Program-made: the position numbers and the translations under genes
Part shown: positions 1 through 64,000 of the stretch, piece by piece
Layout of the letters: each line of letters starts with the position of its first letter
Position numbering within the stretch: the stretch's first letter is position 1
Origin: Candidatus Bathyarchaeia archaeon
GTDB taxonomy: Archaea > Thermoproteota > Bathyarchaeia > Bathyarchaeales > Bathycorpusculaceae
Direction: 5' to 3'
DNA length: 64,000 nucleotides
Assembly (NCBI GenBank): GCA_049516875.1
Contig: JBEKSS010000001.1
Span: 224,001-288,000 of the forward strand
Notes under the pieces: model-generated
Told to the model about the DNA's origin: nothing
The model's database searches: none
The model's input: only the letters and a program-made list of their open reading frames with translations

Positions 1-700
1 GATGCCCAATCCAGACATGGGCTTCAAGATCTTCAAGCTTATAATACCGGAGAACTTGCTCAGCATATCCCACAATCTTGAAAACGATGATATTTTTTCC
101 GTGAGAAACAACGAACGCTTTCTTATCGCCTAGAGAAGCATAATATTTTTTGTTCAGAGCAAAACTGTTTCGATAGATGAACTCATCCTCTACTTTGCTT
201 TGCTCGAGCCCTTCAAATCCATTCTTTTCAATGAATTGCCTTAATTTGTCTTCTTTTACTCGTACAAAATACCTCCAAACCTCTGGAGGTCTGACCTCTA
301 GACCTATAGTTCTGTAGTTCTCAATCACTGGGACTTTTTCTGCGAGCTCAACGTTGAGGTAGGGGTTTACGAATTGAGATTCGACTTCCACTCTTGAGTT
401 TGGGTCAATGTATGCTATCTGCATTAAGTAGTCTTCTTCTAACACCCTCTCTGAAACGCCCAGTTGCTTCGCAGAAAGACCGACCGCTGCTATACCGCCA
501 CCTTTGCCGTTTCCTCTGTTATGCATCTGGATAAGTGGTTGCAGCAAGTGTCTTCCCTTTATTGGAACAGAACTAGCTACTCCAAGGACGCCGCATCCGC
601 CCTCTGCCACGTTTTCATAAGTCGAATTGTTGGAGTGGTTGGCAGCACATTCTTTCCCTGAAACCATTGGACTTTGAGTGTTCCTGTCCAAAACTATCAC
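1..700 (-). CDS. Glutamate synthase class-II glutamine amidotransferase (GltB1-type) subunit, runs off the left edge
   Basis: Not in the ORF track. Manual translation from GTG at 700 (overlapping the upstream TGA) gives ...AEGGCGVLG...MHNRGNGKGGGIAAVG, an Ntn-amidotransferase Cys after a propeptide plus the RG motif. Confidence 0.85.
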   Translation of the reverse strand, partial: MIVLDRNTQSPMVSGKECAANHSNNSTYENVAEGGCGVLGVASSVPIKGRHLLQPLIQMHNRGNGKGGGIAAVGLSAKQLGVSERVLEEDYLMQIAYIDPNSRVEVESQFVNPYLNVELAEKVPVIENYRTIGLEVRPPEVWRYFVRVKEDKLRQFIEKNGFEGLEQSKVEDEFIYRNSFALNKKYYASLGDKKAFVVSHGKNIIVFKIVGYAEQVLRYYKLEDLEAHVWIGH

Positions 701-2247
701 CTCAAATGATCGAGATGCACCATGTTATTGAATCGGCCTTTTCTGAACTTCACTTCATCGTTGGGTCGAAGTTCTCGGATATTCTCTAGGTCAAGCTTCC
801 TCAGAATATAGCTCCATTGTCTCTTCCATGAACTATAAAGGTTGATTATCCTTTGAGAACCCCAGTCTATGTCGATAAAATACTTAAGTGCTGGATCTGT
901 CGTGGCTATACCAGATGGACAGCCTTTTCCTCTTTCACAGTTTTCACATCTTTTGCATCCTAGTGCAACTAGTTCCGCTGTTCCAATTACCGCTCCATCA
1001 GCTCCTAAGGCTATGGCCTTAGCGACGTCGAACGCCGTTCTTATCCCGCCGCTGGCCATTATTGTTATCTCGTCTCTGACTCCTTCTCTTACCAGATAAT
1101 TGTGGACAATCGGGATTGCGTATTCAACTGGCATAGCAATGTTTTTCTTGGCTATGTCAGGGGCTGCGCCTGTTCCGCCATACCCACCATCTATTTGTAG
1201 AATGTGAGCCCCTGCATAGTAACTTCCAATCGCTACCATATCAACATCCGTGGGAGTTGAAACTTTCACGGAAATCAAGGCTTGAGGATTCACATCTTCC
1301 ATTAATTGAACGTGCCTGTAGTGATCTTCCACAGAATAAACGTTATGAAAGGGGAATGGAGAAAACAAACTTATACAGGGAACTACTTCGCGTATCTTTG
1401 CAACATCAGGAGTGACCTTGTCAGCAAGCAAGTGTCCTCCTAAGCCGGGTTTCGCGCCCTGGGCGTATTTCAGGACTATGATCTTTGTTCTTTTGATAGT
1501 TTCAGCGTTCACCCCAAAGTGGCCAGTGGCAACTTGGGTTATGACGTGATTTTTGTATTGGATTAACTCGTCAGGATAGCCTCCCTCACCGGTGCTGGTG
1601 AAGGTGTTCCAAGCCTCTGCTGCTTTGGCTCTCGCGAGCATCACGTTCAAGCTTACGGAGCCAAAGGACATGTCCGCGCCGTAGACTGGTATAGGAATCT
1701 TGATTTCTGGCCGTCCATCTTTTCTCTTGTTCAGAATTATAGAAGTATCTCTGTTTTCTTCGCTGACAAGCTCATCTCCACAGATTTCTTTATCCTCTAA
1801 TTCAAAATCAAATCGTAGCTTGTCGAAGCCTCCTCCGGATTCCCCAATTTTGTACTCGTGTTCTTTTGATACCCTTCCGACTTCAGCCTGTTCCGAGGTG
1901 GACAATATCAAGTCAGCAGTCCATCGTAGGTCGCCGAGGGCAATGTACTGTGGGCTGAGTTCAACGGATAAAGCATTGTTTGGGCACTCATTCACGCATC
2001 GTTTACACGAAAGACCCGTACAAGAAACCTTGGGGACAGTTAGACGCAGATATCCATTCGGCTTTTTGTAGGCTTCATAATCTATCGGTGAAGCTCCTAT
2101 GTATGAAGGGCAGACTTCAGCGCAAATTCCACACATTGAACATTTGGACCTATCGATAATTACTTCATACTTTTCTATTGAGCCGGGATATTGGGAAGGT
2201 GCGGGTTTTATTTCTGGCGTTTGAAAAAGGAGTTCCTTCTGCATCAT
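697..2247 (-). CDS. FMN-binding glutamate synthase subunit (GltB2-type) with N-terminal ferredoxin domain
   Basis: CxxCxxCxxxCP motif, MSFGS, STGEGG, QVATGHFG, KYAQGAKPGLGGHL, SGGIRT and the CxxCxxCxxGxxCPxGIAT Fe-S motif. Confidence 0.92.
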   Translation of the reverse strand: MMQKELLFQTPEIKPAPSQYPGSIEKYEVIIDRSKCSMCGICAEVCPSYIGASPIDYEAYKKPNGYLRLTVPKVSCTGLSCKRCVNECPNNALSVELSPQYIALGDLRWTADLILSTSEQAEVGRVSKEHEYKIGESGGGFDKLRFDFELEDKEICGDELVSEENRDTSIILNKRKDGRPEIKIPIPVYGADMSFGSVSLNVMLARAKAAEAWNTFTSTGEGGYPDELIQYKNHVITQVATGHFGVNAETIKRTKIIVLKYAQGAKPGLGGHLLADKVTPDVAKIREVVPCISLFSPFPFHNVYSVEDHYRHVQLMEDVNPQALISVKVSTPTDVDMVAIGSYYAGAHILQIDGGYGGTGAAPDIAKKNIAMPVEYAIPIVHNYLVREGVRDEITIMASGGIRTAFDVAKAIALGADGAVIGTAELVALGCKRCENCERGKGCPSGIATTDPALKYFIDIDWGSQRIINLYSSWKRQWSYILRKLDLENIRELRPNDEVKFRKGRFNNMVHLDHLR

Positions 2248-3620
2248 TCTTTATCACCGAAGACTTTTGCTTCAAGATCCTCGTAGAACATCGCTCTGCC
2301 AACCTCGCCCGTTTGCCTTCTCACTTCCCGCAAGCCCATTCCTCCGAGCACTTCCAACAATTGGTCCCTCCATGCGCCGATGAGGTTCGTAATTCTCTGG
2401 GTTGCCAGTTCAACGTCTCCATTTTCCACATTCATCCTGCAGTCTTGGCTATGCATAGTTCCATAGCAAACTTTGCATCCAAGAGCAATTTGATATGCCA
2501 TTCCAACGGCGACAGCATTGGCTCCAAGAATTATGGATTTGGGAACATGAGCCGCCTCTGCTATTCCTCCACTAGAGATTAGAGTGATCTTGTCTCGATT
2601 GCGTTTATCAACGAGATATGAGTGAACAGAGCGGATAGCGTTTTTGATCGCGTCAGGATCTCGCTCAACAACTCCATCGTCAACGTGAAAATGAACGATA
2701 TCGCCTCCCATCCTTGCAATTGCATCCGCCCTTTCAGGAGCTTCCTTATCATAAGAAAAGTAGAAGGAGACTAACGCTGAAGGATTAGTCGCCTTGATCT
2801 TCTCCAAGTGATCTTTTATTTCGCCGCCCCTAAACTCAACTTCAACGATTTGCGATATTTTGACCAGATCTTCAAATTCGTCTATTTCGTCAGAGTTGAT
2901 TCTGGGTATTAGATTTGCTTCATAATGCGTCAGATCGGACGAATATTCTCTTGCGTTTACTATGGCAAAAGTCTTGAGTCCAGCTGCAGCCTTCGCCAAA
3001 GCTAGCTGGAGGTTCCTGTTTGTTCTGCAACCTAGCGGAGCATCGAAAATCATGGGTATCGGAATCTCTATAGTTCTGGGAACATTAGAAACCAGCTCCT
3101 CATTCTCATCAAATTCGAGGGATTGAAGTCTCCTTCCCAAGTCTACCGAAGTCGAAATATACTCTCTACCATGAATTCCATCCCTCGTTGGTCTGACTAT
3201 CTCTGAAAAATCGAGCCAGATGCTGTCAAAACCCTCTCCCGCAAAGGGGCCAGTATACCCAGCGCCAGAAACAGGAACCCTGCCGGTTTCTGCTTCAAAA
3301 TAGATTGTTTTTATTCTGTCTGGAGAGAAATAGGAATTTCCCAATTTTTCGAATTCAGGGTTGATTCCGATTGAGATGGCGCCTTTTGGACATTTCAAGA
3401 CGCACATGTAACACCCCCTGCACAAATCTTGTATGGGCTCTGCAATCTGACTATCCTCGCGCAACTCATGGACGCCATATATGCAAGCTTGGGTACATTC
3501 CTGAGCGTTTGTGCAGTTATTGTAGCGATTGACTATAAACTTTGGAGGCAACTTGATTTTTGGAGGGGCTTCTTCCACCTCTATGTGATATCTCTCGTAA
3601 TCGGCTTTCATTTGAAACAC
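2244..3620 (-). CDS. Glutamate synthase-related protein: ferredoxin plus degenerate GltB2-like barrel
   Basis: CRGCYMCVLKCP, FDSIWLDFSEIVRPTRDGIHGREYISTSVDLG, SGGIAEAAHVPKSIILGA. Lacks the TGEGG and QGAKPG motifs. Confidence 0.85.
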   Translation of the reverse strand: MFQMKADYERYHIEVEEAPPKIKLPPKFIVNRYNNCTNAQECTQACIYGVHELREDSQIAEPIQDLCRGCYMCVLKCPKGAISIGINPEFEKLGNSYFSPDRIKTIYFEAETGRVPVSGAGYTGPFAGEGFDSIWLDFSEIVRPTRDGIHGREYISTSVDLGRRLQSLEFDENEELVSNVPRTIEIPIPMIFDAPLGCRTNRNLQLALAKAAAGLKTFAIVNAREYSSDLTHYEANLIPRINSDEIDEFEDLVKISQIVEVEFRGGEIKDHLEKIKATNPSALVSFYFSYDKEAPERADAIARMGGDIVHFHVDDGVVERDPDAIKNAIRSVHSYLVDKRNRDKITLISSGGIAEAAHVPKSIILGANAVAVGMAYQIALGCKVCYGTMHSQDCRMNVENGDVELATQRITNLIGAWRDQLLEVLGGMGLREVRRQTGEVGRAMFYEDLEAKVFGDKE

Positions 3621-3806
3621 CTAGCCTTCGAATCGTAGTTAGGAATTGTTCGTAGCTTAGTGCGTGTCATGTTGCTACCTGAATGTGCAAATTAATAATA
3701 TAGTGAAGTTTGAATGTACATATAAAAACTTTATTACCAGATTGAAAGACAAATGTTAAACAAAAGCCATGAATCTTGGATGAACGTGCAGTGGCGGTGT
3801 TTAAAC

Positions 3807-3950
3807 ATGCATCTGGACGAGACAGATGTCAAAACCTTGAAAGCGTTGACTGCGAAGGCTAGACTCTCATCAAGACAAGTTGACAAGCAGTGCGACATTT
3901 CAATCGGCACGACGCCAGACCAAAAAAGAGAGTTTATCGTCCAGAAGTAA
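3807..3950 (+). pseudogene. Truncated Lrp/AsnC regulator (N-terminal HTH only)
   Basis: MHLDETDVKTLKALTAKARLSSRQVDKQCDISIGTT is an Lrp N-terminus. Similarity is lost just before the att scar at 3951. Confidence 0.7.
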
Positions 3951-4022
3951 GTTGAAGGTGCGGGGGATGGGGTTTGAACCCGTCTCCGAGTGGCGATGTC
4001 TCCACAGTCTCCCGCAACTCCC
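3951..4022 (-). repeat. tRNA-Leu 3'-end att scar, copy 1, plus element arm sequence
   Basis: Reverse complement of 3957-3981 is GGGTTCAAACCCCATCCCCCGCACC (T-arm and acceptor strand). 3951-3981 is identical to 7215-7245. Confidence 0.85.
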
Positions 4023-4325
4023 CTCTTTTTCTGTCACTGTTACCTTTCAGCGAGGAGCATTTAAAACGCGCCCGATTCTGAAGGGTATCGTAACGCCGTG
4101 GGCACGTCGGACTGCGGCGCTATTGGACCTTTTTTCGTTCAAGATTTTTCGAACGAGTGCTGATGCTAATAGCTCAGCCGCCGGATACTCTGCATGAACA
4201 AGCGCCTGGGACATGAGACTTGCGAGAAACTGTTCGAGAAGCGAGGCTGGAAGTGGGCTCTTAGTCGTTTTGCTTTTGATGTTTGGGGTGACGGAAGCGA
4301 AGAAACGACTAGAATGTAAGCTAAA

Positions 4326-4538
4326 ATGAAGCTGGTTGATCGACTCGATAGAGTAGCCGAGCTTCGGAAGACAAACAGGACGAACATTGTCAGAAGCGCA
4401 TGCATCGCGTACCTAAGAAACACAGACATAGCCCCTAAGAGGAACGCTAGAGATAAGCAACAGGTGGAGCGGCATTGTGATTCAATCGCAGTTAATTGCG
4501 TGCGCTTCATACATAAACGAGGGTGTATTGGGGCTTAA
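4326..4538 (+). pseudogene. Ribbon-helix-helix (CopG-like) protein remnant
   Basis: LVDRLDRVAELRKTNRTNIVRSACIAYL fits the RHH helices. An in-frame stop lies just upstream. Confidence 0.5.
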
Positions 4539-4638
4539 AACCGTCTACAAGTGACGGCGTCTCTCCATAAGGAACTTCCAAAGTCGATTCTCTCCACTTT
4601 ATTCTGCGAACGTGTGCATCATGAACCCACGATCGGTT

Positions 4639-5457
4639 CTACTTCCCGTCTTTTCCTCGCATTGAGTGAAAATGTTTTCTTTTGTAAGCTGTGATTACAA
4701 ACAGTGTTGCTATCATGAATAGTAACAGAATCATTATTGAAGGAAACTCTGGAACTACGGTATAAGGCGTGCCGTTCGCAGATGTTGCACTATTCCCATG
4801 ATAATCCCAGGCAACTATTCTGAAACTCACGTAGGTGCCGTTAGGCTGCCCTGGAACCGTTCCGCTGTAAGAGAGGAGCAACGAGTCTTTTGGGTACACG
4901 GTTAGATTGAGGTCCATCGGCACATTAACCCAGTCTGTACCGTTGTTCAGATTGTACTGCAGAGTTGCATTCTGCACTCCGGACCCCACATCGGAAACTA
5001 CAGCTGAGGCAATCACGCTCTGGTTGTCGCTCACGTTTCCTGAAGGAGTTCTTGTTATACTGTCAATACTCGGCAGGATAGTAAAACTTCCGTTGTTCGG
5101 GCCCAAGTAGGCTACAAACCCGTTCGTTGACAAATAATCTGCATATTCAACTGTTATCCTAGGTGTGACCAACGCTGCTTCTGATATTAAGTCGTTAGAA
5201 GAGCTCAATCCACGTTCAATGTTGAAGTCTGCATACTCCATCACTATTCTTTGAGTCACATTTCCAGCTACGCTAACAAGACCTGAGGAATACGCAGTGA
5301 CATTGGTCGAATTGTAGTCAGCACCTTGAATAACAATGCCTTGATCTGCAGCAATTGCTTGCCTGAAGGAGAAAGCCAGCATGGTCGTCGCTGACAAAAG
5401 AAACAGAGCTATGCATGCTACAGCCAAGGGCTTTCTCATCAATTTCGGTTCACTCAA
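4639..5457 (-). CDS. Exported surface protein with PEF-CTERM-like sorting signal
   Basis: Signal peptide, many N-x-S/T sequons, and C-terminal VPEFP followed by a TM helix and basic tail. Confidence 0.8.
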   Translation of the reverse strand: MSEPKLMRKPLAVACIALFLLSATTMLAFSFRQAIAADQGIVIQGADYNSTNVTAYSSGLVSVAGNVTQRIVMEYADFNIERGLSSSNDLISEAALVTPRITVEYADYLSTNGFVAYLGPNNGSFTILPSIDSITRTPSGNVSDNQSVIASAVVSDVGSGVQNATLQYNLNNGTDWVNVPMDLNLTVYPKDSLLLSYSGTVPGQPNGTYVSFRIVAWDYHGNSATSANGTPYTVVPEFPSIMILLLFMIATLFVITAYKRKHFHSMRGKDGK

Positions 5458-5463
5458 TGATAT

Positions 5464-6333
5464 TTATCCTTCTTGATAGGCTAGCACCAAGCAGACACCA
5501 TCAGCTTCAGCACCATAATCACGGTACCACACGTTATGGACGTCGGGAGCTACAGTCAGCAAGGTTGAAAGTTTTCCGTAGATTGTCTGAGTGTGTACAA
5601 TCTCGTACAGATGTAGTTGGTCGATATAGAAATCTGATTCAGCACTGTTTCTTGCATAGCAAGACCAAGATTCCTCCCAAAAGGTGAATCCGGTCGCAGG
5701 AAGCGTAACATTGAAACCTCTAATAACATTGCCCAACTGAGCCTTAACTATAAGCATGAACTTGTTCGCACTGGGATACGCAAAATCGTAGTATTGCGCA
5801 CCTGCCGTGCTCGCGCTGTAGGCATCAGCGATCTTCTTCAAGCCTTGTTGGAGCTTGTTCCCCGTAAATTGAATTCCGTTCCACCAACTCCAATCTATTA
5901 TTTTGCTAACTGGCTCAGATTTGAGGTAATAGACCACGATCCAACCAGTCTTGTGAACAAAACAGTGAGCATCTTCGGTGGGTTCTAAGGTCCCAGTAGA
6001 GTTTGGAATGGATATGGAGCCAATCACATAGTCAGATGTGTTAGATTCAATAGTTCTAAATGGAGGAAGCTGGGACAAGTCAAGCGACATCCCCGCGTTC
6101 ATGTAAATTGATATTCCCGCCTGATCTTCCAGAAACGTGGTCGCTGAGGCCACGCTCGCTGCAAATGCAGGACGTACCAGAAAGAGACCTTGTCCATTTC
6201 CAGTTGACGCATCATTTTGCAATCCGCTATTTCTCGAATACACGTACAATCCTAAACAAAGCATTAAAGTTGTCACTATCAATATGCTTGCTTTCACTTT
6301 ATTGTTTCTGGGCTTCACACTTAATCCTTCCAT
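5464..6333 (-). CDS. Exported/membrane-anchored hypothetical protein
   Basis: 289-aa ORF with an N-terminal TM segment, 6 bp upstream of the PEF-CTERM gene. Confidence 0.75.
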   Translation of the reverse strand: MEGLSVKPRNNKVKASILIVTTLMLCLGLYVYSRNSGLQNDASTGNGQGLFLVRPAFAASVASATTFLEDQAGISIYMNAGMSLDLSQLPPFRTIESNTSDYVIGSISIPNSTGTLEPTEDAHCFVHKTGWIVVYYLKSEPVSKIIDWSWWNGIQFTGNKLQQGLKKIADAYSASTAGAQYYDFAYPSANKFMLIVKAQLGNVIRGFNVTLPATGFTFWEESWSCYARNSAESDFYIDQLHLYEIVHTQTIYGKLSTLLTVAPDVHNVWYRDYGAEADGVCLVLAYQEG

Positions 6334-6911
6334 TGTTCATTCAAAATTGAAGTCCTGTTAAGATCAAATTGATTTTTAAGACTTGCGGTAGAAGCAACTG
6401 AACCGTGTTTTGAGTGGAATATACGTCTCTTTGACAGGCGCTCAATACGGATAAAGTGTGAAAGCTTAAAAGCAGATTCTAGCCGAGTCTAATCATAGGA
6501 CCTGCGGGCTCATTTCTCGAATATTCTGTAGCTGCGTCCTCCAACAAGAGAGGTTAACGTGGCAGTAGACGCGGTTTTTGATGAGGCACAAGCGTAGTGA
6601 GGCTTCACAGCAGAGACGATTCATCAAACGGTTGGTTATGTGCGCGCAAAAGACTTATGAAAATCTACGGTCTAGTCAGAACTTACCGTCTTGACTGCGT
6701 TGAACAGAACGTCGCATGGGCAAGCAGCCTGGTCAACTATTTTGAGCAGAAGGCTTCCGCAGGCACGGTTCTCGCATTCACAAGCGACCTTTCCGTTAGA
6801 GCGGTCATTAGCACAAACGTATACATTACAGGGGTCAATTTCACCGCCGAAAACATAGGGACCCAGAACATAAGAAACTTCACGCTTGCTCTCCAGGAAG
6901 CCTAGAGCGCG

Positions 6912-7184
6912 CGCTTAATCAAGCAGATAAGCTTCAAGACACTGCGACATTGGAAAGCTACTATGGAGTATCAGCGAACAAAAGACATTCTTCACGTCAT
7001 GAACGTACTCGGCCACAAGAACATCAAGAACACCCTTATCTACACGCACATGGTGAACTTGGAAGGCGACGAATACGTCTCAAAAGCCGCATGGAACCTC
7101 GAAGAAGCATGCAAGCTTGTGGACGATGGCTTCGACTACGTGACAGACATGGAAGGAGTCAAACTCTTCAGAAAACGCAAGTAA
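6912..7184 (+). pseudogene. Tyrosine integrase C-terminal fragment
   Basis: In-frame RLIKQISFKTLRHWKATMEY...LGHKNIKNTLIYTH carries the xxLRH, LGH and catalytic Tyr motifs. The N-terminal part is missing and the break lies at AGCGCGCGCT 6906-6915. Confidence 0.88.
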
Positions 7185-7214
7185 CATGCATTAGGGGGGT
7201 TCATCCAAAAACAT

Positions 7215-7274
7215 GTTGAAGGTGCGGGGGATGGGGTTTGAACCCATGCAGCCCTACGGCAACAGGTTTCTTAA
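7215..7274 (-). repeat. tRNA-Leu(TAA) 3' half (degenerate), att scar copy 2
   Basis: Reverse complement TTAAGAAACCTGTTGCCGTAGGGCTGCATGGGTTCAAACCCCATCCCCCGCACC covers the anticodon loop, long variable arm, T-arm and acceptor strand. No 5' half is present. Confidence 0.85.
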
Positions 7275-7511
7275 AACGGTGTCTGTTCCAACCAAACTGG
7301 TTTTTCTTTTCTGGGCAACGTTTTCCTAAGCCTGTCTCCTTTGGCCAAACTCGGACACCCCCGCGGATTGAGAGGGGTTCAGATGCTGAATCAGTATCTT
7401 CTTTTATATTTGTTTGGTCTTCCAAGGATGACATCCTAGTTTTGGTCTTCCTAAGGGTTATATTTGCTCAAATATCTATAATCAAATGGCAACAGCTCGG
7501 AGAAAGGCGAA

Positions 7512-8135
7512 GTGATTATGAAAAAAAAGTATAGTCAGCATAAAAGACAAGGAATAATTCGCGACCCCAAAGTCGAGAGAAAAGATTTGAAAGACACTGA
7601 GATGGCGCTTGTCTCAGAACTGATCAAGAACTCTAGAAGAAGTGACAGAGAACTCGCGAGGGCCATTGGAGTCTCCCAGCCGACAGTGAGCAGGATGATT
7701 AGGAAGCTGGAGAAAGAAGGAATTATAAACGAATACACTATGATACCCGATTTCAGAAAACTGGGGTATAATCTATGTGCGTTCATTTTCTTTAGACTGA
7801 AAGCTCCCATCGCCCCAGAGAGGATTAAATGGGCAAGAGAAGCCACAGCAGAAAGGTTGAGTCAGACTCCGTTTGTAATTCTGTTGCTTGAGAGAGGGAT
7901 AGGCTTAGACCGCGAAGCTGTGATGATCTGCCTCTACAAGGACTACGCATCGTATACTGAGCACAGAAACATAATTAGGGAATTCCCATTCCTCGTTCCT
8001 TCAGATGTCGATAGTTTTCTAATAGATCTTAACGACGAGGTCCATTATCGATACCTAACCTTCGCAAGCGTAGCCAAAGATCTCTTAAGATCAATAGACA
8101 AAGGGAATAGCCCTACAAGAAAAGAGGGTCCCTGA
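7512..8135 (+). CDS. Lrp/AsnC-family transcriptional regulator
   Basis: LIKNSRRSDRELARAIGVSQPTVSRMIRKLEKEGII...PDFRKLGY. Confidence 0.9.
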   Translation: MIMKKKYSQHKRQGIIRDPKVERKDLKDTEMALVSELIKNSRRSDRELARAIGVSQPTVSRMIRKLEKEGIINEYTMIPDFRKLGYNLCAFIFFRLKAPIAPERIKWAREATAERLSQTPFVILLLERGIGLDREAVMICLYKDYASYTEHRNIIREFPFLVPSDVDSFLIDLNDEVHYRYLTFASVAKDLLRSIDKGNSPTRKEGP

Positions 8136-8196
8136 ACAGCGACTTCAAATAGAAAACTCTAAATTTCAAAGAATCTTCTTCAGGAGGAGGGTCTAC

Positions 8197-8273
8197 GCCT
8201 CGGTAGCCTAGCCCGGTGGGGCTCCGCCTTGGTAAGGCGGGGGTCGCGGGTTCGAATCCCGCCCGAGGCTCCA
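8197..8273 (+). tRNA. tRNA-Thr(GGT)
   Basis: Cloverleaf with GCCTCGG/CCGAGGC acceptor stem, CCGCC-TT-GGT-AA-GGCGG anticodon arm, GGTTCGAATCC T-loop and encoded CCA. Confidence 0.95.
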
Positions 8274-8362
8274 CGGAAGCTTCTTTCGTGAAAGAAACTT
8301 TCAAGAGAGCACGCGCGCAGATTTATCTACACCTTGAGAATCATGAAATACAGGGATGTTGG

Positions 8363-8899
8363 ATGGTTTACAGGACTGTCAGACTTGCTGATGGTCGAAC
8401 AGCCGCGCTTGATTGGTTGAAAGAAGATGAACTGCCCGAGGTTATAGAGGCGCTTAACAGCGTAATCCGAGAGGGAAAATACCTTTTCATGAACAGCGAG
8501 ATAACGGACATGAAAGAAGAGCGCCGATGGTTTGAGCATGGAACAAAAGAAGAAATGCGCTACCTCGTTGCCAGGGTTGACGGCAGAGTGGTTGGAGGTG
8601 CGAGCATTCACCCTCATACCGAGAAGCGTGCACACGTTGCAGATTATGGGATATACATTCGCGAAGGTTACCGTAACGTAGGCCTCGGAACAGCTTTGAC
8701 AAAAGAACTAATAGGAATCGCCAAGAAACAGAGACTCAAGATTCTTCAGCTTTCAGTTTATGCGACGAACGAGAGAGCTTTTCATGTCTACGAGAAATGT
8801 GGCTTTAAGGAATGCGGAAGATTGACCCGAGACATAAAATTCCTTGATGGAACATACGCCGATAGAATACTGATGGAGTTGCCTTTGAGAGGAATTTGA
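8363..8899 (+). CDS. GNAT-family N-acetyltransferase
   Basis: YRNVGLGTAL acetyl-CoA motif and NERAFHVYEKCGF. Start moved to ATG 8363 because the longer ORF overlaps the tRNA. Confidence 0.9.
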   Translation: MVYRTVRLADGRTAALDWLKEDELPEVIEALNSVIREGKYLFMNSEITDMKEERRWFEHGTKEEMRYLVARVDGRVVGGASIHPHTEKRAHVADYGIYIREGYRNVGLGTALTKELIGIAKKQRLKILQLSVYATNERAFHVYEKCGFKECGRLTRDIKFLDGTYADRILMELPLRGI

Positions 8900-8984
8900 A
8901 AGAGAAAGGAGAGGCGTGAGCAATTTTTTCCTAGGCTAAAGGTTAAAATTCGGGCTGAGTGCATTTTTTATTTGGTGTTTTACC

Positions 8985-9860
8985 ATGCTACCCAATGAAG
9001 GAATTGGGAAAATCACGAGCAACCCGTTTACGAGAGATGGCAAAGTCCTCTTGAGCAAGATTGCGACGACGGGAGACCTGAGAAAAGACATCCTTAAAGC
9101 CGTTAACGTGATTGGCGGATTCAGCAAGGTCATCGACAAGGGTGACCGAGTTTTGCTTAAACCCAACTATAACACCGCCGACCATCCACCTGCTTCAAGC
9201 GACCCAGAATTTCTTAAGGCAATAGTTGAGTTGTTGTTTGAACAGGGCGCTGGAAAAGTCATCCTGGGAGAGTCTTCTTGGCAAGGCCTATCCACTCGGA
9301 AGGCGCTGGAACAGGCTGGAACTCCTGCTGTGCTGAAAGATACGGGCGCAGAGATCGCGTTTTTCGACGAAGAAAAATATGTCAAAGTCAACGTGGGTGG
9401 GGAATACCTCAAACACGTCAGCTTGGCAGAAGAAGCCATGCATGTGGACAAGATAGTCTATTCCTGCTGTATGAAGACGCATTTCCGGGCTGACTTCTCT
9501 CTCAGCCTAAAACTGGGCTTTGGGTTCACGAAGAAGAGCGAGAGAATGGGATTTCACATCAGACATTTGAAAGAAAAACTCGTCGATCTAAACCTAGTCG
9601 TGCATCCAAACCTGATAATCATGGACGGAAGAAAATGCTTCATAACGGGAGGACCCTTCAGCGGCGAGGTACGAAACGCAAACGTCATTCTTGCTTCAGG
9701 AGACCGAGTGGCCATGGATGTTGAATCCATCAAGGTCATCGAAAGTTTTGAAGGTTCCAAGCTGAAAGACAACCCATGGAGCTACACGCAAATCCGCTGC
9801 GCAACCGCACTCGGGCTTGGAGTAAAAAGCGAAGACGAATACACGGTCGTCAACGAATAA
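8985..9860 (+). CDS. DUF362-family protein
   Basis: GDRVLLKPN, MKTH, IMDG, ILASGDRVAMD. Confidence 0.88.
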   Translation: MLPNEGIGKITSNPFTRDGKVLLSKIATTGDLRKDILKAVNVIGGFSKVIDKGDRVLLKPNYNTADHPPASSDPEFLKAIVELLFEQGAGKVILGESSWQGLSTRKALEQAGTPAVLKDTGAEIAFFDEEKYVKVNVGGEYLKHVSLAEEAMHVDKIVYSCCMKTHFRADFSLSLKLGFGFTKKSERMGFHIRHLKEKLVDLNLVVHPNLIIMDGRKCFITGGPFSGEVRNANVILASGDRVAMDVESIKVIESFEGSKLKDNPWSYTQIRCATALGLGVKSEDEYTVVNE

Positions 9861-9922
9861 GAAACAAATAGCGCGTTGCCGTCCCTTTCAAAAGTTTCAA
9901 ATAACCCAACTCACCTACCCAG

Positions 9923-10183
9923 TTGTGTGGTCCTAACTTGGAAAGCGGTCAGCGCAAGTTTACTTTAGAAGAGTTGAAGCAGTATGACGGTAAGGAGGGC
10001 AGGCCTGCCTACATTGCCTACAAAGGCAAGGTCTATGATGTCACGGACAACTTTTTGTGGATAGATGGAGATCATCAGGGTGAACATGCGGCGGGCAAAG
10101 ATTTGACCGGAGCAATGGCAAACGCTCCTCACGGCGAAGAATACCTCGAAAGAGTCAAACTCATCGGCGTGCTCGTCCCCTAA
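9923..10183 (+). CDS. Cytochrome b5-like heme/steroid-binding protein
   Basis: FTLEELKQYDGKEGRPAYIAYKGKVYDVT...HAAGKDLT...APHG. Confidence 0.9.
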   Translation: MCGPNLESGQRKFTLEELKQYDGKEGRPAYIAYKGKVYDVTDNFLWIDGDHQGEHAAGKDLTGAMANAPHGEEYLERVKLIGVLVP

Positions 10184-10465
10184 CTTCAAGAGACCGCGGC
10201 ATCGACCCGTCTCTAAACTCGCAGCCCAGAAACCCGTTGAAACTTCCTTCCGTAAATCCCATACAACATACACGCACACGGCGAGAGTGCATGAGAAGTA
10301 TTTGTTAAATTTAGTGAGCAGCGAGCACTAGGCCTTACAACGACTCTCTGGACGATTTGTTGCCTCGGCGTTTATATGATTCCCTGTCCATTTGGTTTCA
10401 ATGATGTTTTTCCTTGCAGACAGACTTTTTAGTTGGTTTCGCCATCTACGAGTATTCGTGGTTGC

Positions 10466-10813
10466 ATGGCTGATAAAATTGAGGTTTACATTAGGAATGA
10501 AGAGGTTGTAACCGGTGAGGCTGTCTATGGGAAAGTCGTTGCAGAACACGGATGCCCTGTCGTAAGAGGTGTCAAAACTGAAAAAGTCATGCCTGAAGCC
10601 GATAGAACGGCTCTCGACGTTGTAAACCGTTTCGCAGATGACAAGGGATTGCAAGTCGAAATCTGCAGCCTCGGCACGTTTACTGGAAGATTGAAGGCTA
10701 GGCAGAAGGGGGTTAAGACGACACCCACGATAGTGATTGGCAAGTTCAGAATTGAAGGAGAACTCACTCCAGAACTGTTAAGAAGCAAGTTAGAATTAGC
10801 CTTGAAAGAATAG
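10466..10813 (+). CDS. Thioredoxin-fold-like hypothetical protein
   Basis: GVKTTPTIVIG cis-Pro-type motif, no CxxC. Confidence 0.6.
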   Translation: MADKIEVYIRNEEVVTGEAVYGKVVAEHGCPVVRGVKTEKVMPEADRTALDVVNRFADDKGLQVEICSLGTFTGRLKARQKGVKTTPTIVIGKFRIEGELTPELLRSKLELALKE

Positions 10814-10881
10814 TCTGAGTTACGGCTCGTTTCGACAGCTACGGGAATGAGGGTAGTGGGGAAAGTAGCGGGTTGAGAGGA

Positions 10882-10971
10882 GAAAGTTTGGTTTTGGATA
10901 AAACTGTACCGCACTACTCAAGTCATTCACACACGGGTAAAGTTTAGGTTTGGGATAAAACTTTACCCCAC
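10882..10971. repeat. Tandem imperfect ~32-bp repeat containing an 11-bp inverted repeat
   Basis: AAAGTTTGGTTTTGGATAAAACTGTACCGCAC and AAAGTTTAGGTTTGGGATAAAACTTTACCCCAC. The second copy forms GGGTAAAGTTT-N12-AAACTTTACCC. Confidence 0.7.
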
Positions 10972-11173
10972 CAACCAACCACTACCACAACCCACACCGC
11001 AACCTCTGCCTATCTGCACTCCTGCCACTGCACCTACCACTCCTCCTATACCTACCTATACCAGCACACACACGCACGCACACGGCGAGTGTGTGAGTGA
11101 AGCGCGCGTCTCCGAACGGCGAGGTCACCAGGTCTCTCCAAAATCCCCATTTTTATCTTTACTGAGGCGCACG

Positions 11174-11938
11174 CTACTCTTCAGAAATAGTCTCTATGAT
11201 AGCTTTCAAGAGGACCTCTGTGCTCTCTCTGACTGACTGGTCTCCAAAAGCTAGCTGCCACCCATTCTCAGTCAAGATATCAGAGATAACCTGCGCTGAA
11301 GCAGCCCTAACATTCCTGTATTTCGCAATTGCGAAAACAGCCGACGTCTCCATGTCCACCGCCAAGATTCCGGTTTCTTTGAACTTTCGAAGTTTTCCTC
11401 GGGTTTCTCTATAAGCTCCATCAGTCGACCAGACAGGGCCAATGAAGTGTCTGATTCTCTTCTCCTTCAGATGCTCAACTAGCTTGTCTCTAAGTGGAAT
11501 GTCGGACTCAACTTCCACTTCTGGTGAGAAATAATGGTGTGAGGTTCCCTCATCGCGAATCGCTCCAGTTACGACAACAATGTCGCCTGGTTGAAGGTAA
11601 GACTGTATTCCACCTGAGACGCCAACTTCAAAAACAGTCTTTGCACCACATGCGATGGCTTCCTCCAACGTGAAACCGGCTGCAGGAGCTCCTATCCAGA
11701 AGCGGCCAACTCCGACTTCTAAGCCGTCTACCTGTCCAACGCAGAAAGGCTGGCTTTCACCATAAAGCCATTCAACGCATTTTCCTTTGATCAGGTTTCT
11801 TGCACATTCAAACGTGCTTCTCTGGTAAGTCAATACAAGGCGCTGAGGGATTCCTAGCGATTCTATCGAGACCTTTTTGCTTTTGGCAGCATAGCTGACG
11901 ACATCAGATGGCTTGGAAACGGACTCGTCGTCGCTCAA
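11174..11938 (-). CDS. Nucleoside phosphorylase (PNP/UDP family)
   Basis: IGAPAA, AIRDEGTSHHY, WSTDGAYRET, VDMETSA. Confidence 0.92.
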   Translation of the reverse strand: MSDDESVSKPSDVVSYAAKSKKVSIESLGIPQRLVLTYQRSTFECARNLIKGKCVEWLYGESQPFCVGQVDGLEVGVGRFWIGAPAAGFTLEEAIACGAKTVFEVGVSGGIQSYLQPGDIVVVTGAIRDEGTSHHYFSPEVEVESDIPLRDKLVEHLKEKRIRHFIGPVWSTDGAYRETRGKLRKFKETGILAVDMETSAVFAIAKYRNVRAASAQVISDILTENGWQLAFGDQSVRESTEVLLKAIIETISEE

Positions 11939-12152
11939 TTCTCTCTCTACCCTTGCACTAATCTATCTGGTATGGTTCAGCTATATCCTTTCCGTACCAC
12001 TCCGCTGCGAACACCTGCTGTTTTGTCCAAGCAAAACATGAACAATCCCCTTTTCTTCTTAGCAACATGGCTTCAAACTGAAAACCACATATTTTTGCGA
12101 GAATTTCCCTAGGAAGAGCCTGTTGGACGCATAACATACGTGCCATGTTCTA

Positions 12153-12210
12153 GGTGCGGGGGGTGGGATTCGAACCCCCGCCACAGTGGCGACGTCTCCC
12201 GCAAAATCCC
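12153..12210 (-). repeat. tRNA-Leu 3'-end att scar, copy 3, plus arm
   Basis: GGTGCGGGGGGTGGGATTCGAACCC followed by the AGTGGCGACGTCTCCCGCAA arm motif. Confidence 0.8.
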
Positions 12211-12389
12211 TTTTTTCTTTTTTGCAGAAATAAATTGAGCCAACCAACTACGCCACGAACATTCGATGAAGCCTCCGAAAATGCGGGTGCTCTTTTTTTT
12301 GAGAACGATAGATTGAAATCGCACCTCTAATCATTTAGAATTGTTGGACGTGGTGTAAGCTGAATTCTAAGCTTCCGGCCGAGCCAATT

Positions 12390-15065
12390 TTGGTGGGCAG
12401 GGACCAAGAAATCAAACAGTTTACACAATACTTTGACTCTGCCATGAGGGGAAAGGGAGCCACCATATTCGCTTGTGGTGAGGCGGGAGTCGGAAAGACA
12501 AGACTGGTCAATGAGTTTTTGAACCAAGCAAAGAAAAAAGGAGCAAAAATTCTTCAGGGCTATTGCTTGAGCGAGGTGGACATACCCTACTTTCCTTTTA
12601 CAGAGGCATTTAACACCTATATGTCAGCGATGAGTGATGAAAAGGCGAAATCCTCCGTGACAAAGCAGCTGGGAATTACAGGATGGCTGAGAGGGTCTGG
12701 AATCACACGTGAAGCGAAAGCAAGTGAACTCTTTTCAACTCCAGAAATAGAACGAGACAGAACGTTTGAGGCAGTGGCAAGAGTTCTCCTTCAGCTGTCC
12801 ACTCAAGAACCATTAATCCTGTTTCTGGATGACTTGCAGTGGGCAGACCACCTAAGCTTGGCTATACTTCACTACTTGGCAAGGAAGTGTAGAAACTCTC
12901 GGCTTCTCATAATCGGCACGTATAGACCAGAAGACCTTGTTCACACTAAAGAAGAGAAACTCCATCCACTAGAAGAAATCATGTTTTCGATGAGTCGAGA
13001 AGACCTATTGGTTAAAATGGAGTTGAAACGCTTAAGGCGAAACGATTTCCCAGACTTTTTACGGTCAATCTTTCACTCTTCATTGGATGAAGCATTCGTA
13101 GAAAAACTGTATGAGGAAACTGAAGGCAACCCTTTTTTTGCGGTTGAGACGCTAAACCTCCTTGTAGAAGAAGGTTTCCTTTCAGAAAAAGAGGGTCGCT
13201 GGATGCTAATGGCTCCAACGGAGAAAATCGGAATACCTTCAAAGGTTCACGATGTCATCATTCGGAGAATCGCGAGACTCGAACGAGAAGAAAGAAAACT
13301 ATTGGACCTCGCCGCAGTCTGCGGTCATTCCTTCACTCCAGACACCCTAAGCAGAACCTTAGCTCTAGACATAGCCGATGTTCTGCAAGAACTGGTGGAG
13401 ATTGAACAGAGACACCGACTAATACGCTCCACTGACACAACATTTGAATTCACACACCAAAAAATAAGAGAAGTCATATACTCAAACTTGCCAGGCGAGT
13501 TAAGGAGAGTATACCATCTCAAAACGGCAAATTGCCTCGAACAAGCCCTCACCGAAAGAACTTCAGACGGTTACATAGCTGACATAGCCCTTCACTACGT
13601 CGAAGGAGCAGCTCCAGAGAAAGCGTTCGAATATCTTCTCAAACTTGGCGAAAAAGCTGTAAACATCTTTGCAAACATGCAAGCAATAGATTATCTAGAC
13701 AAGGCATTAGAAGCCACACAGAAAAATGCAAACCTTGCCCAGGGTGAAAATCTTGTTGAAATCTACAAGCTCAGAGGCAGAGCTTGGCTGAGTCAAGGAG
13801 AAATGGCAAAAGCTAGCAACGATTTCAATTTGTTGCTACAAAATGCTACTTCCATCGGTGATGAATCAATGATTGCAGAAGCGCACTATTGGCTAGGTTA
13901 TGCTCTAACGGGGCTAGGAAAAATAGATGAGGCTAAGCTACATCTTACAAGAGCGCTGGAAATCGCGCGAAAGATAGGCAATAAACACGTTGAAGCTGGA
14001 AGTCTACTTCAACTTGTCGAATCGCTCTTTGTATACGCAGACACCATGGAAGAAGCTCTTATGCAAATTGAAGAGTCGCTTAGAATATGTAGAGAGATAA
14101 CGGACAGAGTCCTCGAAGCCAAATGCCTCGGTTACCTCGGATTCTACTATGACTGGAAAGGCGAGTTCAAGCAAGCCAAAAAAAACATCAATGAGGCGTT
14201 GGCGTTAGCTGAGGAAATGGACGATAACCCCGGAAAAATGTGGGCATTATTGCTTTCGGGCATGGTTCATGCTGGTGAAGGGGAATACGATGATGCCATT
14301 TCAATCTTACAAAGATGTCTCCAACTCTCCCGAGATTGGGGCATTGTTTTTTTCGTTCCGCGAGCCCTCAATGTCCTCGGTTGGATTTATCATGACTTAG
14401 GAGACATCGAATTTGCAATTAAATACAACAACGAAGGACTAAAAATTACCAGAATACACCAAGAGAGTATGGGCATATCCGGAGTGCAGCTAGCTTGTTT
14501 AGTAAATCTAGGAATGGACTATCTACACAAGAACGATTATGGAAATGCAAAGAAGTACTTCCAAGAAGCAAACAGCGTGATTCATTTACATCCAATGGCT
14601 AAGTGGCGTTTCGAAACTCGTATACTTCTAGGTCTCGTTGAAATATCACTCGCTGAGGGCGATTATTCACAAGCACTAAAATTCGGTGAAGACTCTTTAG
14701 CCATATCTGAAAAGGCAGGCGCCAAAAAATACATATCCAAAAGTTTGAAGTTAAAAGCTGAAATACTCGCAAAAATGGGCAAAACCGAGGAAGCAATCGA
14801 GCTAATGCAGAACGCCTTGAAATTTGCACAAGAGGTTGGCAACCCACCGCTCCTTTGGCAAACACATTATTCTCTCGGGCTTTTGCTCGAAAAACAAGGT
14901 AACCTACAAAAAGCCAATGAACACTATGCCCAGGCCATAGCCCGCATGGAAGAGACAGCATCAAAACTCAAAGATGAATCCCTTAAGAACAGTCTGTTAA
15001 CGGCTCAACAGACAAAGGCAATATACGACGCTTACGCCAAAACAAAACCGACTTCTAACACCTAA
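12390..15065 (+). CDS. STAND-type (AAA_16) ATPase with C-terminal TPR repeats
   Basis: VGRDQE, Walker A GEAGVGKT, Walker B LFLDDLQWAD, TEGNPFF, FTHQKIRE and a long TPR array. Confidence 0.92.
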   Translation: MVGRDQEIKQFTQYFDSAMRGKGATIFACGEAGVGKTRLVNEFLNQAKKKGAKILQGYCLSEVDIPYFPFTEAFNTYMSAMSDEKAKSSVTKQLGITGWLRGSGITREAKASELFSTPEIERDRTFEAVARVLLQLSTQEPLILFLDDLQWADHLSLAILHYLARKCRNSRLLIIGTYRPEDLVHTKEEKLHPLEEIMFSMSREDLLVKMELKRLRRNDFPDFLRSIFHSSLDEAFVEKLYEETEGNPFFAVETLNLLVEEGFLSEKEGRWMLMAPTEKIGIPSKVHDVIIRRIARLEREERKLLDLAAVCGHSFTPDTLSRTLALDIADVLQELVEIEQRHRLIRSTDTTFEFTHQKIREVIYSNLPGELRRVYHLKTANCLEQALTERTSDGYIADIALHYVEGAAPEKAFEYLLKLGEKAVNIFANMQAIDYLDKALEATQKNANLAQGENLVEIYKLRGRAWLSQGEMAKASNDFNLLLQNATSIGDESMIAEAHYWLGYALTGLGKIDEAKLHLTRALEIARKIGNKHVEAGSLLQLVESLFVYADTMEEALMQIEESLRICREITDRVLEAKCLGYLGFYYDWKGEFKQAKKNINEALALAEEMDDNPGKMWALLLSGMVHAGEGEYDDAISILQRCLQLSRDWGIVFFVPRALNVLGWIYHDLGDIEFAIKYNNEGLKITRIHQESMGISGVQLACLVNLGMDYLHKNDYGNAKKYFQEANSVIHLHPMAKWRFETRILLGLVEISLAEGDYSQALKFGEDSLAISEKAGAKKYISKSLKLKAEILAKMGKTEEAIELMQNALKFAQEVGNPPLLWQTHYSLGLLLEKQGNLQKANEHYAQAIARMEETASKLKDESLKNSLLTAQQTKAIYDAYAKTKPTSNT

Positions 15066-15091
15066 GGAAAAGCGACCCCAAATTTGCAGGG

Positions 15092-15150
15092 TGGTGCGGG
15101 GGATGGGGTTTGAACCCGTCTCCGAGTGGCGATGCCTCCCGAAATCCGCC
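15092..15150 (-). repeat. tRNA-Leu 3'-end att scar, copy 4 (with CCA), plus arm
   Basis: Shares GGTGCGGGGGATGGGGTTTGAACCCGTCTCCGAGTGGCGATG with copy 1. Confidence 0.85.
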
Positions 15151-15332
15151 ATCACATGACCGTTTTCTTCTGAGAAAAGAAAGGTCAAACTGGCTTAAAA
15201 GGACCGATAGAGGATAATTCTACAATTTTCTCCCATTTACTCGGAAGCAGTTCCCTTTGCTTTTTCTGTGTATTTTACAACACCCAGTTCTTCGTATATT
15301 TCCAACAAGTTTGAGGCTCCCCAATTAAGCTG

Positions 15333-16001
15333 TTATTTTAACTCAAAAGTATGGACAGTCTTGAGTTTTGGATGTTTCTTGAATAAATGAGCGTTCACTA
15401 GCTCTATGGAATCAACAGTCATTTTTCCAAACTCTGTATCCCTCAGCTTTTCTAGGTAGCTGATTAGTCTGGTGAAATCTTCTTTCTTCTGAAAATGCAT
15501 TATGCTGATGTGAGGCAAAAAACTTGGATAATCAAATTTCCTCTTTCTTATCTCGGGTATTGCCTGCAGTCTTCTATGTATCTCTTCAATCTTGTCCCCA
15601 TCATGAACCTCCACAAAGACAACATCTGGGAAAATGTTGAGTTTAGAAAGGAATACATCAAATTTGCTGAATTGTTGTAAAACTTCTTTCGCTTGATTGA
15701 TTATTCTCTGCAAGTTCTCAACCAAAATATCGTCTTCATATTCTTCTGATTTTGCCAAGAATCCAAGCCCCATTACAGATATGTGAAAATAGTCTTTCGG
15801 GAAGGGAGCAACACAAGAAATAGTGGATAGCCACCTCTGAATCTCAACTATCTTCTCAATCAGTCCCGCATCTCTAATCCTTACATGAAAAGTCAGATAT
15901 TGATTTCTTCCTTTAGCCCATTCATTGTCAACCCAATATTTCGTTAGATTCAATTGGACGTTCTTTCTTCTTTCCCAAACATCTGTAAATCTGTCGCTCA
16001 T
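15333..16001 (-). CDS. 2H phosphoesterase (2'-5' RNA ligase/LigT-like)
   Basis: Two HxS motifs: YFHISV and LPHISI. Confidence 0.85.
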   Translation of the reverse strand: MSDRFTDVWERRKNVQLNLTKYWVDNEWAKGRNQYLTFHVRIRDAGLIEKIVEIQRWLSTISCVAPFPKDYFHISVMGLGFLAKSEEYEDDILVENLQRIINQAKEVLQQFSKFDVFLSKLNIFPDVVFVEVHDGDKIEEIHRRLQAIPEIRKRKFDYPSFLPHISIMHFQKKEDFTRLISYLEKLRDTEFGKMTVDSIELVNAHLFKKHPKLKTVHTFELK

Positions 16002-16258
16002 ACATTCAATTGACAGTCTTTCTTACCTAAAGTCTTTTTGAACTATGCGGTTCAGCTATAACTTTTCCGCAAAATCGAAAGTTCTTTTAGGACTCGGTGA
16101 CACTCTTCTCGTAAGACAAAGATGGAAACCTGAAAATTAACCAGTTGGTTAAAAAATGGCACATGCAGTTAACGCGCGCGCCTGCTCATGGCGGGGTGCC
16201 ACTGGCCATGGCGATGGCACTGGAGGTGTGTAGGTCTTACGGAGCTCCGCTTTATGGC

Positions 16259-16987
16259 CTATTGCGAGGGTCGTTTTGAGCCAGGCTTCGGCAGGAAGCA
16301 TGTCTCCGTAGCCAATGACCCATATATCTTCTTGATAAGTCGCAACCCCGATTTGCGATCCAGGCCCGGCTTCCAGCACCTTGCCAACAGGTCCCGTGCT
16401 TTCATGTCTCCGTAGCCAATCGCCCAAGCGTCACACTCGGCCTGAGATCCCAGTACGTCTATGTCAGCAATCTTCTGGACCCCGTCGTCAAACCCTCCGA
16501 GGAGAACGAAGAGAGCAAGCGGTCGGTTGACCGTGCTCACCGCGTGCTCGTGGAGGATGCCCCGAATCCTGTGTGCTGCATCCCTGAATGTCTGGATGTC
16601 CTCGCTCGTAAGCACATCATGAACATGGAACATGTCTCCCTTATTGCCAGTGGCCACGAACGCCAGCGATTGGGCTACGTGCCAGACCGAAGGAATCTCG
16701 CTCCTCAATCCTGGCTTGACAGAAGCTTTCCCTTTGGCTATGAGCAGCCCATCCGTCGTCTTCATCGCGATAGCGAGGTTGCCGCCTGATGGACACTTCC
16801 GTGCCCACTCCACCTGGAGCAGTCTCCCCTCTGGCGTGAACATGCCGGGCTTGGCAAACTCCGAGCTCTCGGGAAGCGGCTGGTATTTGCTCGGCGTTCC
16901 AATGCATGGTTTTGCCCTAGCCATCGAACTCACCTGTTGAATGAATGCGCGATGCGTTATTTCAAGCTTTTTCTGCCATCCTTCCAC
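16259..16987 (-). CDS. Divergent proteasome alpha-subunit-like protein, possibly 5'-truncated
   Basis: MFTPEGRLLQVEWA...AIAMKTTDGLLIA matches the alpha N-terminal signature. RPLALFVLLGG and AWAIGYG also match. The segment is visibly more GC-rich than its flanks. Confidence 0.75.
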   Translation of the reverse strand: MEGWQKKLEITHRAFIQQVSSMARAKPCIGTPSKYQPLPESSEFAKPGMFTPEGRLLQVEWARKCPSGGNLAIAMKTTDGLLIAKGKASVKPGLRSEIPSVWHVAQSLAFVATGNKGDMFHVHDVLTSEDIQTFRDAAHRIRGILHEHAVSTVNRPLALFVLLGGFDDGVQKIADIDVLGSQAECDAWAIGYGDMKARDLLARCWKPGLDRKSGLRLIKKIYGSLATETCFLPKPGSKRPSQ

Positions 16988-17091
16988 ACCAAACTGTCTT
17001 TCTCCCGCGCGCGCAAAATCGAGAAAAACCCAGACGGCTTCATAACCGTGAGAAAGGAGGCTTAAACACGGCCTCTTTTTCTTTTTTTAAG

Positions 17092-17286
17092 ATGAGTTTC
17101 AAGAAGCCGCAGGTTATGCTTATGCTTTCCATTGCCGTGTTGATGTTCGCTCTTGACTGGCTTTTTCTTTGGATAGACGATTTGCAGAGACTCAAGAAAG
17201 GAAGGTTAGTCATCAGCGCGCACAAAGGAATGGCGCTTACAATAGAGAAAAATGCGGATAACTCTGCAACCATTCACAAAGCCTAA
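17092..17286 (+). CDS. Small membrane protein (hypothetical)
   Basis: One hydrophobic helix. The start is uncertain. Lies between GCGCGC sites 17007 and 17356. Confidence 0.35.
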   Translation: MSFKKPQVMLMLSIAVLMFALDWLFLWIDDLQRLKKGRLVISAHKGMALTIEKNADNSATIHKA

Positions 17287-17448
17287 GACCCTTCTTTTTT
17301 TGCAACCTCTACATTTTTCAGTCAATCTAACCCTAGCCCCTATACTCCTTTCCTTGCGCGCTAGACATTGAATCCAAAAGCACAGAGCAACCAGAATAAT
17401 TGTTTAAATATGGATTATGTGCAATGAAGATAAAGAGGGACGCGGTTA

Positions 17449-18150
17449 TTGCCCTTCGATGACGCCTTGACTGTTGCAATAATCACGGTAGCGGTGATCA
17501 TCGCTTGTTTAATCGTTGTTTTTTCCATGCGAAGGCGAGGAAAAAAGGAGAAAAAAGCCGCCGAAGAGGAACTGCAGGCTGATCTTAGGGGTTACCCGTT
17601 TAAAGTCAGCAAAAGCGTCCCTGCCGAGGATGCTTCACACGCCAAGGAAGAACTCCGGATATTGGATTTAGAGAGGGAGATTCTAAGCGACGCGATCAGG
17701 CGGCTTTATGAAGCACACGCGGAAGGAAAAATAACGGAAGAAGAGAGAGAAAGGCTTGCACAGACGTACAAGTCTCGAATGATGACGGTGAAGGACGCCA
17801 TTTCGAAAGACGAGTCTGTCGTGGCTTTGCACGAGCTTGAAAACATGCAGCAGGACTTGATGAAACTGTTCAGCGAACGATTCGACGAACTGAGCTCAAA
17901 AATCGAAGAGTTGCGGACAAAGACCGAAATCAAATCGATAAAAGAAATAACCATCGCTTCAAAAGCGTTGACAACGGAAACCCCTGCTTCTGAAGAAAAA
18001 CCAGGGGAAGAAGAGAAGGTCAAAAAGAAGAAGAAACCAGCGCCAGCCAAACCCAGTCCGAGAACAGAAGCAGAGAAAAGAATAGAAGAAATCAGAGCCG
18101 AAGTAGAAAAGGTCCTGGACAAACTGGGGCAGATGGAAATTGAATCCTAA
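17449..18150 (+). CDS. Membrane-anchored coiled-coil hypothetical protein
   Basis: N-terminal TM helix, E/K-rich heptads, overlaps the rpiA start. Confidence 0.8.
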   Translation: MPFDDALTVAIITVAVIIACLIVVFSMRRRGKKEKKAAEEELQADLRGYPFKVSKSVPAEDASHAKEELRILDLEREILSDAIRRLYEAHAEGKITEEERERLAQTYKSRMMTVKDAISKDESVVALHELENMQQDLMKLFSERFDELSSKIEELRTKTEIKSIKEITIASKALTTETPASEEKPGEEEKVKKKKKPAPAKPSPRTEAEKRIEEIRAEVEKVLDKLGQMEIES

Positions 18151-18862
18151 ACAAGACTGGGTTGAAAAAGCCAAGAAAAGCGCCGCCCTAGAAGCTGTAA
18201 AACATGTCAAAGACGGCTTCACAGTCGGGCTGGGAAGCGGAACCACAGCCGCCTACGCTATCGAAGAAATCGGAAAAAAGATGAAACGCGAAAAGCTGCG
18301 CGTTCAGGGCGTTCCAACATCATACCAAGCCTTCATGCTCGCCGTACAACACGGAATCCCAGTAACAACCCTTGAGGAACAGCCCATACTGGATTTGACA
18401 ATTGACGGAGCAGACCAGATAGACCCAGAACTGAACCTCATCAAAGGCATGGGCGGAGCACTCGCACGTGAAAAAATCGTTGCCTCCGCATCGAAAAAAC
18501 TGATCATAATCGCCGATGAAAACAAGAAAGTCAAGGCTCTAGGAGAAAACAATCACCCAGTGCCCATAGAAGCACTGCCCTTTGCAGCTTCATTTGTAAT
18601 GAAAAGAATAAGAGAAATGTACGGAACACCTGTTTTAAGGGAAGGAAAGGGGAAAGTCGGACCAGTCATAACGGACAACGGAAACGTCATCATCGACGCT
18701 GACTTTGGACTTGTGCACAAGCCGACAGAGTTGGAACGCAAACTGAGGCCCATGCCAGGAATTGTAGAAACCGGTCTATTTGTCAATATGGCAGACATAG
18801 CATACATAGGAAAACATTCCAACGTCGAGAAACTAACAAAAAAGCAGGCCCAAGATTTCTAG
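18140..18862 (+). CDS. rpiA: Ribose-5-phosphate isomerase A
   Basis: VGLGSGTT, IDGADQ, IKGMGGALAREK, TDNGN, PGIVETGLF. Confidence 0.97.
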   Translation: MNPKQDWVEKAKKSAALEAVKHVKDGFTVGLGSGTTAAYAIEEIGKKMKREKLRVQGVPTSYQAFMLAVQHGIPVTTLEEQPILDLTIDGADQIDPELNLIKGMGGALAREKIVASASKKLIIIADENKKVKALGENNHPVPIEALPFAASFVMKRIREMYGTPVLREGKGKVGPVITDNGNVIIDADFGLVHKPTELERKLRPMPGIVETGLFVNMADIAYIGKHSNVEKLTKKQAQDF

Positions 18863-18991
18863 CAGGTAATATTCGCACCCACCAACAAAACCCTGAATTA
18901 TATTCGACCCAAGTAGCAAACGCTTGACAAGACAATGGCATAAATAACCTTAAATCAACCCTTCCCAAACAAAATAGCCAAGAAACACACC

Positions 18992-19107
18992 GCCGGGGTA
19001 GCCTAGCCTGGCCAGGGCGCCAGACTCATAATCTGGAGAACAATAAACGGGGCACAAAGGCGCCCAGTGTCCAGAAGTCGCGGGCTCGAATCCCGCCCCC
19101 GGCACCA
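18992..19107 (+). tRNA. tRNA-Met(CAT), elongator type, with 38-nt intron (19039-19076) at position 45/46
   Basis: GCCGGGG/CCCCGGC acceptor stem, intact CCAGA-CTCATAA-TCTGG arm, and CTGG/CCAG BHB helix. Splicing restores the AGGTC variable loop. CCA is encoded. Confidence 0.9.
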
Positions 19108-19218
19108 CTATCACGTACTTGGCACGATTGTCGTCTATGGCAATTTGATGACGGTTAAGCATTAGGTCTTGATGGCCCTCTCCGACCAAGACAGCGCGCG
19201 TTAACAGATCGAGCTGCC

Positions 19219-19803
19219 CTAGAAGTGCTGGTACGAGACCGTTTCCTCAAGCTTCTTCCTGTACGGAGCGGGAGGCTCAACGCTCGGATGACCAATCTGG
19301 ACTATCCCCGTTATCCTGTAGTTTTTCGGCACCCACAGAATACGTTTCACACTGCTCTCTTCCCTTCGACTGTAAAACGTGTACACACAACTACCCAGTC
19401 CCTCAGCCGTAGCAGCCAGCAACACGTTTTCAACAGCCATCCAAACAGACGCCAGCACCAGCTCCTCTTTCACGTCCTGCAAAAGCTCGTAGCACACCGT
19501 CATCAGAACCGGCACGTTCCTCATGTACGATTTGTCCCAAGTTCCACCCCGAGCAACCAAATACTTCGCCCGCTCAGGAGAAAAACTCCTCCAGTGCTCC
19601 CTGCTAAAACCCGTGCAAACCTCCGCTATTTTCCCTTTAACCTGAACATCAGTGACCAACACGAAGCGCCAAGGCTGACAGTTGCCAGCCGAGGGAGCCC
19701 AACGCCCAGCCTCAAGAACCCTGCCAAGCACATCCGCAGCAACAGGATCCGGCCTAAACTTCCTAATACTCCGCCGTTTCGCAGCGAGCACCATAAACTC
19801 CAT
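19219..19803 (-). CDS. Nitroreductase-family protein
   Basis: RRSIRKF, WAPSAGNCQPWRF, ENVLLAATAEGLGSC. Confidence 0.93.
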   Translation of the reverse strand: MEFMVLAAKRRSIRKFRPDPVAADVLGRVLEAGRWAPSAGNCQPWRFVLVTDVQVKGKIAEVCTGFSREHWRSFSPERAKYLVARGGTWDKSYMRNVPVLMTVCYELLQDVKEELVLASVWMAVENVLLAATAEGLGSCVYTFYSRREESSVKRILWVPKNYRITGIVQIGHPSVEPPAPYRKKLEETVSYQHF

Positions 19804-19894
19804 TCACTTGCAGCCTCCCACTCACACCATATGCAGCAACACACTTACAAAACTAACGACTAACCCGTTACCAGCGCGCACAAGAAACAAACAC

Positions 19895-20045
19895 ATCAAA
19901 ACACCCAAAACTTTTGACACTCAAAAACTAGGCAGAATTGAGTAAAAAAAGCACGGAACCAACATGCTTCAACAATGTTTTGACACTCAAAGAAATCACG
20001 GATTGAGCACTCAAACACAAGGCCTCGAAACCCAACACACAGCCA
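19895..20045 (+). repeat. 151-bp structured dispersed repeat, copy A
   Basis: Ungapped match (18 mismatches by hand count) to the reverse complement of 26273-26423. Confidence 0.9.
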
Positions 20046-20145
20046 ACTCAGGCATGCAGTCGGCCCAATTGCAATAGCCTAAAAACGCGCCCAACATGAT
20101 TTCTTTGAGAATTCAGCTTCGCAATGATTCTTTCAGCGCAGCCCT

Positions 20146-21303
20146 TCAGGTTTCCTTAGATATGGACGTTGCGTTTCTCGTCGACAACTCAAGCTGGTCC
20201 CCGAAGCCCCTTTTAACATAGGCGTTCTTGATGACGATTCTGTCGCCCACCTTCAAGTCCTTCACAGAATCCACATGGCCTCGCCACGCTGAAACCCACA
20301 TCCTGCCCGTTTCATCCATCAACTCGAAAGTAGCCAACTTCAAAACCTCCTGCCTCGACGTTTTCACGTCCCTAACCATCGACCCAGTAACAACCTCTCC
20401 CACAACGTTAACACCTTCCAAACCCTCCTTCAAACCCGCCAACGGCAAAAACTCCGAAAAAGCCTGAACCCCAACATAAGTTGCTCCGTCAACGTGAACC
20501 TCCAGTTCTCCACCCGCCGCTCTCTTGACCTTCGCGTTCACCACCTCCAACCCCGCGCCCACCTTAAGCAACCCTTCAAACTCGTCAACCTTCTCGTTCC
20601 AAACCACAACCGAAGCTTCCCCCGTGCCATCAGACAAAACAAACCGCATAACCTTCCCAGAACTCGAATCCGACCGCTCAAACTGCGACACCGAACCCAA
20701 CCGTTTAACAGTGCCAGCCACATTCACCCTACCGCCCTTCTGAACACGCGGCAACTCACCGATTCTCGTCGTAAACTTGCCAATCGAAGGATAATCCTTC
20801 GACCTCACGTCCGCCGGGTTAACCTCAACAGTGCACTTCTCTCCAGCGTGCACCTCGACCCTGCCACCATAATCCTCACGAGTGTACACGTGCCGCAAAC
20901 GAATCACCTCTCCAACATTCACCCCGCCAGACTCTGTCAAACCCGCCTTGTCGTTCCACAGCACCACCCGCAGGACACCACTCTCATCGACGATGAGCAA
21001 GCCTGCAAACCTCCCCCGCCTGCTCCCGTTAAAAGCTCTCGGAGAAAACACGGCAACAACTCGCCCGACCACGCTGATGCCATTCAGCCCAGGAATCAAA
21101 CCCCCCAGCAACAGAGCAGGCGCCACAGCCTCACCGTTCACAACCTCACAGCCAAACCCCGCCGCAACCATCCGCAGAAGAGTCTCATCAGCAATCAAGC
21201 CGCCAGCCCTTCTCCTCTCCGCCTCCAGCCTCTCCAGAACGGATTCCTTCGAAACCCCAGGACAACACGAAAGAATACGCTCGACCATCTCTTCAAACGT
21301 CAT
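20146..21303 (-). CDS. rpa: Replication protein A / multi-OB-fold ssDNA-binding protein
   Basis: Three OB folds (DESGVLRVVLWNDKA, DGTGEASVVVWNE, DETGRMWVSAWR). Confidence 0.88.
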   Translation of the reverse strand: MTFEEMVERILSCCPGVSKESVLERLEAERRRAGGLIADETLLRMVAAGFGCEVVNGEAVAPALLLGGLIPGLNGISVVGRVVAVFSPRAFNGSRRGRFAGLLIVDESGVLRVVLWNDKAGLTESGGVNVGEVIRLRHVYTREDYGGRVEVHAGEKCTVEVNPADVRSKDYPSIGKFTTRIGELPRVQKGGRVNVAGTVKRLGSVSQFERSDSSSGKVMRFVLSDGTGEASVVVWNEKVDEFEGLLKVGAGLEVVNAKVKRAAGGELEVHVDGATYVGVQAFSEFLPLAGLKEGLEGVNVVGEVVTGSMVRDVKTSRQEVLKLATFELMDETGRMWVSAWRGHVDSVKDLKVGDRIVIKNAYVKRGFGDQLELSTRNATSISKET

Positions 21304-21396
21304 CTCAACCTCAACAACACTGCAAAAGTGAAACGGCTCGCGCTATAAAGCTTATTAAAAGCCGCCGGCGACTCTAAACATTTGAAGGAGCAAAAA

Positions 21397-21660
21397 ATGG
21401 ACACACAGACACTATACAGCCTAGGCACGACGCTAGCCTTCGCCGGAATTCTAATCATCATAGTCGCAACCGCACTCATCGTCCTGTCAAAAAACAGAAA
21501 GAAAGGAAACGTCAAAGGGGCCGGAGCAATAATAATCGGGCCAATCCCGATAGTCTTCGGCACAGACAAAGAATCGCTAAAAACGGTCCTGCTGCTCTCA
21601 ATCGGGCTCACAGCACTCCTGATAATACTAATCCTAGTGCTCCACTTCTTATCCAGATAA
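21397..21660 (+). CDS. DUF131 (TIGR00304) small membrane protein
   Basis: GAGAIIIGPIPIVFGTD. Confidence 0.88.
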   Translation: MDTQTLYSLGTTLAFAGILIIIVATALIVLSKNRKKGNVKGAGAIIIGPIPIVFGTDKESLKTVLLLSIGLTALLIILILVLHFLSR

Positions 21661-21677
21661 ACGAGGAAAACACGACA

Positions 21678-21983
21678 ATGGCAACGCACCAAACAGCCAA
21701 ACCCGGCAAATACGAACCTGACACACCGCCAAAGTTCCTAACCCTGCTCATCCTCGAGTTCTCATTAATGATCCTCGGCCTAATACTCGTCACAGTCGCC
21801 ACCGCGCTTTCACAGGACGGCTCAACAAGCTTCGGCGGAATCATCTTCATCGGCCCCCTCCCAATCGTCTTCGGCGCCGGTCCGGGAGCACAGTGGCTGA
21901 TTCTTTTCGCCGCAATCCTGACAGTTCTAAGCGTCATCACTTTTCTAGCATTGCGCAGAAAACCGGACAACACAAAGGTCTAA
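21678..21983 (+). CDS. DUF131 small membrane protein (paralogue)
   Basis: FGGIIFIGPLPIVFGAG. Confidence 0.85.
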   Translation: MATHQTAKPGKYEPDTPPKFLTLLILEFSLMILGLILVTVATALSQDGSTSFGGIIFIGPLPIVFGAGPGAQWLILFAAILTVLSVITFLALRRKPDNTKV

Positions 21984-22139
21984 GATTCTTCCTTTTCCTC
22001 TTTACCATAAAACACGTACAGAAATATCAGAGCCAACGCGATAAACGTCGCAGCCATCATCACAAACTTGAGTAGTGTAAAGTACTCTCCCAGTTCCATT
22101 GGAACAGTCTCCTTTCACACTCTATTCGAGTTTAAATAT

Positions 22140-22568
22140 TTAAACAGTAGCTTTTTTCCACTCGTTCATGAGCGAATCGTAAAGCTCATCATGCTCCTCT
22201 ATGCCTTCATACCAGCCCAAAGCCTTAGCCAGCTTCTGCGCAATCAGATGATAGCACAAGTGAACCTTCTTGTCCACAACTCGAAAATAAAAGTCATCAC
22301 ACGTGCAGAACTCAGCCTCAGGCATTATCAGGTAATCCCGCTCCTTCCCAACAACTATCCAAACGATCCTGCCACTCGGCCTGAAAACATACCTCTTCAC
22401 CCGATTCTCCTTCAAAGCCTCAAAAGCCCTCGTGAAACGCTGCCAAAAGACCTCATAAAGCCTCGTCAAATCCTTACCGGTCAGTCTACCCTCTGCCTTT
22501 GCTCCTTTGCACACAGCGTTTAACAGTTCATTCTCAGATTCTTCGTCCATAACACGCAAACTACCCAA
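22140..22568 (-). CDS. SWIM zinc-finger protein
   Basis: FCTCDDF...LCYHLIA. Confidence 0.85.
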   Translation of the reverse strand: MGSLRVMDEESENELLNAVCKGAKAEGRLTGKDLTRLYEVFWQRFTRAFEALKENRVKRYVFRPSGRIVWIVVGKERDYLIMPEAEFCTCDDFYFRVVDKKVHLCYHLIAQKLAKALGWYEGIEEHDELYDSLMNEWKKATV

Positions 22569-22593
22569 TCAGCAACGTCAAAGAAAGACGAGG

Positions 22594-23202
22594 CTACTCT
22601 ATGCTTATGGGTTCGCCCCTAGGCGGTTTTCCATCTTTTGCTCTTGGCAAGGTGACCTCCAGCACACCGTTCTTGTACTGCGACTTTGCCTCTCTCACCC
22701 TGACTTTCCCAGGCAAAGAGACCTCCTTGAAGTACTTGCGCTGAGGGGTGTCCACCATTATGGTCAAAGTGTCCTCGGTTCCGCTCAGCTTTATGTCCTC
22801 CTTCTCAACGCCTGGCAGTTCAGCCACAACCTGGATTTCACCGTTCATCTCAACTATGTCCACCAGAGGCTCACGCTCCTCCTGCACGTGGGGAAGTCCG
22901 TTTCGCCTCGGCTTGACGTTTCCAAACTCGCGGATTTTAGGCTTCCCGTCAGGACCCACTTTCATACTGTAGCCGTACACGAAAGGCCCAAACTCGCGCG
23001 CTGTCGAACCGTCCGGCAGTCTACGCTCCCTCACGTAGTCTTTGGGAACTCGGGAAGCGAAATCTCTGAACTCTTCTTCCATCATCTTCTCCATCTCTTC
23101 GAAAATCTTGTCAACATCATCAAAGCCCCAGTCTCTGAAGAAGGGAGATCGCCTCTTCCTGTACCACTCTGGATCATCCTCCGAAGGCATCGCATCCATC
23201 AC
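22594..23202 (-). CDS. hsp20: Archaeal small heat-shock protein Hsp20
   Basis: FGPFVYGYS, REPLVDI, VAELPGVEKEDI, YKNGVLEV. Confidence 0.95.
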   Translation of the reverse strand: MMDAMPSEDDPEWYRKRRSPFFRDWGFDDVDKIFEEMEKMMEEEFRDFASRVPKDYVRERRLPDGSTAREFGPFVYGYSMKVGPDGKPKIREFGNVKPRRNGLPHVQEEREPLVDIVEMNGEIQVVAELPGVEKEDIKLSGTEDTLTIMVDTPQRKYFKEVSLPGKVRVREAKSQYKNGVLEVTLPRAKDGKPPRGEPISIE

Positions 23203-23256
23203 CCTTGCCTAAAATGAACAACGCGTTTGTCTATAAATGTTGTGCGGCACGGGCGC

Positions 23257-24102
23257 TCAGCTCAAGATTCTAAGCTGCTCGATGGTCCCAAGCAGAGTCC
23301 CGTCAAGTAGATAAGCCTCAGCCGTCCTCATGTCAACGGCCTCCGACCTCAGAACCGGTCCCGTCACCATCTCAGCCCTGGAACTGCCGGTTGACCTCCT
23401 CTCGTTTAACGGTTTCCCCCCTAAAAAATCGTTAAAGGAAGGCATTATGAAGAGCTGCGAGGCCCGTGGCTTCATCCCGTAATGCTCATAAAAAGTCTCC
23501 TCAGCACTTCCTTCAATCTTTACTCTGTGTTTCCGCAGCAAAACCTCGGAAAGCTTGCTCCCATCACAGCCTGCCTTCACCCAAACCTGCCTCGTCACCC
23601 TGAACCCCGCGGGGTCACGAAACACGACCACGGGGTGAACGTGTCCCATCACCAACGTCTTGCATTTCAGAAGGGCTGGCGAAGGCCACTGATGCCCGTG
23701 GAAAAAGCCCACATCATCAAAAGCCACGCCTGTTCCCGGCAGAACACTTATTCCCTCGGGCAACAGCGGCTCAAGGTTTCCGTCATGATTACCACGAATT
23801 ATGAATACTTGTTGCACACGCTTCTTCAACGCGCTGAAGAAGTCAGGGATGTCGCGCCACTCCATCGCCTCCGCCTTGGCAACCGTGTGCTTCACATCGC
23901 CCAACACGAGGAGTTCATCCGCCTTGTATTCTGACAAGAGATCCATGAGTCTGTTCAGAAGCTTGGGCGTTTGTGTTGGAACGTGTATGCCCTTACCTGA
24001 AAGAGACATCTCCCACCCTATGTGCAGGTCGGCTACGGCCATAAGCCGAGTCCCACGCGATTTCAGAAGCGCGGCTGGAAAAGGTGGCAGCGGCGTTATC
24101 AT
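23257..24102 (-). CDS. Calcineurin-like metallophosphoesterase
   Basis: ADLHIG, LGDVKH, GNHDG, HGH, GHVHP, MPSFN. Confidence 0.92.
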   Translation of the reverse strand: MITPLPPFPAALLKSRGTRLMAVADLHIGWEMSLSGKGIHVPTQTPKLLNRLMDLLSEYKADELLVLGDVKHTVAKAEAMEWRDIPDFFSALKKRVQQVFIIRGNHDGNLEPLLPEGISVLPGTGVAFDDVGFFHGHQWPSPALLKCKTLVMGHVHPVVVFRDPAGFRVTRQVWVKAGCDGSKLSEVLLRKHRVKIEGSAEETFYEHYGMKPRASQLFIMPSFNDFLGGKPLNERRSTGSSRAEMVTGPVLRSEAVDMRTAEAYLLDGTLLGTIEQLRILS

Positions 24103-24956
24103 TCTTTTTCCTTTCCAGACTTCACCAAACCGAGTATAGACCTGTGCATTTCAGCGTTAGCGGCGGCTATAAACTCCACCTTCTGCCCGGGATCGAGCTT
24201 CACATCTAACGGTTTCCCATCTGGCATCGTTAGCATCGCGCCCGCCTCCTCAACAATCAGGCAAGCAGCCGCAACATCCGTGGCGCGCAACTTTCCACGA
24301 ATGTCAACGAAGGCGTCGGTTGTCCCATCCGCCACGTAACACAGTTCCAGCGCGTTAGCCCCGAAGTGCCGTATGTGCCTCGTCTTCTTGATCAACCTTG
24401 TCAGTCTGGAAGCGATTCTCTCCACCTTGTAGCTGTTCAAGTCCACTCCTATGACCGCCTCTTCAAGCGAGACGTTGTCGGAAGGAGAGATCCTTCGATT
24501 GTCACGAAGGGAACCCCTAGCCTTCTGCGCTGTGTACGTTACACCGTGGAATAAGTCTGCCACCAAAGCTGAGTGTGCATCCTTCAAAAATGGTTTCTCG
24601 GACACTGCAATTGAAGTTGCGTAGAAGGGAACCCTCCTCATCAAGTTTGTCGTGCCGTCTATCGGGTCAACCGTCACGTAACATTCTTGAGGGCGTTCCC
24701 CGTATTTTCGCACGCCGGATTCCTCGCTTATCAACGTGAAAGAAACTCCCCGCCTCGTCAACGTGCCGACTACAGCGTTTTCAGCCGCCAAATCTATCTT
24801 TCTTATTGGATCGCCGCCTGCTCCGATGCCCAAGTCTGGCTGAGGCTGATCCAGCGTTTCAAGCAGTGGAGCGATTTGCTCCTGTATCTTGTTCTTACAC
24901 TGCACCAGTATCTCCAGCCAGCTATTCTGCCTCATCAAAGCTCTCCGTCCTTCCAT
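24099..24956 (-). CDS. Inositol monophosphatase / FBPase (SuhB-like)
   Basis: IDLAAE, ISEESG, VDPIDGTTN, GANALE, DVAAA. Confidence 0.92.
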   Translation of the reverse strand: MEGRRALMRQNSWLEILVQCKNKIQEQIAPLLETLDQPQPDLGIGAGGDPIRKIDLAAENAVVGTLTRRGVSFTLISEESGVRKYGERPQECYVTVDPIDGTTNLMRRVPFYATSIAVSEKPFLKDAHSALVADLFHGVTYTAQKARGSLRDNRRISPSDNVSLEEAVIGVDLNSYKVERIASRLTRLIKKTRHIRHFGANALELCYVADGTTDAFVDIRGKLRATDVAAACLIVEEAGAMLTMPDGKPLDVKLDPGQKVEFIAAANAEMHRSILGLVKSGKEKE

Positions 24957-25140
24957 ACGACTGCTCTCGTTAAAGCCTTTGCTGAAGACGACGGCAGCAC
25001 GGGAAAATTGAACTGAAAAACCTCGTCCTAAGCCGCGGTTGACGTGCACTAGAAAAGAATATTCTAGAAAAGAGTTCTCTAACATAACATCAGAAAGTCT
25101 TTAAACGCATGTGCACAATCAGCATCTGCTGGATCTGTCG

Positions 25141-25359
25141 ATGGCTTTCAAGATTGCGGGAGTACTGGAGATGCTGAGCGATGGAAAATGGCACACGTTG
25201 CAGGGAATTCGAAGGAAAACGAGCTTGAACAGTGGTCAGGTCCAGCAGGTTGTTGGGTTTCTGAAGGAGTACGAGTTCGTGACAATCGATGAGACAGGAA
25301 AGAAGATAAGAATCGAAGAAGCTGTTAGAAAATTCCTGACTCAAGAGACTACTTCATGA
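25141..25359 (+). CDS. Small winged-helix protein
   Basis: LSDGKWHTLQGI...FLKEYEFVTID. Confidence 0.65.
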   Translation: MAFKIAGVLEMLSDGKWHTLQGIRRKTSLNSGQVQQVVGFLKEYEFVTIDETGKKIRIEEAVRKFLTQETTS

Positions 25360-25642
25360 GGGCTTTCAAACCCCTGTACGCCTTTAGAAATTCTCTGCCT
25401 TTTTCAGTGACCTCGAAAGTGTCGGACTCAGACCTGTTTGCATGGCCGTTCAGGTGCAGCAATCCATTCCCAAGCAGAAAACTTGAATAACTCTTCAACT
25501 GTTTAAAACTCAAGTTGCACCGGTACATCAGATAAGTCTTTTTAACCCCGCCATAGGAAGCATCCAAAATATCTGCGATGATGTCAAAATTGCCACGATG
25601 GTTATTGCTTATGCTTCCTTCAGGCTCGATCAATAAACCCAC
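25349..25642 (-). CDS. Archaeal winged-helix regulator (HTH_45-like)
   Basis: DIIADIL...KKTYLMYRCNLSFKQL...VTEKGREFL. Confidence 0.85.
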   Translation of the reverse strand: MGLLIEPEGSISNNHRGNFDIIADILDASYGGVKKTYLMYRCNLSFKQLKSYSSFLLGNGLLHLNGHANRSESDTFEVTEKGREFLKAYRGLKALMK

Positions 25643-25943
25643 GACCGTAGACTGTTTACAGGGCCAGTGGAAACTTCTTTCTCCCAGATAATATACAGAG
25701 AACGGAAATTTAAACGTTCTGAAAAATGGAAAATCATAAAAAATGGCTAGAATGGATACGGGTGGAGAGAAAAAGACGTTTATTGTCTGAAAAAGGATCT
25801 GCAGTTGCCCGTTCTCTTGCGTCTGACTATACTGATAACCATGCCAAAAGCTGCAATAGCAGTTGCGTAGTAGGCGAGCGGAGGGCTGGCAGGCGTTTTC
25901 GCGAAGGAAACGGAGTAACCTCCTACTGGTCGAGGGCGCACGC

Positions 25944-26118
25944 TTCGCGTCCGCCCATTCTCCGAACGAAATGGGTCTGTTGATGACAGGGACGGTGCCA
26001 GCCCATTTGCTGTCTATGGGGGTTCCAGTGTGAGCGGAGCAGATTGAAGCTTCAAAACTGGGAGGAAGAGGATAATCAGCGTTACTGCGAGAAACACAGT
26101 TGCTGCTACCCTCTTCAT
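25944..26118 (-). pseudogene. 5' remnant of a secreted CBM9/DOMON-like protein
   Basis: Signal peptide MKRVAATVFLAVTLIILFLP, then a frameshift to TPIDSKWAGTVPVINRPISFGEWADAK. Ends at GCGCACGC 25936-25943. Confidence 0.45.
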
Positions 26119-26272
26119 GGTCTTACCCTTCTCCTCCCCGTGATTTTGTAAGTGTCATGCGCCAGCTTTTAAGAATTGTGGAATTAAGTTCTATCTGACG
26201 TACAACAGTTCAGAAATCAAATTACGATGCACCTGTGGATGGGCGGCCTCCATTTTCCCATGATTGGCGCGC

Positions 26273-26423
26273 TGGCTACATGTTGGAATTCGAGACCTTG
26301 TGTTTGAGTACTCAATCCGTGATTTCTTTGAGTGCCAAAACATTGTTGAACAATGTTGGTTCAGCGCTTTTTTTACTCAATTCCGCGAGGCTTTTGAGTG
26401 CCAAAAGTTTTGGGTGTTTTGAT
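26273..26423 (-). repeat. 151-bp structured dispersed repeat, copy B (inverted)
   Basis: Reverse-complement match to 19895-20045, abutting GCGCGC 26267-26272. Confidence 0.9.
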
Positions 26424-26599
26424 TTTTCTTGAGGTCTCTGTTTTGCTGGTTTCTTCCGTTAGAGAGTGGGTTTTGGAGTGGGTTCTGGTTGGGTGGCGAG
26501 GTGGTGTGTAGGTTGCGCTTCAGGATGGTTTTGCCCTGCTGTTTTTATGTTTGAAGGATCTGTGTATTCAGTCAGAGTCGGGTTGGGTGGGGTTTTCAG

Positions 26600-26894
26600 G
26601 TGCTTGAGTATCTTGTTGTTATGTTGGTCTTTGCGCTTCCTTTCGTTTTGTTTGCTCTGCACAAGAGGCGGTTTTCCGCGCTGGGTTTGGCAGCTGTCAC
26701 GGGTCTGACTATAAGTGTGCTGTGGGACTTGATTTCCGCTGTTCTTTCCACATGTGGTTGTGGAATGCAGACATCCTTCTTTGTGTGATGATAGGCCGTT
26801 GCCGCTTGAAGAATACCTGTTCATGGTGCTGGTTCCGATGATGCTTGTAGGAGCGGCGCTAATCTTCAATCTCTATGAGCCTGCCCCAAGATGA
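26600..26894 (+). pseudogene. Lycopene-cyclase-domain membrane protein, frameshifted
   Basis: ..SVLWDLISA.. then, in shifted frames, HMWLWN and PLPLEEYLFMVLVP (CrtYc/d-type PxEE motif). Confidence 0.65.
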
Positions 26895-26996
26895 ACACTT
26901 TGAAGACTTGCGGATTTGAACAAATCGCATGTGCCGCGAAATGTTTCTCTTCGATTGAAAATTCAAGGTTGGCTCAAGAACTGACTGAAACCACGT

Positions 26997-27665
26997 CTAG
27001 GATAATTTAGATATCTTTATGACTTTGAAGACTTCGCAGTACTTGCCTTTTCCTGTCATGGTTCCTCGGTATCTCGCGAGGCCTTTGAAAGCTTCATCGT
27101 ATGGGTTCATCTTGATCTGTGATTCGTGCTTCCTCAAGGCAGCAACTTTTTTGTCGATGAATTCCGAGATGTCTTCAACATACTCGAAATCTGAGAGCGG
27201 CGTCCAGACTTCATAGGCCAACACGGTCTCGGCAGACCAAGGAGACCCTTTGTACTCCTGAAACAGAGGAACACTAGCCCTTCCCAATGATTCATTCACA
27301 AGCTGGAAAGTCGCTCTGTGATCCTGATGAGCATCAGACGGATGATGAACATAGATTATGTTCGGTTGTTTCTTCCTAATCAGTTCCACCAGCTTTTTCA
27401 AGCTGCCCTGATCGTATTCCAAGTGGCCGTCGGGTTTTTTTAGGTATGTCAAATCTTGAAAACCAATTGCTTGAGCGGCGTTTCTAGCTTCTTCTTCTCT
27501 TATTCTTGCCAATTCCGCTTTGGAGTAGTCTAGACTGCCAGCCTCTCCAGAGGTCATGTAACAGGCTGAGACCCGATTTCCTAGTTTTACGTGCTTTGCT
27601 AAACTGCCGCCACATCCGATAATGTCGTCATCAGGATGTGCTGCAAAAACAAGTATACGCTTCAT
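26997..27665 (-). CDS. PIG-L/LmbE-family N-acetylsugar deacetylase
   Basis: AAHPDDD, TSGEAG, REEEA, HQDH, HESQ. Confidence 0.93.
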   Translation of the reverse strand: MKRILVFAAHPDDDIIGCGGSLAKHVKLGNRVSACYMTSGEAGSLDYSKAELARIREEEARNAAQAIGFQDLTYLKKPDGHLEYDQGSLKKLVELIRKKQPNIIYVHHPSDAHQDHRATFQLVNESLGRASVPLFQEYKGSPWSAETVLAYEVWTPLSDFEYVEDISEFIDKKVAALRKHESQIKMNPYDEAFKGLARYRGTMTGKGKYCEVFKVIKISKLS

Positions 27666-27794
27666 AATAAACTTGCCTTAGCTGCCATTTCTATTAAATA
27701 TTTGCCCCTCCGTTGCCGATTTTACCTGAAAGCCGCGTCCGAATCATAAGCTCGCCACCAGCCGTGCACGTTTCATAAAGGATCCGAGTTAGAC

Positions 27795-28781
27795 CTAGGA
27801 TATATAAGTCAGAGCGGTAGCGATGGCTCCATAGAGGCCAATGTCGTCGCCTAAGGGTGTAACCATTATTTTGGGGATTCTGTTTATTACGTAGTCTTTC
27901 ACATGTTTTGTTATTGGAGACATGACCATCTTCTTGTTCTTCAGCGTCACGGTCCCACCGACAGTGATCAGTGATGGATCATACGCGTTTACAACGTTCG
28001 CAAAGCCTATTGCGTTTAATACGCCAATTTCCTTGACCAGTTCCACGGACATATTGTCGGCTTCTTTTGCGGCAGCGAACAAGTCACTTGCAGTCAACCT
28101 TGACAAATTGCCTCCTATCCTTTTGAGCAGCAAACTTTGCTTCACTGCTTTTTCGGGCATGTCTTTGAGTCTCATCCTAATGAAGTTTGGGATGTTGCTC
28201 CCTGAACAGTAAGCTTCCCAGTGGCCCCGCTTTCCGCAGCCGCACGTAAGCCTGCCCTCAAAGTCTATGACGATATGACCGACTTCGTGAGCGTTCCCGT
28301 CTTTTCCCAAAAGCAAAGTGCCGTTAACCATAGCTCCGCAGCCTATGCCGGTGCTTATGGTTATGTAGGCATAGTTGTCCAATCCTTTTGCAGCCCCAAA
28401 CATTTTTTCGCCAAGAGCCGCTCCAGCAGCATCGTTGATCAAGCATGAGGGTATGCCCAGTTGCTCTGAGACAGGTTTCGTGAGGGGCACGTAATCAAAC
28501 GGCATGGCCGTAGGATGGATGAGTGCGCCTTCTCTTTGGACCAGAGGACCCGTGGCCGCTATGCCGACGCCCCTTATAGATTTGACGTCACAGCCATGTT
28601 TGCTGCATAAGAAACGCGCAAGCCTGATCATCTGGTCGCTAACTGCCTTGGCACTGCTCTTGTCAACTTTTTCACTTGTTTTCGCCACGAAGTGCCCCTT
28701 TTCGTCTGTAAGAACAACTCTTACCCAAGTGCCTCCTAGATCTATCCCCATCCAGCGTTCGCCCTTAACCAAGCTCCTCAC
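27795..28781 (-). CDS. ROK-family sugar kinase
   Basis: GIDLGGT, NDA, ISTGIG, EVGH, CGCGKRGHWEAY. Confidence 0.93.
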   Translation of the reverse strand: MRSLVKGERWMGIDLGGTWVRVVLTDEKGHFVAKTSEKVDKSSAKAVSDQMIRLARFLCSKHGCDVKSIRGVGIAATGPLVQREGALIHPTAMPFDYVPLTKPVSEQLGIPSCLINDAAGAALGEKMFGAAKGLDNYAYITISTGIGCGAMVNGTLLLGKDGNAHEVGHIVIDFEGRLTCGCGKRGHWEAYCSGSNIPNFIRMRLKDMPEKAVKQSLLLKRIGGNLSRLTASDLFAAAKEADNMSVELVKEIGVLNAIGFANVVNAYDPSLITVGGTVTLKNKKMVMSPITKHVKDYVINRIPKIMVTPLGDDIGLYGAIATALTYIS

Positions 28782-28920
28782 CCACAGAAAACACGTGCTA
28801 CTGCGCTAACATCTCGTACGTGCAGTTTTTATGATTTGTGGGGGTTTTCTGCTAACGTGGGTTAGCCGTTTCAAACCTGTATATGCGGTCGTAAACAAGC
28901 TATGGGTCTGATGTAAGAAA

Positions 28921-29287
28921 ATGGACCACACAGTCGTTCATTTTGACATCCCTACAAACGATGTCGCAAAATTGAGGAAGTCCTACGCGAATTTGTTTGG
29001 ATGGAAGAAGGAAAAGTGGCCTGGATCGGGAATGGAATACTGGGTGATTGAGACGGTTCCGCAAGATAAGAAAGGACGCCTGCTCAGACCAGGCGTCAAC
29101 GGTGGCATTGGAAAGAGACAGAGAGACGAAAGCCGCTTAACTGCATCTCGCAGAATCCGTCGACGAATACAGTAAGAGAATAGAGAAGCTCGGAGGCAAG
29201 ATTACTGTTCCTAAGCAAGAGATTCCTTGAATAGGCTGGTTTGCTATGGCAGTTGATCCAGAAGGCAACCCATTCGCTATAATGTAA
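28921..29287 (+). pseudogene. VOC/glyoxalase protein, disrupted
   Basis: VVHFDIP...GVNGG, then a frameshift to IEKLGGKITVPKQEIP*IGWFAMAVDPEGNPFAIM. Confidence 0.8.
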
Positions 29288-29417
29288 CTCATGGAAACGT
29301 AGTACCTCTGCTCTGACAAAACTCGATTCTTTTTTTCAATTCTTGTTCTCTTTTTTGCTCTCAGTAGGCGCGCTCTGAGCACATCGTCGTTGAAGCGCGC
29401 GCTAACCAAAAAGACCT

Positions 29418-29810
29418 CTACGTTATCAGAACTGCCTCTCTGACACTCTTGAAGTGCATGTCTCCAGTCAAAACCTTCGCCTTAAGCCTTCTTGCCGTAG
29501 CCAACACGTATGCATCGGCCAACCCGAAATCTTTTTCAGTTTTTCGCATTTCTGCGTGCAGAACACCAGCTTCCTTCGAGATTTCCTCATTAACACTGAC
29601 AACTTGTGAATCACTCAACAGAATGTCGTAAGCAGCTTCCACATCCTGTCCATCTCTAGCCGCCTTGCTTATGACCTCGGCAACAGTCACCGCACAAGTA
29701 TACGCTTCATTATTCTCCTCTCCAAAAACAGTGGCAACCTTTGACCCACACTTGCTCCCAATGAGGTACTCTACCCAAGCGTACGCATCCACGACAAACC
29801 TCTTAGTCAT
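29418..29810 (-). CDS. vapC: VapC PIN-domain toxin
   Basis: VVDAYAWVEY, TVAEV, LADAYVLATA, LTGDMHF. Confidence 0.92.
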   Translation of the reverse strand: MTKRFVVDAYAWVEYLIGSKCGSKVATVFGEENNEAYTCAVTVAEVISKAARDGQDVEAAYDILLSDSQVVSVNEEISKEAGVLHAEMRKTEKDFGLADAYVLATARRLKAKVLTGDMHFKSVREAVLIT

Positions 29811-29997
29811 GCGCTTTCAACTCGTCTTCAGCAGCAAAGCGGCTCATACCTCTAAGAACGCCAAAACCATCCTTTCTAACCTTCTTGACAGCTATCTCGA
29901 GGATTTCTCCCTCTCTGATTCTCTTGCTTTCCACAAGCTCCTTAGGCAAAGTAACCACTAAAGAACCGCCGACCCTGCGCGTTTTAACCACAGCCAC
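29803..29997 (-). CDS. vapB: AbrB/MazE-type antitoxin (VapB)
   Basis: KTRRVGGSLVVTLPKE, overlapping the vapC start. Confidence 0.9.
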   Translation of the reverse strand: MAVVKTRRVGGSLVVTLPKELVESKRIREGEILEIAVKKVRKDGFGVLRGMSRFAAEDELKAHD

Positions 29998-30282
29998 AGT
30001 ATCACTGCCATTAAACTAAATAACACTAAAGTTATATTTAACAATTCCGCAGGAGCCAAATCAACGTCCCTAGAAATAGGCTACCTTGTCTTTCTCTTCC
30101 TTCAACTCATATAGCGCGCGCTCAGCCATGTTTATAAGCGCTCAACACTATTGAGCAAATTGCAGGGGGTCACATGTCTGAATCGGAATGGAGATGTCTC
30201 CAGACATGTTTCACAAATCGTAATATAGGTTAAATCTTTTAAAGGGCGAAGGATATACAAGAAACGGGCAAGATGATTTGAA

Positions 30283-30615
30283 ATGAAAGACGGAGAAGAG
30301 AAGAAGGCGATACACATTCTGACGGATCCGAAGCTTTCGGCGATTAAAGCCATGCTTGAAAAAGACCATGCAATAGACTGCATTCTGCTGCTCAACATGA
30401 ACCGTGGAAAATGGAAGGAAGCGAAGGATTTCATGCGCCAAAACCGTTTGACGCTCAGCGATGGCACTTTCAGGGCCAGAATGATAGAAATCGAACAGCT
30501 AGGCCTGGCCAAGAGCGAGCGAATAGACCCACTCAAGAAACTCTACAAAATAACGCCACAGGGCAAAAAAATCGCGGAGCTACTCATAGGACTGTTCGAC
30601 AAACTGGAACAATAA
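30283..30615 (+). CDS. Winged-helix DNA-binding protein
   Basis: LSDGTFRARMIEIEQLGL...YKITPQGKKIA. Confidence 0.8.
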   Translation: MKDGEEKKAIHILTDPKLSAIKAMLEKDHAIDCILLLNMNRGKWKEAKDFMRQNRLTLSDGTFRARMIEIEQLGLAKSERIDPLKKLYKITPQGKKIAELLIGLFDKLEQ

Positions 30616-30813
30616 TCCCGAAAAAGGCAAACGCGCACAACTGTACAACACTTCTTTTTTCAACGTTCACTGTACACTAGGCTGGCCGTCCTTCCTTGGA
30701 GTTTGCGTATTTTTGTCATACACATAGGTAATCTTGTGTAGTGAGTCGTAAGATTTAAAAGTGTAGCCTCCACTAAAATACTCAATAACTCCAGAAGGAG
30801 GGATAAGAAAAAA

Positions 30814-31236
30814 ATGAAAATATTGAGAAGCAGAAAAGCCCTAAGCCCCGTAGTAGCCTCAATCATACTCATCGCCGTAACAGTCGCAGTCAGCATAGCA
30901 GTAGCAGCATGGATGGGAGCACTAACATTCAACTTCATGGCAACAGAACAAGGACAAGTGACAAATCTAACATTCACAGTGGGAGACGCTACCAGTGGAA
31001 AGATTATGGTCACATTCAATAACACTGGAACGAACGCCATAACAATCAATGAATTGTGGGTGAATAACGCGAAGGTAACAACCGGCATAAGCCCAGCATT
31101 AGGCACGTCAACATTAGCTAATTCAGGAACCCAGTACACGGTGACAATAGCTGTTGTTGCAGGCTCCCAGTACGAAGTTAAATTGGTGTCCTCGAAGGGC
31201 AACGCATTCCCAAGATCTGGCACAGCGCCCACCTAG
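30814..31236 (+). CDS. Archaeal type IV pilin
   Basis: Class III signal peptide RKA|LSPVVASIILIAVTVAVSIAV. Confidence 0.92.
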   Translation: MKILRSRKALSPVVASIILIAVTVAVSIAVAAWMGALTFNFMATEQGQVTNLTFTVGDATSGKIMVTFNNTGTNAITINELWVNNAKVTTGISPALGTSTLANSGTQYTVTIAVVAGSQYEVKLVSSKGNAFPRSGTAPT

Positions 31237-31318
31237 TCTCCCTTTATTTCACTAATGTCAAGGGCGGGGTGAAGAATCCATAGTTTCCCATATTGTTTCA
31301 TGTTTGGAGGTGCAATGA

Positions 31319-31744
31319 ATGGTTGTGGAAATAAAAGAGTACGGTTCAGCAGAAGAGATAGCAGAAACCTTGGATAAAGATATTTCCGAAACGAAAAGCA
31401 CGTTAGGCGAGTACCTGCGTCGGTTGGATGACATCAGAGCCTTGGCTGAGAAGTCGAAGAAGATTCGTGAGGTAGTCATGAAGCTCGCTGGAAAGAAGGC
31501 GTCGTCTGAAAGCTTGGGAGAGATTTCAGTCGGCAGTTTGAGCATAGTGTTGGATGCAAATCCGTTCCACGAGTTGACGGCCATCGAGGAAGTTGTGCGA
31601 AGCCATCAGGAAAGGTTGCTGGTTTTGCAGAAGGCTCGCGACGCGTTAAAATGGCTTGACCAGCTCGGCGACACCGAAGGCCTAAAGTATCTCGTCATTG
31701 AGAGCGACGGCGTTCCTGAACGAATACTCTTCAGAATAACTTAG
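31319..31744 (+). CDS. Coiled-coil hypothetical protein
   Basis: 141-aa ORF with a GGAGGTG RBS, first of a three-gene run. Confidence 0.8.
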   Translation: MVVEIKEYGSAEEIAETLDKDISETKSTLGEYLRRLDDIRALAEKSKKIREVVMKLAGKKASSESLGEISVGSLSIVLDANPFHELTAIEEVVRSHQERLLVLQKARDALKWLDQLGDTEGLKYLVIESDGVPERILFRIT

Positions 31745-31763
31745 CCAGACGAGAAGTGAAAAC

Positions 31764-32576
31764 ATGGAAAACGACGTTTACTCTTTTGCCTTAAGGAACA
31801 CTCTGAACGAAATCACTAACGCATGCCCAGACATCCAAAGCATTTTCTTGTTCAAAGAAGACGGTGACATCATAAGCGGAGAAGAAAAAGCCCAAGAAGA
31901 AGCCGCAGTGCACACTGTCGACGCACTTGATGACGTTCTGGAAAAAGCTCAAACCCTAGGCGGCGTGCAAAACATAATCCTTGAGGGCACGAAGGGCACC
32001 GTAAACGTTTCCCGTATGAACGATTTTTACCTGGTGACCGTAGTTCCGGAAAAAGCAGACCTAGAATACGTAAACACTTTAACAAATGTCCTTGTGCCAA
32101 CAGTTCTGAAGCTCCTTGAGAAAATCAGCCCTGCCGTCAACAGAGACGGACAGTCTGAACCTGAAAATGAAGAGCCCACGGTCAAACCAGACTTCAAGCC
32201 CATAGAGGAATCTACTGAAGAGACTGCAGAGAAGCACGAAGAACACGAGGTGTCCGAAGCTAGCCCCGAAAGAATTCTTCCTGAGCCTCAGGTAAACCAG
32301 TTCATCGTGGAGAACGTCGGAGGCCTGTTTTCATCATCAGACACCGTGCGCATCGACAGCGATACAATGTCACAATGGACAGAACAGTATGAAGACAAAA
32401 AAATCGAGCAGGCCACAATCGAAACTTTTGGAGGAAAATCAGTCCACTGCAAAGTCAAACCAATAAGAGACTCAAAATACGAAGGCAAGGGTATCATACA
32501 GATTCCTGAAAGAATCCAGCAATCTCTAGAAATAAGGAAGGGCGAACTCGTCAGGGTTAAGCCAATAATCGAATGA
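31764..32576 (+). CDS. Roadblock/LC7-like domain, acidic linker and C-terminal beta-barrel domain
   Basis: LNEITNACPDIQSIFLFKEDGDII N-terminus. C-terminus GIIQIPERIQQSLEIRKGELVRVKP. Confidence 0.65.
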   Translation: MENDVYSFALRNTLNEITNACPDIQSIFLFKEDGDIISGEEKAQEEAAVHTVDALDDVLEKAQTLGGVQNIILEGTKGTVNVSRMNDFYLVTVVPEKADLEYVNTLTNVLVPTVLKLLEKISPAVNRDGQSEPENEEPTVKPDFKPIEESTEETAEKHEEHEVSEASPERILPEPQVNQFIVENVGGLFSSSDTVRIDSDTMSQWTEQYEDKKIEQATIETFGGKSVHCKVKPIRDSKYEGKGIIQIPERIQQSLEIRKGELVRVKPIIE

Positions 32577-32589
32577 TGGAGGCCGCAAC

Positions 32590-32985
32590 ATGGTCAAGCA
32601 GAAGAAAAACCTTCAAGAAACTGCCAGCGAACTCGAGCCCATAGCCGTTGAAAGCGCAGCATGCGAAAACAACATACGACCCATCTTGGAAGAAATCAAG
32701 AAATGCGACGGAGTAATAGGCTACATCCTCAGAAACACTACTTCAGCGACAATAGACCTTAACGATCCAACCAAAGTCATAGACTATGCCGTTCTTTCTT
32801 CCTCAACCTTTGAAGCAAGCGAACAACTCTCAGAATTGTTTGACTTAGGCAAAGCCAAAAACATCATCGTGGAAGGAAAAGACGGAAAAACGCTCCACCT
32901 CAGCGTCGGCGAAAACAACATAAGCATATTCATGGAAAAGAGTGCAGACGCAAGAAAAATCCTGGAAAAAATGCATTCATCATAA
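32590..32985 (+). CDS. Roadblock/LC7-like protein
   Basis: ILEEIKKCDGVIGYIL...LFDLGKAKNIIVEGKDGK. Confidence 0.7.
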   Translation: MVKQKKNLQETASELEPIAVESAACENNIRPILEEIKKCDGVIGYILRNTTSATIDLNDPTKVIDYAVLSSSTFEASEQLSELFDLGKAKNIIVEGKDGKTLHLSVGENNISIFMEKSADARKILEKMHSS

Positions 32986-33230
32986 AGACAGACAATGAAT
33001 CCGCTGCACGCACCGGTTGGCCATTCGACAAAGTTCTTTCCCTAAAACAAGCCACGGAAAACAGTACAAAGTATCCTTTTTTCTTCGTTCATTGTTTTCG
33101 AGTTTGAGTTTACATACGGGCGCGGCGAGATTCCTATTCTATGTTCTTTTTGGGAATATTGTGATAAGAGAAATAAAGTATTATCTATTAAGATACAATT
33201 TACTTCATGTTGACATCAAGGTGAAGGACA

Positions 33231-33524
33231 ATGTTCAAAAAAACTGAATTCTGTGGAGACATTAACTTGAATGAGCAGCTTGGGACTAAAGAAAGGATAG
33301 AGGCTACGTTGCAAAAGTTGCAGGCTTTGAAGAGCAGAATATCAGAATTGAGAGCCCAGTGTGAGGAACTTCAAAGGTTACGCGCTGAAGATCAAAGCAG
33401 TGCTTTGCGTTGCGACGAATGCGGCGGTGCGATAGAGCCAGGGCAGGAAGTCGAGGCCAAGAACTTTGGCGAGAAAGTACATCATTACCATAAAGAATGT
33501 TTTCGAAAACTCTGGCTGCAATGA
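33231..33524 (+). CDS. Coiled-coil plus single LIM-like Zn finger protein
   Basis: CDECGGAI...YHKECF. Confidence 0.65.
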   Translation: MFKKTEFCGDINLNEQLGTKERIEATLQKLQALKSRISELRAQCEELQRLRAEDQSSALRCDECGGAIEPGQEVEAKNFGEKVHHYHKECFRKLWLQ

Positions 33525-33591
33525 TTCTTGCAAGTGCCTCCCGCAAACCGCGTTCACGAACAGGTACTCCGCTGCCTGAGGAGTACTGCAA

Positions 33592-33855
33592 TTAGACACT
33601 CGCTTCTGTTTGAGGCTTCATCGTCTCTTGCAGGGTCTTCTCCGCAGTCGCGATGGAAAAGAGGAGGTCATCGATGGTAGCAACAAACGTTGGGAACCCT
33701 TGATGACATCTTATCTTGGTGACGACCTTTTTGTTTTCACTTCGCGTTTTGACTGACAGACCGGCGGGGCTTGCCGAGTTGTCCGGAGACACTGCGTCAG
33801 CAATGGCTTCTGCAATTCTCGCGTTATCATACTCTATGGCTATTTCAGCTTCCAA
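33592..33855 (-). CDS. pcc1: KEOPS subunit Pcc1-like
   Basis: AIADAVSPDN, ATIDDLL. Conserved rps15-DHH-pcc1 order. Confidence 0.8.
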   Translation of the reverse strand: MEAEIAIEYDNARIAEAIADAVSPDNSASPAGLSVKTRSENKKVVTKIRCHQGFPTFVATIDDLLFSIATAEKTLQETMKPQTEASV

Positions 33856-35302
33856 TTCTCTCGCCTTTCAGTTTTCTCCCCACCAGTTCGTTCACGATTT
33901 GTATAAAGTTGTCTATGTCTTCAATGGGAACCTGCGCGCCGGCGGCAACGTTGTGTCCTCCGCCTTTTCCTAGAAATCTTTCTGCGGCAACCTGCATGAT
34001 CTCTCCCAGATTAAGGCCCCTGCTTGTGACCGCGTCCGAAGTTCTCGCGGAGATTTTCGCTATGTCTTCTCCTTCGACGCTTGAGTAAGCAATCAAAGGC
34101 TTTTCCGGGTTCGGAAGGCTTCCCGAAAGTATGGATGAAATCGCGCCGATTATCTTGTCGTCGATGAAATTCTCGCCAGAGACAACATATATGTTTTCTA
34201 ACTCTTTGACGCGTTCAGGTTTCTCCATTACCCATCCGAGGTACTTGTTTAGCGTTCTTCTATAGTCTTCCAGAACCTTGTTCGCCCCCTCAAGCCCTTG
34301 TCCCCTGTCGCCCATACACACAGCTACTCCAAGACCCGACTTGTCCATTCTACCAGTGGCGTTCAACAGGACAGCAAATTCTCTCGCATCCCGGAGCGGG
34401 GTCCAAGATTCTTCACGGTTCAATATGTAAACGTGCCCGATGAGATTCGACACTTCGTAGCGCAAACCCCTTGAGAGCAGGTGATCTGCCAAAGCCGAAC
34501 ACAATCGCTTCTTCTCTTCCTCTGAAAGGTCCCTAAGAGCCCGCCATTTGTCACCTTCTCTTGGTTTGATGCCCAGACTTGCCAAGAAAGCCAAGCTCTT
34601 GTCTTCCTCGCCGCTTATGCCTGGGATGAACGGGCTTGTGGTAGATGCCAAGGTTTTGTGGATGGGACGTGTTTCTCTGCCGAAGAATATCAGATCTTTC
34701 TCCACAGTGAGAAGGCCTGAACCTTTCGCATCTTCAAGTATTCTCCCGTTAAGCCCTCCGAGCATTCGCTGATCATACTTGTCCTGCATATCTCCTAACG
34801 CCCCGACGACGGCAATCGGAGCTAAATCAACGTTAACCTTGTCAATAGCATCGGCCACAAAATAGGCCACACCAGCTCCGCTCACGTCTCTTGCCCCGTC
34901 AATTCCATACAGATGGGGGTTCACATGCACGAAGTTGTCTGACTCCTTGCCGACGATTTGATGGTGGTCTAGGATCACAATCTTAAAGCCCGCGAGTTTC
35001 TGATTCAACAAGTCGACGTACCCGCTTCCTAAATCGGTGAAAATCACCAATTGCGGTTTATCCGAAAGAATCTCGCCCACGATATTCTGCTCAATCCACT
35101 GGGTTATTCGAATTCGAAATCTTGCGTCAAGCCTGAACAATGCTTTTCCGATGATCCCCGCTGCTGCAACTCCATCAGCATCCAAATGTGAAAAAACATG
35201 GATAAACCCGTCTTCCTTAACCGTCTCCAAAATCGTCTTAGCCGCCTGGCTAGCCGAATTCAAAAAACACGCAACTTGGTTCTCGTTCAGCGTTGAAGCC
35301 AT
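33845..35302 (-). CDS. DHH-family phosphoesterase (RecJ/Cdc45-like)
   Basis: SHLDADG, TDLGSG, LDHH, VGALGD, GGGHNVAAGA. Confidence 0.93.
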   Translation of the reverse strand: MASTLNENQVACFLNSASQAAKTILETVKEDGFIHVFSHLDADGVAAAGIIGKALFRLDARFRIRITQWIEQNIVGEILSDKPQLVIFTDLGSGYVDLLNQKLAGFKIVILDHHQIVGKESDNFVHVNPHLYGIDGARDVSGAGVAYFVADAIDKVNVDLAPIAVVGALGDMQDKYDQRMLGGLNGRILEDAKGSGLLTVEKDLIFFGRETRPIHKTLASTTSPFIPGISGEEDKSLAFLASLGIKPREGDKWRALRDLSEEEKKRLCSALADHLLSRGLRYEVSNLIGHVYILNREESWTPLRDAREFAVLLNATGRMDKSGLGVAVCMGDRGQGLEGANKVLEDYRRTLNKYLGWVMEKPERVKELENIYVVSGENFIDDKIIGAISSILSGSLPNPEKPLIAYSSVEGEDIAKISARTSDAVTSRGLNLGEIMQVAAERFLGKGGGHNVAAGAQVPIEDIDNFIQIVNELVGRKLKGERIGS

Positions 35303-35314
35303 GGACTATCACCG

Positions 35315-35392
35315 AAAATAACTATTACCCAAGGTTTATAACAGTTCGGCTTTCATCCCCACCCTAGAGGATGGGGACTTCCCGCCAATAAG
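35315..35392 (-). mobile_element. Solo IS200/IS605 left-end remnant with TATA box
   Basis: Aligns to 43263-43342, the left end of the TnpB element, including the TCCCCA...TGGGGA hairpin and TTATAA. Confidence 0.85.
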
Positions 35393-35442
35393 GGATAAAA
35401 TCCGCAAGACATATTTTCCGACAGGAATTTGTACGAAAACGG

Positions 35443-35883
35443 CTATGTTATCCAAGCTATCTTCGCTTCGTACTTCCAGTTCGGCGGTAAGATGCCCACG
35501 CGTTTGTAATACCTTGATATCTTGTAAATCTTTGCCTCAATCAGCTGAAGCGCTCTTTTGTTAATCTGGTCTGTTCTGTTCTTTTCAAGATGAAGACCAA
35601 GGCTTTCAGCTTTCTTGAGCAGACTTGCCAAGTCTTCTGGCAACGATGGAGCAAGTTCGTTTTCTTTGAGTACCTTCATCACTCTTTTTCCGATTATCGG
35701 TCTTGCCAAGGGAATCGCGTGCTGATCTCTAAGGATTGTCCCGATGCGACTGGGAGAGTTGCCTTCCTTCCCCAGTTTGACGATCAAAGCTTCCACCTCT
35801 TCTGGCTGGTATTTGCACCAGCTCGGAGGTCGTTTGCTAACAGGTCTTATCTGATGAGACTTTCCCTTTTCTTGTTTAGGCAT
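35443..35883 (-). CDS. rps15: 30S ribosomal protein S15 (uS15/S13e)
   Basis: PSRIGTILRDQHAIP, LPEDL, LIEAKIYKISRYYK. Confidence 0.96.
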   Translation of the reverse strand: MPKQEKGKSHQIRPVSKRPPSWCKYQPEEVEALIVKLGKEGNSPSRIGTILRDQHAIPLARPIIGKRVMKVLKENELAPSLPEDLASLLKKAESLGLHLEKNRTDQINKRALQLIEAKIYKISRYYKRVGILPPNWKYEAKIAWIT

Positions 35884-36012
35884 CAACCATCCCTTAAACT
35901 CTGTATCAGCGAAGGTACGCGCATATTTAAGAGTAACTGAATCTACAGGCAAGAATATTTCGAATTTTGATTCTCGATTCAGAACTTTTTTAGCCCTTTT
36001 GAGAGGTGATAT

Positions 36013-36591
36013 TTGATGAGCAAAATGACTGATGAGTTGACAGCATGGCTTCTGAGCTACGAGACTGGTAGGGCATGGTACAATAAATTACTTTCTGATG
36101 TTACAAAACGCATCTATTTGCAACAGTTCAAACGATATTGTGATGCTGTCAACAAGAGCCCTGATGAACTAGTTGAGCTGAAAATTGAAGGATTGAAGTC
36201 TATTAATACATCAAGGGAATTTCAGGCTGAGAACCTTTTGGAGACTTTCCTGTCAACCTCCCACTTGACTCCAAATATGAAGGATTCTGTAAAGACTGCG
36301 GTTCCGAGTTTTTACGCAAAGAATAGGCGGAGACTTGAGCCAGATACAGCAGAGAATTTTCAAGTGCCTGAACCGAAGAAACGTTGTCCTTCAACCCAAG
36401 ATTTGTTGGAGTTGGAGAGTGCATTTACGACTCTTCGAGATAAGGCTTTGTTGTGGTTTGTAGCATCTGCACCTTTCCGCCTCACTTCAATTACACGATT
36501 GAAATGGAGAGATTTGAAACCGACAAATGACAAAGAAATTCCTTACTGTATGGTCATCGAGGGTGTAAGGCTTTCTGTACTGATGGCTTAG
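36013..36591 (+). pseudogene. Tyrosine integrase N-terminal fragment
   Basis: Core-binding region, then RDKALLWFVASAPFRLTSITRLKWRDL (first catalytic Arg box). HxxR and the catalytic Tyr are missing. Confidence 0.78.
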
Positions 36592-36611
36592 ACTAGAAAA
36601 AGAGAGTGGGT

Positions 36612-37124
36612 TTAGTAGTAGTATGTTATCGTTACGGTTTCAGTTGCTCCATCGACTAGGTTCCCGTTTCCGACCCCGACTGTTACGTTTGAAGAGGGTA
36701 ATACTGGAAAGAATGACCCGACTGGGCCAACGATTTTTGAGGTGTTATAGCTGAGAGCATCATAAAAGTAGTCGTTCCATGAAAAGTAGATTACGTGAGC
36801 CCACACACTTGCATTTGCCGATAGAACTGTAACAGTAACATATCCTGCATAGTTTGTTGAAAACGTCCAATCGTTCCAAGCAATCCCTGACCCCGCCGCA
36901 GGTTCACTTATGGTTTGGTTATTAACCCAAACTGTTGAGTTGGCAAGGTTGACGATGCTCGTCAAGTTATTCATTTGACTTTGCAGACTTGTGATTGTGT
37001 TATCTTTATCGTCAATTTGCCATCGGTATAAGGAGGTTGCTCCGACTAGACAAGCTACAAGGATTATGCACACTATTTCAAGTGCAATGAACACTCTTCT
37101 ACTCACAACTTTCTTTTCACTCAT
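36612..37124 (-). CDS. Membrane-anchored exported hypothetical protein
   Basis: TM helix, short coiled coil and a beta-rich domain ending TITYYY. Confidence 0.75.
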   Translation of the reverse strand: MSEKKVVSRRVFIALEIVCIILVACLVGATSLYRWQIDDKDNTITSLQSQMNNLTSIVNLANSTVWVNNQTISEPAAGSGIAWNDWTFSTNYAGYVTVTVLSANASVWAHVIYFSWNDYFYDALSYNTSKIVGPVGSFFPVLPSSNVTVGVGNGNLVDGATETVTITYYY

Positions 37125-37191
37125 TTTTGAACCCCTAGTTTGTCTTCTGTTGCTGTGTTGATTTAAGATTTCTGTCTTCTTGAAAAATGGT

Positions 37192-37806
37192 CTAGGTTGA
37201 ACTAAGTTGTGGAGGATTGCTGGGAGGCGGAGGTTTAACGCTTGTTTCTTCTTGGTGGACTCGCCAAGCACAAGCTATTCCTACGACTAACGAGACAGTT
37301 CCAGCAACCGCTAGGCTAACAGAATATCGGGCATAAGGATAATCTACAAGCGCGCGCACGCCGCCTTGACCCCAGAAATACCAAGTCTGCTGATAAAGGG
37401 TTGAGAGCATTCCTAATACCAAGAATAGTACACCTGAGATTATTCCTATGATGCCAATTAGTTGGTAATACGCTATCTTCGGAAGCTCACTTTCTGGTAA
37501 CTTTCTTTCTCTAAATGCCAACGCACCACCAACAATCAGCAAGATGAAAGGGAGTATCCCGAAAGGGGATGAAACAATCAAAGCCAACACGCCAGAGATA
37601 ATTAGAATCGCTCCACCTTTCCCATTACCTACCACACCACCGACTATACCCAGAATCCCTGCTAGGAAAGCCAAGACTATATTTATGGTCAAACCCGTAT
37701 CAACCGCTCCGTTTGCTTGATTAATTACCATTACCAAAAACGCCAATATGCCCATCACGAACGAGAAAACTCCACCCAGAACCCCCAAAAGGAAACTACG
37801 TTTCAT
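37192..37806 (-). CDS. Multi-pass membrane protein
   Basis: About six Gly-rich hydrophobic helices. Confidence 0.75.
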   Translation of the reverse strand: MKRSFLLGVLGGVFSFVMGILAFLVMVINQANGAVDTGLTINIVLAFLAGILGIVGGVVGNGKGGAILIISGVLALIVSSPFGILPFILLIVGGALAFRERKLPESELPKIAYYQLIGIIGIISGVLFLVLGMLSTLYQQTWYFWGQGGVRALVDYPYARYSVSLAVAGTVSLVVGIACAWRVHQEETSVKPPPPSNPPQLSST

Positions 37807-38275
37807 TTGTCTTTTTCACCTTTTGTCCCCATAATCACATGACAAAGGTGCTGTTTAAGTCTTTGTCTCATTCTTCAGGTGTATTCTAGAGTAGTTTTTT
37901 TCTCTTCTACACTTTCGAAATAATGTTGATAGCTAGTTAGCGGCTAGAGCATGGGAAAAGACCAGAACTTCAATGCGAAAAATGTAATGCCATTTCGAGG
38001 GTTCCAAGTGAAGAGAAATAGAGGATACTTCTACTACTCTTTTTAAGCCAGTTTGGCCTTCATATTACTGGCGACAGACATGGAAAAGCAAAATATCCAT
38101 GCCTGTGGAAACAGCTACTTAAGAATAACTGTCTCTTTCGGCAACATGTGCCTCTTTCATTCATTTCTGTTCTCTAAAGAGTTACTTTTCATGAATCTCC
38201 TCAGCGTATTAGACCTTACTCCTAGCAATTTGCTGGCTATTTCCAGCGGGCGCCTCAAATCCATGTGGCATGCAT

Positions 38276-39163
38276 TCAGATCGAAAAAGTGTGCCTTCTG
38301 TATTTCCAAGCGTCTGGAAATGAATAAGGAATTATCCACATGAAGGCGTAAAGAAAAGATTTCAGCAAATCAAAACCAGGACTAATCCTGTTAATAGTCC
38401 TTGTAAATACGCCCGCCCGGTTTTCGTAAGAAACCCTTCCATACTCGCCTAAAATCCTTGAGAACTTATGGTCTTCTGCCACAGCCAACTCTGGATCGTA
38501 CAGATACCCCTCATCCGCAGAAATCCTGAGAGCTACGTCACGCAGAACGGCAATACTGAATCCTGGCACGCTTGGACCCGAGATGGGAGTGCCCCGAATT
38601 CTTATGGTCGGGATTTTTGTCGAAAACCAAACAGTGTAGTTCTCCCCCATGGTTCCAAATCTCCGACTGACTTTCCGTGTATCACTCGGCCTGGCAGAAG
38701 GAGCTGCTCCCACAATGTTCTTGCTCCTTAACGCCTGATACATCACCTCAAAGTAGTTTTCATATTTGTCAAGCTTCGACGTCACATACTTAAGATCCAA
38801 CTCAGTGCCGCTAGAAAATCGGGTATCTATATCCTGAAAGACCACAATACTTCCTTTCGCATAAGAAAAACCGAGATTTCTGCCTATTGTAGGAGAATCC
38901 CATGACTTGTACTTGATCTTTCCAGACTCGTAAAGTCCCCGTCTATATTCCTGATAAGTTTCGCAGGCTATCAAGTTGGAATCACTCAATTCTGGAAAAT
39001 CTGCGTTTCCGCCTGCGTCAACGATCACGAATTCTATTTTCTTGCCCATTTTCTTCTCGAAGAGCTGCTTGACCGTTTCCCAGTTTTGAAAGGTCTCTTC
39101 GAGGAGCCCCTCGTTCTTCTCGTTTTTTGCAGTAGTTACGACCGAGAAAGTTGGTTGGGCCAT
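38276..39163 (-). CDS. Glycosyltransferase family 2
   Basis: FSVVTTAKNE, IVDAG, GRNLG, FQDID, AEDH. Confidence 0.88.
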   Translation of the reverse strand: MAQPTFSVVTTAKNEKNEGLLEETFQNWETVKQLFEKKMGKKIEFVIVDAGGNADFPELSDSNLIACETYQEYRRGLYESGKIKYKSWDSPTIGRNLGFSYAKGSIVVFQDIDTRFSSGTELDLKYVTSKLDKYENYFEVMYQALRSKNIVGAAPSARPSDTRKVSRRFGTMGENYTVWFSTKIPTIRIRGTPISGPSVPGFSIAVLRDVALRISADEGYLYDPELAVAEDHKFSRILGEYGRVSYENRAGVFTRTINRISPGFDLLKSFLYAFMWIIPYSFPDAWKYRRHTFSI

Positions 39164-39418
39164 GATAGGATGGGAATACACTAGATTCTTAAGCTTTTTT
39201 CAATGCCGATCCTATACTGCTTACCTAGCGTGCGTTTTCGACACGTCAATAGGTGTCCTCTTCTTTTCCAGTTTTTATAACCGAAAAAAACCATATCTGC
39301 CCATCAATAGCGTAATCGCCAATGGAACAGATAAAAAAGGACCGTGTGGGAGACATCTCCCGATAACTCTCCACTTAGGACTATTGATTGCGCATGGAAA
39401 CTGTTTTCCAAATTGAAG

Positions 39419-40000
39419 TTACTTGTACCATTCGGCGAATTTCCGAAAAGCAGCCGCACGGTGTGAACGCTTGCATTTTTCAGCAACATTCATTTGTGCA
39501 AACGTTTTGTCGCTGTTGTCCGGCTTGAAGATCGGGTCAAAGCCGAAGCCCATTTTATTGGTTGCTTTCCTTTCTCTGCGGACTATTTCTCCGGTGACTG
39601 TGCCTTCAAAACACATTGGCGATTCTAACTGCGAAGAAAAGTATGCAACTACCGATTTGAACTCAGCTTTTCTTTTATCGATCCTTTCCATGAGTCTAAG
39701 CAAGCCCTTGTTGCCTATCGTCCTGTAAACGTAAGCGGCATAGGGACCTGGAAAACCGTTCAAGGCATCTACGAACAGCCCAGCATCTTCAACCACCATG
39801 GGCAATCTGCATTTTTCAGAAGCTTCCATAACGCTTGCCTGCGCGATTTCTCCGAGGCTTTCGCTTTGGATTTCCAAGGACTTAACTCTGAGCATTCCGA
39901 CTACTATCCTGCTTTCGGCCAAGACCTCTCTGGCTTCGTTGAACTTGTTGACATTGTTTGTCGCGAAGAAAACGAAGTGACCCTTCAGTTGAAGACTCAT
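39419..40000 (-). CDS. rdgB: XTP/dITP diphosphatase (RdgB/HAM1)
   Basis: FATNNVNK, EDAGL, GFPGPY, GFGFDPIF, SHR. Confidence 0.95.
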   Translation of the reverse strand: MSLQLKGHFVFFATNNVNKFNEAREVLAESRIVVGMLRVKSLEIQSESLGEIAQASVMEASEKCRLPMVVEDAGLFVDALNGFPGPYAAYVYRTIGNKGLLRLMERIDKRKAEFKSVVAYFSSQLESPMCFEGTVTGEIVRRERKATNKMGFGFDPIFKPDNSDKTFAQMNVAEKCKRSHRAAAFRKFAEWYK

Positions 40001-40407
40001 TTCGCTTCACGTCTTCCCTTTGCACCTGTGGCTGACACATCGAAATATTTCTTCCAGTCTATCTGCGCGATCTCCAGAATGTTGCCATCTGGGTCCGCAA
40101 AGGTTGCCTGTCTCCCACCCCAAGGTTCATCGTGCAGTCCTTCGATGAATCTCACTCCTGCACGGCTTAGTCTATCGCAGAACTTGTCTACATCATCAAC
40201 AAGAAATTCCACGGATGGCGACGTGAGGCTCGTCTCCTGTCTCTCTCCAGATGCTGGAATCAATCCTATTTCTACGCCACCACATTCGAAACCGGCGTAG
40301 CTTGAAAACTCGTACTTCTTTTCCAAACCTAATGTTTCTTCATAGAATTTCACGGTTCTTTTCATGTCTGAAACGTGAAGAGTTATACTCCAAACGGTCT
40401 TGATCAT
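39997..40407 (-). CDS. VOC/glyoxalase-family protein
   Basis: FYEETLG, EPWGGRQATFADPDGNILE. Confidence 0.9.
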   Translation of the reverse strand: MIKTVWSITLHVSDMKRTVKFYEETLGLEKKYEFSSYAGFECGGVEIGLIPASGERQETSLTSPSVEFLVDDVDKFCDRLSRAGVRFIEGLHDEPWGGRQATFADPDGNILEIAQIDWKKYFDVSATGAKGRREAK

Positions 40408-41069
40408 TCTCTTTCCTTCCTCTCGGCGACGTAGCGACCTCTTCTTTCTATTTCCCTGATCTTATCTAAGACGTTTTCTGATGTTTCAGACTTCAAAACT
40501 GAAGAATATCCTTCAATCGCAGATTCAAAACACTCCTCGGCAAACTTGTAGTGGGTGCTCTGGAGAGCTCTCTTCATCAGATGAAGGTCAACCCCTCTGG
40601 CTTCAAGCTCTTTCGTCTTGTCGCCAAGCCCGAAGTCCACGAAGAATATCTTGCCTTCCGGGTGTTGAATGAGGTTTGAGGTTGTCAGGTCACCGTGAAC
40701 TATCCCGTATTCGTGAAGTTTGCCTGTTGATTCGCCAATTCTAAAACACAGGCTTCGTCTCTCACTCTTGGATACTTCATTGAGCAGTTGCTTCACTTGT
40801 TTTCCTTCTATGTACTCCATTATTATGGTCGTGTTCTTGCGATCAACCAAGAAGATTATCGGTGTGGGCACTCCAGCTTTTTTGGCTTCATGCATCAGTT
40901 GAGGTTCATGAATCGTTCGGTAGGCGCGGATTTGTTCATCCAAGGCCGAGGGACGGTATTTCTTGGGTAGGCGCTTCTTCAACACCACTTTTCTTCCATG
41001 CCAATCCGCGAGGTAAAGATCAGCTTCAGCTCCCTTCTTTATTAGCACTGGCTGTTTCATTGCATCCAC
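40404..41069 (-). CDS. bud32: KEOPS kinase Bud32
   Basis: KGAEA, HGDLTTSN, DFGL, RGRY. Confidence 0.95.
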   Translation of the reverse strand: MDAMKQPVLIKKGAEADLYLADWHGRKVVLKKRLPKKYRPSALDEQIRAYRTIHEPQLMHEAKKAGVPTPIIFLVDRKNTTIIMEYIEGKQVKQLLNEVSKSERRSLCFRIGESTGKLHEYGIVHGDLTTSNLIQHPEGKIFFVDFGLGDKTKELEARGVDLHLMKRALQSTHYKFAEECFESAIEGYSSVLKSETSENVLDKIREIERRGRYVAERKERE

Positions 41070-42079
41070 GGAACCTCAACCTCTTCAAGCCGCCACCTCA
41101 GCCGCACTTGACTCTTCTCAATCTCAGTTACTGTGCCATGTGTGTAAGCCAGAACGCCTGTCCACGCGATCATGGCCCCGTTGTCAATCGCAAACTCGGT
41201 CGGCACAACATCGAATCGCGCGCTATGCTCCTCTGCCACAGATCTAATCATGCTTTGCAACCTCTTGTTCGCGGCAACTCCACCCGTTAGCAGGACTTCT
41301 TCTCTTGCCGTGTGCGCTAGAGCCCTCTCGGTCACTTCTGTGACCATTGAAAACGCTGTTTCCTGAAGACTGTAACACACGTCCTCAAGCTTGCATTCCC
41401 CTTTCTTGAGAAGCGTGACCGCCGCAGTCAGTAGGCCGCTCAGGGACACGTCCATGCCTTTAACAGTGTATGGCAACTTGATCAATTGTTTCCCGCTTCG
41501 GGCAAGCTTTTCGACAACAGCCCCGAAGGGCAGACCTGGCTTTTGATGCAGACCCGCTTCCCTTGCAAAAACGTCTAAACAGTTTCCCAGAGCAATGTCC
41601 AGCGTCTCGCCGAAGATTCTGTATCGTCCACAATCGAAAGCCGCAACGATGGTGTTGCCTCCTGAAACGTAAAGCGTCAAAGGATTCTTCGTCCCCGTTT
41701 CCAATTTTCCTATTTCGACGTGTGCCACGCAATGATTGACTCCTACGAGCGGAATCTTTAGGTAAGAAGCCAACGCGCGAGCCACGGTTGCTCCAGTGCG
41801 GAGGCATGGACCCAAGCCTGGACCCTGAGAAAATGCTATCACCGACAGGTTCTGCGGTTTCACTCCCGATCCTTTAAGAGCACCGTCTAAAACCTTGCTC
41901 GCCACTTCAGCATGGTGCCGCGCGGCCTCCCGCGGATGGATGCCGCCTTCTGGTGGAACATAGGCGTCTATAATGTTTGCCAAGATTTTGCCATCGAATG
42001 TTGATATTCCAACGCTGAAGTCGTCCGCCGATGATTCGATTCCCAAGCAATAGCGCTCCTCTGCCGCCCTGTTCTTCAT
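41057..42079 (-). CDS. kae1: KEOPS t6A synthase Kae1
   Basis: LGIES, GGIHPREAARHH, GPGLGPCL, VNHCVAHVE, VSGGNT, DNGAMIA. Confidence 0.96.
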   Translation of the reverse strand: MKNRAAEERYCLGIESSADDFSVGISTFDGKILANIIDAYVPPEGGIHPREAARHHAEVASKVLDGALKGSGVKPQNLSVIAFSQGPGLGPCLRTGATVARALASYLKIPLVGVNHCVAHVEIGKLETGTKNPLTLYVSGGNTIVAAFDCGRYRIFGETLDIALGNCLDVFAREAGLHQKPGLPFGAVVEKLARSGKQLIKLPYTVKGMDVSLSGLLTAAVTLLKKGECKLEDVCYSLQETAFSMVTEVTERALAHTAREEVLLTGGVAANKRLQSMIRSVAEEHSARFDVVPTEFAIDNGAMIAWTGVLAYTHGTVTEIEKSQVRLRWRLEEVEVPWMQ

Positions 42080-42132
42080 TTTTCTCGTCCCCGAACATGG
42101 ATTCTTTCGGTCGTGAACATACACCTTTTCAT

Positions 42133-43345
42133 GTGAACTACCCTAACCCTAACGGCTAGGGCTTCCTGCTTCAACGACAACGCTTGCCGACACTTCCAGC
42201 AGAGGCTTCGTCTCCACAGGCTCCAAGGGTCGTCCCAACCCCGCTAAACCCCTCTCCAGAATATTGAGAGAGGCATTGTAGTCTCTATCCAAATCTCCAT
42301 GTTTATACTCTTGTGATGTTCCTCTCGGGTTCACCCTCACAATCGACCTACCAGCGTTTTCAGCTTTGTAGGCCAACATCTGAAGTAACCTGCCCCAAGA
42401 GGCATCCAGAATTTTTCCAGCAAGGTTACGGTTTCTAACCATGTTCGTTATGTTCAAATCTTCAACCGCAATCACATCATAGTTGTTGACATAAAACCTT
42501 GAAAGTTTGTGGAGAAAATCATTCCTCTGATTCACGAGTTTCTCATGGAGACATGCCAGTCTCACTCTCTGTCTGCCTCTGCTTTTTGAACCATTCTTCT
42601 TCCTTGAAAGCTCACACTGAGCTACTTGGATTCTGGATAATGTTTTCTCGTAGAACCTCGGGTTCTCAACCTGTCGTCCATCACTATCTGATAAGAAATG
42701 TTTTAACCCGACGTCTATGCCTATGCTTTTGTTCGTTCTAGGCAACGGTTTTGCCGTACTTTCACATTGGAATATCGCATGCCATTTCCCCGAAAGTTCA
42801 CGCTTGATGATTACACCCTTGATTTTTCCCTCGATTGAGCGGTGAAGTTTGATGCTGATTGCTCCAACCTTCGAGAGACACAGCTTCTTTCCATTAAGTC
42901 TAAAGCCAGACTGGTTGAAATTCAATGTTTTGAACCATGCTCCCTTGAACCTGAGCTTTCCTATCTTCCGCCCCTTCGCCTTCATCTTTGATAACGCTCG
43001 AATGTTGCTCCACAGTTGATGGTTGACCATCTGCAAAACTTTAGAATACACTTGATTAAGTTCTGGTTTCTGTTTTTTCAACTCTATAATGAGGTGCTGC
43101 ATTTCTTTCTGACTGAGTTTTAGCCCTTGACTCTTCGCCACATTTAGTTCTTCAAGCAGCCTATTGTATAACCACCTGCACAATTCAAGGTGGTCACATA
43201 ATTTCTGTTCAGTAAATCTTGAGGGGCACAGCCTAAACTTTTGACTCAGCACTAAATGCACAAAAATAACTATTATCCAACGGCTTATAACATTTCAGCT
43301 TTCATCCTCAACGTGAAAGATGGGGACTTCCCACCCGATAAAGTC
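42133..43345 (-). mobile_element. TnpB-only IS200/IS605 (IS1341-like) element
   Basis: Right end ...GGGTAGTTCAC ends at 42133, left-end hairpin near 43300-43330, no tnpA. The left boundary is approximate. Confidence 0.85.
42149..43261 (-). CDS. tnpB: RNA-guided endonuclease TnpB
   Basis: CRWLYN HTH, RuvC-I GIDVG, RuvC-II VEDL, RuvC-III DRDYNAS. Confidence 0.95.
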   Translation of the reverse strand: MHLVLSQKFRLCPSRFTEQKLCDHLELCRWLYNRLLEELNVAKSQGLKLSQKEMQHLIIELKKQKPELNQVYSKVLQMVNHQLWSNIRALSKMKAKGRKIGKLRFKGAWFKTLNFNQSGFRLNGKKLCLSKVGAISIKLHRSIEGKIKGVIIKRELSGKWHAIFQCESTAKPLPRTNKSIGIDVGLKHFLSDSDGRQVENPRFYEKTLSRIQVAQCELSRKKNGSKSRGRQRVRLACLHEKLVNQRNDFLHKLSRFYVNNYDVIAVEDLNITNMVRNRNLAGKILDASWGRLLQMLAYKAENAGRSIVRVNPRGTSQEYKHGDLDRDYNASLNILERGLAGLGRPLEPVETKPLLEVSASVVVEAGSPSR

Positions 43346-43482
43346 AAAAATGTTCGAATCTCTTGCTTTTTCTGAACAGCAAATATTGCACAGCCTATGT
43401 CGCATGTTAGGAATCGTATAGATTTAGGGTGAGGTTTTTATTTGAAAACTGCACACATTAAAGTGGATTGGAACTGATTGCA

Positions 43483-43863
43483 ATGCCAAAACGCAATGGC
43501 CTAGAACAGAGAGCTCTTCAATTCATCACGAACACCGGTTTCAACGGTATTCTTCAATCTGACCTGTGGCATGAACTCGGAGCAACCAGCCGAGAAGGTT
43601 CCAGGATATCGTTGAAGCTAGAGACCAAGGGACTTATCCGTCGAGAGAAGGAGCTTCGTGAAGGAAGATGGACCTTTAGACTCTTCCCAAAGAGGTTGCC
43701 CGCATCAATCGACTCGATAGCCGACTGCCCGTGCCTAATGTGTGCAGACGATCCCAGATGTGACCCCTCAGGCGCACCTTCACCCCAGAGCTGTGACCGC
43801 CTTACAGACTGGCTTCTCTGCATATCCGGAAGTGACCAAGGCGGCATCATGGGTGACAGCTAG
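43483..43863 (+). CDS. TFE-beta / Rpc34-like factor (wHTH plus Fe-S domain)
   Basis: GILQSDLW wHTH. C-terminal CPCLMC...RCDP...SPQSCDRLTDWL matches the Rpc34/C39 Cys pattern. Confidence 0.8.
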   Translation: MPKRNGLEQRALQFITNTGFNGILQSDLWHELGATSREGSRISLKLETKGLIRREKELREGRWTFRLFPKRLPASIDSIADCPCLMCADDPRCDPSGAPSPQSCDRLTDWLLCISGSDQGGIMGDS

Positions 43864-43865
43864 TC

Positions 43866-44495
43866 TTGCCCAAAGCATGGATCCAGGATAGAAAAAGAGA
43901 CTATTACTACCAGAAGGCAAAACAAGAAAAGTACCGTTCAAGAGCATCGTACAAGTTGTTTCAGGCCATCAAGAAATATCATCTTATAGAATTCGGTGAC
44001 GTCGTCGTTGACCTGGGCGCGGCGCCTGGAGGATGGATTCAGGCCGCGAGAAAAACTGTTGGAAAGAGAGGTTTCGTTTTGGGTGTTGATTTGAAAACCG
44101 TCGAACCTTTTCCTCAGCCCTACGTTAGGACAATAGTCTGTGACATAACGGAACAGGATGCCGTGCAGCAGATTCTGGAGATGCTTCCGAGAAAAGCTGA
44201 TGTAGTGATTTCAGACGCCTCTCCTAACATCTCGGGAATCTGGGAACTTGACCATGCGCGCCAGATAGATCTAGCCCAACAAGCCCTGCAAATAGCGTTG
44301 GACACGCTTAGGCCCGGTGGCAACTTTTTCGTGAAGGTTTTCCAAGGAGACATGCTTGACGATTATACGCACAAAGTTAAGCAATACTTTGAAACTGTCT
44401 TGGTGATAAAACCAAAGGCAAGCAGGGCCAAAAGCTCGGAAATGTTCATTTTAGGACGATGTTTGGAAAAGCCCCGATTTGAACAGCAAACATAA
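43866..44495 (+). CDS. rlmE: 23S rRNA 2'-O-methyltransferase RlmE/FtsJ
   Basis: YRSRASYKL, DLGAAPGGW, SDASPN, VKVFQG, SRAKSSE. Confidence 0.96.
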   Translation: MPKAWIQDRKRDYYYQKAKQEKYRSRASYKLFQAIKKYHLIEFGDVVVDLGAAPGGWIQAARKTVGKRGFVLGVDLKTVEPFPQPYVRTIVCDITEQDAVQQILEMLPRKADVVISDASPNISGIWELDHARQIDLAQQALQIALDTLRPGGNFFVKVFQGDMLDDYTHKVKQYFETVLVIKPKASRAKSSEMFILGRCLEKPRFEQQT

Positions 44496-44524
44496 ATCTT
44501 ATCGATTGGCCTATAGTAAACGCG

Positions 44525-45226
44525 GTGAAAAACCTGAGAATCATTGCCGCAGACTCCTCTGCAGCCGTGCTGAACGAGAAGTTCGAACCTTTATCGATTG
44601 TCGCGGCAGCCTCAGTCCTAGTCGTCCCGCCCTACAGAGAAGCGAGCACGCGCTTGGCCGAACCGATTTTTGTTAATGCAACCAACGGATCCGAGGTTGT
44701 GGTGCACGAAGCAGAACTCTGCAGGGAACTCATCGGAAAAGTTGGCGCTGATGTTGTGCATCTTGACATGTCCCTGGGGTCAACCCCTGTTGAACAGCTT
44801 TCGCCGATCCAATTCACTAACATGAAGATCTCCTCAAGAGCAAGACAGCATCTTCTGAAGATCTTGCCGCGAATAAGAAAGATTGCAAATGAAATAACCC
44901 TGAAATATGGGGCGGACGTGTTGGCCATAGGCAAGGAAAGCATTCCCGTGAGGGTTGCGGAGTTGACAGCAGGTGCGCACGCAATACTGTACACGGCTGA
45001 AAAGGCCGTCGATGAGAAGAAGGCGATCCTTCTGGGTTTGCCGTCCAGGTGCCAACCCCGTTTTGCTGAAGGCGCCGTGTATCTCTACTCGCTTATGGCT
45101 GCGGAACACGACGTGAGAGGTTTTGCAGAAGATCCAAGGGGAATTTTGGGCAAGATTAATATTATGGAGATGTTAAACCCAGTTGCAAGAGGCTTCCGAA
45201 CCTTAAGGATAACACCAAAGCACTGA
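44525..45226 (+). CDS. DUF4152-like protein (RNase H-like fold)
   Basis: IIAADSSAAVL, VHLDMSLG, AIGKESIPVRVAEL. Confidence 0.7.
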   Translation: MKNLRIIAADSSAAVLNEKFEPLSIVAAASVLVVPPYREASTRLAEPIFVNATNGSEVVVHEAELCRELIGKVGADVVHLDMSLGSTPVEQLSPIQFTNMKISSRARQHLLKILPRIRKIANEITLKYGADVLAIGKESIPVRVAELTAGAHAILYTAEKAVDEKKAILLGLPSRCQPRFAEGAVYLYSLMAAEHDVRGFAEDPRGILGKINIMEMLNPVARGFRTLRITPKH

Positions 45227-45243
45227 AAGAGGATGGCTGGAAC

Positions 45244-45798
45244 GTGAACTTAGAATTTTGGAAAAAGGCTTCGCCCATGCGCAGAAGAATCATAACAATT
45301 CTCCTAGTTTTTGTGGCAGCCGTGATTCTAACTGTCATTGCAACACTCACGCCCATGACACAACAGAACGCAGTCGCAACCAACAACGACATCAACCAGA
45401 CAGTCAACACAATGAAGGCAAATGATGCACTGTTGCAGTATATTTATGGACAGAATTTCATGATCACCATGCTATTGTTCGTGCCTTTTATAGGCCCCGT
45501 CCTAGGATTTGTTACGTTTTATAACACTGGCGTGGCGTTAGGAGCCGAGTTTAGGGCACAAGTACCAAGTGTTCCTCCCCCCTTGGTTTTCTCGGTGGAG
45601 TTTATTGACCCCATTTTTTGGTTAGAGTTTGTGTCCTATTCAATAGCTATCGCCGGAGGTATTTGGCTATCGGCCCGAATATTGCAAGGAAGCGCCAGAC
45701 ACGAAATAAGGAACACAGCCAAGTTCATTTCAGTGTGTGCGGTCCTACTTCTCATAAGCGCTGTCATAGAAGCAACTTTGATATACGCGAGTTCGTAG
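45244..45798 (+). CDS. SpoIIM/DUF95-family membrane protein
   Basis: FYNTG, LEFVSYSIA, LLISAVIEA. Confidence 0.8.
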   Translation: MNLEFWKKASPMRRRIITILLVFVAAVILTVIATLTPMTQQNAVATNNDINQTVNTMKANDALLQYIYGQNFMITMLLFVPFIGPVLGFVTFYNTGVALGAEFRAQVPSVPPPLVFSVEFIDPIFWLEFVSYSIAIAGGIWLSARILQGSARHEIRNTAKFISVCAVLLLISAVIEATLIYASS

Positions 45799-45841
45799 AG
45801 GTTCTGCACGTTCTGGGCTCCTTTTGCGCGGTATGACGGCT

Positions 45842-46708
45842 CTATTTTCCAAGAACCTTTACGACTTTCATGTTTATGTCTAAAGCCTTTGCACTCTCTG
45901 TTATTTCTCCCAAGCTTACGATGTCAACTTTCTTAGAGGCAAACTCGATAACGTTTTCAGTCGTGATTCCACCGCTCGCTTCCAGCAACACTTTTCCAAA
46001 GAACCCGGCTTTCTCCAGAACTTTCATCGCCCCTCCTATTTGTTTTGGAGAGAAATTATCAAGCATGATTACGTCTGCTCCTGCCACTGCAGCTTCTAGA
46101 GCGTCAGCGGCGCTGGTTACTTCAACCTCAATTTTTTTGCTGAATGAAGCTCTTTTCCTAGCGCCTCTGACAGCTTTTTGTAGGCTTCCGGCCATTACAA
46201 TGTGGTTGTCTTTTATCAATATCATGTCGTCGAGATGAAGCCTGTGTGTGTCGCCGCCCCCCACAAAAACTGCTTTCTTATCAAAGTATAGAAGCCCCGG
46301 AGCTGTCTTCCGAGTACACGCGACTTTCGTTTTGAGTTTGGCCTTTTGGATTTTTTTCACTAGCTGCCTCGTGGTAGTTGCTATGCCACTCATGCGCGAA
46401 AGGAGGTTGAGTAGTGTTCGCTCCGCCGACAGGATTGTCCTTGCGTCACCCGATATCTTCATCATGACCTGATTAGCCGCTATTTTATCTCCGTCTTTGA
46501 GTGAAGCTTGAACCTTAAGTCCTAGGCTTTCAAGAAGGACTGTGGCTTCTTCGATACCAGCGGCAACCCCCAGCTCTTTGCATCTGACCTCAGCTTCTGC
46601 GGTTGCTCCGGCTGGAACTATCAGTGCGGTGGTTATGTCTCCTTCCCCTACGTCTTCGGCCAATAATTTCAGAAGCTTCTCTTCCAGAATCTTACGGGGC
46701 AAGAACAT
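45842..46708 (-). CDS. nadC: Quinolinate phosphoribosyltransferase
   Basis: EDVGEGDITT, ERTLLN, TRKT, HRLHLDD, IKDNH, MLDN, EASGGI. Confidence 0.97.
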   Translation of the reverse strand: MFLPRKILEEKLLKLLAEDVGEGDITTALIVPAGATAEAEVRCKELGVAAGIEEATVLLESLGLKVQASLKDGDKIAANQVMMKISGDARTILSAERTLLNLLSRMSGIATTTRQLVKKIQKAKLKTKVACTRKTAPGLLYFDKKAVFVGGGDTHRLHLDDMILIKDNHIVMAGSLQKAVRGARKRASFSKKIEVEVTSAADALEAAVAGADVIMLDNFSPKQIGGAMKVLEKAGFFGKVLLEASGGITTENVIEFASKKVDIVSLGEITESAKALDINMKVVKVLGK

Positions 46709-46745
46709 ACTCGTACTTTTTGATCTTCTAGCCTAAAATACTTGC

Positions 46746-47915
46746 TTATTTTTCAACCATCTCAATTACCGTTCTAGCAGCGTTTTCCAAGCCGTTGTGC
46801 TTCAGCGCTTCTTCTTGAATCTGTGCAAGTCTTTCGCCAGTTTCCGCTTGCAGACCTCTTTGAACCTTTTCCAGCAGTCTTTCTTTGGTCAGGTATTCTT
46901 GCAGGACAATTTGCGCGACGCCGAGTTTCTGCGCTTGTCTCGCGTTCGTAAGCTGCTCAGTGTGGCTTGGTGTGGGCACGAGTATTACGGGCTTGCCGTA
47001 GCACATGCACTGGGTTATTGTTCCGTGACCAGCACGACCTATTACAAGATCGCAAGCTTTCAGGTATTCGAAGCGGCTAGGCAGCCATTTGTAGATTGTC
47101 ACGTTGCCATGCCGTATGGGTTTGCTGTCGGCGCTCGGGTAGCCGTATGACACCACGATTTCATATTCTTCTGGAAACTCAAGCAGGATTCTCCTGAGAA
47201 TACCAGTTACGAAGGCTTTTTCCAACGTTGGACCGCTTATCGGTGCGAAGATAACCGGTCTGTCTAGGGGCAGCTTCAGTTTTCTGCGCAGTTCCTCTTT
47301 CGTCAGCAGTTCATCCGGACGTTTAGGCAATATCGGGCCTATCAGTGTTACATTCTTTCTGAAGGATTTTGGGATGTTCAGGTTGCCTTCGCATATCGTG
47401 TATGGTTGGGGGAAATCCGGTATTAGAACGGTGTTTCCGCTGGTCCACATTTTTCCAACGATTGCGAGTGCAATGGAGTCAGCCAGTCTTGCCAAGCGCA
47501 GATAGTGTGATCTTCGCGGGGTTATGAGTTGAAACTCGTTCAATATGCAGATTCTGGGGATTCCCAACATTCTGCCTGCCACTAATGGCGAGATTCGGGA
47601 GTCTGAAACGATGACGTCGGGTTTGAAGTGCTGGATGGTCTTCACTTCTGAGTTGACTTGCTTCAGAAGGGTGAAGGAGGCGAAGAAGGGACCCGGGTTG
47701 ACCACTGTTTGTCTGAAGTCAACGCTTCCGTCCGGTTTGACTTGAAAGCCAATTGGCGGGGCCTTTATGAGGGGAAAACCCTCTTGCTTAACGTAGTTTA
47801 TGCCCTCTCGGTAAGTAGAAAACATCATTTCGGCATTCTTGAGTTTTCTTGCTATTGGAATGCATCTTCCAACATGTCCCAAACCGATGCCGCACGGAGC
47901 AAAATAAACCCTCAT
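46746..47915 (-). CDS. MurG-like (GT28) glycosyltransferase
   Basis: GIGLGH, RAGHGT, HTEQLTNA. Confidence 0.88.
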   Translation of the reverse strand: MRVYFAPCGIGLGHVGRCIPIARKLKNAEMMFSTYREGINYVKQEGFPLIKAPPIGFQVKPDGSVDFRQTVVNPGPFFASFTLLKQVNSEVKTIQHFKPDVIVSDSRISPLVAGRMLGIPRICILNEFQLITPRRSHYLRLARLADSIALAIVGKMWTSGNTVLIPDFPQPYTICEGNLNIPKSFRKNVTLIGPILPKRPDELLTKEELRRKLKLPLDRPVIFAPISGPTLEKAFVTGILRRILLEFPEEYEIVVSYGYPSADSKPIRHGNVTIYKWLPSRFEYLKACDLVIGRAGHGTITQCMCYGKPVILVPTPSHTEQLTNARQAQKLGVAQIVLQEYLTKERLLEKVQRGLQAETGERLAQIQEEALKHNGLENAARTVIEMVEK

Positions 47916-47919
47916 CCGA

Positions 47920-48546
47920 CTATTTCCCGCCGAGGGCCTTCTGTTTTATGTCACCTCGTGGTTTCTCTTCTTCGAAGATTATGGCCTGGAACTTGTAGAT
48001 TTTCGTACCCTGTCGAAGCCAGTAATCTGCGAGTAGGCCGGCTTTGTTGCAGCATTGGCACAGAAATTCCTGTGCGTCCCATCCCCACTCAACTGGCACC
48101 TGGGGCAGCAGTAATCCTTTGTAGATGCCTCTCTCAACGATGAGACCGTCCTCTCCGACCGTGATTTTTGTACAGTATTCTCTCGGGTTCTTCACTTCTA
48201 TCAGCTTTGGCGGTGTGAGAACGCTCACCTCGAAGACTACATTTTCAAGTTCGTTTAACGAGAGCGGGGAAAAACGTGGGTCTTGAGTCGCCGCGTTTAT
48301 TGCAGAGTCGATTACCGCTTGCGCCAAAGGCAACGTCGGATAGGGGAAACCGATGCATCCTCTTAATTCCTTTTCTCCTTTCGCTACACTGTTTATTGTG
48401 ACGAAAACACCGCACGGTTGCAGAAGCTTTCCAGACAGGTTTTCTGGTACATCTATGCTTTTCCCTGTTTTCAGGTAGTATTCGACAGCTTTGTGGGCGA
48501 GTTCGACGAGGAATGTTCCTTCTCTTTGACTTAGTTGAAATGACAA
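47920..48546 (-). CDS. AMMECR1-domain protein (TIGR00296)
   Basis: GVFVT, LRGCIG, DPRF, GLLLPQV. Confidence 0.95.
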   Translation of the reverse strand: MSFQLSQREGTFLVELAHKAVEYYLKTGKSIDVPENLSGKLLQPCGVFVTINSVAKGEKELRGCIGFPYPTLPLAQAVIDSAINAATQDPRFSPLSLNELENVVFEVSVLTPPKLIEVKNPREYCTKITVGEDGLIVERGIYKGLLLPQVPVEWGWDAQEFLCQCCNKAGLLADYWLRQGTKIYKFQAIIFEEEKPRGDIKQKALGGK

Positions 48547-48619
48547 CTATGCCTTCCCCCTTAAGGGCATACGCCAGTATGTTGGACGAATGTTTAAGTG
48601 TTTGCAAAAAAAATCTGAT

Positions 48620-49240
48620 TTAGAATTTTGTTGATTCTTCTTGTATTCCGTCTTTAGTTATTATCAGAAAATCTGTTCCATCGCCGCTCATGATGTCCCT
48701 GCTTATGGCGGATTTCATCGCTCTGACAACCAGCTCTTTTGCTTCTTGGGCGCTCATGTTTTCCTTGTATCCTTCTTCTACTACTCCCATGGCGATTTCC
48801 GTTCCTGAGCCTACGACGGTGTATTTGTCAGGCAGCACTGAGCCCAGAGGATCCAGTGAGTAGAGTGATGGTCCTTCGTCGTCTATTCCGCCCACGATTG
48901 TCTGTGTGATTAAGGGGGCTAGGCGCCGGTTGAAGAGCAGGTTTGACATGAGTTTAGCCGTTGATCTCACCGAGATTGGCCTGCCAGCGTCGAACTTGAA
49001 CAGGTTTACATAGGCTTCCACTTCTCTTATTAGAACTTGCATGTCCGAAACCAGTCCAGCGCATGCAGCGCCGATCGTATCTGTTATCTTGAAGACTTTT
49101 TTCCCGGTTTTGCTGACGACGAGGTAGCCGTATGAGACACGTTTTTCAGAGGCCAGAATGACGCCGTCTTTAAACGTTAAGCCTATGGTGGTTGCCCCTG
49201 GAATGAACATGTAACCGTTTTGCTGTGATTGTTTCTCCAT
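48620..49240 (-). CDS. psmB: Proteasome beta subunit (Ala at position 1)
   Basis: PG-ATTIG, GVILASEKR, AGLVSD, VGSG, RDIMSG. Confidence 0.93.
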   Translation of the reverse strand: MEKQSQQNGYMFIPGATTIGLTFKDGVILASEKRVSYGYLVVSKTGKKVFKITDTIGAACAGLVSDMQVLIREVEAYVNLFKFDAGRPISVRSTAKLMSNLLFNRRLAPLITQTIVGGIDDEGPSLYSLDPLGSVLPDKYTVVGSGTEIAMGVVEEGYKENMSAQEAKELVVRAMKSAISRDIMSGDGTDFLIITKDGIQEESTKF

Positions 49241-49321
49241 GTCAGACACCTTTCTCGCTTTTATGCACGGACAACCTATTAAACTTAATGTCCTAAGAAT
49301 ATCTTTAGGGGGCAAGTCGAA

Positions 49322-49915
49322 ATGGTGAGTGTTTACGCGGAAAAAGCTGGAAACGTGTGGTTTGGCGTTGCATTCAGCGGTGAGCGTGTCTATGCGACCG
49401 CATTTGGCTCCAGTGAAAAGTGGGTTCTGCAAAGCTTGAGGGAGAGTGTCCCATCGAATGTTCCCCTCCAACGCGTGGAGAAAACCAAGTTTGCTGAACT
49501 CGTGATTGCCGTCTTGAAGGATGTCTACGATGGAAAATATGTTTCTAAGAATCTTCGGTTCGTAACTGAATACTTGTCCAAATACGCTAAGAGGGTCATT
49601 GAAACCGTCTGTATGATTCCCTCAGGTTACGTTGCTTCTTACGGGGGAGTCGCTCATGCTGCGGGTGGAAGCCCAAGGGCCGTTGGAGGCATCATGGCTT
49701 CAAACCCTTTTGCGCCGCTCTGCCCGTGTCACAGAGTCGTTGGCTCAGATTTCCAGCTTTGCGGCTATGGTGGCGGTTTAGATGTGAAACTGGCGTTCTT
49801 GAAGCGGGAACGCAGAGGTTACTCTTCCAAGAAGGTGATTAATGCGGGCGGCGGGAAGCTGGAGCTGTTTCCCGTTGAATTTGTGTTGGACAGGGTAGAG
49901 AAGGGTAAACGTTAA
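49322..49915 (+). CDS. ogt: Methylated-DNA-protein-cysteine methyltransferase
   Basis: IPSGYVASYG, PRAVG, PCHRVV, YGGG. Confidence 0.93.
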   Translation: MVSVYAEKAGNVWFGVAFSGERVYATAFGSSEKWVLQSLRESVPSNVPLQRVEKTKFAELVIAVLKDVYDGKYVSKNLRFVTEYLSKYAKRVIETVCMIPSGYVASYGGVAHAAGGSPRAVGGIMASNPFAPLCPCHRVVGSDFQLCGYGGGLDVKLAFLKRERRGYSSKKVINAGGGKLELFPVEFVLDRVEKGKR

Positions 49916-49954
49916 TTGAGCTTGTACTCGTAATAACGTGGCTGGTGGCGTTCT

Positions 49955-50479
49955 ATGACTAAACGCGGATTGTATGTTGGAAGATTTCAGCCTTTTCATC
50001 TGGGTCACCTCAGCGCGGTAAAGGCTGTTTTGGAGGACGTTGATGAACTCGTGATTGCCGTTGGTAGCGCACAGTACAGCCACACTACAGCCAATCCCTT
50101 CACTGCAGGTGAGAGGTTGACGATGGTTCGTTTGGCATTGGAAGAGGCGCGTCTGGATAGTAGGCGAGTTTGGGTCGTGCCCGTGCCTGATGTGCACTTG
50201 CACATGCTTTGGGTTTCCGCTCTGGAGGGATACACTCCTAAGTTTGAAATTGTGTATTCCAATGAGCCTTTAACGCGAAGGCTTTTCACGGAAGCTGGGT
50301 ACAAGGTGAAGGCGATTCAGTTTTTCGAAAGGAAGGTCTTCTCTTCGACCGACATCAGGGCGAAGATGGTTGAGGGTGAGAGCTGGAAGAATCTTGTTCC
50401 AAAGAGTGTGGCCGCTTTCATAGCAGAGATAGACGGGGTCAACAGGCTCAGCGATTTGACGAAGAGTGACAAGGCTTAG
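49955..50479 (+). CDS. nadM: Nicotinamide-nucleotide adenylyltransferase
   Basis: GRFQPFHLGH, NPFTAGER. Confidence 0.96.
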   Translation: MTKRGLYVGRFQPFHLGHLSAVKAVLEDVDELVIAVGSAQYSHTTANPFTAGERLTMVRLALEEARLDSRRVWVVPVPDVHLHMLWVSALEGYTPKFEIVYSNEPLTRRLFTEAGYKVKAIQFFERKVFSSTDIRAKMVEGESWKNLVPKSVAAFIAEIDGVNRLSDLTKSDKA

Positions 50480-50558
50480 CGCGCATGTGGGTAAGCAACG
50501 AGATCAGCAACGTCGGATAGAAGGCAGATAGAGGGCTTGCACTTTTTGATTCCAGACG

Positions 50559-51356
50559 TTACGACCGATAAAGCACGACCTCGTCTCCGGCTTCTACGTT
50601 AAAGATGTTACGGGCATTCCCATGATTTACGGAGATTTCGAGGAAGTTGTGGCTTCCGATAATGGCTAGTGGCTGTTGCTTCTCAAGGTCACCATAAGCT
50701 TTGCACAACTTCAACGTTACCTTCTCATTTCTGACCCTAACGGTCACCGAATTTTTCGCTTTCATCGCCTCAAGCTCTCTTGCTCCGAAATTTGTTATTA
50801 TGTTTCCGAAATCGTCCGTGTGAATGACTTGGCCTTCCAGTGAATCTTTTTTTCTGACAATTTTGGCGAATTCTGGCGTTGCCATCTGATGAATCTCCGG
50901 TCCCAGTTCAGCGGGACATATGCCATTTGCCACGTGAGCTGCTGTCGGCGCGAAGATGTCTCTTCCATGAAAGGTGTTGGAAACCTTTGGCAACATGAGT
51001 TCTGGATTGGTTATCCTGTAAACGTGCGTCTCCCCGCCAATGTTCTTCACAGCCAAGGCCAATACGCCGTTGTCAGGCCCAACAAAGCAGCCTTTCTTCG
51101 TCTGTACGATTATGGGCTGTCTCTTTGTTCCAACACCAGGATCCACAACTGCCACGTGAACAGTGCTCTTGGGAAAATATGGAGAGGCTGCGGCTAGGAC
51201 ATAGGCGCCCATCCTCACGTTAAACTTCTCTACATGATGGGTTATGTCAACAATCGTTGCGTTTGGGCTTATGCCCAGAACTACTGCCTTCATCTCCGCA
51301 ACGTAAGGGTCTCTTAATCCAAAATCGGTTGTCAGAGTGATTAGTGGGCAACGCAT
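50559..51356 (-). CDS. SAM hydroxide adenosyltransferase (DUF62)
   Basis: LTTDFG, VVDPGVGT, GPDNG, TFHGRDIF, DDFGN. Confidence 0.95.
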   Translation of the reverse strand: MRCPLITLTTDFGLRDPYVAEMKAVVLGISPNATIVDITHHVEKFNVRMGAYVLAAASPYFPKSTVHVAVVDPGVGTKRQPIIVQTKKGCFVGPDNGVLALAVKNIGGETHVYRITNPELMLPKVSNTFHGRDIFAPTAAHVANGICPAELGPEIHQMATPEFAKIVRKKDSLEGQVIHTDDFGNIITNFGARELEAMKAKNSVTVRVRNEKVTLKLCKAYGDLEKQQPLAIIGSHNFLEISVNHGNARNIFNVEAGDEVVLYRS

Positions 51357-51423
51357 GTTGCTTTATTTATAAATGACACAGGATAATTAGATTTCTACAC
51401 TTCACACAAACCGATGGTCCAAG

Positions 51424-52143
51424 ATGCTTATGTTCAAAAAACTGCGGGCGAGAGAAGTTGCGTTGGCCGCATGCTTCGCCGCCTTGTATGTTGTTCTCTC
51501 TTTCGTGCCCATGTTTCATCTGCTCGGAGCCTTCCAAAGCATAACTGTAGCGGCGATAATGGTGCCTCTAATCGGACTCATGTTAGGAGCCTACATAGGA
51601 GCCTTGTCGGCGCTCTTGGGCGGAATCATCAGCTTGTCCCTCAACCCCAGCCTGTTCTCACCGATGAGTCTAGCAGCAGGAGTAGTCGGGGCTGTATGCG
51701 CAGGCCTACTGTACACGAACAGACGGGCCTTATGTGCCCTCACGTACATGATCCTCCTTCTCATCTTTGGTCTGTACCCTTCGGTCGGGCCTATTTGGAT
51801 CTTTCCACAAGTCATGTGGTTCCACGTAGTGGGGCTCTTCATCCTCATTTCGCCGTTACAATCAACCGCGTCAAGCAACTTCAAATCCGCCAAAGCCACA
51901 AGACTGCTTTTCGCATTCTTTGTGACTTGTCTAGTTTCAACCCTAGCCGGCCAAATCGCAGGCAACATCATCTTTGAAACCATACCCATAACAGACCCAC
52001 GTGGAACTTGGCTTGCCCTCACCTTTGTTTATCCTTTTGAACGCACGATTATCGCAATAATCGCAGCCTTCATCGGTGTACCCTTGTTCGAAGCTTTGAA
52101 GGCGACAAATTTAATCAATGCAACTCAGCGACTGAGAAAGTGA
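51424..52143 (+). CDS. ECF-transporter S-component-like membrane protein
   Basis: ALAACFAALY N-terminal motif, multiple TM helices, YPFER. Confidence 0.72.
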   Translation: MLMFKKLRAREVALAACFAALYVVLSFVPMFHLLGAFQSITVAAIMVPLIGLMLGAYIGALSALLGGIISLSLNPSLFSPMSLAAGVVGAVCAGLLYTNRRALCALTYMILLLIFGLYPSVGPIWIFPQVMWFHVVGLFILISPLQSTASSNFKSAKATRLLFAFFVTCLVSTLAGQIAGNIIFETIPITDPRGTWLALTFVYPFERTIIAIIAAFIGVPLFEALKATNLINATQRLRK

Positions 52144-52271
52144 ATGTTGCACATAGTCTACTGGTAACCGTGCACGCGGATTAGACGAACATGCTGATGA
52201 GAGAAGATGCAAAGAGCGAAGTTAGCAATGACCGAAAGTGATATTAGCCATCTTATCCGAATCTTGGAAGC

Positions 52272-52460
52272 ATGATCTTTGGATCGAGAGTTGCGGGTAC
52301 AGTCATCGTCGGTGTCGGCTGGCTGGCCTTCATCCTGATCTGGCTTGCATTCTACGCTGGAAACTTTGATTTTTGGCAAAACCTAGCTATGCTCTTGGTC
52401 TCTGTGATTGTCGCCATTGGCATAGTTGCAGTAATCTGGATAAAGTGGGCGCTCGGCTAA
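52272..52460 (+). CDS. Small two-TM membrane protein
   Basis: GWLAFILIWLAFYAGNFDFWQNLA. Confidence 0.7.
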   Translation: MIFGSRVAGTVIVGVGWLAFILIWLAFYAGNFDFWQNLAMLLVSVIVAIGIVAVIWIKWALG

Positions 52461-53109
52461 TCTTTACAAACGTCAAGACCGCATCGAGAACGAACAACAA
52501 GGTAAAGAGCGCGCTACTAGTCATGTCTTCGATAGACATCTTGAATGACTGAGGCATACGCATGGGCAAAGAAGAATGTGACCCATGATTCTCTTGCCCT
52601 GAAGTCTTCAGAGCGAGGAAGGGCTGATGAATTGTGAACATCTCTTTTTTAGCGCATCCATTATCGAAAAGTATCATTCAAGAAACTGAGCTTCACCAAT
52701 AAGTAGGTAACTTTTTCCTAACGCCATAGCCACACTAGCATTCCATGGATTCTCTTCTACAGGGCGTCTAACAAATCTCTTTGGCGTTAAAGGCAGGAAT
52801 TTGCCCACAATTGTTTCCTCAAGAACTTTTTCCGAAGGACAACAACACAAAATCGCTAATGCCTTGTTGGCGTTGCATGAGTAACACTCATGGTCTCCTG
52901 GACCACCCACAGGAGCGCGCGCTAATCTAGAAGCAGCAAACGGATTGCATCTGATGCGTTGAGGGAACTAACGAGCGGTGCTGTCAAGAAAAGGTTGAAA
53001 TGATCGTCGTCCTGACACTTTGAAGGGTACATATAGAACTCAGCCGCCGGCATGACTTGTACAACACATATAATTGCTGACAGTAGCCCCGGACGGGTTG
53101 CATGAGTGA

Positions 53110-53526
53110 TCATAACGCTTCTTGAGAGAAGGCTCTGATTGTTTCGTAAACTGATGTTGCCGCGGCAATGCTGATGACTGCCAGTGAGAATATATATTCT
53201 CTTGTTAATGTTGGCGGTCTGAGAAAAACCGCTAGCATCACCAATGAAGTTACCAAGAATATCATGTAGAAAAAATTCCGCGGGATGAGAATTCTCCGTA
53301 AACGGATGAGATTCTCCAAGATTATTCGATCTGCAACATACCCATTCAATTCCTTCTTAATCAGTCCCGCTTCTTCAAGCTTATTAATGTGGTAAAGCGC
53401 AAGGGTGGGACTGCTCAGGTTCAACGCCCTTTGAACCTCGCGGATGCCGACTGGTTTATCATTCTTTAGAATGAACCTGTAAACCTTCAGCGTGAGACCT
53501 CTCAGAACGTCCTTCTGCTCGCTCAC
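53110..53526 (-). CDS. Membrane-tethered HTH regulator
   Basis: GIREVQRALNLSSPTLALYHINKL plus two C-terminal TM helices. Confidence 0.88.
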   Translation of the reverse strand: MSEQKDVLRGLTLKVYRFILKNDKPVGIREVQRALNLSSPTLALYHINKLEEAGLIKKELNGYVADRIILENLIRLRRILIPRNFFYMIFLVTSLVMLAVFLRPPTLTREYIFSLAVISIAAATSVYETIRAFSQEAL

Positions 53527-53656
53527 GGTTTCTCAGTCTCCATATGTAAAGAACTCTTTCACATTATTTGGCTATTGTTGTTCAAAATGTTTGTACAAGT
53601 GTACAAAAACGTAGAATTAAATTTTTCCTTGACCATTCCTTGTTTAGGTGGCGTGA

Positions 53657-54754
53657 GTGAACTCGAAGAAAGAAGTGTTTGCGGCATCACTTCTTGCCAT
53701 AGCTCTTGCGGCAGGACTTGGAACGATAAGTTACGGCTTATTTGCTGAAGCTCCTCCCTCGCAGAAACTTGAAAGTAGACTTGATATTTACACGTCGAAA
53801 GGCGGGATAGGCGTGAACGTGTCCAGCGGAACCTTTGAACCGTTTGATATTGTTCCTGTCTTTGCTTATCTCACTCAGGGAGGCGTCCCGGTGAAGAGCA
53901 GCGAGGTAACTTTTACGATAATGCCACCAAATGGTACAGAAATGGTAAAGACAGCCCTAACAAATGATACAGGTGTCGCTGAAACAGATCTCTCCTTTCT
54001 CCCTCCTGAAGGAGACGTGATTGGAACGTGGCAAATCCTCGCAAACGCCTCTGCGAACAATGAGGCTGTAGATGCCACGCTTACTCTGCAATGCAAGTCG
54101 GAAAACGCTCGAATTGACGTTTTTTCCAGAAGGAATGGGGCTGCCAGCAACTCCTTTCTCCCTCTAGACGAAGTTTTTCTCGAGGCACAAGTATCCTACA
54201 AGAACGCCTCAATCGCTGGCGCCCCAGTTACCTTCGAAGTTAAAACGCCAAACAACACAGAATTTCTTTCGCAAACAGTTCCAACAGACAGCCTCGGAAC
54301 AGCAAACGTCACGTTTCAAATCCCGTCGCCTTCAGACCCCTCCTTAGGCACCTGGCAAACACAAGCAACAAGCGAAATCTACGGTCAAGCACTGAACGCC
54401 ACCACAAACTTTGACTGCAAGCTCCTGCTGCCTGTGATAGACGTTTACACCCAAAAGGGCGGAGAGGGACCAAACATACCAGCCGGAACCTTCACACTCA
54501 ACGAAACAGTGCTTCTCTATGTTGAAGTCCGGGACCAACTCAATCACACTATACCCTACGAACTTGTGGCTTTTGAAGTCAAACAGCGTGATGCAAGTAT
54601 TGATATCGCGAGGAGCGGGACAACAAACGTCTCAGGAATTGCATACATAACCTATGACCCAGCATATGCGGGAACTTATGAAGTCTACGTAAGTGTCGAG
54701 TACAATGGAACTATACTCCTTGACACCCTAACCTTCACAGCCCAACAACCGTAG
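53657..54754 (+). CDS. Exported protein with three Ig-like repeats
   Basis: Signal anchor and repeated DxY/F...VTFxxxxPNxT...TxxxGxA units. Confidence 0.8.
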   Translation: MNSKKEVFAASLLAIALAAGLGTISYGLFAEAPPSQKLESRLDIYTSKGGIGVNVSSGTFEPFDIVPVFAYLTQGGVPVKSSEVTFTIMPPNGTEMVKTALTNDTGVAETDLSFLPPEGDVIGTWQILANASANNEAVDATLTLQCKSENARIDVFSRRNGAASNSFLPLDEVFLEAQVSYKNASIAGAPVTFEVKTPNNTEFLSQTVPTDSLGTANVTFQIPSPSDPSLGTWQTQATSEIYGQALNATTNFDCKLLLPVIDVYTQKGGEGPNIPAGTFTLNETVLLYVEVRDQLNHTIPYELVAFEVKQRDASIDIARSGTTNVSGIAYITYDPAYAGTYEVYVSVEYNGTILLDTLTFTAQQP

Positions 54755-54823
54755 TCACCGCCCCCCGTACACTTCTCACCCAATGAAAACAGCTGCAAGC
54801 AATTGCATCTGTAAGTGCGCGCT

Positions 54824-55594
54824 TTAGTTTCTGAATGTGTTCATGAAGATACATTCTTTGAATGGCATCATCATTTCTGCGGAGCCGTGGACGTCGTCGT
54901 CGAAATCTACAGGAGCATCTTTGATAAGCACGACAGGAGTTTTCTCGGCGGCTTCACCCATAAGCAAATGAGCAGCAGAAGCCAAATCGTCTGCAACCGC
55001 GTGTCTCGTAATCATTATAGGCCTTCCGTACAGGTCCCTCTTCCCCCTCCACTCTCTTATCGGGTTGAAACCTGCAACCGCCAAAGCCAACCCAACAGTG
55101 CCTATCCGCAACGGAATCAGGCCGCTGTCAACGACCATAACTGCAACGCGCCTCCCTGTCTTGCGGTTGATTTCTTCCCTAAAAGGCTTCAACCATTCCA
55201 CAAGATTTCTAGGCCACAACACTGCGGAGCCAATGGGCGCGTTTTTGTTGTCAATACCGGCATTTGCTGCCATAATATTGTCCTTAAGCGTTAGGACAGC
55301 CTTCTCAACACCTCCATAAACCTTCTCTGCTTCAACCAGAACGAGTTCAGCAAACTCTGGCTCCAGTGAATACTTCTTTGCTAGCCTCCTGGCCTCCTCT
55401 GAAGGTCTAACATCCCCTAGCTTCACAACACGACCTTGCGAGTATGATACGATTTTTGAAGCTAAGGCCAGTACATCATTGCCTTCAAGCTTTAGCTTTC
55501 GTTTCTTCAGTGAGCCAAGGACCACGCCAACCAAGTTGTCGCCAGGTTTCACGACACGTGTTTCAACGGCGTATAGTCGCATGATGTCTCTCAC
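54824..55594 (-). CDS. cofE: Coenzyme F420-0:L-glutamate ligase
   Basis: VKPGDNL, SKIVS, ANAGID, DLYGR, ADDLASAA, MGE. Confidence 0.92.
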   Translation of the reverse strand: MRDIMRLYAVETRVVKPGDNLVGVVLGSLKKRKLKLEGNDVLALASKIVSYSQGRVVKLGDVRPSEEARRLAKKYSLEPEFAELVLVEAEKVYGGVEKAVLTLKDNIMAANAGIDNKNAPIGSAVLWPRNLVEWLKPFREEINRKTGRRVAVMVVDSGLIPLRIGTVGLALAVAGFNPIREWRGKRDLYGRPIMITRHAVADDLASAAHLLMGEAAEKTPVVLIKDAPVDFDDDVHGSAEMMMPFKECIFMNTFRN

Positions 55595-55875
55595 CCTCCG
55601 TGTACAACCGGAACGAAAACCACTTCGTCTCCGTCTTTAATCACGGTTTCCAAACCGTTTAGGACGCTTATCTCCTTTCCATTCACGAGTACAAGCATGT
55701 TCATTTTCGGGCTTTTGAACTCCGGGTCAATCAGCGCTTGTTCTAGTCTAGGCGCTTCCTCAACAACCTTCTTGACAACTTCTCTGAAAGCAACGGCCTT
55801 TCCAAGCTTGAGCGAAAGCCTGCTTTTGCCAGAAAGACTGCGAAAAGAACCAATAAATTTCACGTCTACGGTCAT
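55591..55875 (-). CDS. MoaD/ThiS/SAMP ubiquitin-like protein
   Basis: VLVNG, DGDEV, C-terminal HGG. Confidence 0.92.
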   Translation of the reverse strand: MTVDVKFIGSFRSLSGKSRLSLKLGKAVAFREVVKKVVEEAPRLEQALIDPEFKSPKMNMLVLVNGKEISVLNGLETVIKDGDEVVFVPVVHGG

Positions 55876-55894
55876 GTTATTCCTTCCTCTGGTT

Positions 55895-57271
55895 TTACAA
55901 GACCACTATCACGCACACATCATTGACATTTGTGCCCGTAGGTCCAGTGAAGAGGAGATCGTTCAGCTTCGAGAAGAAACGATACGAATTGTTTTCGGCC
56001 AGAAACTTCTCAGGGGCCAATCCCATTCCCAATGCTCTCTCCACTGTTTTTCCGTCCGCAACTGCTCCCGCAACGTCAGTTGGACCGTCTACACCGTCCG
56101 TGCTCAAGGAAGCAACTACTACCCCGTCAGACCCTTGGAGTTTGAGAGCAGCGGCCAAAACTAGTTCCTGATTTCTTCCGCCTAACCCTTTCCCCGTGAC
56201 GGTCACGGTTGTTTCTCCACCGGCAACTATACCCGCGGGTTTCGGAACTGGATTCCCAGACGCTGTGACTTCCTTGCCTATAGCCGTCAACATGACGCCA
56301 ACGTGACGCGCTTCGCCTTCCAACGTCGCGGTCAACAAAAGCGTGTTCAAATCTGCCGATTTCAACTGCCCACAGGCTGCCAAGCTTGACGATCTGTTAT
56401 TTCCCACGACAACATTGCAGACATTCTTGAACGCTTCATCATCAGCCTTAGGAGTCTCCTGAACAAGTCCCTTTTCACCCTCTGACAAGACATTTCTAAT
56501 CGACTCTGGAGCTTTAGCCCACAGACTGTACTTTTTCAAGACTTCTATGGCGTCGTTGAACGTTGTCGAGTCCGGAACAGTCGGGCCTGAAGCTATGAAG
56601 TCAAGTGGGTCGCCCACAACATCGGAAAGGATGAGGTTCAGAATCGTCGCGGGATAAGCCTTCTTGGCCAGCCAGCCGCCCTTGAAATCTGAAATGTGTT
56701 TTCGCACCGTGTTAACTTCGTTAATCGTTGCTCCTGACTTCAGCAAGGCCTGTGTCATTTCCCTCTTGTCTACTAGTGAAATGTCCCCGCGTGGCAGAGG
56801 CATCAGACTCGAACCGCCTCCTGAAATCAGACAGATAACCAAGTCGTCCCTTTCTGCACGTTCCACTATGTTCAGCATGCCCCGCGTTCCTTCAACTCCT
56901 GCCTCGTCTGGAACGGGATGACTCGCCCCATGAAGCTTGATTTTACTCGTTTTGTTCTTAGTGCCATGAGGAACGTTGACAAGCCCGCCTGTTATCCGCT
57001 TGCCCAGAATCCCCTCAAGCGCTTCGGCCATTGATCCGCTCGCTTTGCCGCCGCCTACAACGTAAACATTCTTCAGTTTCTCCAAATTGAAAGAGTGCCC
57101 ATCAACCCTCAGCTTCGAGTTCTCGAGGAGAAGCTTGGATTCGAGCATCCGTTTTGGATCAACCGCGTTCAGGGCAGCTTCAAGACTTTCAAGAGCCAAT
57201 TTCCTCGCTTTCTGGTTGCGCCGAGTTTCACCGTTCTCGATAAGCTTTCCCTTGTTCTTTATTGCAATCAT
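55895..57271 (-). CDS. gck: Glycerate 2-kinase (MOFRL family)
   Basis: GGGKAS, SHPVP, ISGGGS, KGG, GGETTV, GGRNQE, TGTNVND. Confidence 0.94.
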   Translation of the reverse strand: MIAIKNKGKLIENGETRRNQKARKLALESLEAALNAVDPKRMLESKLLLENSKLRVDGHSFNLEKLKNVYVVGGGKASGSMAEALEGILGKRITGGLVNVPHGTKNKTSKIKLHGASHPVPDEAGVEGTRGMLNIVERAERDDLVICLISGGGSSLMPLPRGDISLVDKREMTQALLKSGATINEVNTVRKHISDFKGGWLAKKAYPATILNLILSDVVGDPLDFIASGPTVPDSTTFNDAIEVLKKYSLWAKAPESIRNVLSEGEKGLVQETPKADDEAFKNVCNVVVGNNRSSSLAACGQLKSADLNTLLLTATLEGEARHVGVMLTAIGKEVTASGNPVPKPAGIVAGGETTVTVTGKGLGGRNQELVLAAALKLQGSDGVVVASLSTDGVDGPTDVAGAVADGKTVERALGMGLAPEKFLAENNSYRFFSKLNDLLFTGPTGTNVNDVCVIVVL

Positions 57272-57367
57272 CCGAATGGCCCATTGTAATTTCTTCAAAG
57301 GTTAATGCGTAAGTGTAATAAGTCAATACTAATAAAGAATTCCGCAAATCAATGTCTGGTGAACCAT

Positions 57368-58372
57368 ATGCCTAAACTGAAGATTTACGTCACACGACAA
57401 CTGCCAGAAAGAGGCTTGAGAATAATAAGGAAGTACTTTGACGCTGAAGTCTGGCCCGAATACGCCCCACCGCCCAAGAAGACCATAATAGAAAATGCCA
57501 AGAACGTGGACGCCCTCGCAACACTTCTGTCTGACAAGATAGACGCTGAAGTTTTTGAAGCCGCACCGAAACTAAAGATTATTTCACAGCTGGCGGTAGG
57601 CTTTGACAACATAGACATACCAGAAGCCACAAAAAGAGGCATCTACGTCACGAACACTCCTGAAGTGCTAACGGACACCACCGCAGACTTCGCGTGGGCC
57701 CTGCTTATGGCTGTTGCAAGACGAGTCGTGGAGGCAGACAAGTACGTTCGCACCGGACAATGGAAGGTCGGCTGGCACCCCGACATGATGACCGGCCGAG
57801 ACGTTCACGACGCGACCATAGGCATCGTCGGCGCTGGCAGAATAGGCTACGCCATGGCAAAGAGAGCAAAAGGGTTCGGTATGAAAATCCTCTTCTACGA
57901 CGTCATCCCCCGACCAGAAATGGAAAAAGACTTCGGCGCGAAGCGCACCGACATTGACACGCTCCTGAAAGAAGCGGACTTTGTCACCGTTCACGTCCCG
58001 TTGATGAAAGAGACACACCATCTGATGAACGAAGAGAAGCTTAGACTGATGAAGAAAACAGCTTACTTGATAAACAATGCACGCGGCCCAGTTGTTGACG
58101 AAAAGGCCCTGTACAAGGCGTTAAAAGAAGGCTGGATCGCAGGTGCAGGACTGGACGTTTTCGAACAAGAACCAGCACAAATGGACAATCCACTTCTCAA
58201 GTTTGATAACGTCGTGGTCGCCCCACACATCTCAAGCGCGAGCCTCGAAACCCGCTCGAAAATGGCTGAAATGGTTGCGGACAACCTCGTCTCTTTCTTT
58301 GAAGGAAAGAAACCGCCGAACCTCGCCAACCCAGACGTGATGAAGATTCGACCTTTGGCTAAACAAATCTGA
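57368..58372 (+). CDS. gyaR: Glyoxylate/hydroxypyruvate reductase
   Basis: AVGFDNID, VTNTPEVL, GAGRIG, NNARG, LDVFE, PHISSA. Confidence 0.93.
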   Translation: MPKLKIYVTRQLPERGLRIIRKYFDAEVWPEYAPPPKKTIIENAKNVDALATLLSDKIDAEVFEAAPKLKIISQLAVGFDNIDIPEATKRGIYVTNTPEVLTDTTADFAWALLMAVARRVVEADKYVRTGQWKVGWHPDMMTGRDVHDATIGIVGAGRIGYAMAKRAKGFGMKILFYDVIPRPEMEKDFGAKRTDIDTLLKEADFVTVHVPLMKETHHLMNEEKLRLMKKTAYLINNARGPVVDEKALYKALKEGWIAGAGLDVFEQEPAQMDNPLLKFDNVVVAPHISSASLETRSKMAEMVADNLVSFFEGKKPPNLANPDVMKIRPLAKQI

Positions 58373-58667
58373 AAGCATCAGTCCCAGCCCGACAATGCCC
58401 TCGCGCATCCTTCCCCACATCTTTTTCTGACGTCATTTAACGCCTAGCGCGCCGAATTCGTTTCACGTCTCAATGAATTTCGGGATCCCTTCCAGAGCCT
58501 GTCTGGGCCCCATCGTTCCAAACGCAATGTATGTGAAGCCTGAGACATCCTCCACCCAAATACATGGGATGCTTGTTACTGGACAATTTGAACATGCATT
58601 GACAGCAAGAAGAAGTAAAATAGTTAAATACTCATTCTTTTCTACCTTTAATTTCCTTCAAGACTAG

Positions 58668-59849
58668 GTGATTTGGATGAGCTCTATCTTTGCAGATAGA
58701 ATGAAGACCTTGGGAACAGAAACGGCTTTCGAAGTTCTTGCAAAGGCCAGAGCGCTTGAAAAGCAGGGAAAAGAGGTTGTGCACCTAGAAATAGGTGAAC
58801 CAGACTTTGACACGCCCAAGAACATCAAAGAGGCCGCTGTGAAAGCCCTCAATTCGGGCTACACTCATTACACCCCTTCTGCAGGAATGCCCGAACTGAG
58901 ACAAGCCGTCGCAGAGTATATTTCCAAGACCAGAAAATTGGACGTGAAGCCGGAAGAAGTCGTCGTCACGCCAGGCGCTAAGCCGATAATGTTCTTCAGC
59001 ATCCTGGCACTGGTGAACCCCGGTGACGAAGTACTGTATCCAAACCCGGGTTTCCCAATCTATGAGTCCTTGATAAACTTCGTCGGCGCCAAACCTGTTC
59101 CAATACCACTCAAAGAAGAAAACGAGTTCAGCCTTGACCCCGAATACGTCAAGAAGATGATAACGAAAAAGACGAAGATGATAATCCTTAACTCTCCAGA
59201 AAACCCGACAGGCGGGGTAGTGACACGAGAACAGCTGAAGGTCATAGCTGACTCCATAGCCAACAGAAATGACGTGTTCGTGCTTTCAGACGAAATCTAC
59301 AGCAGAATAGTCTACGAAGGCAAACACGAAAGTATAACGCAATTCTCAGGAATGAAAGACAAGACAATCCTACTAGATGGGTTCTCTAAGACCTACGCTA
59401 TGACCGGATGGAGACTCGGCTACGGAGTGATGAGAAAGGACCTGGCTGAAAAAGTTGCCCAACTGATGACCAACTCAAACTCTTGCACTTGTGCTTTCAC
59501 GCAGTTAGCCGGAGTTGAAGCTCTAACGGGACCGCAGAAAGAACCAGAAAGAATGGATGAAGAATTCAAGAAAAGAAGGGAAGTCATCGTTCCCGGCTTG
59601 AACAACATTGAGGGCATAACATGCAAGAAACCGCACGGAGCGTTCTACGTGTTCCCAAACATCACGGGAACAGGCATGGACTGTCGCAAACTAGGAGACC
59701 ACTTGCTCAACAACGCTGGCGTGGCAGTTCTACCAGGCACATCCTTCGGAAAATACGGTGAAGGCTATTTGCGTTTGTCCTTCGCCAACTCTGTTGAAAA
59801 CATCAAGAAAGCCTTAGACCGCATAGCAAAGGCTGTCAAGAAACACTAA
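58668..59849 (+). CDS. PLP-dependent class I aminotransferase (aspartate aminotransferase-like)
   Basis: IGEPDF, NSPENPTG, SDEIY, GFSKTYAMTGWRLG. Confidence 0.95.
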   Translation: MIWMSSIFADRMKTLGTETAFEVLAKARALEKQGKEVVHLEIGEPDFDTPKNIKEAAVKALNSGYTHYTPSAGMPELRQAVAEYISKTRKLDVKPEEVVVTPGAKPIMFFSILALVNPGDEVLYPNPGFPIYESLINFVGAKPVPIPLKEENEFSLDPEYVKKMITKKTKMIILNSPENPTGGVVTREQLKVIADSIANRNDVFVLSDEIYSRIVYEGKHESITQFSGMKDKTILLDGFSKTYAMTGWRLGYGVMRKDLAEKVAQLMTNSNSCTCAFTQLAGVEALTGPQKEPERMDEEFKKRREVIVPGLNNIEGITCKKPHGAFYVFPNITGTGMDCRKLGDHLLNNAGVAVLPGTSFGKYGEGYLRLSFANSVENIKKALDRIAKAVKKH

Positions 59850-59853
59850 ATCT

Positions 59854-60231
59854 CTAATCTTCCACTTTTTCTTCGGTCAAAGTCTCAACTACGTCTGACG
59901 CCAAGCGAACCAAATCGTCCGCCTGTTTCATAGCTTTCTCACCGTCAACTTCCTCAATCTGCGTCAACTGCTGAAACATCGCCTCAATCTCAACCAGAAA
60001 TCTCAAAACAGGATCACTTATCGGAGTCTGCATCTTCTCCGCCGTTTCCCTCACAACAAGCTCCACAAACGCAGGCTCTCCGAGACTGTAGTAAATAGCG
60101 TTTCGAGCCTTCCTGATAGCCTCCAAAACCAAGCTCGGAGCCATGTAAGGCATTTTTCTCGCGGCCTGAAGCTCCGCCTTCGCTTCGCGCAGATATCGCA
60201 ACGCCCAGCCTCTTCTGTAATCGTCCATCAT
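59854..60231 (-). CDS. Helical (HEPN-like) hypothetical protein
   Basis: WALRYLREAKAEL. Follows rps17e. Confidence 0.7.
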   Translation of the reverse strand: MMDDYRRGWALRYLREAKAELQAARKMPYMAPSLVLEAIRKARNAIYYSLGEPAFVELVVRETAEKMQTPISDPVLRFLVEIEAMFQQLTQIEEVDGEKAMKQADDLVRLASDVVETLTEEKVED

Positions 60232-60280
60232 TCGTTTTTCACTCTTAACTCGACAACAAGACCGCCGCGTCCCAGCAAGG

Positions 60281-60547
60281 TTACGGGCCCTCCGCGCCTT
60301 CCGCCACTGCTTCTGTCCCTTCCGTCTCTGCTTCCTCAGGAGTTTCCTCTTGCAGTTGCCTTTGTTCTGTTGCCACAAACTTTGTTATGTACCCGGCAAT
60401 TTGATTCAGAACTTTCGGCGTTCCTCCCTGCACCAGACTCTTAACGGCATGTTTGTTGTTTTCAAAGCTATTAGAGAATTTGTCGGGAAACCGCTTGATA
60501 AGTTCCTTAGCCGTTCGCTTGATTTGCTCCGTCCGCACGTTCCCCAA
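60281..60547 (-). CDS. rps17e: 30S ribosomal protein S17e
   Basis: MGNVRT...FENNK...NQIAGYIT. Confidence 0.95.
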   Translation of the reverse strand: MGNVRTEQIKRTAKELIKRFPDKFSNSFENNKHAVKSLVQGGTPKVLNQIAGYITKFVATEQRQLQEETPEEAETEGTEAVAEGAEGP

Positions 60548-60715
60548 ACTTCGTAGTCCTCCGAATATTCTTGGCTTTTTTACTCACTCCACCGCAAGTG
60601 AATTCTAGTTCGAACTCTCTTAAAACCAACAGTACTAATTTAAACTTACCCTACAGAACATTCAAAATACCCTATTTGCCATCCTCAGAACGCCCGAGTG
60701 TCAGCAGATTCGCAT

Positions 60716-61504
60716 TTACTCTTCAACGTTCAACTTTACATCGAAGAACTCTTGGAAATTTCTCAATACCTGTTCAGCAACCTCTTCGACGCCCATGTTC
60801 TTAACCTCCGCGAAAGCCCTAATCACGACGGGGATGAAGGCTGGTGTTGTTCTCTTTCCTTCAAAAGGTGCTTTGAAAAAACGAACGGGCCCATCGGTCT
60901 CCGTTAGCAAACTGGTTAGCGGCACCCTTCTGATCACGTCACGTATGCCGTTTGAATAGGCTGCAAGCGGTCCCTCGGTAACATAATACCCTCTTTCCAC
61001 AGCCGTGACAAGTGCGCTTATGGGATTGCTAAACCAGTGCAACATTACCTTCTTGAGCTTGTAGGAGGGAAGCATGTCGACAATCTGCGCAGTAGTGCCC
61101 CGCGAATGGATGATAGCGGGCAGACTGAGCTTCTCAGCCAAACGCAGCATCGAATCAAAAACCTTCACCTGTTCATCCCATATCTCCGTGTACTTAGAAT
61201 CCAACCCTATCTCGCCCACGGCGACGAACGCCTTGTTCCCCCTCTGCGCTGAGATCAACTCCAGCACTTGATGAAGCTCATCCTCCTTCAGACCCTTCAC
61301 AGTCCACGGATGAACACCCAGAGCAGCATAAACCATTCCAGGATGTTGTTCAGCCAGTTCCAGGCTTCTGATACAGGTTTTCAGATCCATTGAATTTGAA
61401 ACCAGAGCAACCACACTCGAGTTTTTGGCTTCAGTCAGGACTTCATCGAGACATCCTGCATACTCTTCGTCTGAAAGATGTATGTGTGCATCAACGAACT
61501 TCAT
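60716..61504 (-). CDS. tatD: TatD-family hydrolase
   Basis: DAHIH, GVHP, GEIGLD, IHSR, HWF, TETDGP. Confidence 0.95.
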   Translation of the reverse strand: MKFVDAHIHLSDEEYAGCLDEVLTEAKNSSVVALVSNSMDLKTCIRSLELAEQHPGMVYAALGVHPWTVKGLKEDELHQVLELISAQRGNKAFVAVGEIGLDSKYTEIWDEQVKVFDSMLRLAEKLSLPAIIHSRGTTAQIVDMLPSYKLKKVMLHWFSNPISALVTAVERGYYVTEGPLAAYSNGIRDVIRRVPLTSLLTETDGPVRFFKAPFEGKRTTPAFIPVVIRAFAEVKNMGVEEVAEQVLRNFQEFFDVKLNVEE

Positions 61505-61611
61505 TTGAGAATCACTTTAATAAACCACTCATACTGCGTCTGCTTTTATAAATTCGTCTGAAAGCTGGAAGTGCAGACTTTTATTTTCAGGGAGAAGATG
61601 ATGATAATGAA

Positions 61612-62505
61612 ATGAAGAAAGTGCACTGCAGGATCATAGATACGTATAATGATTTCCTTGGTTACTGGATGAACGCATGGTTCAAGGACGTGAACAGGCA
61701 GATTGAACTGTGGCAAACTTGCTACATGAAAAAATATCCAGAACTACTGGCCAAACAAGTGAAGAACTACCAAGAAATGAACGTTGATTGGCAAGAGATT
61801 GCCAAGAAAATATTCCCTCAAATGCGAACTCGTTTCGAACTGATGCACAAAGCAAGAAACAACATACTAACCTTGTGCAAACCCATCTGCGCAAAAGCTT
61901 CTGAGACGCTGGGGCTTGACTTCGACATTGTCTTCGTCGTTTATGTCGGCATTGGTTGTGGTGCAGGATGGGCAACAAAGTACAATGTGCAGCCGGCCGT
62001 TCTCATGGGTTTAGAAAGCATCGCAGAAGAAAAGTGGCATAAAAAGAGTAGACTTGAAGGCTTAATGTCTCATGAAGTAGGGCACCTCGTGCACATGAAA
62101 TGGAGACGACAGTGGAAATCCTTCGAAAAGGCCGCTGAAGAGCCACTGTTTCGACTCTATTGCGAAGGGTTTGCCCAACGATGCGAGCATCTTATTCTTC
62201 AAAAAGAGACGTGGCACATGACACAAGACGAGACGTGGCTTTCCTGGTGCAGTCAACATCGAGAGTGGCTGGCCAAGGAATTCCTTGCAAGATTGAAAAA
62301 AGGAGCGTCAGTGAACGATTTTTTCGGTTCATGGTTCAACATCAAAGGAAAAAAGCAGACAGGATATTATCTGGGACATTCATTCATCCGCGAACTTGAA
62401 AGAACCCTCAGCCTGAGAGAAATCGCTCTTTTCAACCTAGACATGGTAAGGAAGCTCGGCTTACAGTACCTAAAATCCGCCAGCAATACAACCCTGAATT
62501 GTTGA
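61612..62505 (+). CDS. Putative Zn-dependent protease (DUF2268-like)
   Basis: HEVGH...EGFA...GYYLG. Confidence 0.75.
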   Translation: MKKVHCRIIDTYNDFLGYWMNAWFKDVNRQIELWQTCYMKKYPELLAKQVKNYQEMNVDWQEIAKKIFPQMRTRFELMHKARNNILTLCKPICAKASETLGLDFDIVFVVYVGIGCGAGWATKYNVQPAVLMGLESIAEEKWHKKSRLEGLMSHEVGHLVHMKWRRQWKSFEKAAEEPLFRLYCEGFAQRCEHLILQKETWHMTQDETWLSWCSQHREWLAKEFLARLKKGASVNDFFGSWFNIKGKKQTGYYLGHSFIRELERTLSLREIALFNLDMVRKLGLQYLKSASNTTLNC

Positions 62506-62586
62506 GTAGTGCCATTCAATAGCAGCCATCAACAATAAACGTTAAATACGGCTTTAAATAGTAAAAGAGGCTACGGAGGACTCTTT

Positions 62587-62808
62587 GTGGTTGATTTAGA
62601 GTTGGCTGTAGCCCCAATGCATAGACTGTGCAAAAAGGCTGGAGCTGACAGAGTAAGCGAAGCGGCAGCGAAAGAACTTGCAAAAAACTTGGAGGAAATT
62701 GGCGTAAAAATCGCTAGAGAAGCGCTAGACTTCGCAATGCATGCTGGAAGAAAAACAATAAAATCTGAAGATATTGAAATCGCCGCCAGAAAAGTCATGG
62801 GCAAATAA
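62587..62808 (+). CDS. Archaeal histone
   Basis: LAVAPMHRL..AGADRVSE..HAGRKTIKSEDI. Confidence 0.96.
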   Translation: MVDLELAVAPMHRLCKKAGADRVSEAAAKELAKNLEEIGVKIAREALDFAMHAGRKTIKSEDIEIAARKVMGK

Positions 62809-62934
62809 ACCTTTTTTTGAGCTTCTCCCTTCTTTTTATCAAAACCGGCGCGAGACGATACAATCAAACAAGTTTTGAACGTGGAAAACCCTTAAGAACC
62901 TCAAACCGAACTTCAATTACAGAAGCTGATAAAC

Positions 62935-63258
62935 ATGGGTGGAAAAAAGAAGCTCAACCTGAAACAGATGGAACGAATGCAAGATAAGAAGGATGAGCAG
63001 GACAGAGAAAAGAAGAAGAAAGAAAAAGGCGGAGGGCCGAAAGAAAAGAAGGCTTCAGCGGTGGTTCCGCCAGACGCGAAAAACGATAAGATCATCGCAG
63101 AAGTGAAGAAAATGCACGTTTTGACGCCTTACGCCGTGGCCACTCGTTACAACATAAGAATAAGCGCCGCCAAGGATTTCTTGGAAGAGTTGCAACAAAA
63201 CGGCACGATTCAACTCGTTTCGGGAAGTCACAACATCAAAATATACAAGGCAGACTAA
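62935..63258 (+). CDS. rps25e: 30S ribosomal protein S25e
   Basis: MGGKKK...LTPYAVATRYNIRISAAK. Confidence 0.92.
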   Translation: MGGKKKLNLKQMERMQDKKDEQDREKKKKEKGGGPKEKKASAVVPPDAKNDKIIAEVKKMHVLTPYAVATRYNIRISAAKDFLEELQQNGTIQLVSGSHNIKIYKAD

Positions 63259-63328
63259 ACCATTCCATAGCTTCACACTCGCTCGTCCACGCACATCTCC
63301 AATTGACTGTTAAAAGGCCCAAACCTGC

Positions 63329-63808
63329 TTGGATTTTCCAAAGAGAATCTACACAGAGGAAGAAGTCAACAAGGCCAGAGAACTCATTGAAAAGGGATAC
63401 AAACACAGTCTGAGAGCTGAAGGAAGCCCAGCCTTCAAGCAGAAGGTAAAACGAGCACTCAAGCTTGTTAAAGCTGCAAGCTACTACGATTTCTTGAGAA
63501 CCTACATTCGCAAAGTAGAGGAAATTGACGGCCTGACGCAGCTCAGACAGGCAGAAGCGGCGATATGGGCGAACATGTACGCTGTGGAGAACCCTGTTGA
63601 TGCCGCCAGTCTTTTCGTGCAAAAGGCCAACCACATGAAGGAATACCTTGAGGGCAAGCTGTACTATGGTGGAGCCGCAGAGAAACGTTCTGACGAAAAA
63701 CGCATAGAATTTCTAAAAGTTTTGAAGACCAAAAGTCAGGAAGAACAGGTAAGAGAAGAATGTGAGAGAATCCTGAATTTGTGGAGAGAAAGTTACCTGG
63801 TTTATTAG
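63329..63808 (+). CDS. Hypothetical protein
   Basis: 159-aa ORF with host-like composition. Confidence 0.75.
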   Translation: MDFPKRIYTEEEVNKARELIEKGYKHSLRAEGSPAFKQKVKRALKLVKAASYYDFLRTYIRKVEEIDGLTQLRQAEAAIWANMYAVENPVDAASLFVQKANHMKEYLEGKLYYGGAAEKRSDEKRIEFLKVLKTKSQEEQVREECERILNLWRESYLVY

Positions 63809-64000
63809 ACGCTTTCAACCCTGATTTTTGTTCCACTCTTCACCTGTTTGAACAGTTCAAGGTTCGCAGTGATCTTGCCCAAGATGCTCACCGGGCTGTA
63901 AGGCTGGGAGTTGCCGTAGAATATGCATATAGCACTTCCCATCGGCCAAAATGCGATGGTACCGACTTCAACAGTGCCCTTGGCTTTCTCTTCACCCATC
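63805..64000 (-). CDS. Cyclophilin-like (DUF369) protein, C-terminal part
   Basis: GTIAFWPMGSAICIFYG...PVSILG. Runs off the right edge. Confidence 0.85.
   Translation of the reverse strand, partial: MGEEKAKGTVEVGTIAFWPMGSAICIFYGNSQPYSPVSILGKITANLELFKQVKSGTKIRVESV

Follow-up and report, generated by a model that had tools for sequence, protein, structure and literature searches.

The known filler sequences left by end joining, such as the N-nucleotides of terminal transferase, the templated insertions of polymerase theta, and the non-templated additions of bacterial LigD, are random or copied from nearby DNA. Integron attC sites are imperfect hairpins of 55–140 bp that are recombined by IntI, and REPs are imperfect palindromes of 20–40 nt with a conserved sequence. 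Small scars also arise as transposon excision footprints and as the 2–4-bp duplications made by trapped type II topoisomerases, and DNA uptake sequences are short words enriched in core DNA. The cyanobacterial palindrome HIP1 (GCGATCGC) has been linked to two orphan methyltransferases (PMC4390886); the terms GCGCGC, archaea, and intergenic do not occur in that paper. In a peat-bog archaeal genome we found a (GC)n word at sites where DNA has been lost, gained, or swapped in close relatives, a pattern suggestive of an end-joining route not yet described. We hold it about evenly balanced that (GC)n (n = 3–5, most often A-GCGCGCGC-T) marks junctions as a short self-complementary filler or scar, added or retained when DNA is joined by illegitimate recombination in this and several other Bathyarchaeia lineages.

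The window, i.e., the whole 64,000-nucleotide stretch analysed, contains seven matches to GCGCGCGC (6907, 16174, 17007, 29395, 30114, 37350, and 52915) against 0.58 expected from 100 dinucleotide-preserving shuffles, none of which (0/100) reached seven. The decamer AGCGCGCGCT occurs four times (6906, 29394, 30113, and 52914; 0.06 expected), and the 32 overlapping matches to GCGCGC, which form 25 maximal runs, compare with 11.07 expected and a shuffle maximum of 19. One-mismatch GCGCACGC copies number five (1.13 expected). The initial annotation had placed every octamer and decamer correctly, and its enrichment is borne out by the shuffles; all 12 of its further GCGCGC positions are present, but it omitted those at 17216, 22996, 24283, 33934, 41218, and 44256, and to its one-mismatch sites at 11167 and 25936 we add 4498 (minus strand), 37354, and 44975. 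The observation is confirmed as real, and it is larger than had been stated.

The excess is not specific to the window, an extent that the initial annotation had missed. The genome (2,430,117 bp; 2.43 Mb) holds 447 copies of GCGCGCGC against about 25–30 expected per strand, approximately 15–19 times the Markov expectation from order 0 to order 3, and the word is the top over-represented octamer; the remaining dinucleotide octamers have counts of 13–73. By simple arithmetic the genome mean is ~11.8 octamers per 64 kb, so that the window's seven fall below it. Based on crude gene calls that give a coding fraction of 79%, non-coding DNA holds 369 of the 447 copies and so carries the word at 18 times the density of coding DNA, while six GC-rich control hexamer palindromes have ratios of 0.47–1.5 in the same comparison. 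Considering non-coding DNA only, there are 365 copies versus 4.7 expected (order 1). The hexamer alone has no clear genome-wide excess (345 isolated GCGCGC runs versus roughly 440 expected for all GCGCGC words), and the signal is therefore the 8–10-mer. Phase and length are both specific: among maximal runs, 212 read GCGCGCGC and 28 read CGCGCGCG, and lengths are distributed as 212 (n = 4), 48 (n = 5), and 1 (n = 6). A filler origin accounts neither for the preference for A...T flanks nor for the steep fall in number beyond n = 5.

Copies of the word cluster in flexible regions. Octamers per 10 kb have a mean of 1.8 and a variance of 5.7, and the non-coding DNA of segments with genes found only in G000 carries 53 octamers in 70.4 kb versus 4 in 22.7 kb of core–core intergenic DNA (p = 0.001). 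Two relatives that are ~95% identical (G002 and G004) were compared across 24 events and 74 variable-segment joints. A (GC)n run lies within 6 bp of 12 of the 74 joints, against a mean of 1.31 and a maximum of 4 in 32 shifted controls. By our reading of the printed joints, one or both alleles have a perfect run at a joint in 15 of the 24 events; nine events and 62 joints are without any run. The proposed tie of the motif to accessory DNA and its joints is thus upheld, and the coincidence with breakpoints in related Bathyarchaeia holds at close range; at genus distance (GC)n positions are not conserved, and a run is touched by only 3 of 91 window breakpoints (0.53 in controls).

Among the 11 short alleles of this pair, a run stands at the joint in six, a one-mismatch run in one, and none in four; bare (GC)n in six short alleles lies opposite 24–1312 bp in the other genome; thus CGCGCGCGCG stands in place of 902 bp, CGCGCGCG in place of 1312 bp, and CGCGCGC in place of 313 bp. 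The long alleles that are replaced by bare (GC)n lack the motif at both ends, and in at least eight events the motif is at the joint in one allele only, the other having no run at the shared flank. Polarity could be settled for only two to three events (four of the eight tested gave no call): the long allele of a 2545-bp event is unbroken in both outgroups, G000 and G003, and that of the 313-bp event is unbroken in G000. The short allele is the derived state in these two outgroup-tested events; it carries CGCGCGC in one and CACGCGC, with one mismatch, in the other.

End joining with a (GC)n filler could leave these patterns. Broken ends would gain tails of alternating G and C, or else a GC linker complementary to itself; the self-pairing of (GC)n would then let any two ends anneal and be sealed. 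The resulting events would be deletions, insertions, and segment replacements of the one-sided kind. Where a replacement has a run at only one joint, the other side would be anchored by homology, as in homology-facilitated illegitimate recombination. An existing run could be reused as microhomology, producing deletions that start right beside it, and runs would afterwards decay by transitions. The bias towards intergenic DNA and islands would follow from runs building up only in places that tolerate indels. Two observations weigh against this reading. Opposite the run, at three joints, the other allele has an alternating tract containing TG/CA, and some of the filler may therefore be templated; and some runs appear or are lost through point changes with no indel.

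The same joints could mark a hotspot, the core idea of the initial annotation, at which a nuclease or recombinase recognises a pre-existing (GC)n, with adjacent deletion and DNA capture and survival of the site on one side. Some deletions do start right beside a run already in the long allele: the 1076-bp segment of G004 ends in ...TTAA-GCGCGCGC-CGCG where G002 retains GCGCGCG, the part adjoining this pre-existing run being held by G000, and an indel of ~640 bp directly follows CGCGCGCGC/CGCGCACGC. Elsewhere, AAGCGCGG in G002 lies opposite TA-GCGCGCGCG in G004. The window and G004 share an integrase fragment whose truncation point differs between them but abuts a run in both, and the patchy, family-structured distribution of the motif resembles that of restriction-type systems. 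We nevertheless consider site-specific cutting unlikely, given the one-allele events, the long alleles without a run at either end, and the absence of the motif from four of four genus-level empty sites. On the same three grounds we rejected integron-like swapping between pre-existing copies. The initial annotation had envisaged such a cassette flux; the empty sites hold no copy, and mobile inserts, namely a tyrosine-integrase element in L052 and the window insert at 35939–38116, use joints other than the motif.

Within the window, homology breaks lie next to runs at 6919, 17356, and 50478. The first concerns the integrase: AGCGCGCGCT (6906–6915) abuts a 5'-truncated C-terminal fragment of a phage-type (tyrosine) integrase (6918–7184, plus strand; PF00589 profile positions 126–168 of 172, E 2.4e-5), which is below the Pfam curated cut-off because it is a fragment. 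In blastx it matches full-length paralogues from 6918 onwards, and homology to G004 begins at 6919; a paralogue of 295 aa on contig C14 gives 63.6 bits. The G004 version of the fragment is 65 nt longer and abuts GCGCGCGCG. For the run at 6907 the coincidence of the motif with a truncation point is borne out, and truncated paralogue fragments ending −10 to +5 bp of a run number 23, versus ~12 (range 4–19) per 15-bp bin elsewhere. GCGCGC at 8313–8318 lies 17 bp into a variable stretch that starts just past a tRNA (8197–8270), where G002/G004 homology stops at 8296 and resumes at ~8954–8972, and GCGCGCG at 19194–19200 lies in a variable region 90 bp downstream of a tRNA (kept in L052 and L053; G004 homology ends at 19099).

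A 7.2-kb accessory island (10184–17356) carries five runs (11102, 16174, 17007, 17216, and 17356) plus one near-run (11167). It encodes a PNP_UDP_1 phosphorylase, an AAA_16+TPR STAND ATPase, a 2'-5' RNA ligase, and a proteasome-like protein, is missing from G003 and G004, and is skipped by sister-strain contigs (runs X7 and X9). GCGCGC at 17356–17361 is ~75 bp from its right joint; G002 homology starts exactly at 17356, and G002 has there a different 1933-bp insert that shares the right end and whose left joint starts with GCGCGC. At 25936–25943 the one-mismatch GCGCACGC sits exactly at a deletion joint: L052 has 1071 bp extra at 25935|25936, the right flank of which templates the GCGCAC, and L058 lacks 25845–25966, its joint ...CATGC-GCACG-CGAAATGG reading GCGCACGC. 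GCGCGC at 26267–26272 directly adjoins a multi-copy repeat (26273–26423), and the copy at 19874 is 16 bp from the inverted partner of that repeat (19895–20045). Some copies are coding: CGCGCGC at 22995–23001 is inside an Hsp20 gene, and the hexamers at 24283, 33934, 41218, and 44256 fall within called genes. L052 shows single transitions at five of eight aligned window sites, including 22995 and 24283. The G-to-A variants of the initial annotation are confirmed, and no other internal variant is as common, but transitions are the default mutation class anyway.

A 1.37-kb accessory insert (28842–30211; runs 29368, 29395, and 30114) encodes a VapBC-type toxin–antitoxin pair, comprising a toxin with a PIN domain (29418–29810) and a MazE/AbrB-type antitoxin (29803–29997). 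It is missing from G002 and G003, whose empty sites are without the motif. Inside it, AGCGCGCGCT (29394–29403) is the only filler at the joint 29394->29404, where sister strains have 502 bp (L053 and L079) or 4553 bp (L052), with no motif at either end of these long alleles. A second AGCGCGCGCT (30113–30122), ~85 bp inside the right edge, is perfect in L053 and reads GCGCACGC in L052. The 2.18-kb window-specific insert at 35939–38116 is flanked by a 13-bp direct repeat, TTAAGA(G/A)TAACTG; its GCGCGCGC at 37350 is internal, not at the joints. GCGCGC at 50479–50484 overlaps the stop codon of a gene (49955–50479) by its final base, and homology stops there, at 50479 in G002 and G004 and at 50478 in G003; the same intergenic region carries, at other positions, ACGCGCGCGCT in G004 and ACGTGCGCGCT in G002. 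A 1.69-kb window-specific segment (51427–53115) holds GCGCGC at 52509 and AGCGCGCGCT at 52914, and its empty sites in G002, G004, and G003 have no motif. GCGCGC at 54817–54822 lies 10–15 bp before homology to four relatives resumes (54832–54839) and counts only at a 15-bp tolerance, and a ~245-bp window-specific intergenic insertion (58372–58618) holds GCGCGC at 58447.

Alternatively, (GC)n could be a HIP1-like iterated palindrome, raised by point-mutation pressure (methylation-linked or through mismatch-repair bias) or by selection (protein binding or Z-DNA), with breakpoints secondary. It is an octamer palindrome that ranks first in over-representation, its perfect form (365) exceeds each one-off variant (20–114) in non-coding DNA, and the sites at 19194, 29368, and 33934 are conserved among strains. 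One intergenic region has CGTGCACG and CGCGCGCG as alleles of one site, with point changes and no indel, and the same word and flanks recur in distant families, with f26 and f35 showing the phase and A-flank seen here. This origin appears quite improbable, as it leaves unaccounted for both the exact breakpoint coincidence (12/74 versus 1.3) and the bare runs that replace 24 bp–1.3 kb; depletion of the word in conserved intergenic DNA and the turnover of its positions at genus distance argue against fixed functional sites. To our knowledge, HIP1 has not been reported as confined to non-coding DNA.

The flanks bear on whether the runs are footprints or terminal stubs, left either by a cut-and-paste element that has escaped recognition (perhaps one targeting TA) or by incoming DNA cut by restriction. 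They favour YTA...TAR (TA is found on 135 of 424 sides; TTA 14.6%, CTA 7.1%), and two segments are bracketed on both sides, a 1089-bp segment of G002 and a 276-bp gene fragment at C7:14339–14633. We find this origin very unlikely: TA is on both sides in only 23 of 212 runs, the two sides being independent, no extension except GC stands out after TAGCGC, replaced segments have no common termini, and flanks are unique in 335 of 388 runs of at least 8. No information content is seen beyond positions ±2 to 3.

An assembly or sequencing artefact at GC-rich palindromes is highly implausible, although every genome compared is a metagenome assembly and short reads can cover such palindromes poorly. 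The 8–10-mer is far shorter than assembler words, and a run assembled independently from a different sample (X4: records 8, 3, and 2) reproduces the window joints with 0 differences, record 8 having the window form over 28819–29800. The joints recur too in metagenome contig L051 (99.98% identical over 17,915 bp), alternative alleles recur in two runs and three separate contigs (the 502-bp allele at 29394->29404 in X5 and X7), and the excess is seen in dozens of genomes. GCGCGCGC is in excess in five of five genomes of the genus searched and patchily across five Bathyarchaeia families, and 17 of 251 genomes of the class, spread over 5 families, have at least 20 decamers.

No enzyme that we considered tracks the motif, which weighs against end joining with a (GC)n filler. 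A C5-methyltransferase was not found in the genome, which counts against both a hotspot and a HIP1-like origin, and no candidate nuclease was identified for the former; N4/N6 methylases occur in 38 of 41 relatives irrespective of the motif, and the suggested GCGC-methylase link could not be demonstrated. Ku occurs in six of 41 relatives, including motif-poor G010, G020, and G040, and was not found in motif-rich G001, G003, and G021. The PolX palm was not found in G000, G001, G002, G004, or G021, Prim-Pol occurs in three of 41 relatives, and reverse transcriptase (RVT_1) in 0 of 41. Gyrase is present in six of 251 genomes, all of one genus with 0–4 decamers, and is absent from motif-rich genomes. 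The distribution of the motif is thus followed by none of Ku, PolX, Prim-Pol, reverse transcriptase, gyrase, and C5-methylase.

Compared with known systems, the archaeal word shares with HIP1 an 8-bp GC-rich palindrome that is the top over-represented word, lineage-specific, and unconserved in its flanks, but it is 18-fold denser in non-coding DNA and lies in flexible regions at indel breakpoints, with no C5-methylase found. As in integrons, small accessory genes are separated by a recurring palindrome, with tyrosine recombinases in the same regions; however, the archaeal element is 6–10 bp, empty sites lack it, and the sole intact integrase element seen uses other joints. REP/BIME sequences with their RAYT transposases are likewise extragenic, palindromic, and present in hundreds of copies, whereas the archaeal word is unconserved beyond ±3 bp. 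A small palindromic or duplicated scar at a repaired break recalls transposon excision and topoisomerase scars, yet no element ends were found, gyrase is absent where the motif is rich, and duplications cannot explain kilobase deletions. The DNA uptake sequences of Neisseria (DUS) and Haemophilus (USS) are also short lineage-specific words with about one copy per few kb, but the archaeal word is depleted from conserved intergenic DNA and enriched in flexible DNA. End-joining filler DNA is similarly a short extra sequence at a deletion or insertion joint that is absent from both parental flanks; the archaeal filler differs in that Ku, PolX, and Prim-Pol do not track it and in that it is one defined self-complementary word.

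The copies of the (GC)n palindrome that the initial annotation had located in the window are all correctly placed, and the word is strongly over-represented there. The octamer GCGCGCGC occurs seven times, against 0.58 expected from dinucleotide-preserving shuffles (none of 100 shuffles reached seven), and the decamer AGCGCGCGCT four times (0.06 expected). GCGCGC has 32 overlapping matches (11.07 expected) and 25 maximal runs, and the one-mismatch form GCGCACGC has five copies (1.13 expected), two of which had been reported before. The window, G000:C1:224001-288000, belongs to a genome (G000) of 2,430,117 bp in 20 contigs that contains 447 octamers and 98 decamers; by our arithmetic, this genome averages about 11.8 octamers per 64 kb, more than the seven of the window. 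A genome-wide excess over a Markov background, for which a count had been proposed, is confirmed: on both strands the octamer occurs 894 times, versus 46.6-61.3 expected under Markov orders 0-3, and it ranks first among all octamers of the genome, followed by its own extensions.

The phase of the word is fixed, with 212 maximal runs of GCGCGCGC versus 28 of CGCGCGCG; longer runs comprise 48 of (GC)5 and one of (GC)6. Isolated GCGCGC runs (345) are not above the approximately 440 expected for all GCGCGC words. The preceding base is A at 72% of runs and the following base is T at 64%. There is no conservation around the runs beyond ±3 bp, and of the 388 runs at least 8 long, 335 have flanks unlike any other site; these unconserved, unique flanks rule out a longer repeat or MITE around the motif. 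General dinucleotide slippage is ruled out by the other dinucleotide octamers, which have only 13-73 copies in G000, and paired copies acting as hairpins by the 44 neighbour pairs at most 40 bp apart, which have no preferred spacing. A restriction site under avoidance or modification was rejected, the word being over-represented 15-78-fold. TA flanks occur on 135 of 424 sides, the two sides being independent, and after TAGCGC no extension except GC stands out; support for a TA-target footprint is weak. We rejected a Tc1/IS630-type excision footprint, as TA is present on both sides in only 23 of 212 runs and replaced segments share no ends. That the runs are the footprint of some unseen element, of which the TA flanks could be a trace and against which the unique flanks speak, we consider very unlikely.

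The word is concentrated in non-coding DNA. With crude gene calls of our own (2227 genes, 79% coding), 369 of the 447 octamers are non-coding and 78 coding, an 18-fold higher density in non-coding DNA. Six control GC-rich palindromic hexamers have non-coding/coding ratios of 0.47-1.5, and the non-coding DNA of G000 has 365 octamers versus 4.7 expected (order 1). A promoter or terminator signal is ruled out by the similar densities in tandem, divergent, and convergent intergenic regions (0.72, 0.63, and 0.96 per kb), and an intergenic length effect by densities of 0.5-1.0 per kb in every length class of at least 50 bp. The octamers are clumped along the genome (per 10 kb: mean 1.8, variance 5.7, maximum 14, with 97 of 232 bins empty), and where octamers abound, coding density is low and small genes are numerous. 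Across 465 kb of a relative's genome, G003, intergenic DNA between orthologues that neighbour each other in G000 and G003 has 4 octamers in 22.7 kb, versus 53 in 70.4 kb of non-coding DNA in segments with G000-only genes (p = 0.001); a narrower earlier count of conserved intergenic DNA gave one octamer in 12.5 kb.

The distribution among relatives is patchy. Beside the 98 decamers of G000, the four other genomes of its genus have 29-115 and a genome of another genus (G021) has 63, and elsewhere in the family and order the majority of genomes have 0-1. When the class was sampled evenly, at least 20 copies were found in 17 of 251 genomes, which belong to five families (backward control: at most 5), and the two distant families sampled have the same phase and A flank as G000.

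The segments 10184-17356, 25724-26970, 28842-30211, 35939-38116, 51427-53115, approximately 58372-58618, and 61560-62543 are private to the window in comparison with relatives at 78-89% identity. A run is no more than 6 bp away at three of the window's 91 unique homology breakpoints (6919, 17356, and 50478), against an average of 0.53 and a maximum of 2 in shifted controls; breakpoints are blurred at such distance, which makes this genus-level signal a weak one. Run positions are not conserved between species. The idea that empty sites keep one copy of the motif did not hold, as none of four genus-level empty sites carries GCGCGC and the runs sit inside the inserts instead. Since it is the derived or variable allele that has the run, we consider the empty site unsuitable as a test.

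Two relatives, G002 and G004, share 94.6-95.0% identity across about 103 kb, with 24 indel or replacement events between them. Twelve of their 74 variable-segment joints lie within 6 bp of a run, versus a mean of 1.31 and a maximum of 4 in 32 shifted controls; the proposed coincidence of breakpoints with the motif is thus upheld at strain distance, whereas at genus distance it is weak. By our reading of the joints, 15 of the 24 events have a perfect run at the joint in at least one allele. Long variable segments often have a run exactly at their start or end; a 16.2-kb segment starts with AGCGCGCGCT, and a 1089-bp segment has a run at each end. The shared flank is run-free in the other allele in at least eight events, and the replaced segments have no common ends. 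Among the 11 short alleles, six have a run at the joint, one has a one-mismatch run, and four have none, two of which look like insertion empty sites. The perfect runs are CGCGCGCGCG, CGCGCGCG, CGCGCGC, GCGCGC, GCGCGCG, and GCGCGCGCG, for which the long alleles of the other genome measure 902 bp, 1312 bp, 313 bp, 224 bp, 1076 bp, and 24 bp (by alignment; about 38 bp by eye), respectively; the one-mismatch joint CACGCGC corresponds to a long allele of 2545 bp. The (GC)n word marks joints and is not a target common to both partners.

Eight events were tested for polarity against outgroups, and four of them were not polarised. The long allele of the 2545-bp event is unbroken in both G000 and G003, and the short CACGCGC allele is therefore a derived deletion. 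For the 313-bp event, the long allele is present in G000. In the 1076-bp event, the part adjoining a pre-existing run is present in G000, which places the start of the deletion beside that run. A cutting hotspot at (GC)n could produce such a deletion and would be harder to reconcile with run-free shared flanks; we consider it unlikely. A 1933-bp insert of G002 has its empty site in G003, and the empty site of G004 lacks GCGCGC.

Window DNA is also found in peat and wetland metagenome runs, from which we left out read-based joints with sides shorter than 30 letters (e.g., 10968->16051) and uncovered parts of the window. In sister-strain contigs (metagenome runs X5 and X7), the joint 29394->29404 skips nine window letters and has 502 between. 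The window reads ...GTTGAA-GCGCGCGC-TAACC... at this joint, and an independent assembly (X4) matches it exactly here; that the runs are an artefact is extremely improbable. Two loci on metagenome contigs (L053 and L079) have 502 bp in place of the window's 29394 run, with no run at either end, and our reading of the translation suggests that this segment encodes a small winged-helix-like ORF. A third locus (L052) has the same 502 bp plus a 4.05-kb element, inserted at the short repeat ATCTCCCG/CTCCTCCCG within the segment that the window is missing; the element has three runs in its own non-coding DNA, and a 445-aa tyrosine integrase (PF00589) is encoded at 5304-6641 (+ strand) of the locus. 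A link to deletions is seen at two further sites. Locus L058 lacks 25845-25966, the deletion joint being a one-mismatch run, and L052 has 1071 extra bp directly beside the window's GCGCACGC at 25936. At some runs, point changes are the only difference: L053 has CGCGCGCG for the window's CGTGCACG, and L052 has a single transition at five of eight aligned window sites.

Truncated genes also tend to end at runs. A blastx search of the surroundings of 388 runs against G000's own proteins found 23 truncated paralogue fragments ending -10 to +5 bp from a run; elsewhere, a 15-bp bin has about 12 (range 4-19) of these ends. The run at 6907 abuts a C-terminal integrase fragment; the same fragment is 65 nt longer in G004 and again abuts a run, and three more truncated copies of that integrase family abut runs at differing positions. 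At G000:C12:66816-67189 (6816-7189 of locus L048), a (GC)n run contains the +2 frameshift that disrupts an Hsp20 pseudogene; the intact Hsp20 of the window (22594-23202) is 52-61% identical to this pseudogene.

Other repeats are present as well. One, located in the same islands as the runs, has the core GGGGTAAAGTTTTATCC between (GGTTTGG)n and (CCAAACC)n, an arrangement that allows a hairpin; it also looks like a BRE/TATA promoter, and its 12-mer core has 35 exact copies. Sites include about 10955 (- strand) in the window, G000:C1:78730-84543, C8:631-2255, and contigs C9 and C14, and copies are often 15-85 bp from a (GC)n run, beside simple repeats such as (CA)n, (CT)n, and (ACG)n. Another family (TTTTGACACTCAAAGAAATCACGGATTGAGTACTCAAACACAAGG..., about 60-130 bp; 67 blast matches genome-wide and about 10-fold read depth) has inverted copies at 19895-20045 and 26273-26423, between which 6.4 kb are inverted in L053; it contains GAGTACTC, another over-represented intergenic palindrome. 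The window-specific insert at 35939-38116 (2.18 kb) has a flanking 13-bp direct repeat, TTAAGA(G/A)TAACTG. Its ORFs (36013-36591, 36612-37271, and 37192-37806) have no Pfam matches, and all relatives have many copies of short parts of it (approximately 36570-37180 and 37897-37940).

An RNA family search of the window found two tRNAs only. The one at 18992-19104 matches over 113 nt versus a 71-position model, which suggests an intron, and variable DNA starts right after it; the tRNA at 8197-8270 likewise precedes a variable stretch. A pilin-like or small secreted gene at 30940-31281 has its 3' part replaced in L053 by an unrelated sequence of similar length, and the same swap separates G002 and G004, with both flanks 95-97% identical; this is a cassette-like allelic replacement without any (GC)n run. 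The two genes on either side of the intergenic region 27705-27808 are 94-96% identical, yet the region itself has diverged much further in L053 and L063 than it has in L052 and L058, which suggests a foreign allele imported by recombination. A strain-specific island encodes an 891-aa STAND-type ATPase (12390-15065; AAA_16 and many TPR repeats) next to a divergent proteasome-like protein and a member of the 2'-5' RNA ligase family, a module that may serve defence or signalling.

The simplest account of (GC)n, to which we give an even chance, is that illegitimate joining leaves it as a self-complementary filler or scar, which could later be used as microhomology and would decay by transitions. 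More tentatively, several Bathyarchaeia lineages might possess a dedicated DNA-joining activity that writes a fixed (GC)n at every illegitimate joint and drives capture and deletion in flexible regions, with a readable scar of each event; by end tailing or GC-linker insertion, it would make any two DNA ends compatible. If true, each run would be a datable scar of one rearrangement, the gene gain and loss history of an uncultured, globally abundant archaeal class would be readable from sequence, and an end-joining chemistry with sequence-defined, self-complementary filler would be indicated. Our search of the literature available to us found no account of the (GC)n word in archaea or of such end-joining filler. 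The word is also of use in annotating these genomes, where it points to pseudogene fragments and to the boundaries of islands.

Among the families searched, no enzyme tracks the word. C5-methylase (PF00145) has no matches in G000, and N4/N6 methylase (PF01555), found in 38 of 41 relatives, is present whether or not the motif is. Reverse transcriptase (RVT_1) was found in none of the 41, Prim-Pol in three, and the PolX palm in six, though not in G000, G001, G002, G004, or G021; gyrase A occurs in six of 251 genomes, all of one motif-poor genus. Ku was found in six of 41 relatives; it is present in G000, G002, G004, and the motif-poor G010, G020, and G040, and was not found in G001 (77% complete), G003 (93%), or G021 (98%). 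This mismatch to motif abundance speaks against Ku/LigD non-homologous end joining (NHEJ) as the filler source. The G000 Ku homologue (C9:92481-93017) scores 139 bits; Ku is rare in archaea. That 17 of 251 genomes, from five families, are rich in the word offers contrast enough for a gene-association search for the enzyme.

In its tested features, (GC)n differs from HIP1, NHEJ filler, integrons, REPs, uptake sequences, and excision footprints. Like HIP1, it is an iterated octamer palindrome far above Markov expectation genome-wide, an excess that a HIP1-like mutational or selected word would share. HIP1, however, is spread alike through coding and non-coding DNA, unlike the 78 coding and 369 non-coding copies of the (GC)n octamer; we regard a HIP1-like word as quite unlikely. 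HIP1 itself is linked to two orphan methyltransferases (PMC4390886). For a cognate orphan DNA methyltransferase recognising the (GC)n core, G000 has no PF00145 match, and PF01555 is widespread among the relatives with or without the motif. Cassettes of integrons end in attC sites, imperfect inverted repeats that span tens of bp. The (GC)n runs lack such a conserved element (none beyond ±3 bp; 335 of 388 flanks unique), and empty or target positions lack a site copy (four of four at genus level, and the G004 site of the 1933-bp insert); we therefore abandon the integron-like reading of the initial annotation. Integrons also have an IntI-type integrase beside the array; the integrases or fragments identified here are generic PF00589. 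REP/RAYT systems comprise a 20-40-nt imperfect palindrome of conserved sequence and a Y1 transposase gene, the RAYT; unlike in REPs, nothing is conserved beyond ±3 bp of the (GC)n run and 335 of 388 flanks are unique. Like the filler DNA of NHEJ, (GC)n stands at joints.

Follow-up and report, generated by a model that had tools for sequence, protein, structure and literature searches.

The question raised by this locus is whether a GC-rich, proteasome-like gene enclosed by two identical 9-mers is a captured piece of foreign DNA, and what the 9-mers are. A sequence-only reading proposed that the segment is a horizontally captured fragment, possibly the C-terminal domain of a larger fusion protein, and took it as the clearest example of capture between GCGCGC runs. 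We argue instead for a self-contained mobile one-gene unit with an alpha-type product, two joints marked by GC runs and a recent transfer, and we think this explanation as a whole is probably right. The unit would consist of a promoter-like box, a Shine-Dalgarno site, a gene of 221 codons and a short 3' tail, and it would be spreading horizontally.

The 9-mers are at the exact positions first given for them, 16173-16181 and 17006-17014. They are the only two copies of CGCGCGCGC within the window, by which we mean the whole 64-kb stretch of DNA that was analysed. The pair encloses 842 nt. The segment (16173-17014) is 57.5% GC, and it is clearly richer than its flanks as had been claimed. These are 36.8% (15333-16001) and 36.3% GC (16002-16172) on the left and 41.7% (17015-17448) on the right, and the whole window is 47.2%. 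The alignment of this shift with the repeats was checked by a two-change-point likelihood scan of 15100-18100. The left change point is exactly 16173 (support interval 16153-16179) and the right one is 16896 (support 16872-17081). The log-likelihood is -2041.02 for 16173-17014 and -2041.01 for the optimum, so the two are indistinguishable and the shift does follow the repeats.

Chance could yield the 9-mer pair by itself, so the pair alone is weak evidence. At least two copies of CGCGCGCGC appear in 7 of 100 dinucleotide shuffles, there are 125 copies genome-wide, and 147 of 2282 ORFs have a GC run within 250 nt on both sides. What gives the pair meaning is that the composition shift, and the break points of homology described below, fall at the same places.

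The joints of the unit

Members of the family were found at 43 metagenome loci. One independent contig (L102) is identical to the window, and it reproduces the window's joints, as do Logan contigs with zero differences. Besides L102, another 33 loci have DNA in common with the window. This DNA is confined to 16198-17007 in 32 of the loci, with 85-97% identity in 27 of the 32. The remaining locus (L103) belongs to a 97.4%-identical strain. There the right flank is also in common, as far as 19107, and homology stops at 16181. In contigs with unrelated flanks homology ends within about 100 nt of the gene. The flanks form 27 distinct clusters upstream and 22 downstream.

The gene is on the minus strand, so the run at 16173-16181 is the joint on its 3' side. 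This is where the L103 homology stops and where the GC change point falls. The run at 17006-17014 is the joint on the 5' side. In two loci (L113 and L121) the alignment extends as far as 17007, and at the place of the window's run their sequence goes on as ...CATCGAGGTCG, which implies that the window copy was cut short at 17007.

Joint positions differ by contig, over 16181-16298 on one side and 16965-17007 on the other. A perfect run lies within 10 nt of 11 of the 27 distinct upstream joints and 6 of the 22 downstream ones, making 17 of 49. At control offsets 60-500 nt further out the count is 9 of 315 (Fisher p = 1.3e-10). The other 32 distinct joints have no perfect run, and several of them carry degenerate ones. 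One locus (L130) has a gene that breaks off at residue 109, and a run lies at the break. The CGCGCGCGC runs of the window are two separate joints of a genus-wide kind.

Two more familiar structures were considered and rejected. A target-site duplication or att repeat does not suit a unit whose ends are not fixed between contigs, and the same type of run is found at unrelated joints. The unit is not itself a TIR transposon or MITE, since it has no inverted repeats at its ends and is flanked by AC/CT and CC/AA. An empty site for just the unit was not found.

The unit is now part of a 7.2-kb strain-specific island (10185-17403) that was not found at this site in the congeners. Two of them (G003 and G004) have only 125-127 nt there. 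In one public run (X7) an abundant related strain has a contig that joins 10262 to 17404 with 217 nt between them, and two more public runs (X8 and X9) have 10189 and 10179 joined to 17404. The window's form is present in public runs at low depth and with zero differences. Besides the proteasome-like unit, the island contains a 126-aa ORF, a PNP_UDP_1 phosphorylase, an AAA_16-TPR protein, a tRNA 3' fragment and a 2'-5' RNA ligase-family gene. The only Rfam matches anywhere in the window are two tRNAs.

The outer borders of the island (10179-10262 and 17404) have no run. Inside it, a 5-kb strain-specific segment (11108-16172) ends on the right at the run at 16173. In L103 about 5 kb (about 11108-16180) is replaced by about 180 nt, with 16181 joined to 11107. 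A GC run is found at both window borders of this indel, a GCGCGCG at 11102-11108 and the 9-mer at 16173-16181, and the X8 and X9 contigs break at 11107/11108. Another GCGCGC run, at 17356-17361, is where homology to G002 begins. A 1.9-kb insertion lies here in that genome and is bounded on each side by GCGCGC; G003 and G004, which have the empty site, lack a run there.

GC runs across the genus

All genomes compared are MAGs. GCGCGC is the most over-represented palindromic hexamer in the window's genome (G000). It occurs 1412 times, against 419 expected from a zero-order model and 924 from a maximal-order Markov model. GCGCGCGC occurs 447 times, and there are 1123 alternating runs of at least 6 nt. 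With genes approximated genome-wide as long ORFs, 69-76% of motif occurrences are in the roughly 18% of the genome outside them, compared to 8-25% for other GC-rich hexamers, and the density of (GC)3-5 runs is about 8 times higher outside genes than within them. The runs mostly start with G and end with C, with an A before in 54% and a T after in 49%. There is no wider context or palindrome around them (23-29% complementarity at positions 2-10). Within intergenic regions they are evenly distributed, and these regions are longer the more runs they contain. Their positions show no peak relative to the starts or stops of genes, which makes them unlikely to act as promoters or terminators.

AGCGCGCGCT shows how restricted this is. 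It occurs 98 times in G000 versus 4 for its control, and 29-115 times in the four congeners. Of the 56 further relatives that were searched, 42 have 0-1 copies, three other genera have 45-63 and one genome of another family has 23. This exposes a genus-wide, lineage-specific mark in an uncultured archaeal group. A passage of PMC4060949 describes GC6 and GC8 patterns as generally suppressed in prokaryotes. Since alternating GC runs would then normally be suppressed, an excess of about 25-fold that is tied to structural-variant joints calls for an enzyme or an element. A limited literature search found no account of such GC runs in archaea.

The runs resemble HIP1 of cyanobacteria, GCGATCGC, which is also a short, GC-rich, hyper-abundant, lineage-specific palindrome. 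Highly iterated palindromes have been linked to horizontal gene transfer in recent work (PMC13756078). The runs here differ from HIP1 in that they vary in length, are 69-76% non-coding and are found at rearrangement joints. They also differ from HIP-like palindromes in that no C5 methyltransferase (PF00145) was found in the run-bearing genus.

The tie to rearrangement joints comes from comparing G002 with G004, which are about 95% identical, over two syntenic regions. A perfect run is present at one or more of the four ends in 13 of 21 indels. The expectation is 1.3 if all positions are allowed (p = 2.7e-11) and 4.4 if only non-ORF positions are (p = 5.4e-5). Two deletions could be polarized with G000 as the outgroup. 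In the first, G002 lost 2.55 kb that is kept in G004 and G000, and the joint is CACGCGC, which is only partly alternating. In the second, 313 coding nt of G002 were replaced by the 7 nt CGCGCGC with the frame kept. Neither ancestral edge has a run in either case. A derived truncation in G004, of a gene that is intact in the window and G002, has GCGCGC at its joint. Within the aligned blocks of G002 and G004 there are 0 runs that are a clean stand-alone indel. About 24 run sites are common to the two genomes, and 22 differ by substitution or complex change. The absence of stand-alone indels means the runs arise with large rearrangements and are not simple footprints. We propose that insertions, deletions and replacements in this genus would commonly carry a (GC)3-5 run at the break.

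An all-against-all count of block ends has a run at 40 of 237 against 1.8% at random, a figure that is inseparable from the intergenic enrichment. Block ends relative to the congeners that are about 80% identical are too fuzzy for a joint test.

The idea of GCGCGC-bounded capture survives in part. Runs do mark the joints of captures and rearrangements, as seen for the unit, the 5-kb indel and 13 of 21 indels. However, only 2 of 45 high-GC ORFs are bounded by runs versus 90 of 1594 typical ORFs. High-GC ORFs are not flanked by runs more often than others, so the capture of GC-rich DNA between GC runs is not a general rule.

What writes the runs

We consider two processes, a transposon-linked one and end-joining filler, either of which may have written the runs. 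In the first, a transposon family that has GCGCGC termini and duplicates TA would have left the runs as its ends and excision footprints, and it would have moved or rearranged the unit and other segments by pack-MITE-like capture or aberrant transposition. There is such a family. G000 has a MITE of about 200 nt with TIRs GCGCGCATGCNTGTTCCTAAAT, and among its 10 aligned full copies the adjoining dinucleotide is TA in 8 on the left and in 8 on the right. TIR-like ends number 42 forward and 38 reverse, and MITE-like inner sequence is found at 54 of 417 runs. TA is beside 123 of these 417 runs on the left and 139 on the right, where the genome frequency of TA is 4.2%. A 1971-nt copy (G000:C1:76833-78803) has ORFs between its TIRs, one G002 insertion ends in a MITE TIR, and a full MITE lies beside the unit in L103. 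In its GCGCGC termini, TA flanks and one cargo copy the family is like Tc1/mariner-IS630-type elements and pack-MITEs.

The unit does not fit this scenario so well. It differs from those elements in having neither TIRs nor a TA duplication and in being bounded by bare runs. There is no TIR beyond the run, and the window joints have no TA flanks. The lack of clean stand-alone run indels between G002 and G004 also argues against excision footprints. No transposase is tied to the TIRs, and the only IS630-type DDE_3 (PF13358) match of the genus, G004:C58, does not have GC-run ends. Still, the MITE family and the TA flanks at about 30% of runs per side favour a transposon link. We put this scenario at somewhat under an even chance.

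One can also imagine that the runs are de novo filler at joined broken ends. A lineage-specific form of end joining would add self-complementary alternating GC to the ends, which would let any two of them anneal. The two polarized deletions are what this predicts, because filler is absent from both ancestral edges and one deletion goes from 313 nt to 7 nt in frame. Runs at joints inside genes, a variable run length (6-10 nt), the lack of a sequence context outside positions -1 and +1, growth of intergenic length with run number and the patchy distribution of AGCGCGCGCT among genera all point the same way. Against it, no candidate enzyme tracks run density among the 60 relatives. Ku (PF02735) is present in G000, G002 and G004, but it is missing from run-rich genomes (G003, G021, G028, G035 and G055) and present in run-poor ones (G010, G020, G026 and G052). 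The PolX palm (PF14792), reverse transcriptase (PF00078) and C5 methyltransferase do not track the runs, and the same is true of DDE_3. A transposon is the better fit to the TA bias and the MITE termini. We think filler is rather unlikely to be the answer.

A broader proposal can be made tentatively, and we suspect it will turn out to be wrong at least in part. A dedicated joining process might write the (GC)3-5 palindrome at sealed ends and at the limits of mobile DNA, in this genus and a few scattered relatives. The roughly 1,100 scars per genome would then be seams for the exchange of single transcription units between species. If true, this would be a gene-cassette system without a described counterpart. 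Integron cassettes are one comparison, as they are also single-gene units found in many contexts with a short recurring site between them. The unit differs from them in having its own promoter-like region and joints that vary by tens of bases, and a generic repeat scan shows no attC-like structure.

Horizontal spread among the Bathyarchaeia

Whatever wrote the runs, the unit could in principle be an old paralogue that was inherited vertically and lost from most lineages, with GC runs flanking it by chance. The number of ORFs with runs on both sides (147 of 2282) makes a chance flanking conceivable, and the 9-mer pair is not significant alone. Some copies of the gene are also close to the GC of their hosts, at 46.7% (L126) and 45.2% (L128). 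The distribution of the gene makes this scenario very unlikely. It is found in 0 of 60 relatives at E<=1e-20 (4 congeners with a completeness of 77-99%, another 32 genomes from the family and 24 from the order). In 185,579 species genomes, close relatives are present in only 2 records besides the window's genome. These are at 89% (L022) and 77% (L023) identity and are labelled Bathyarchaeia or Bathyarchaeota.

The divergence of the copies also argues against vertical descent. The dS between the window copy and other copies is 0.056-0.26, yet the flanks of the loci are only 66-88% identical to G000 and map to scattered places in it. Vertical descent must also account for 27 upstream and 22 downstream flank contexts and for break points that coincide with runs. 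The median dN/dS over 225 pairs is 0.31. The sequence-only reading was thus right to call the segment foreign and horizontally captured, and horizontal spread of this patchily distributed gene among the Bathyarchaeia is well supported.

The base composition gives some indication of the source. In the 31 close loci with measurable flanks (besides L102) GC is 50-57.5% in the gene and 38-54% in the flanks. In G000 only 22 of 2307 ORFs reach at least 56% GC. More distant relatives, at 42-48% identity, are on contigs of 61-67% GC with matching flanks. The comparison supports the view that the gene was recently transferred out of a pool of higher GC, between Bathyarchaeia whose flanking DNA differs by 15-30%. 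This direction is a putative one read from an unrooted comparison. The gene would have come from a higher-GC gene pool, made recent moves between Bathyarchaeia and ended up in the strain-specific island.

A vehicle for the transfer was not found: viral contigs gave 38 pattern matches to relatives with 0 confirmed, and no relatives were found in phage records. It must be noted that one cluster of relatives comes from high-GC contigs named 'Euryarchaeota archaeon'.

The gene is complete

The frame was said to stay open up to the right-hand junction, and it does. The long minus-strand ORF is 16259-16987 and the frame is open through the joint. The gene itself is shorter. A word-indexed search over proteins of 133-424 aa found 61 relatives, 58 of them at 63-99% identity. 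Of these 61, 30 are 217-224 aa. The aligned homologues begin at a Met that corresponds to residue 22 of the long ORF, and the C-terminus is common to them too. Directly upstream of this ATG is GGTGA, at 16930-16934. By these comparisons the gene is an intact, stand-alone one that runs from 16924 to 16259 on the minus strand, with 221 codons and a stop.

The region before the start is best read as a 5' leader and promoter-like region (16925-16977, minus strand), with a putative AGAAAAAGCTTGAAATAA box at 16957-16974 and the GGTGA as a putative Shine-Dalgarno site. This stretch is conserved at the DNA level yet has net 1-nt indels in five distinct loci (L022/L108, L111, L123, L124 and L125), which means that it is non-coding. 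All joints upstream of the gene are at or beyond about 16965. On the other side is the 3' tail of the unit (16182-16258, minus strand), whose conserved length varies by contig with homology to the window ending anywhere from 16181 to 16298.

The claim of about 45 extra N-terminal residues is not confirmed, given the length of the homologues, their start at the residue-22 Met and the non-coding stretch upstream. One might still expect a frame that is open past the joint from a fragment or from the C-terminal domain of a larger fusion protein, but we find that reading hardly credible when homologues of 217-224 aa are so common in a search that extended from 133 to 424 aa, when the start and stop are the same as in about 60 relatives, and when the upstream indels and the GGTGA immediately before the ATG are considered.

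A divergent alpha-type subunit

The product matches the Pfam Proteasome family PF00227 with E 9.3e-13 and 48.7 bits, against a gathering cut-off of 22.4. The alpha-subunit signature that had been noticed, FTPEGRLLQVEWA, is present in the minus-strand ORF. The motif is visible but degenerate, and PF10584, the alpha N-terminal signature, scores 21.8 bits, below its cut-off of 27.7. When the family profile is compared to the PDB, archaeal alpha subunits are at the top (3h4p_A, E 2.8e-25; 1pma_A, 1.1e-23). The AF2 model (pLDDT 85.4, pTM 0.79) has the alpha-specific H0 helix at residues 31-46, before strand S1, and ends after one strand following H4. The best Foldseek matches of this model are alpha chains, with TM 0.70-0.76. 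The profile and structure checks agree on an Ntn/proteasome fold.

The NCBIfam models also prefer alpha to beta, by 48.1 to 26.7 bits. The PsmA cut-offs are far away, with 48.1 versus 219 (NF003075) and 46.3 versus 287.35 (TIGR03633). The host's own alpha scores 297.7 and 281.7 under the same models. With hhalign, residues 27-202 align to residues 20-204 of the 247 in the host alpha at 21% identity. The mobile family has EFAKPG at the position of GAYDRA/GAYDRAI in the host alpha, so the YDR gate motif is absent, and about 40 C-terminal residues are missing. The YDR motif has a role in proteasome gating. Family-invariant residues include CP, GNxGDMF, R121 and H125. A HMMER scan of 1.84 billion representatives gave only 11 matches at E<=1e-10, and canonical proteasome subunits are at 23-30% identity in it. 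This implies that the family is small and remote.

The earlier description as an uncharacterised proteasome-like family does not apply to the fold, which is the ordinary proteasome fold of alpha type. This is a divergent alpha-type paralogue of that fold rather than a wholly uncharacterised one. The homologues described by Fuchs, Alva and Lupas 2021 (PMC8665760) are likewise divergent prokaryotic members of the proteasome superfamily. A term search of that paper found neither 'Bathyarchaeota' nor 'alpha-like'.

With archaeal PsmA, the 20S alpha subunit, the family shares the Ntn/proteasome fold, the H0 helix, the signature FxPxGRLxQVE(W/Y)A and the lack of an exposed catalytic threonine. Lateral self-association would be a further likeness, and for this family it is predicted. 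It differs from PsmA in its 21% identity to the host alpha and its scores below the NCBIfam cut-offs, in having EFAKPG for GAYDRA, about 40 fewer C-terminal residues and its own invariant residues, and in being accessory, patchy and horizontally mobile. The genome already has one ordinary alpha and two beta subunits, which makes the mobile gene an accessory paralogue.

We argue from these models that the product is probably a non-catalytic subunit of the alpha type, divergent and proteasome-like, for which self-association is predicted. It keeps the N-terminal H0 helix, lacks the gate motif and the last 40 or so residues, and would form its own ring. A mobile proteasome subunit is unusual, and this one adds a compact alpha-type paralogue with interface residues of its own. 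An accessory alpha ring could change how the proteasome is gated, or it could have a different role.

A three-copy complex model has an ipSAE of 0.80, and the best of 3 controls has 0.00. Of the proteins used for calibration, 20 of 30 solved as homo-pairs reached the mark, as did 1 of 23 solved as single chains. It must be noted that the pass may reflect likeness to known complexes, because alpha rings are solved structures. Separate runs of the model have 86% or more of the contacts in common, with a partner pLDDT of 83 or higher. The modelled contacts use the invariant R121 and H125 and residues G96-F99, and the most likely arrangement would be a ring of the family's own, of alpha type, held together by family-specific interface residues.

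Repeats in and near the proteasome-like unit

The unit, a proteasome alpha-like gene between two GC runs, has a recurrent 33-nt element, CGGTTCAGCTATAACTTTTCCGCAAAATCGAAA, near it at 16048-16080. This element is repeated both in the window's own genome (G000), with 20 copies of at least 24 nt and at least 85% identity, and at G002:C7 in a congener, where many further copies lie about 450-1400 nt apart. Its borders are the end or switch points of many contigs from two public sequencing runs (X8 and X9). An 11-nt piece of it, CGCAAAATCGA, has a second copy at 17012-17022, adjoining the right-hand GC run. Related copies are also found upstream of the unit at two other loci carrying family members (L117 and L119).

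The 3' part of the proteasome-like gene contains a 24-nt direct repeat (16299-16322 and 16403-16426, 22/24 identical). At locus L121 the DNA between the two repeat copies is absent and the frame is shifted after AIGYGDM. This gene copy is a deletion variant or pseudogene.

GC-run polymorphism, tRNAs and tRNA-like sequences

The GC run at 8312-8318 is polymorphic in length: runs X5 and X7 contain a related strain, an abundant one, in which it is accompanied by 10 additional letters, GCGCGCGAGA. It lies 16 nt past the end of homology with the congeners G002 and G004, after tRNA-Thr, and a window-specific GNAT acetyltransferase gene comes next.

A 25-26 nt copy of a tRNA-like 3' end, GGTGCGGGGGATGGGGTTTGAACC, lies inside the island at 15092-15117. 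The same sequence at 7221-7245 is at the start of a conserved stretch (7194-7421) in which none of the tRNA finders used made a call. The ORF beside this copy (6963-7184) is reminiscent of the C-terminus of a tyrosine recombinase, but it has no match in Pfam. The arrangement may be an old att-type relic.

A 113-nt tRNA at 18992-19104 was called by Rfam (56.5 bits) but missed by ARAGORN, presumably because it contains an intron. Its 3' end is the end of homology (19107) with L103, a 97.4%-identical strain.

MITE-related elements and Ku elsewhere in the genome

A 1971-nt element at G000:C1:76833-78803 has MITE TIRs plus TA at both ends. Its three ORFs, measured stop to stop, have 118-232 codons. 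No transposase is recognizable in the element, which has the appearance of a pack-MITE-type cargo carrier. Elsewhere, at least 5 copies of the MITE form a cluster inside 11 kb (G000:C9:100682-111835). A Ku homologue is encoded at G000:C9:92481-93017 (PF02735, E 1.7e-40). Among the 61 genomes covered by the search, Ku turned up in just 7, including G000, G002 and G004.
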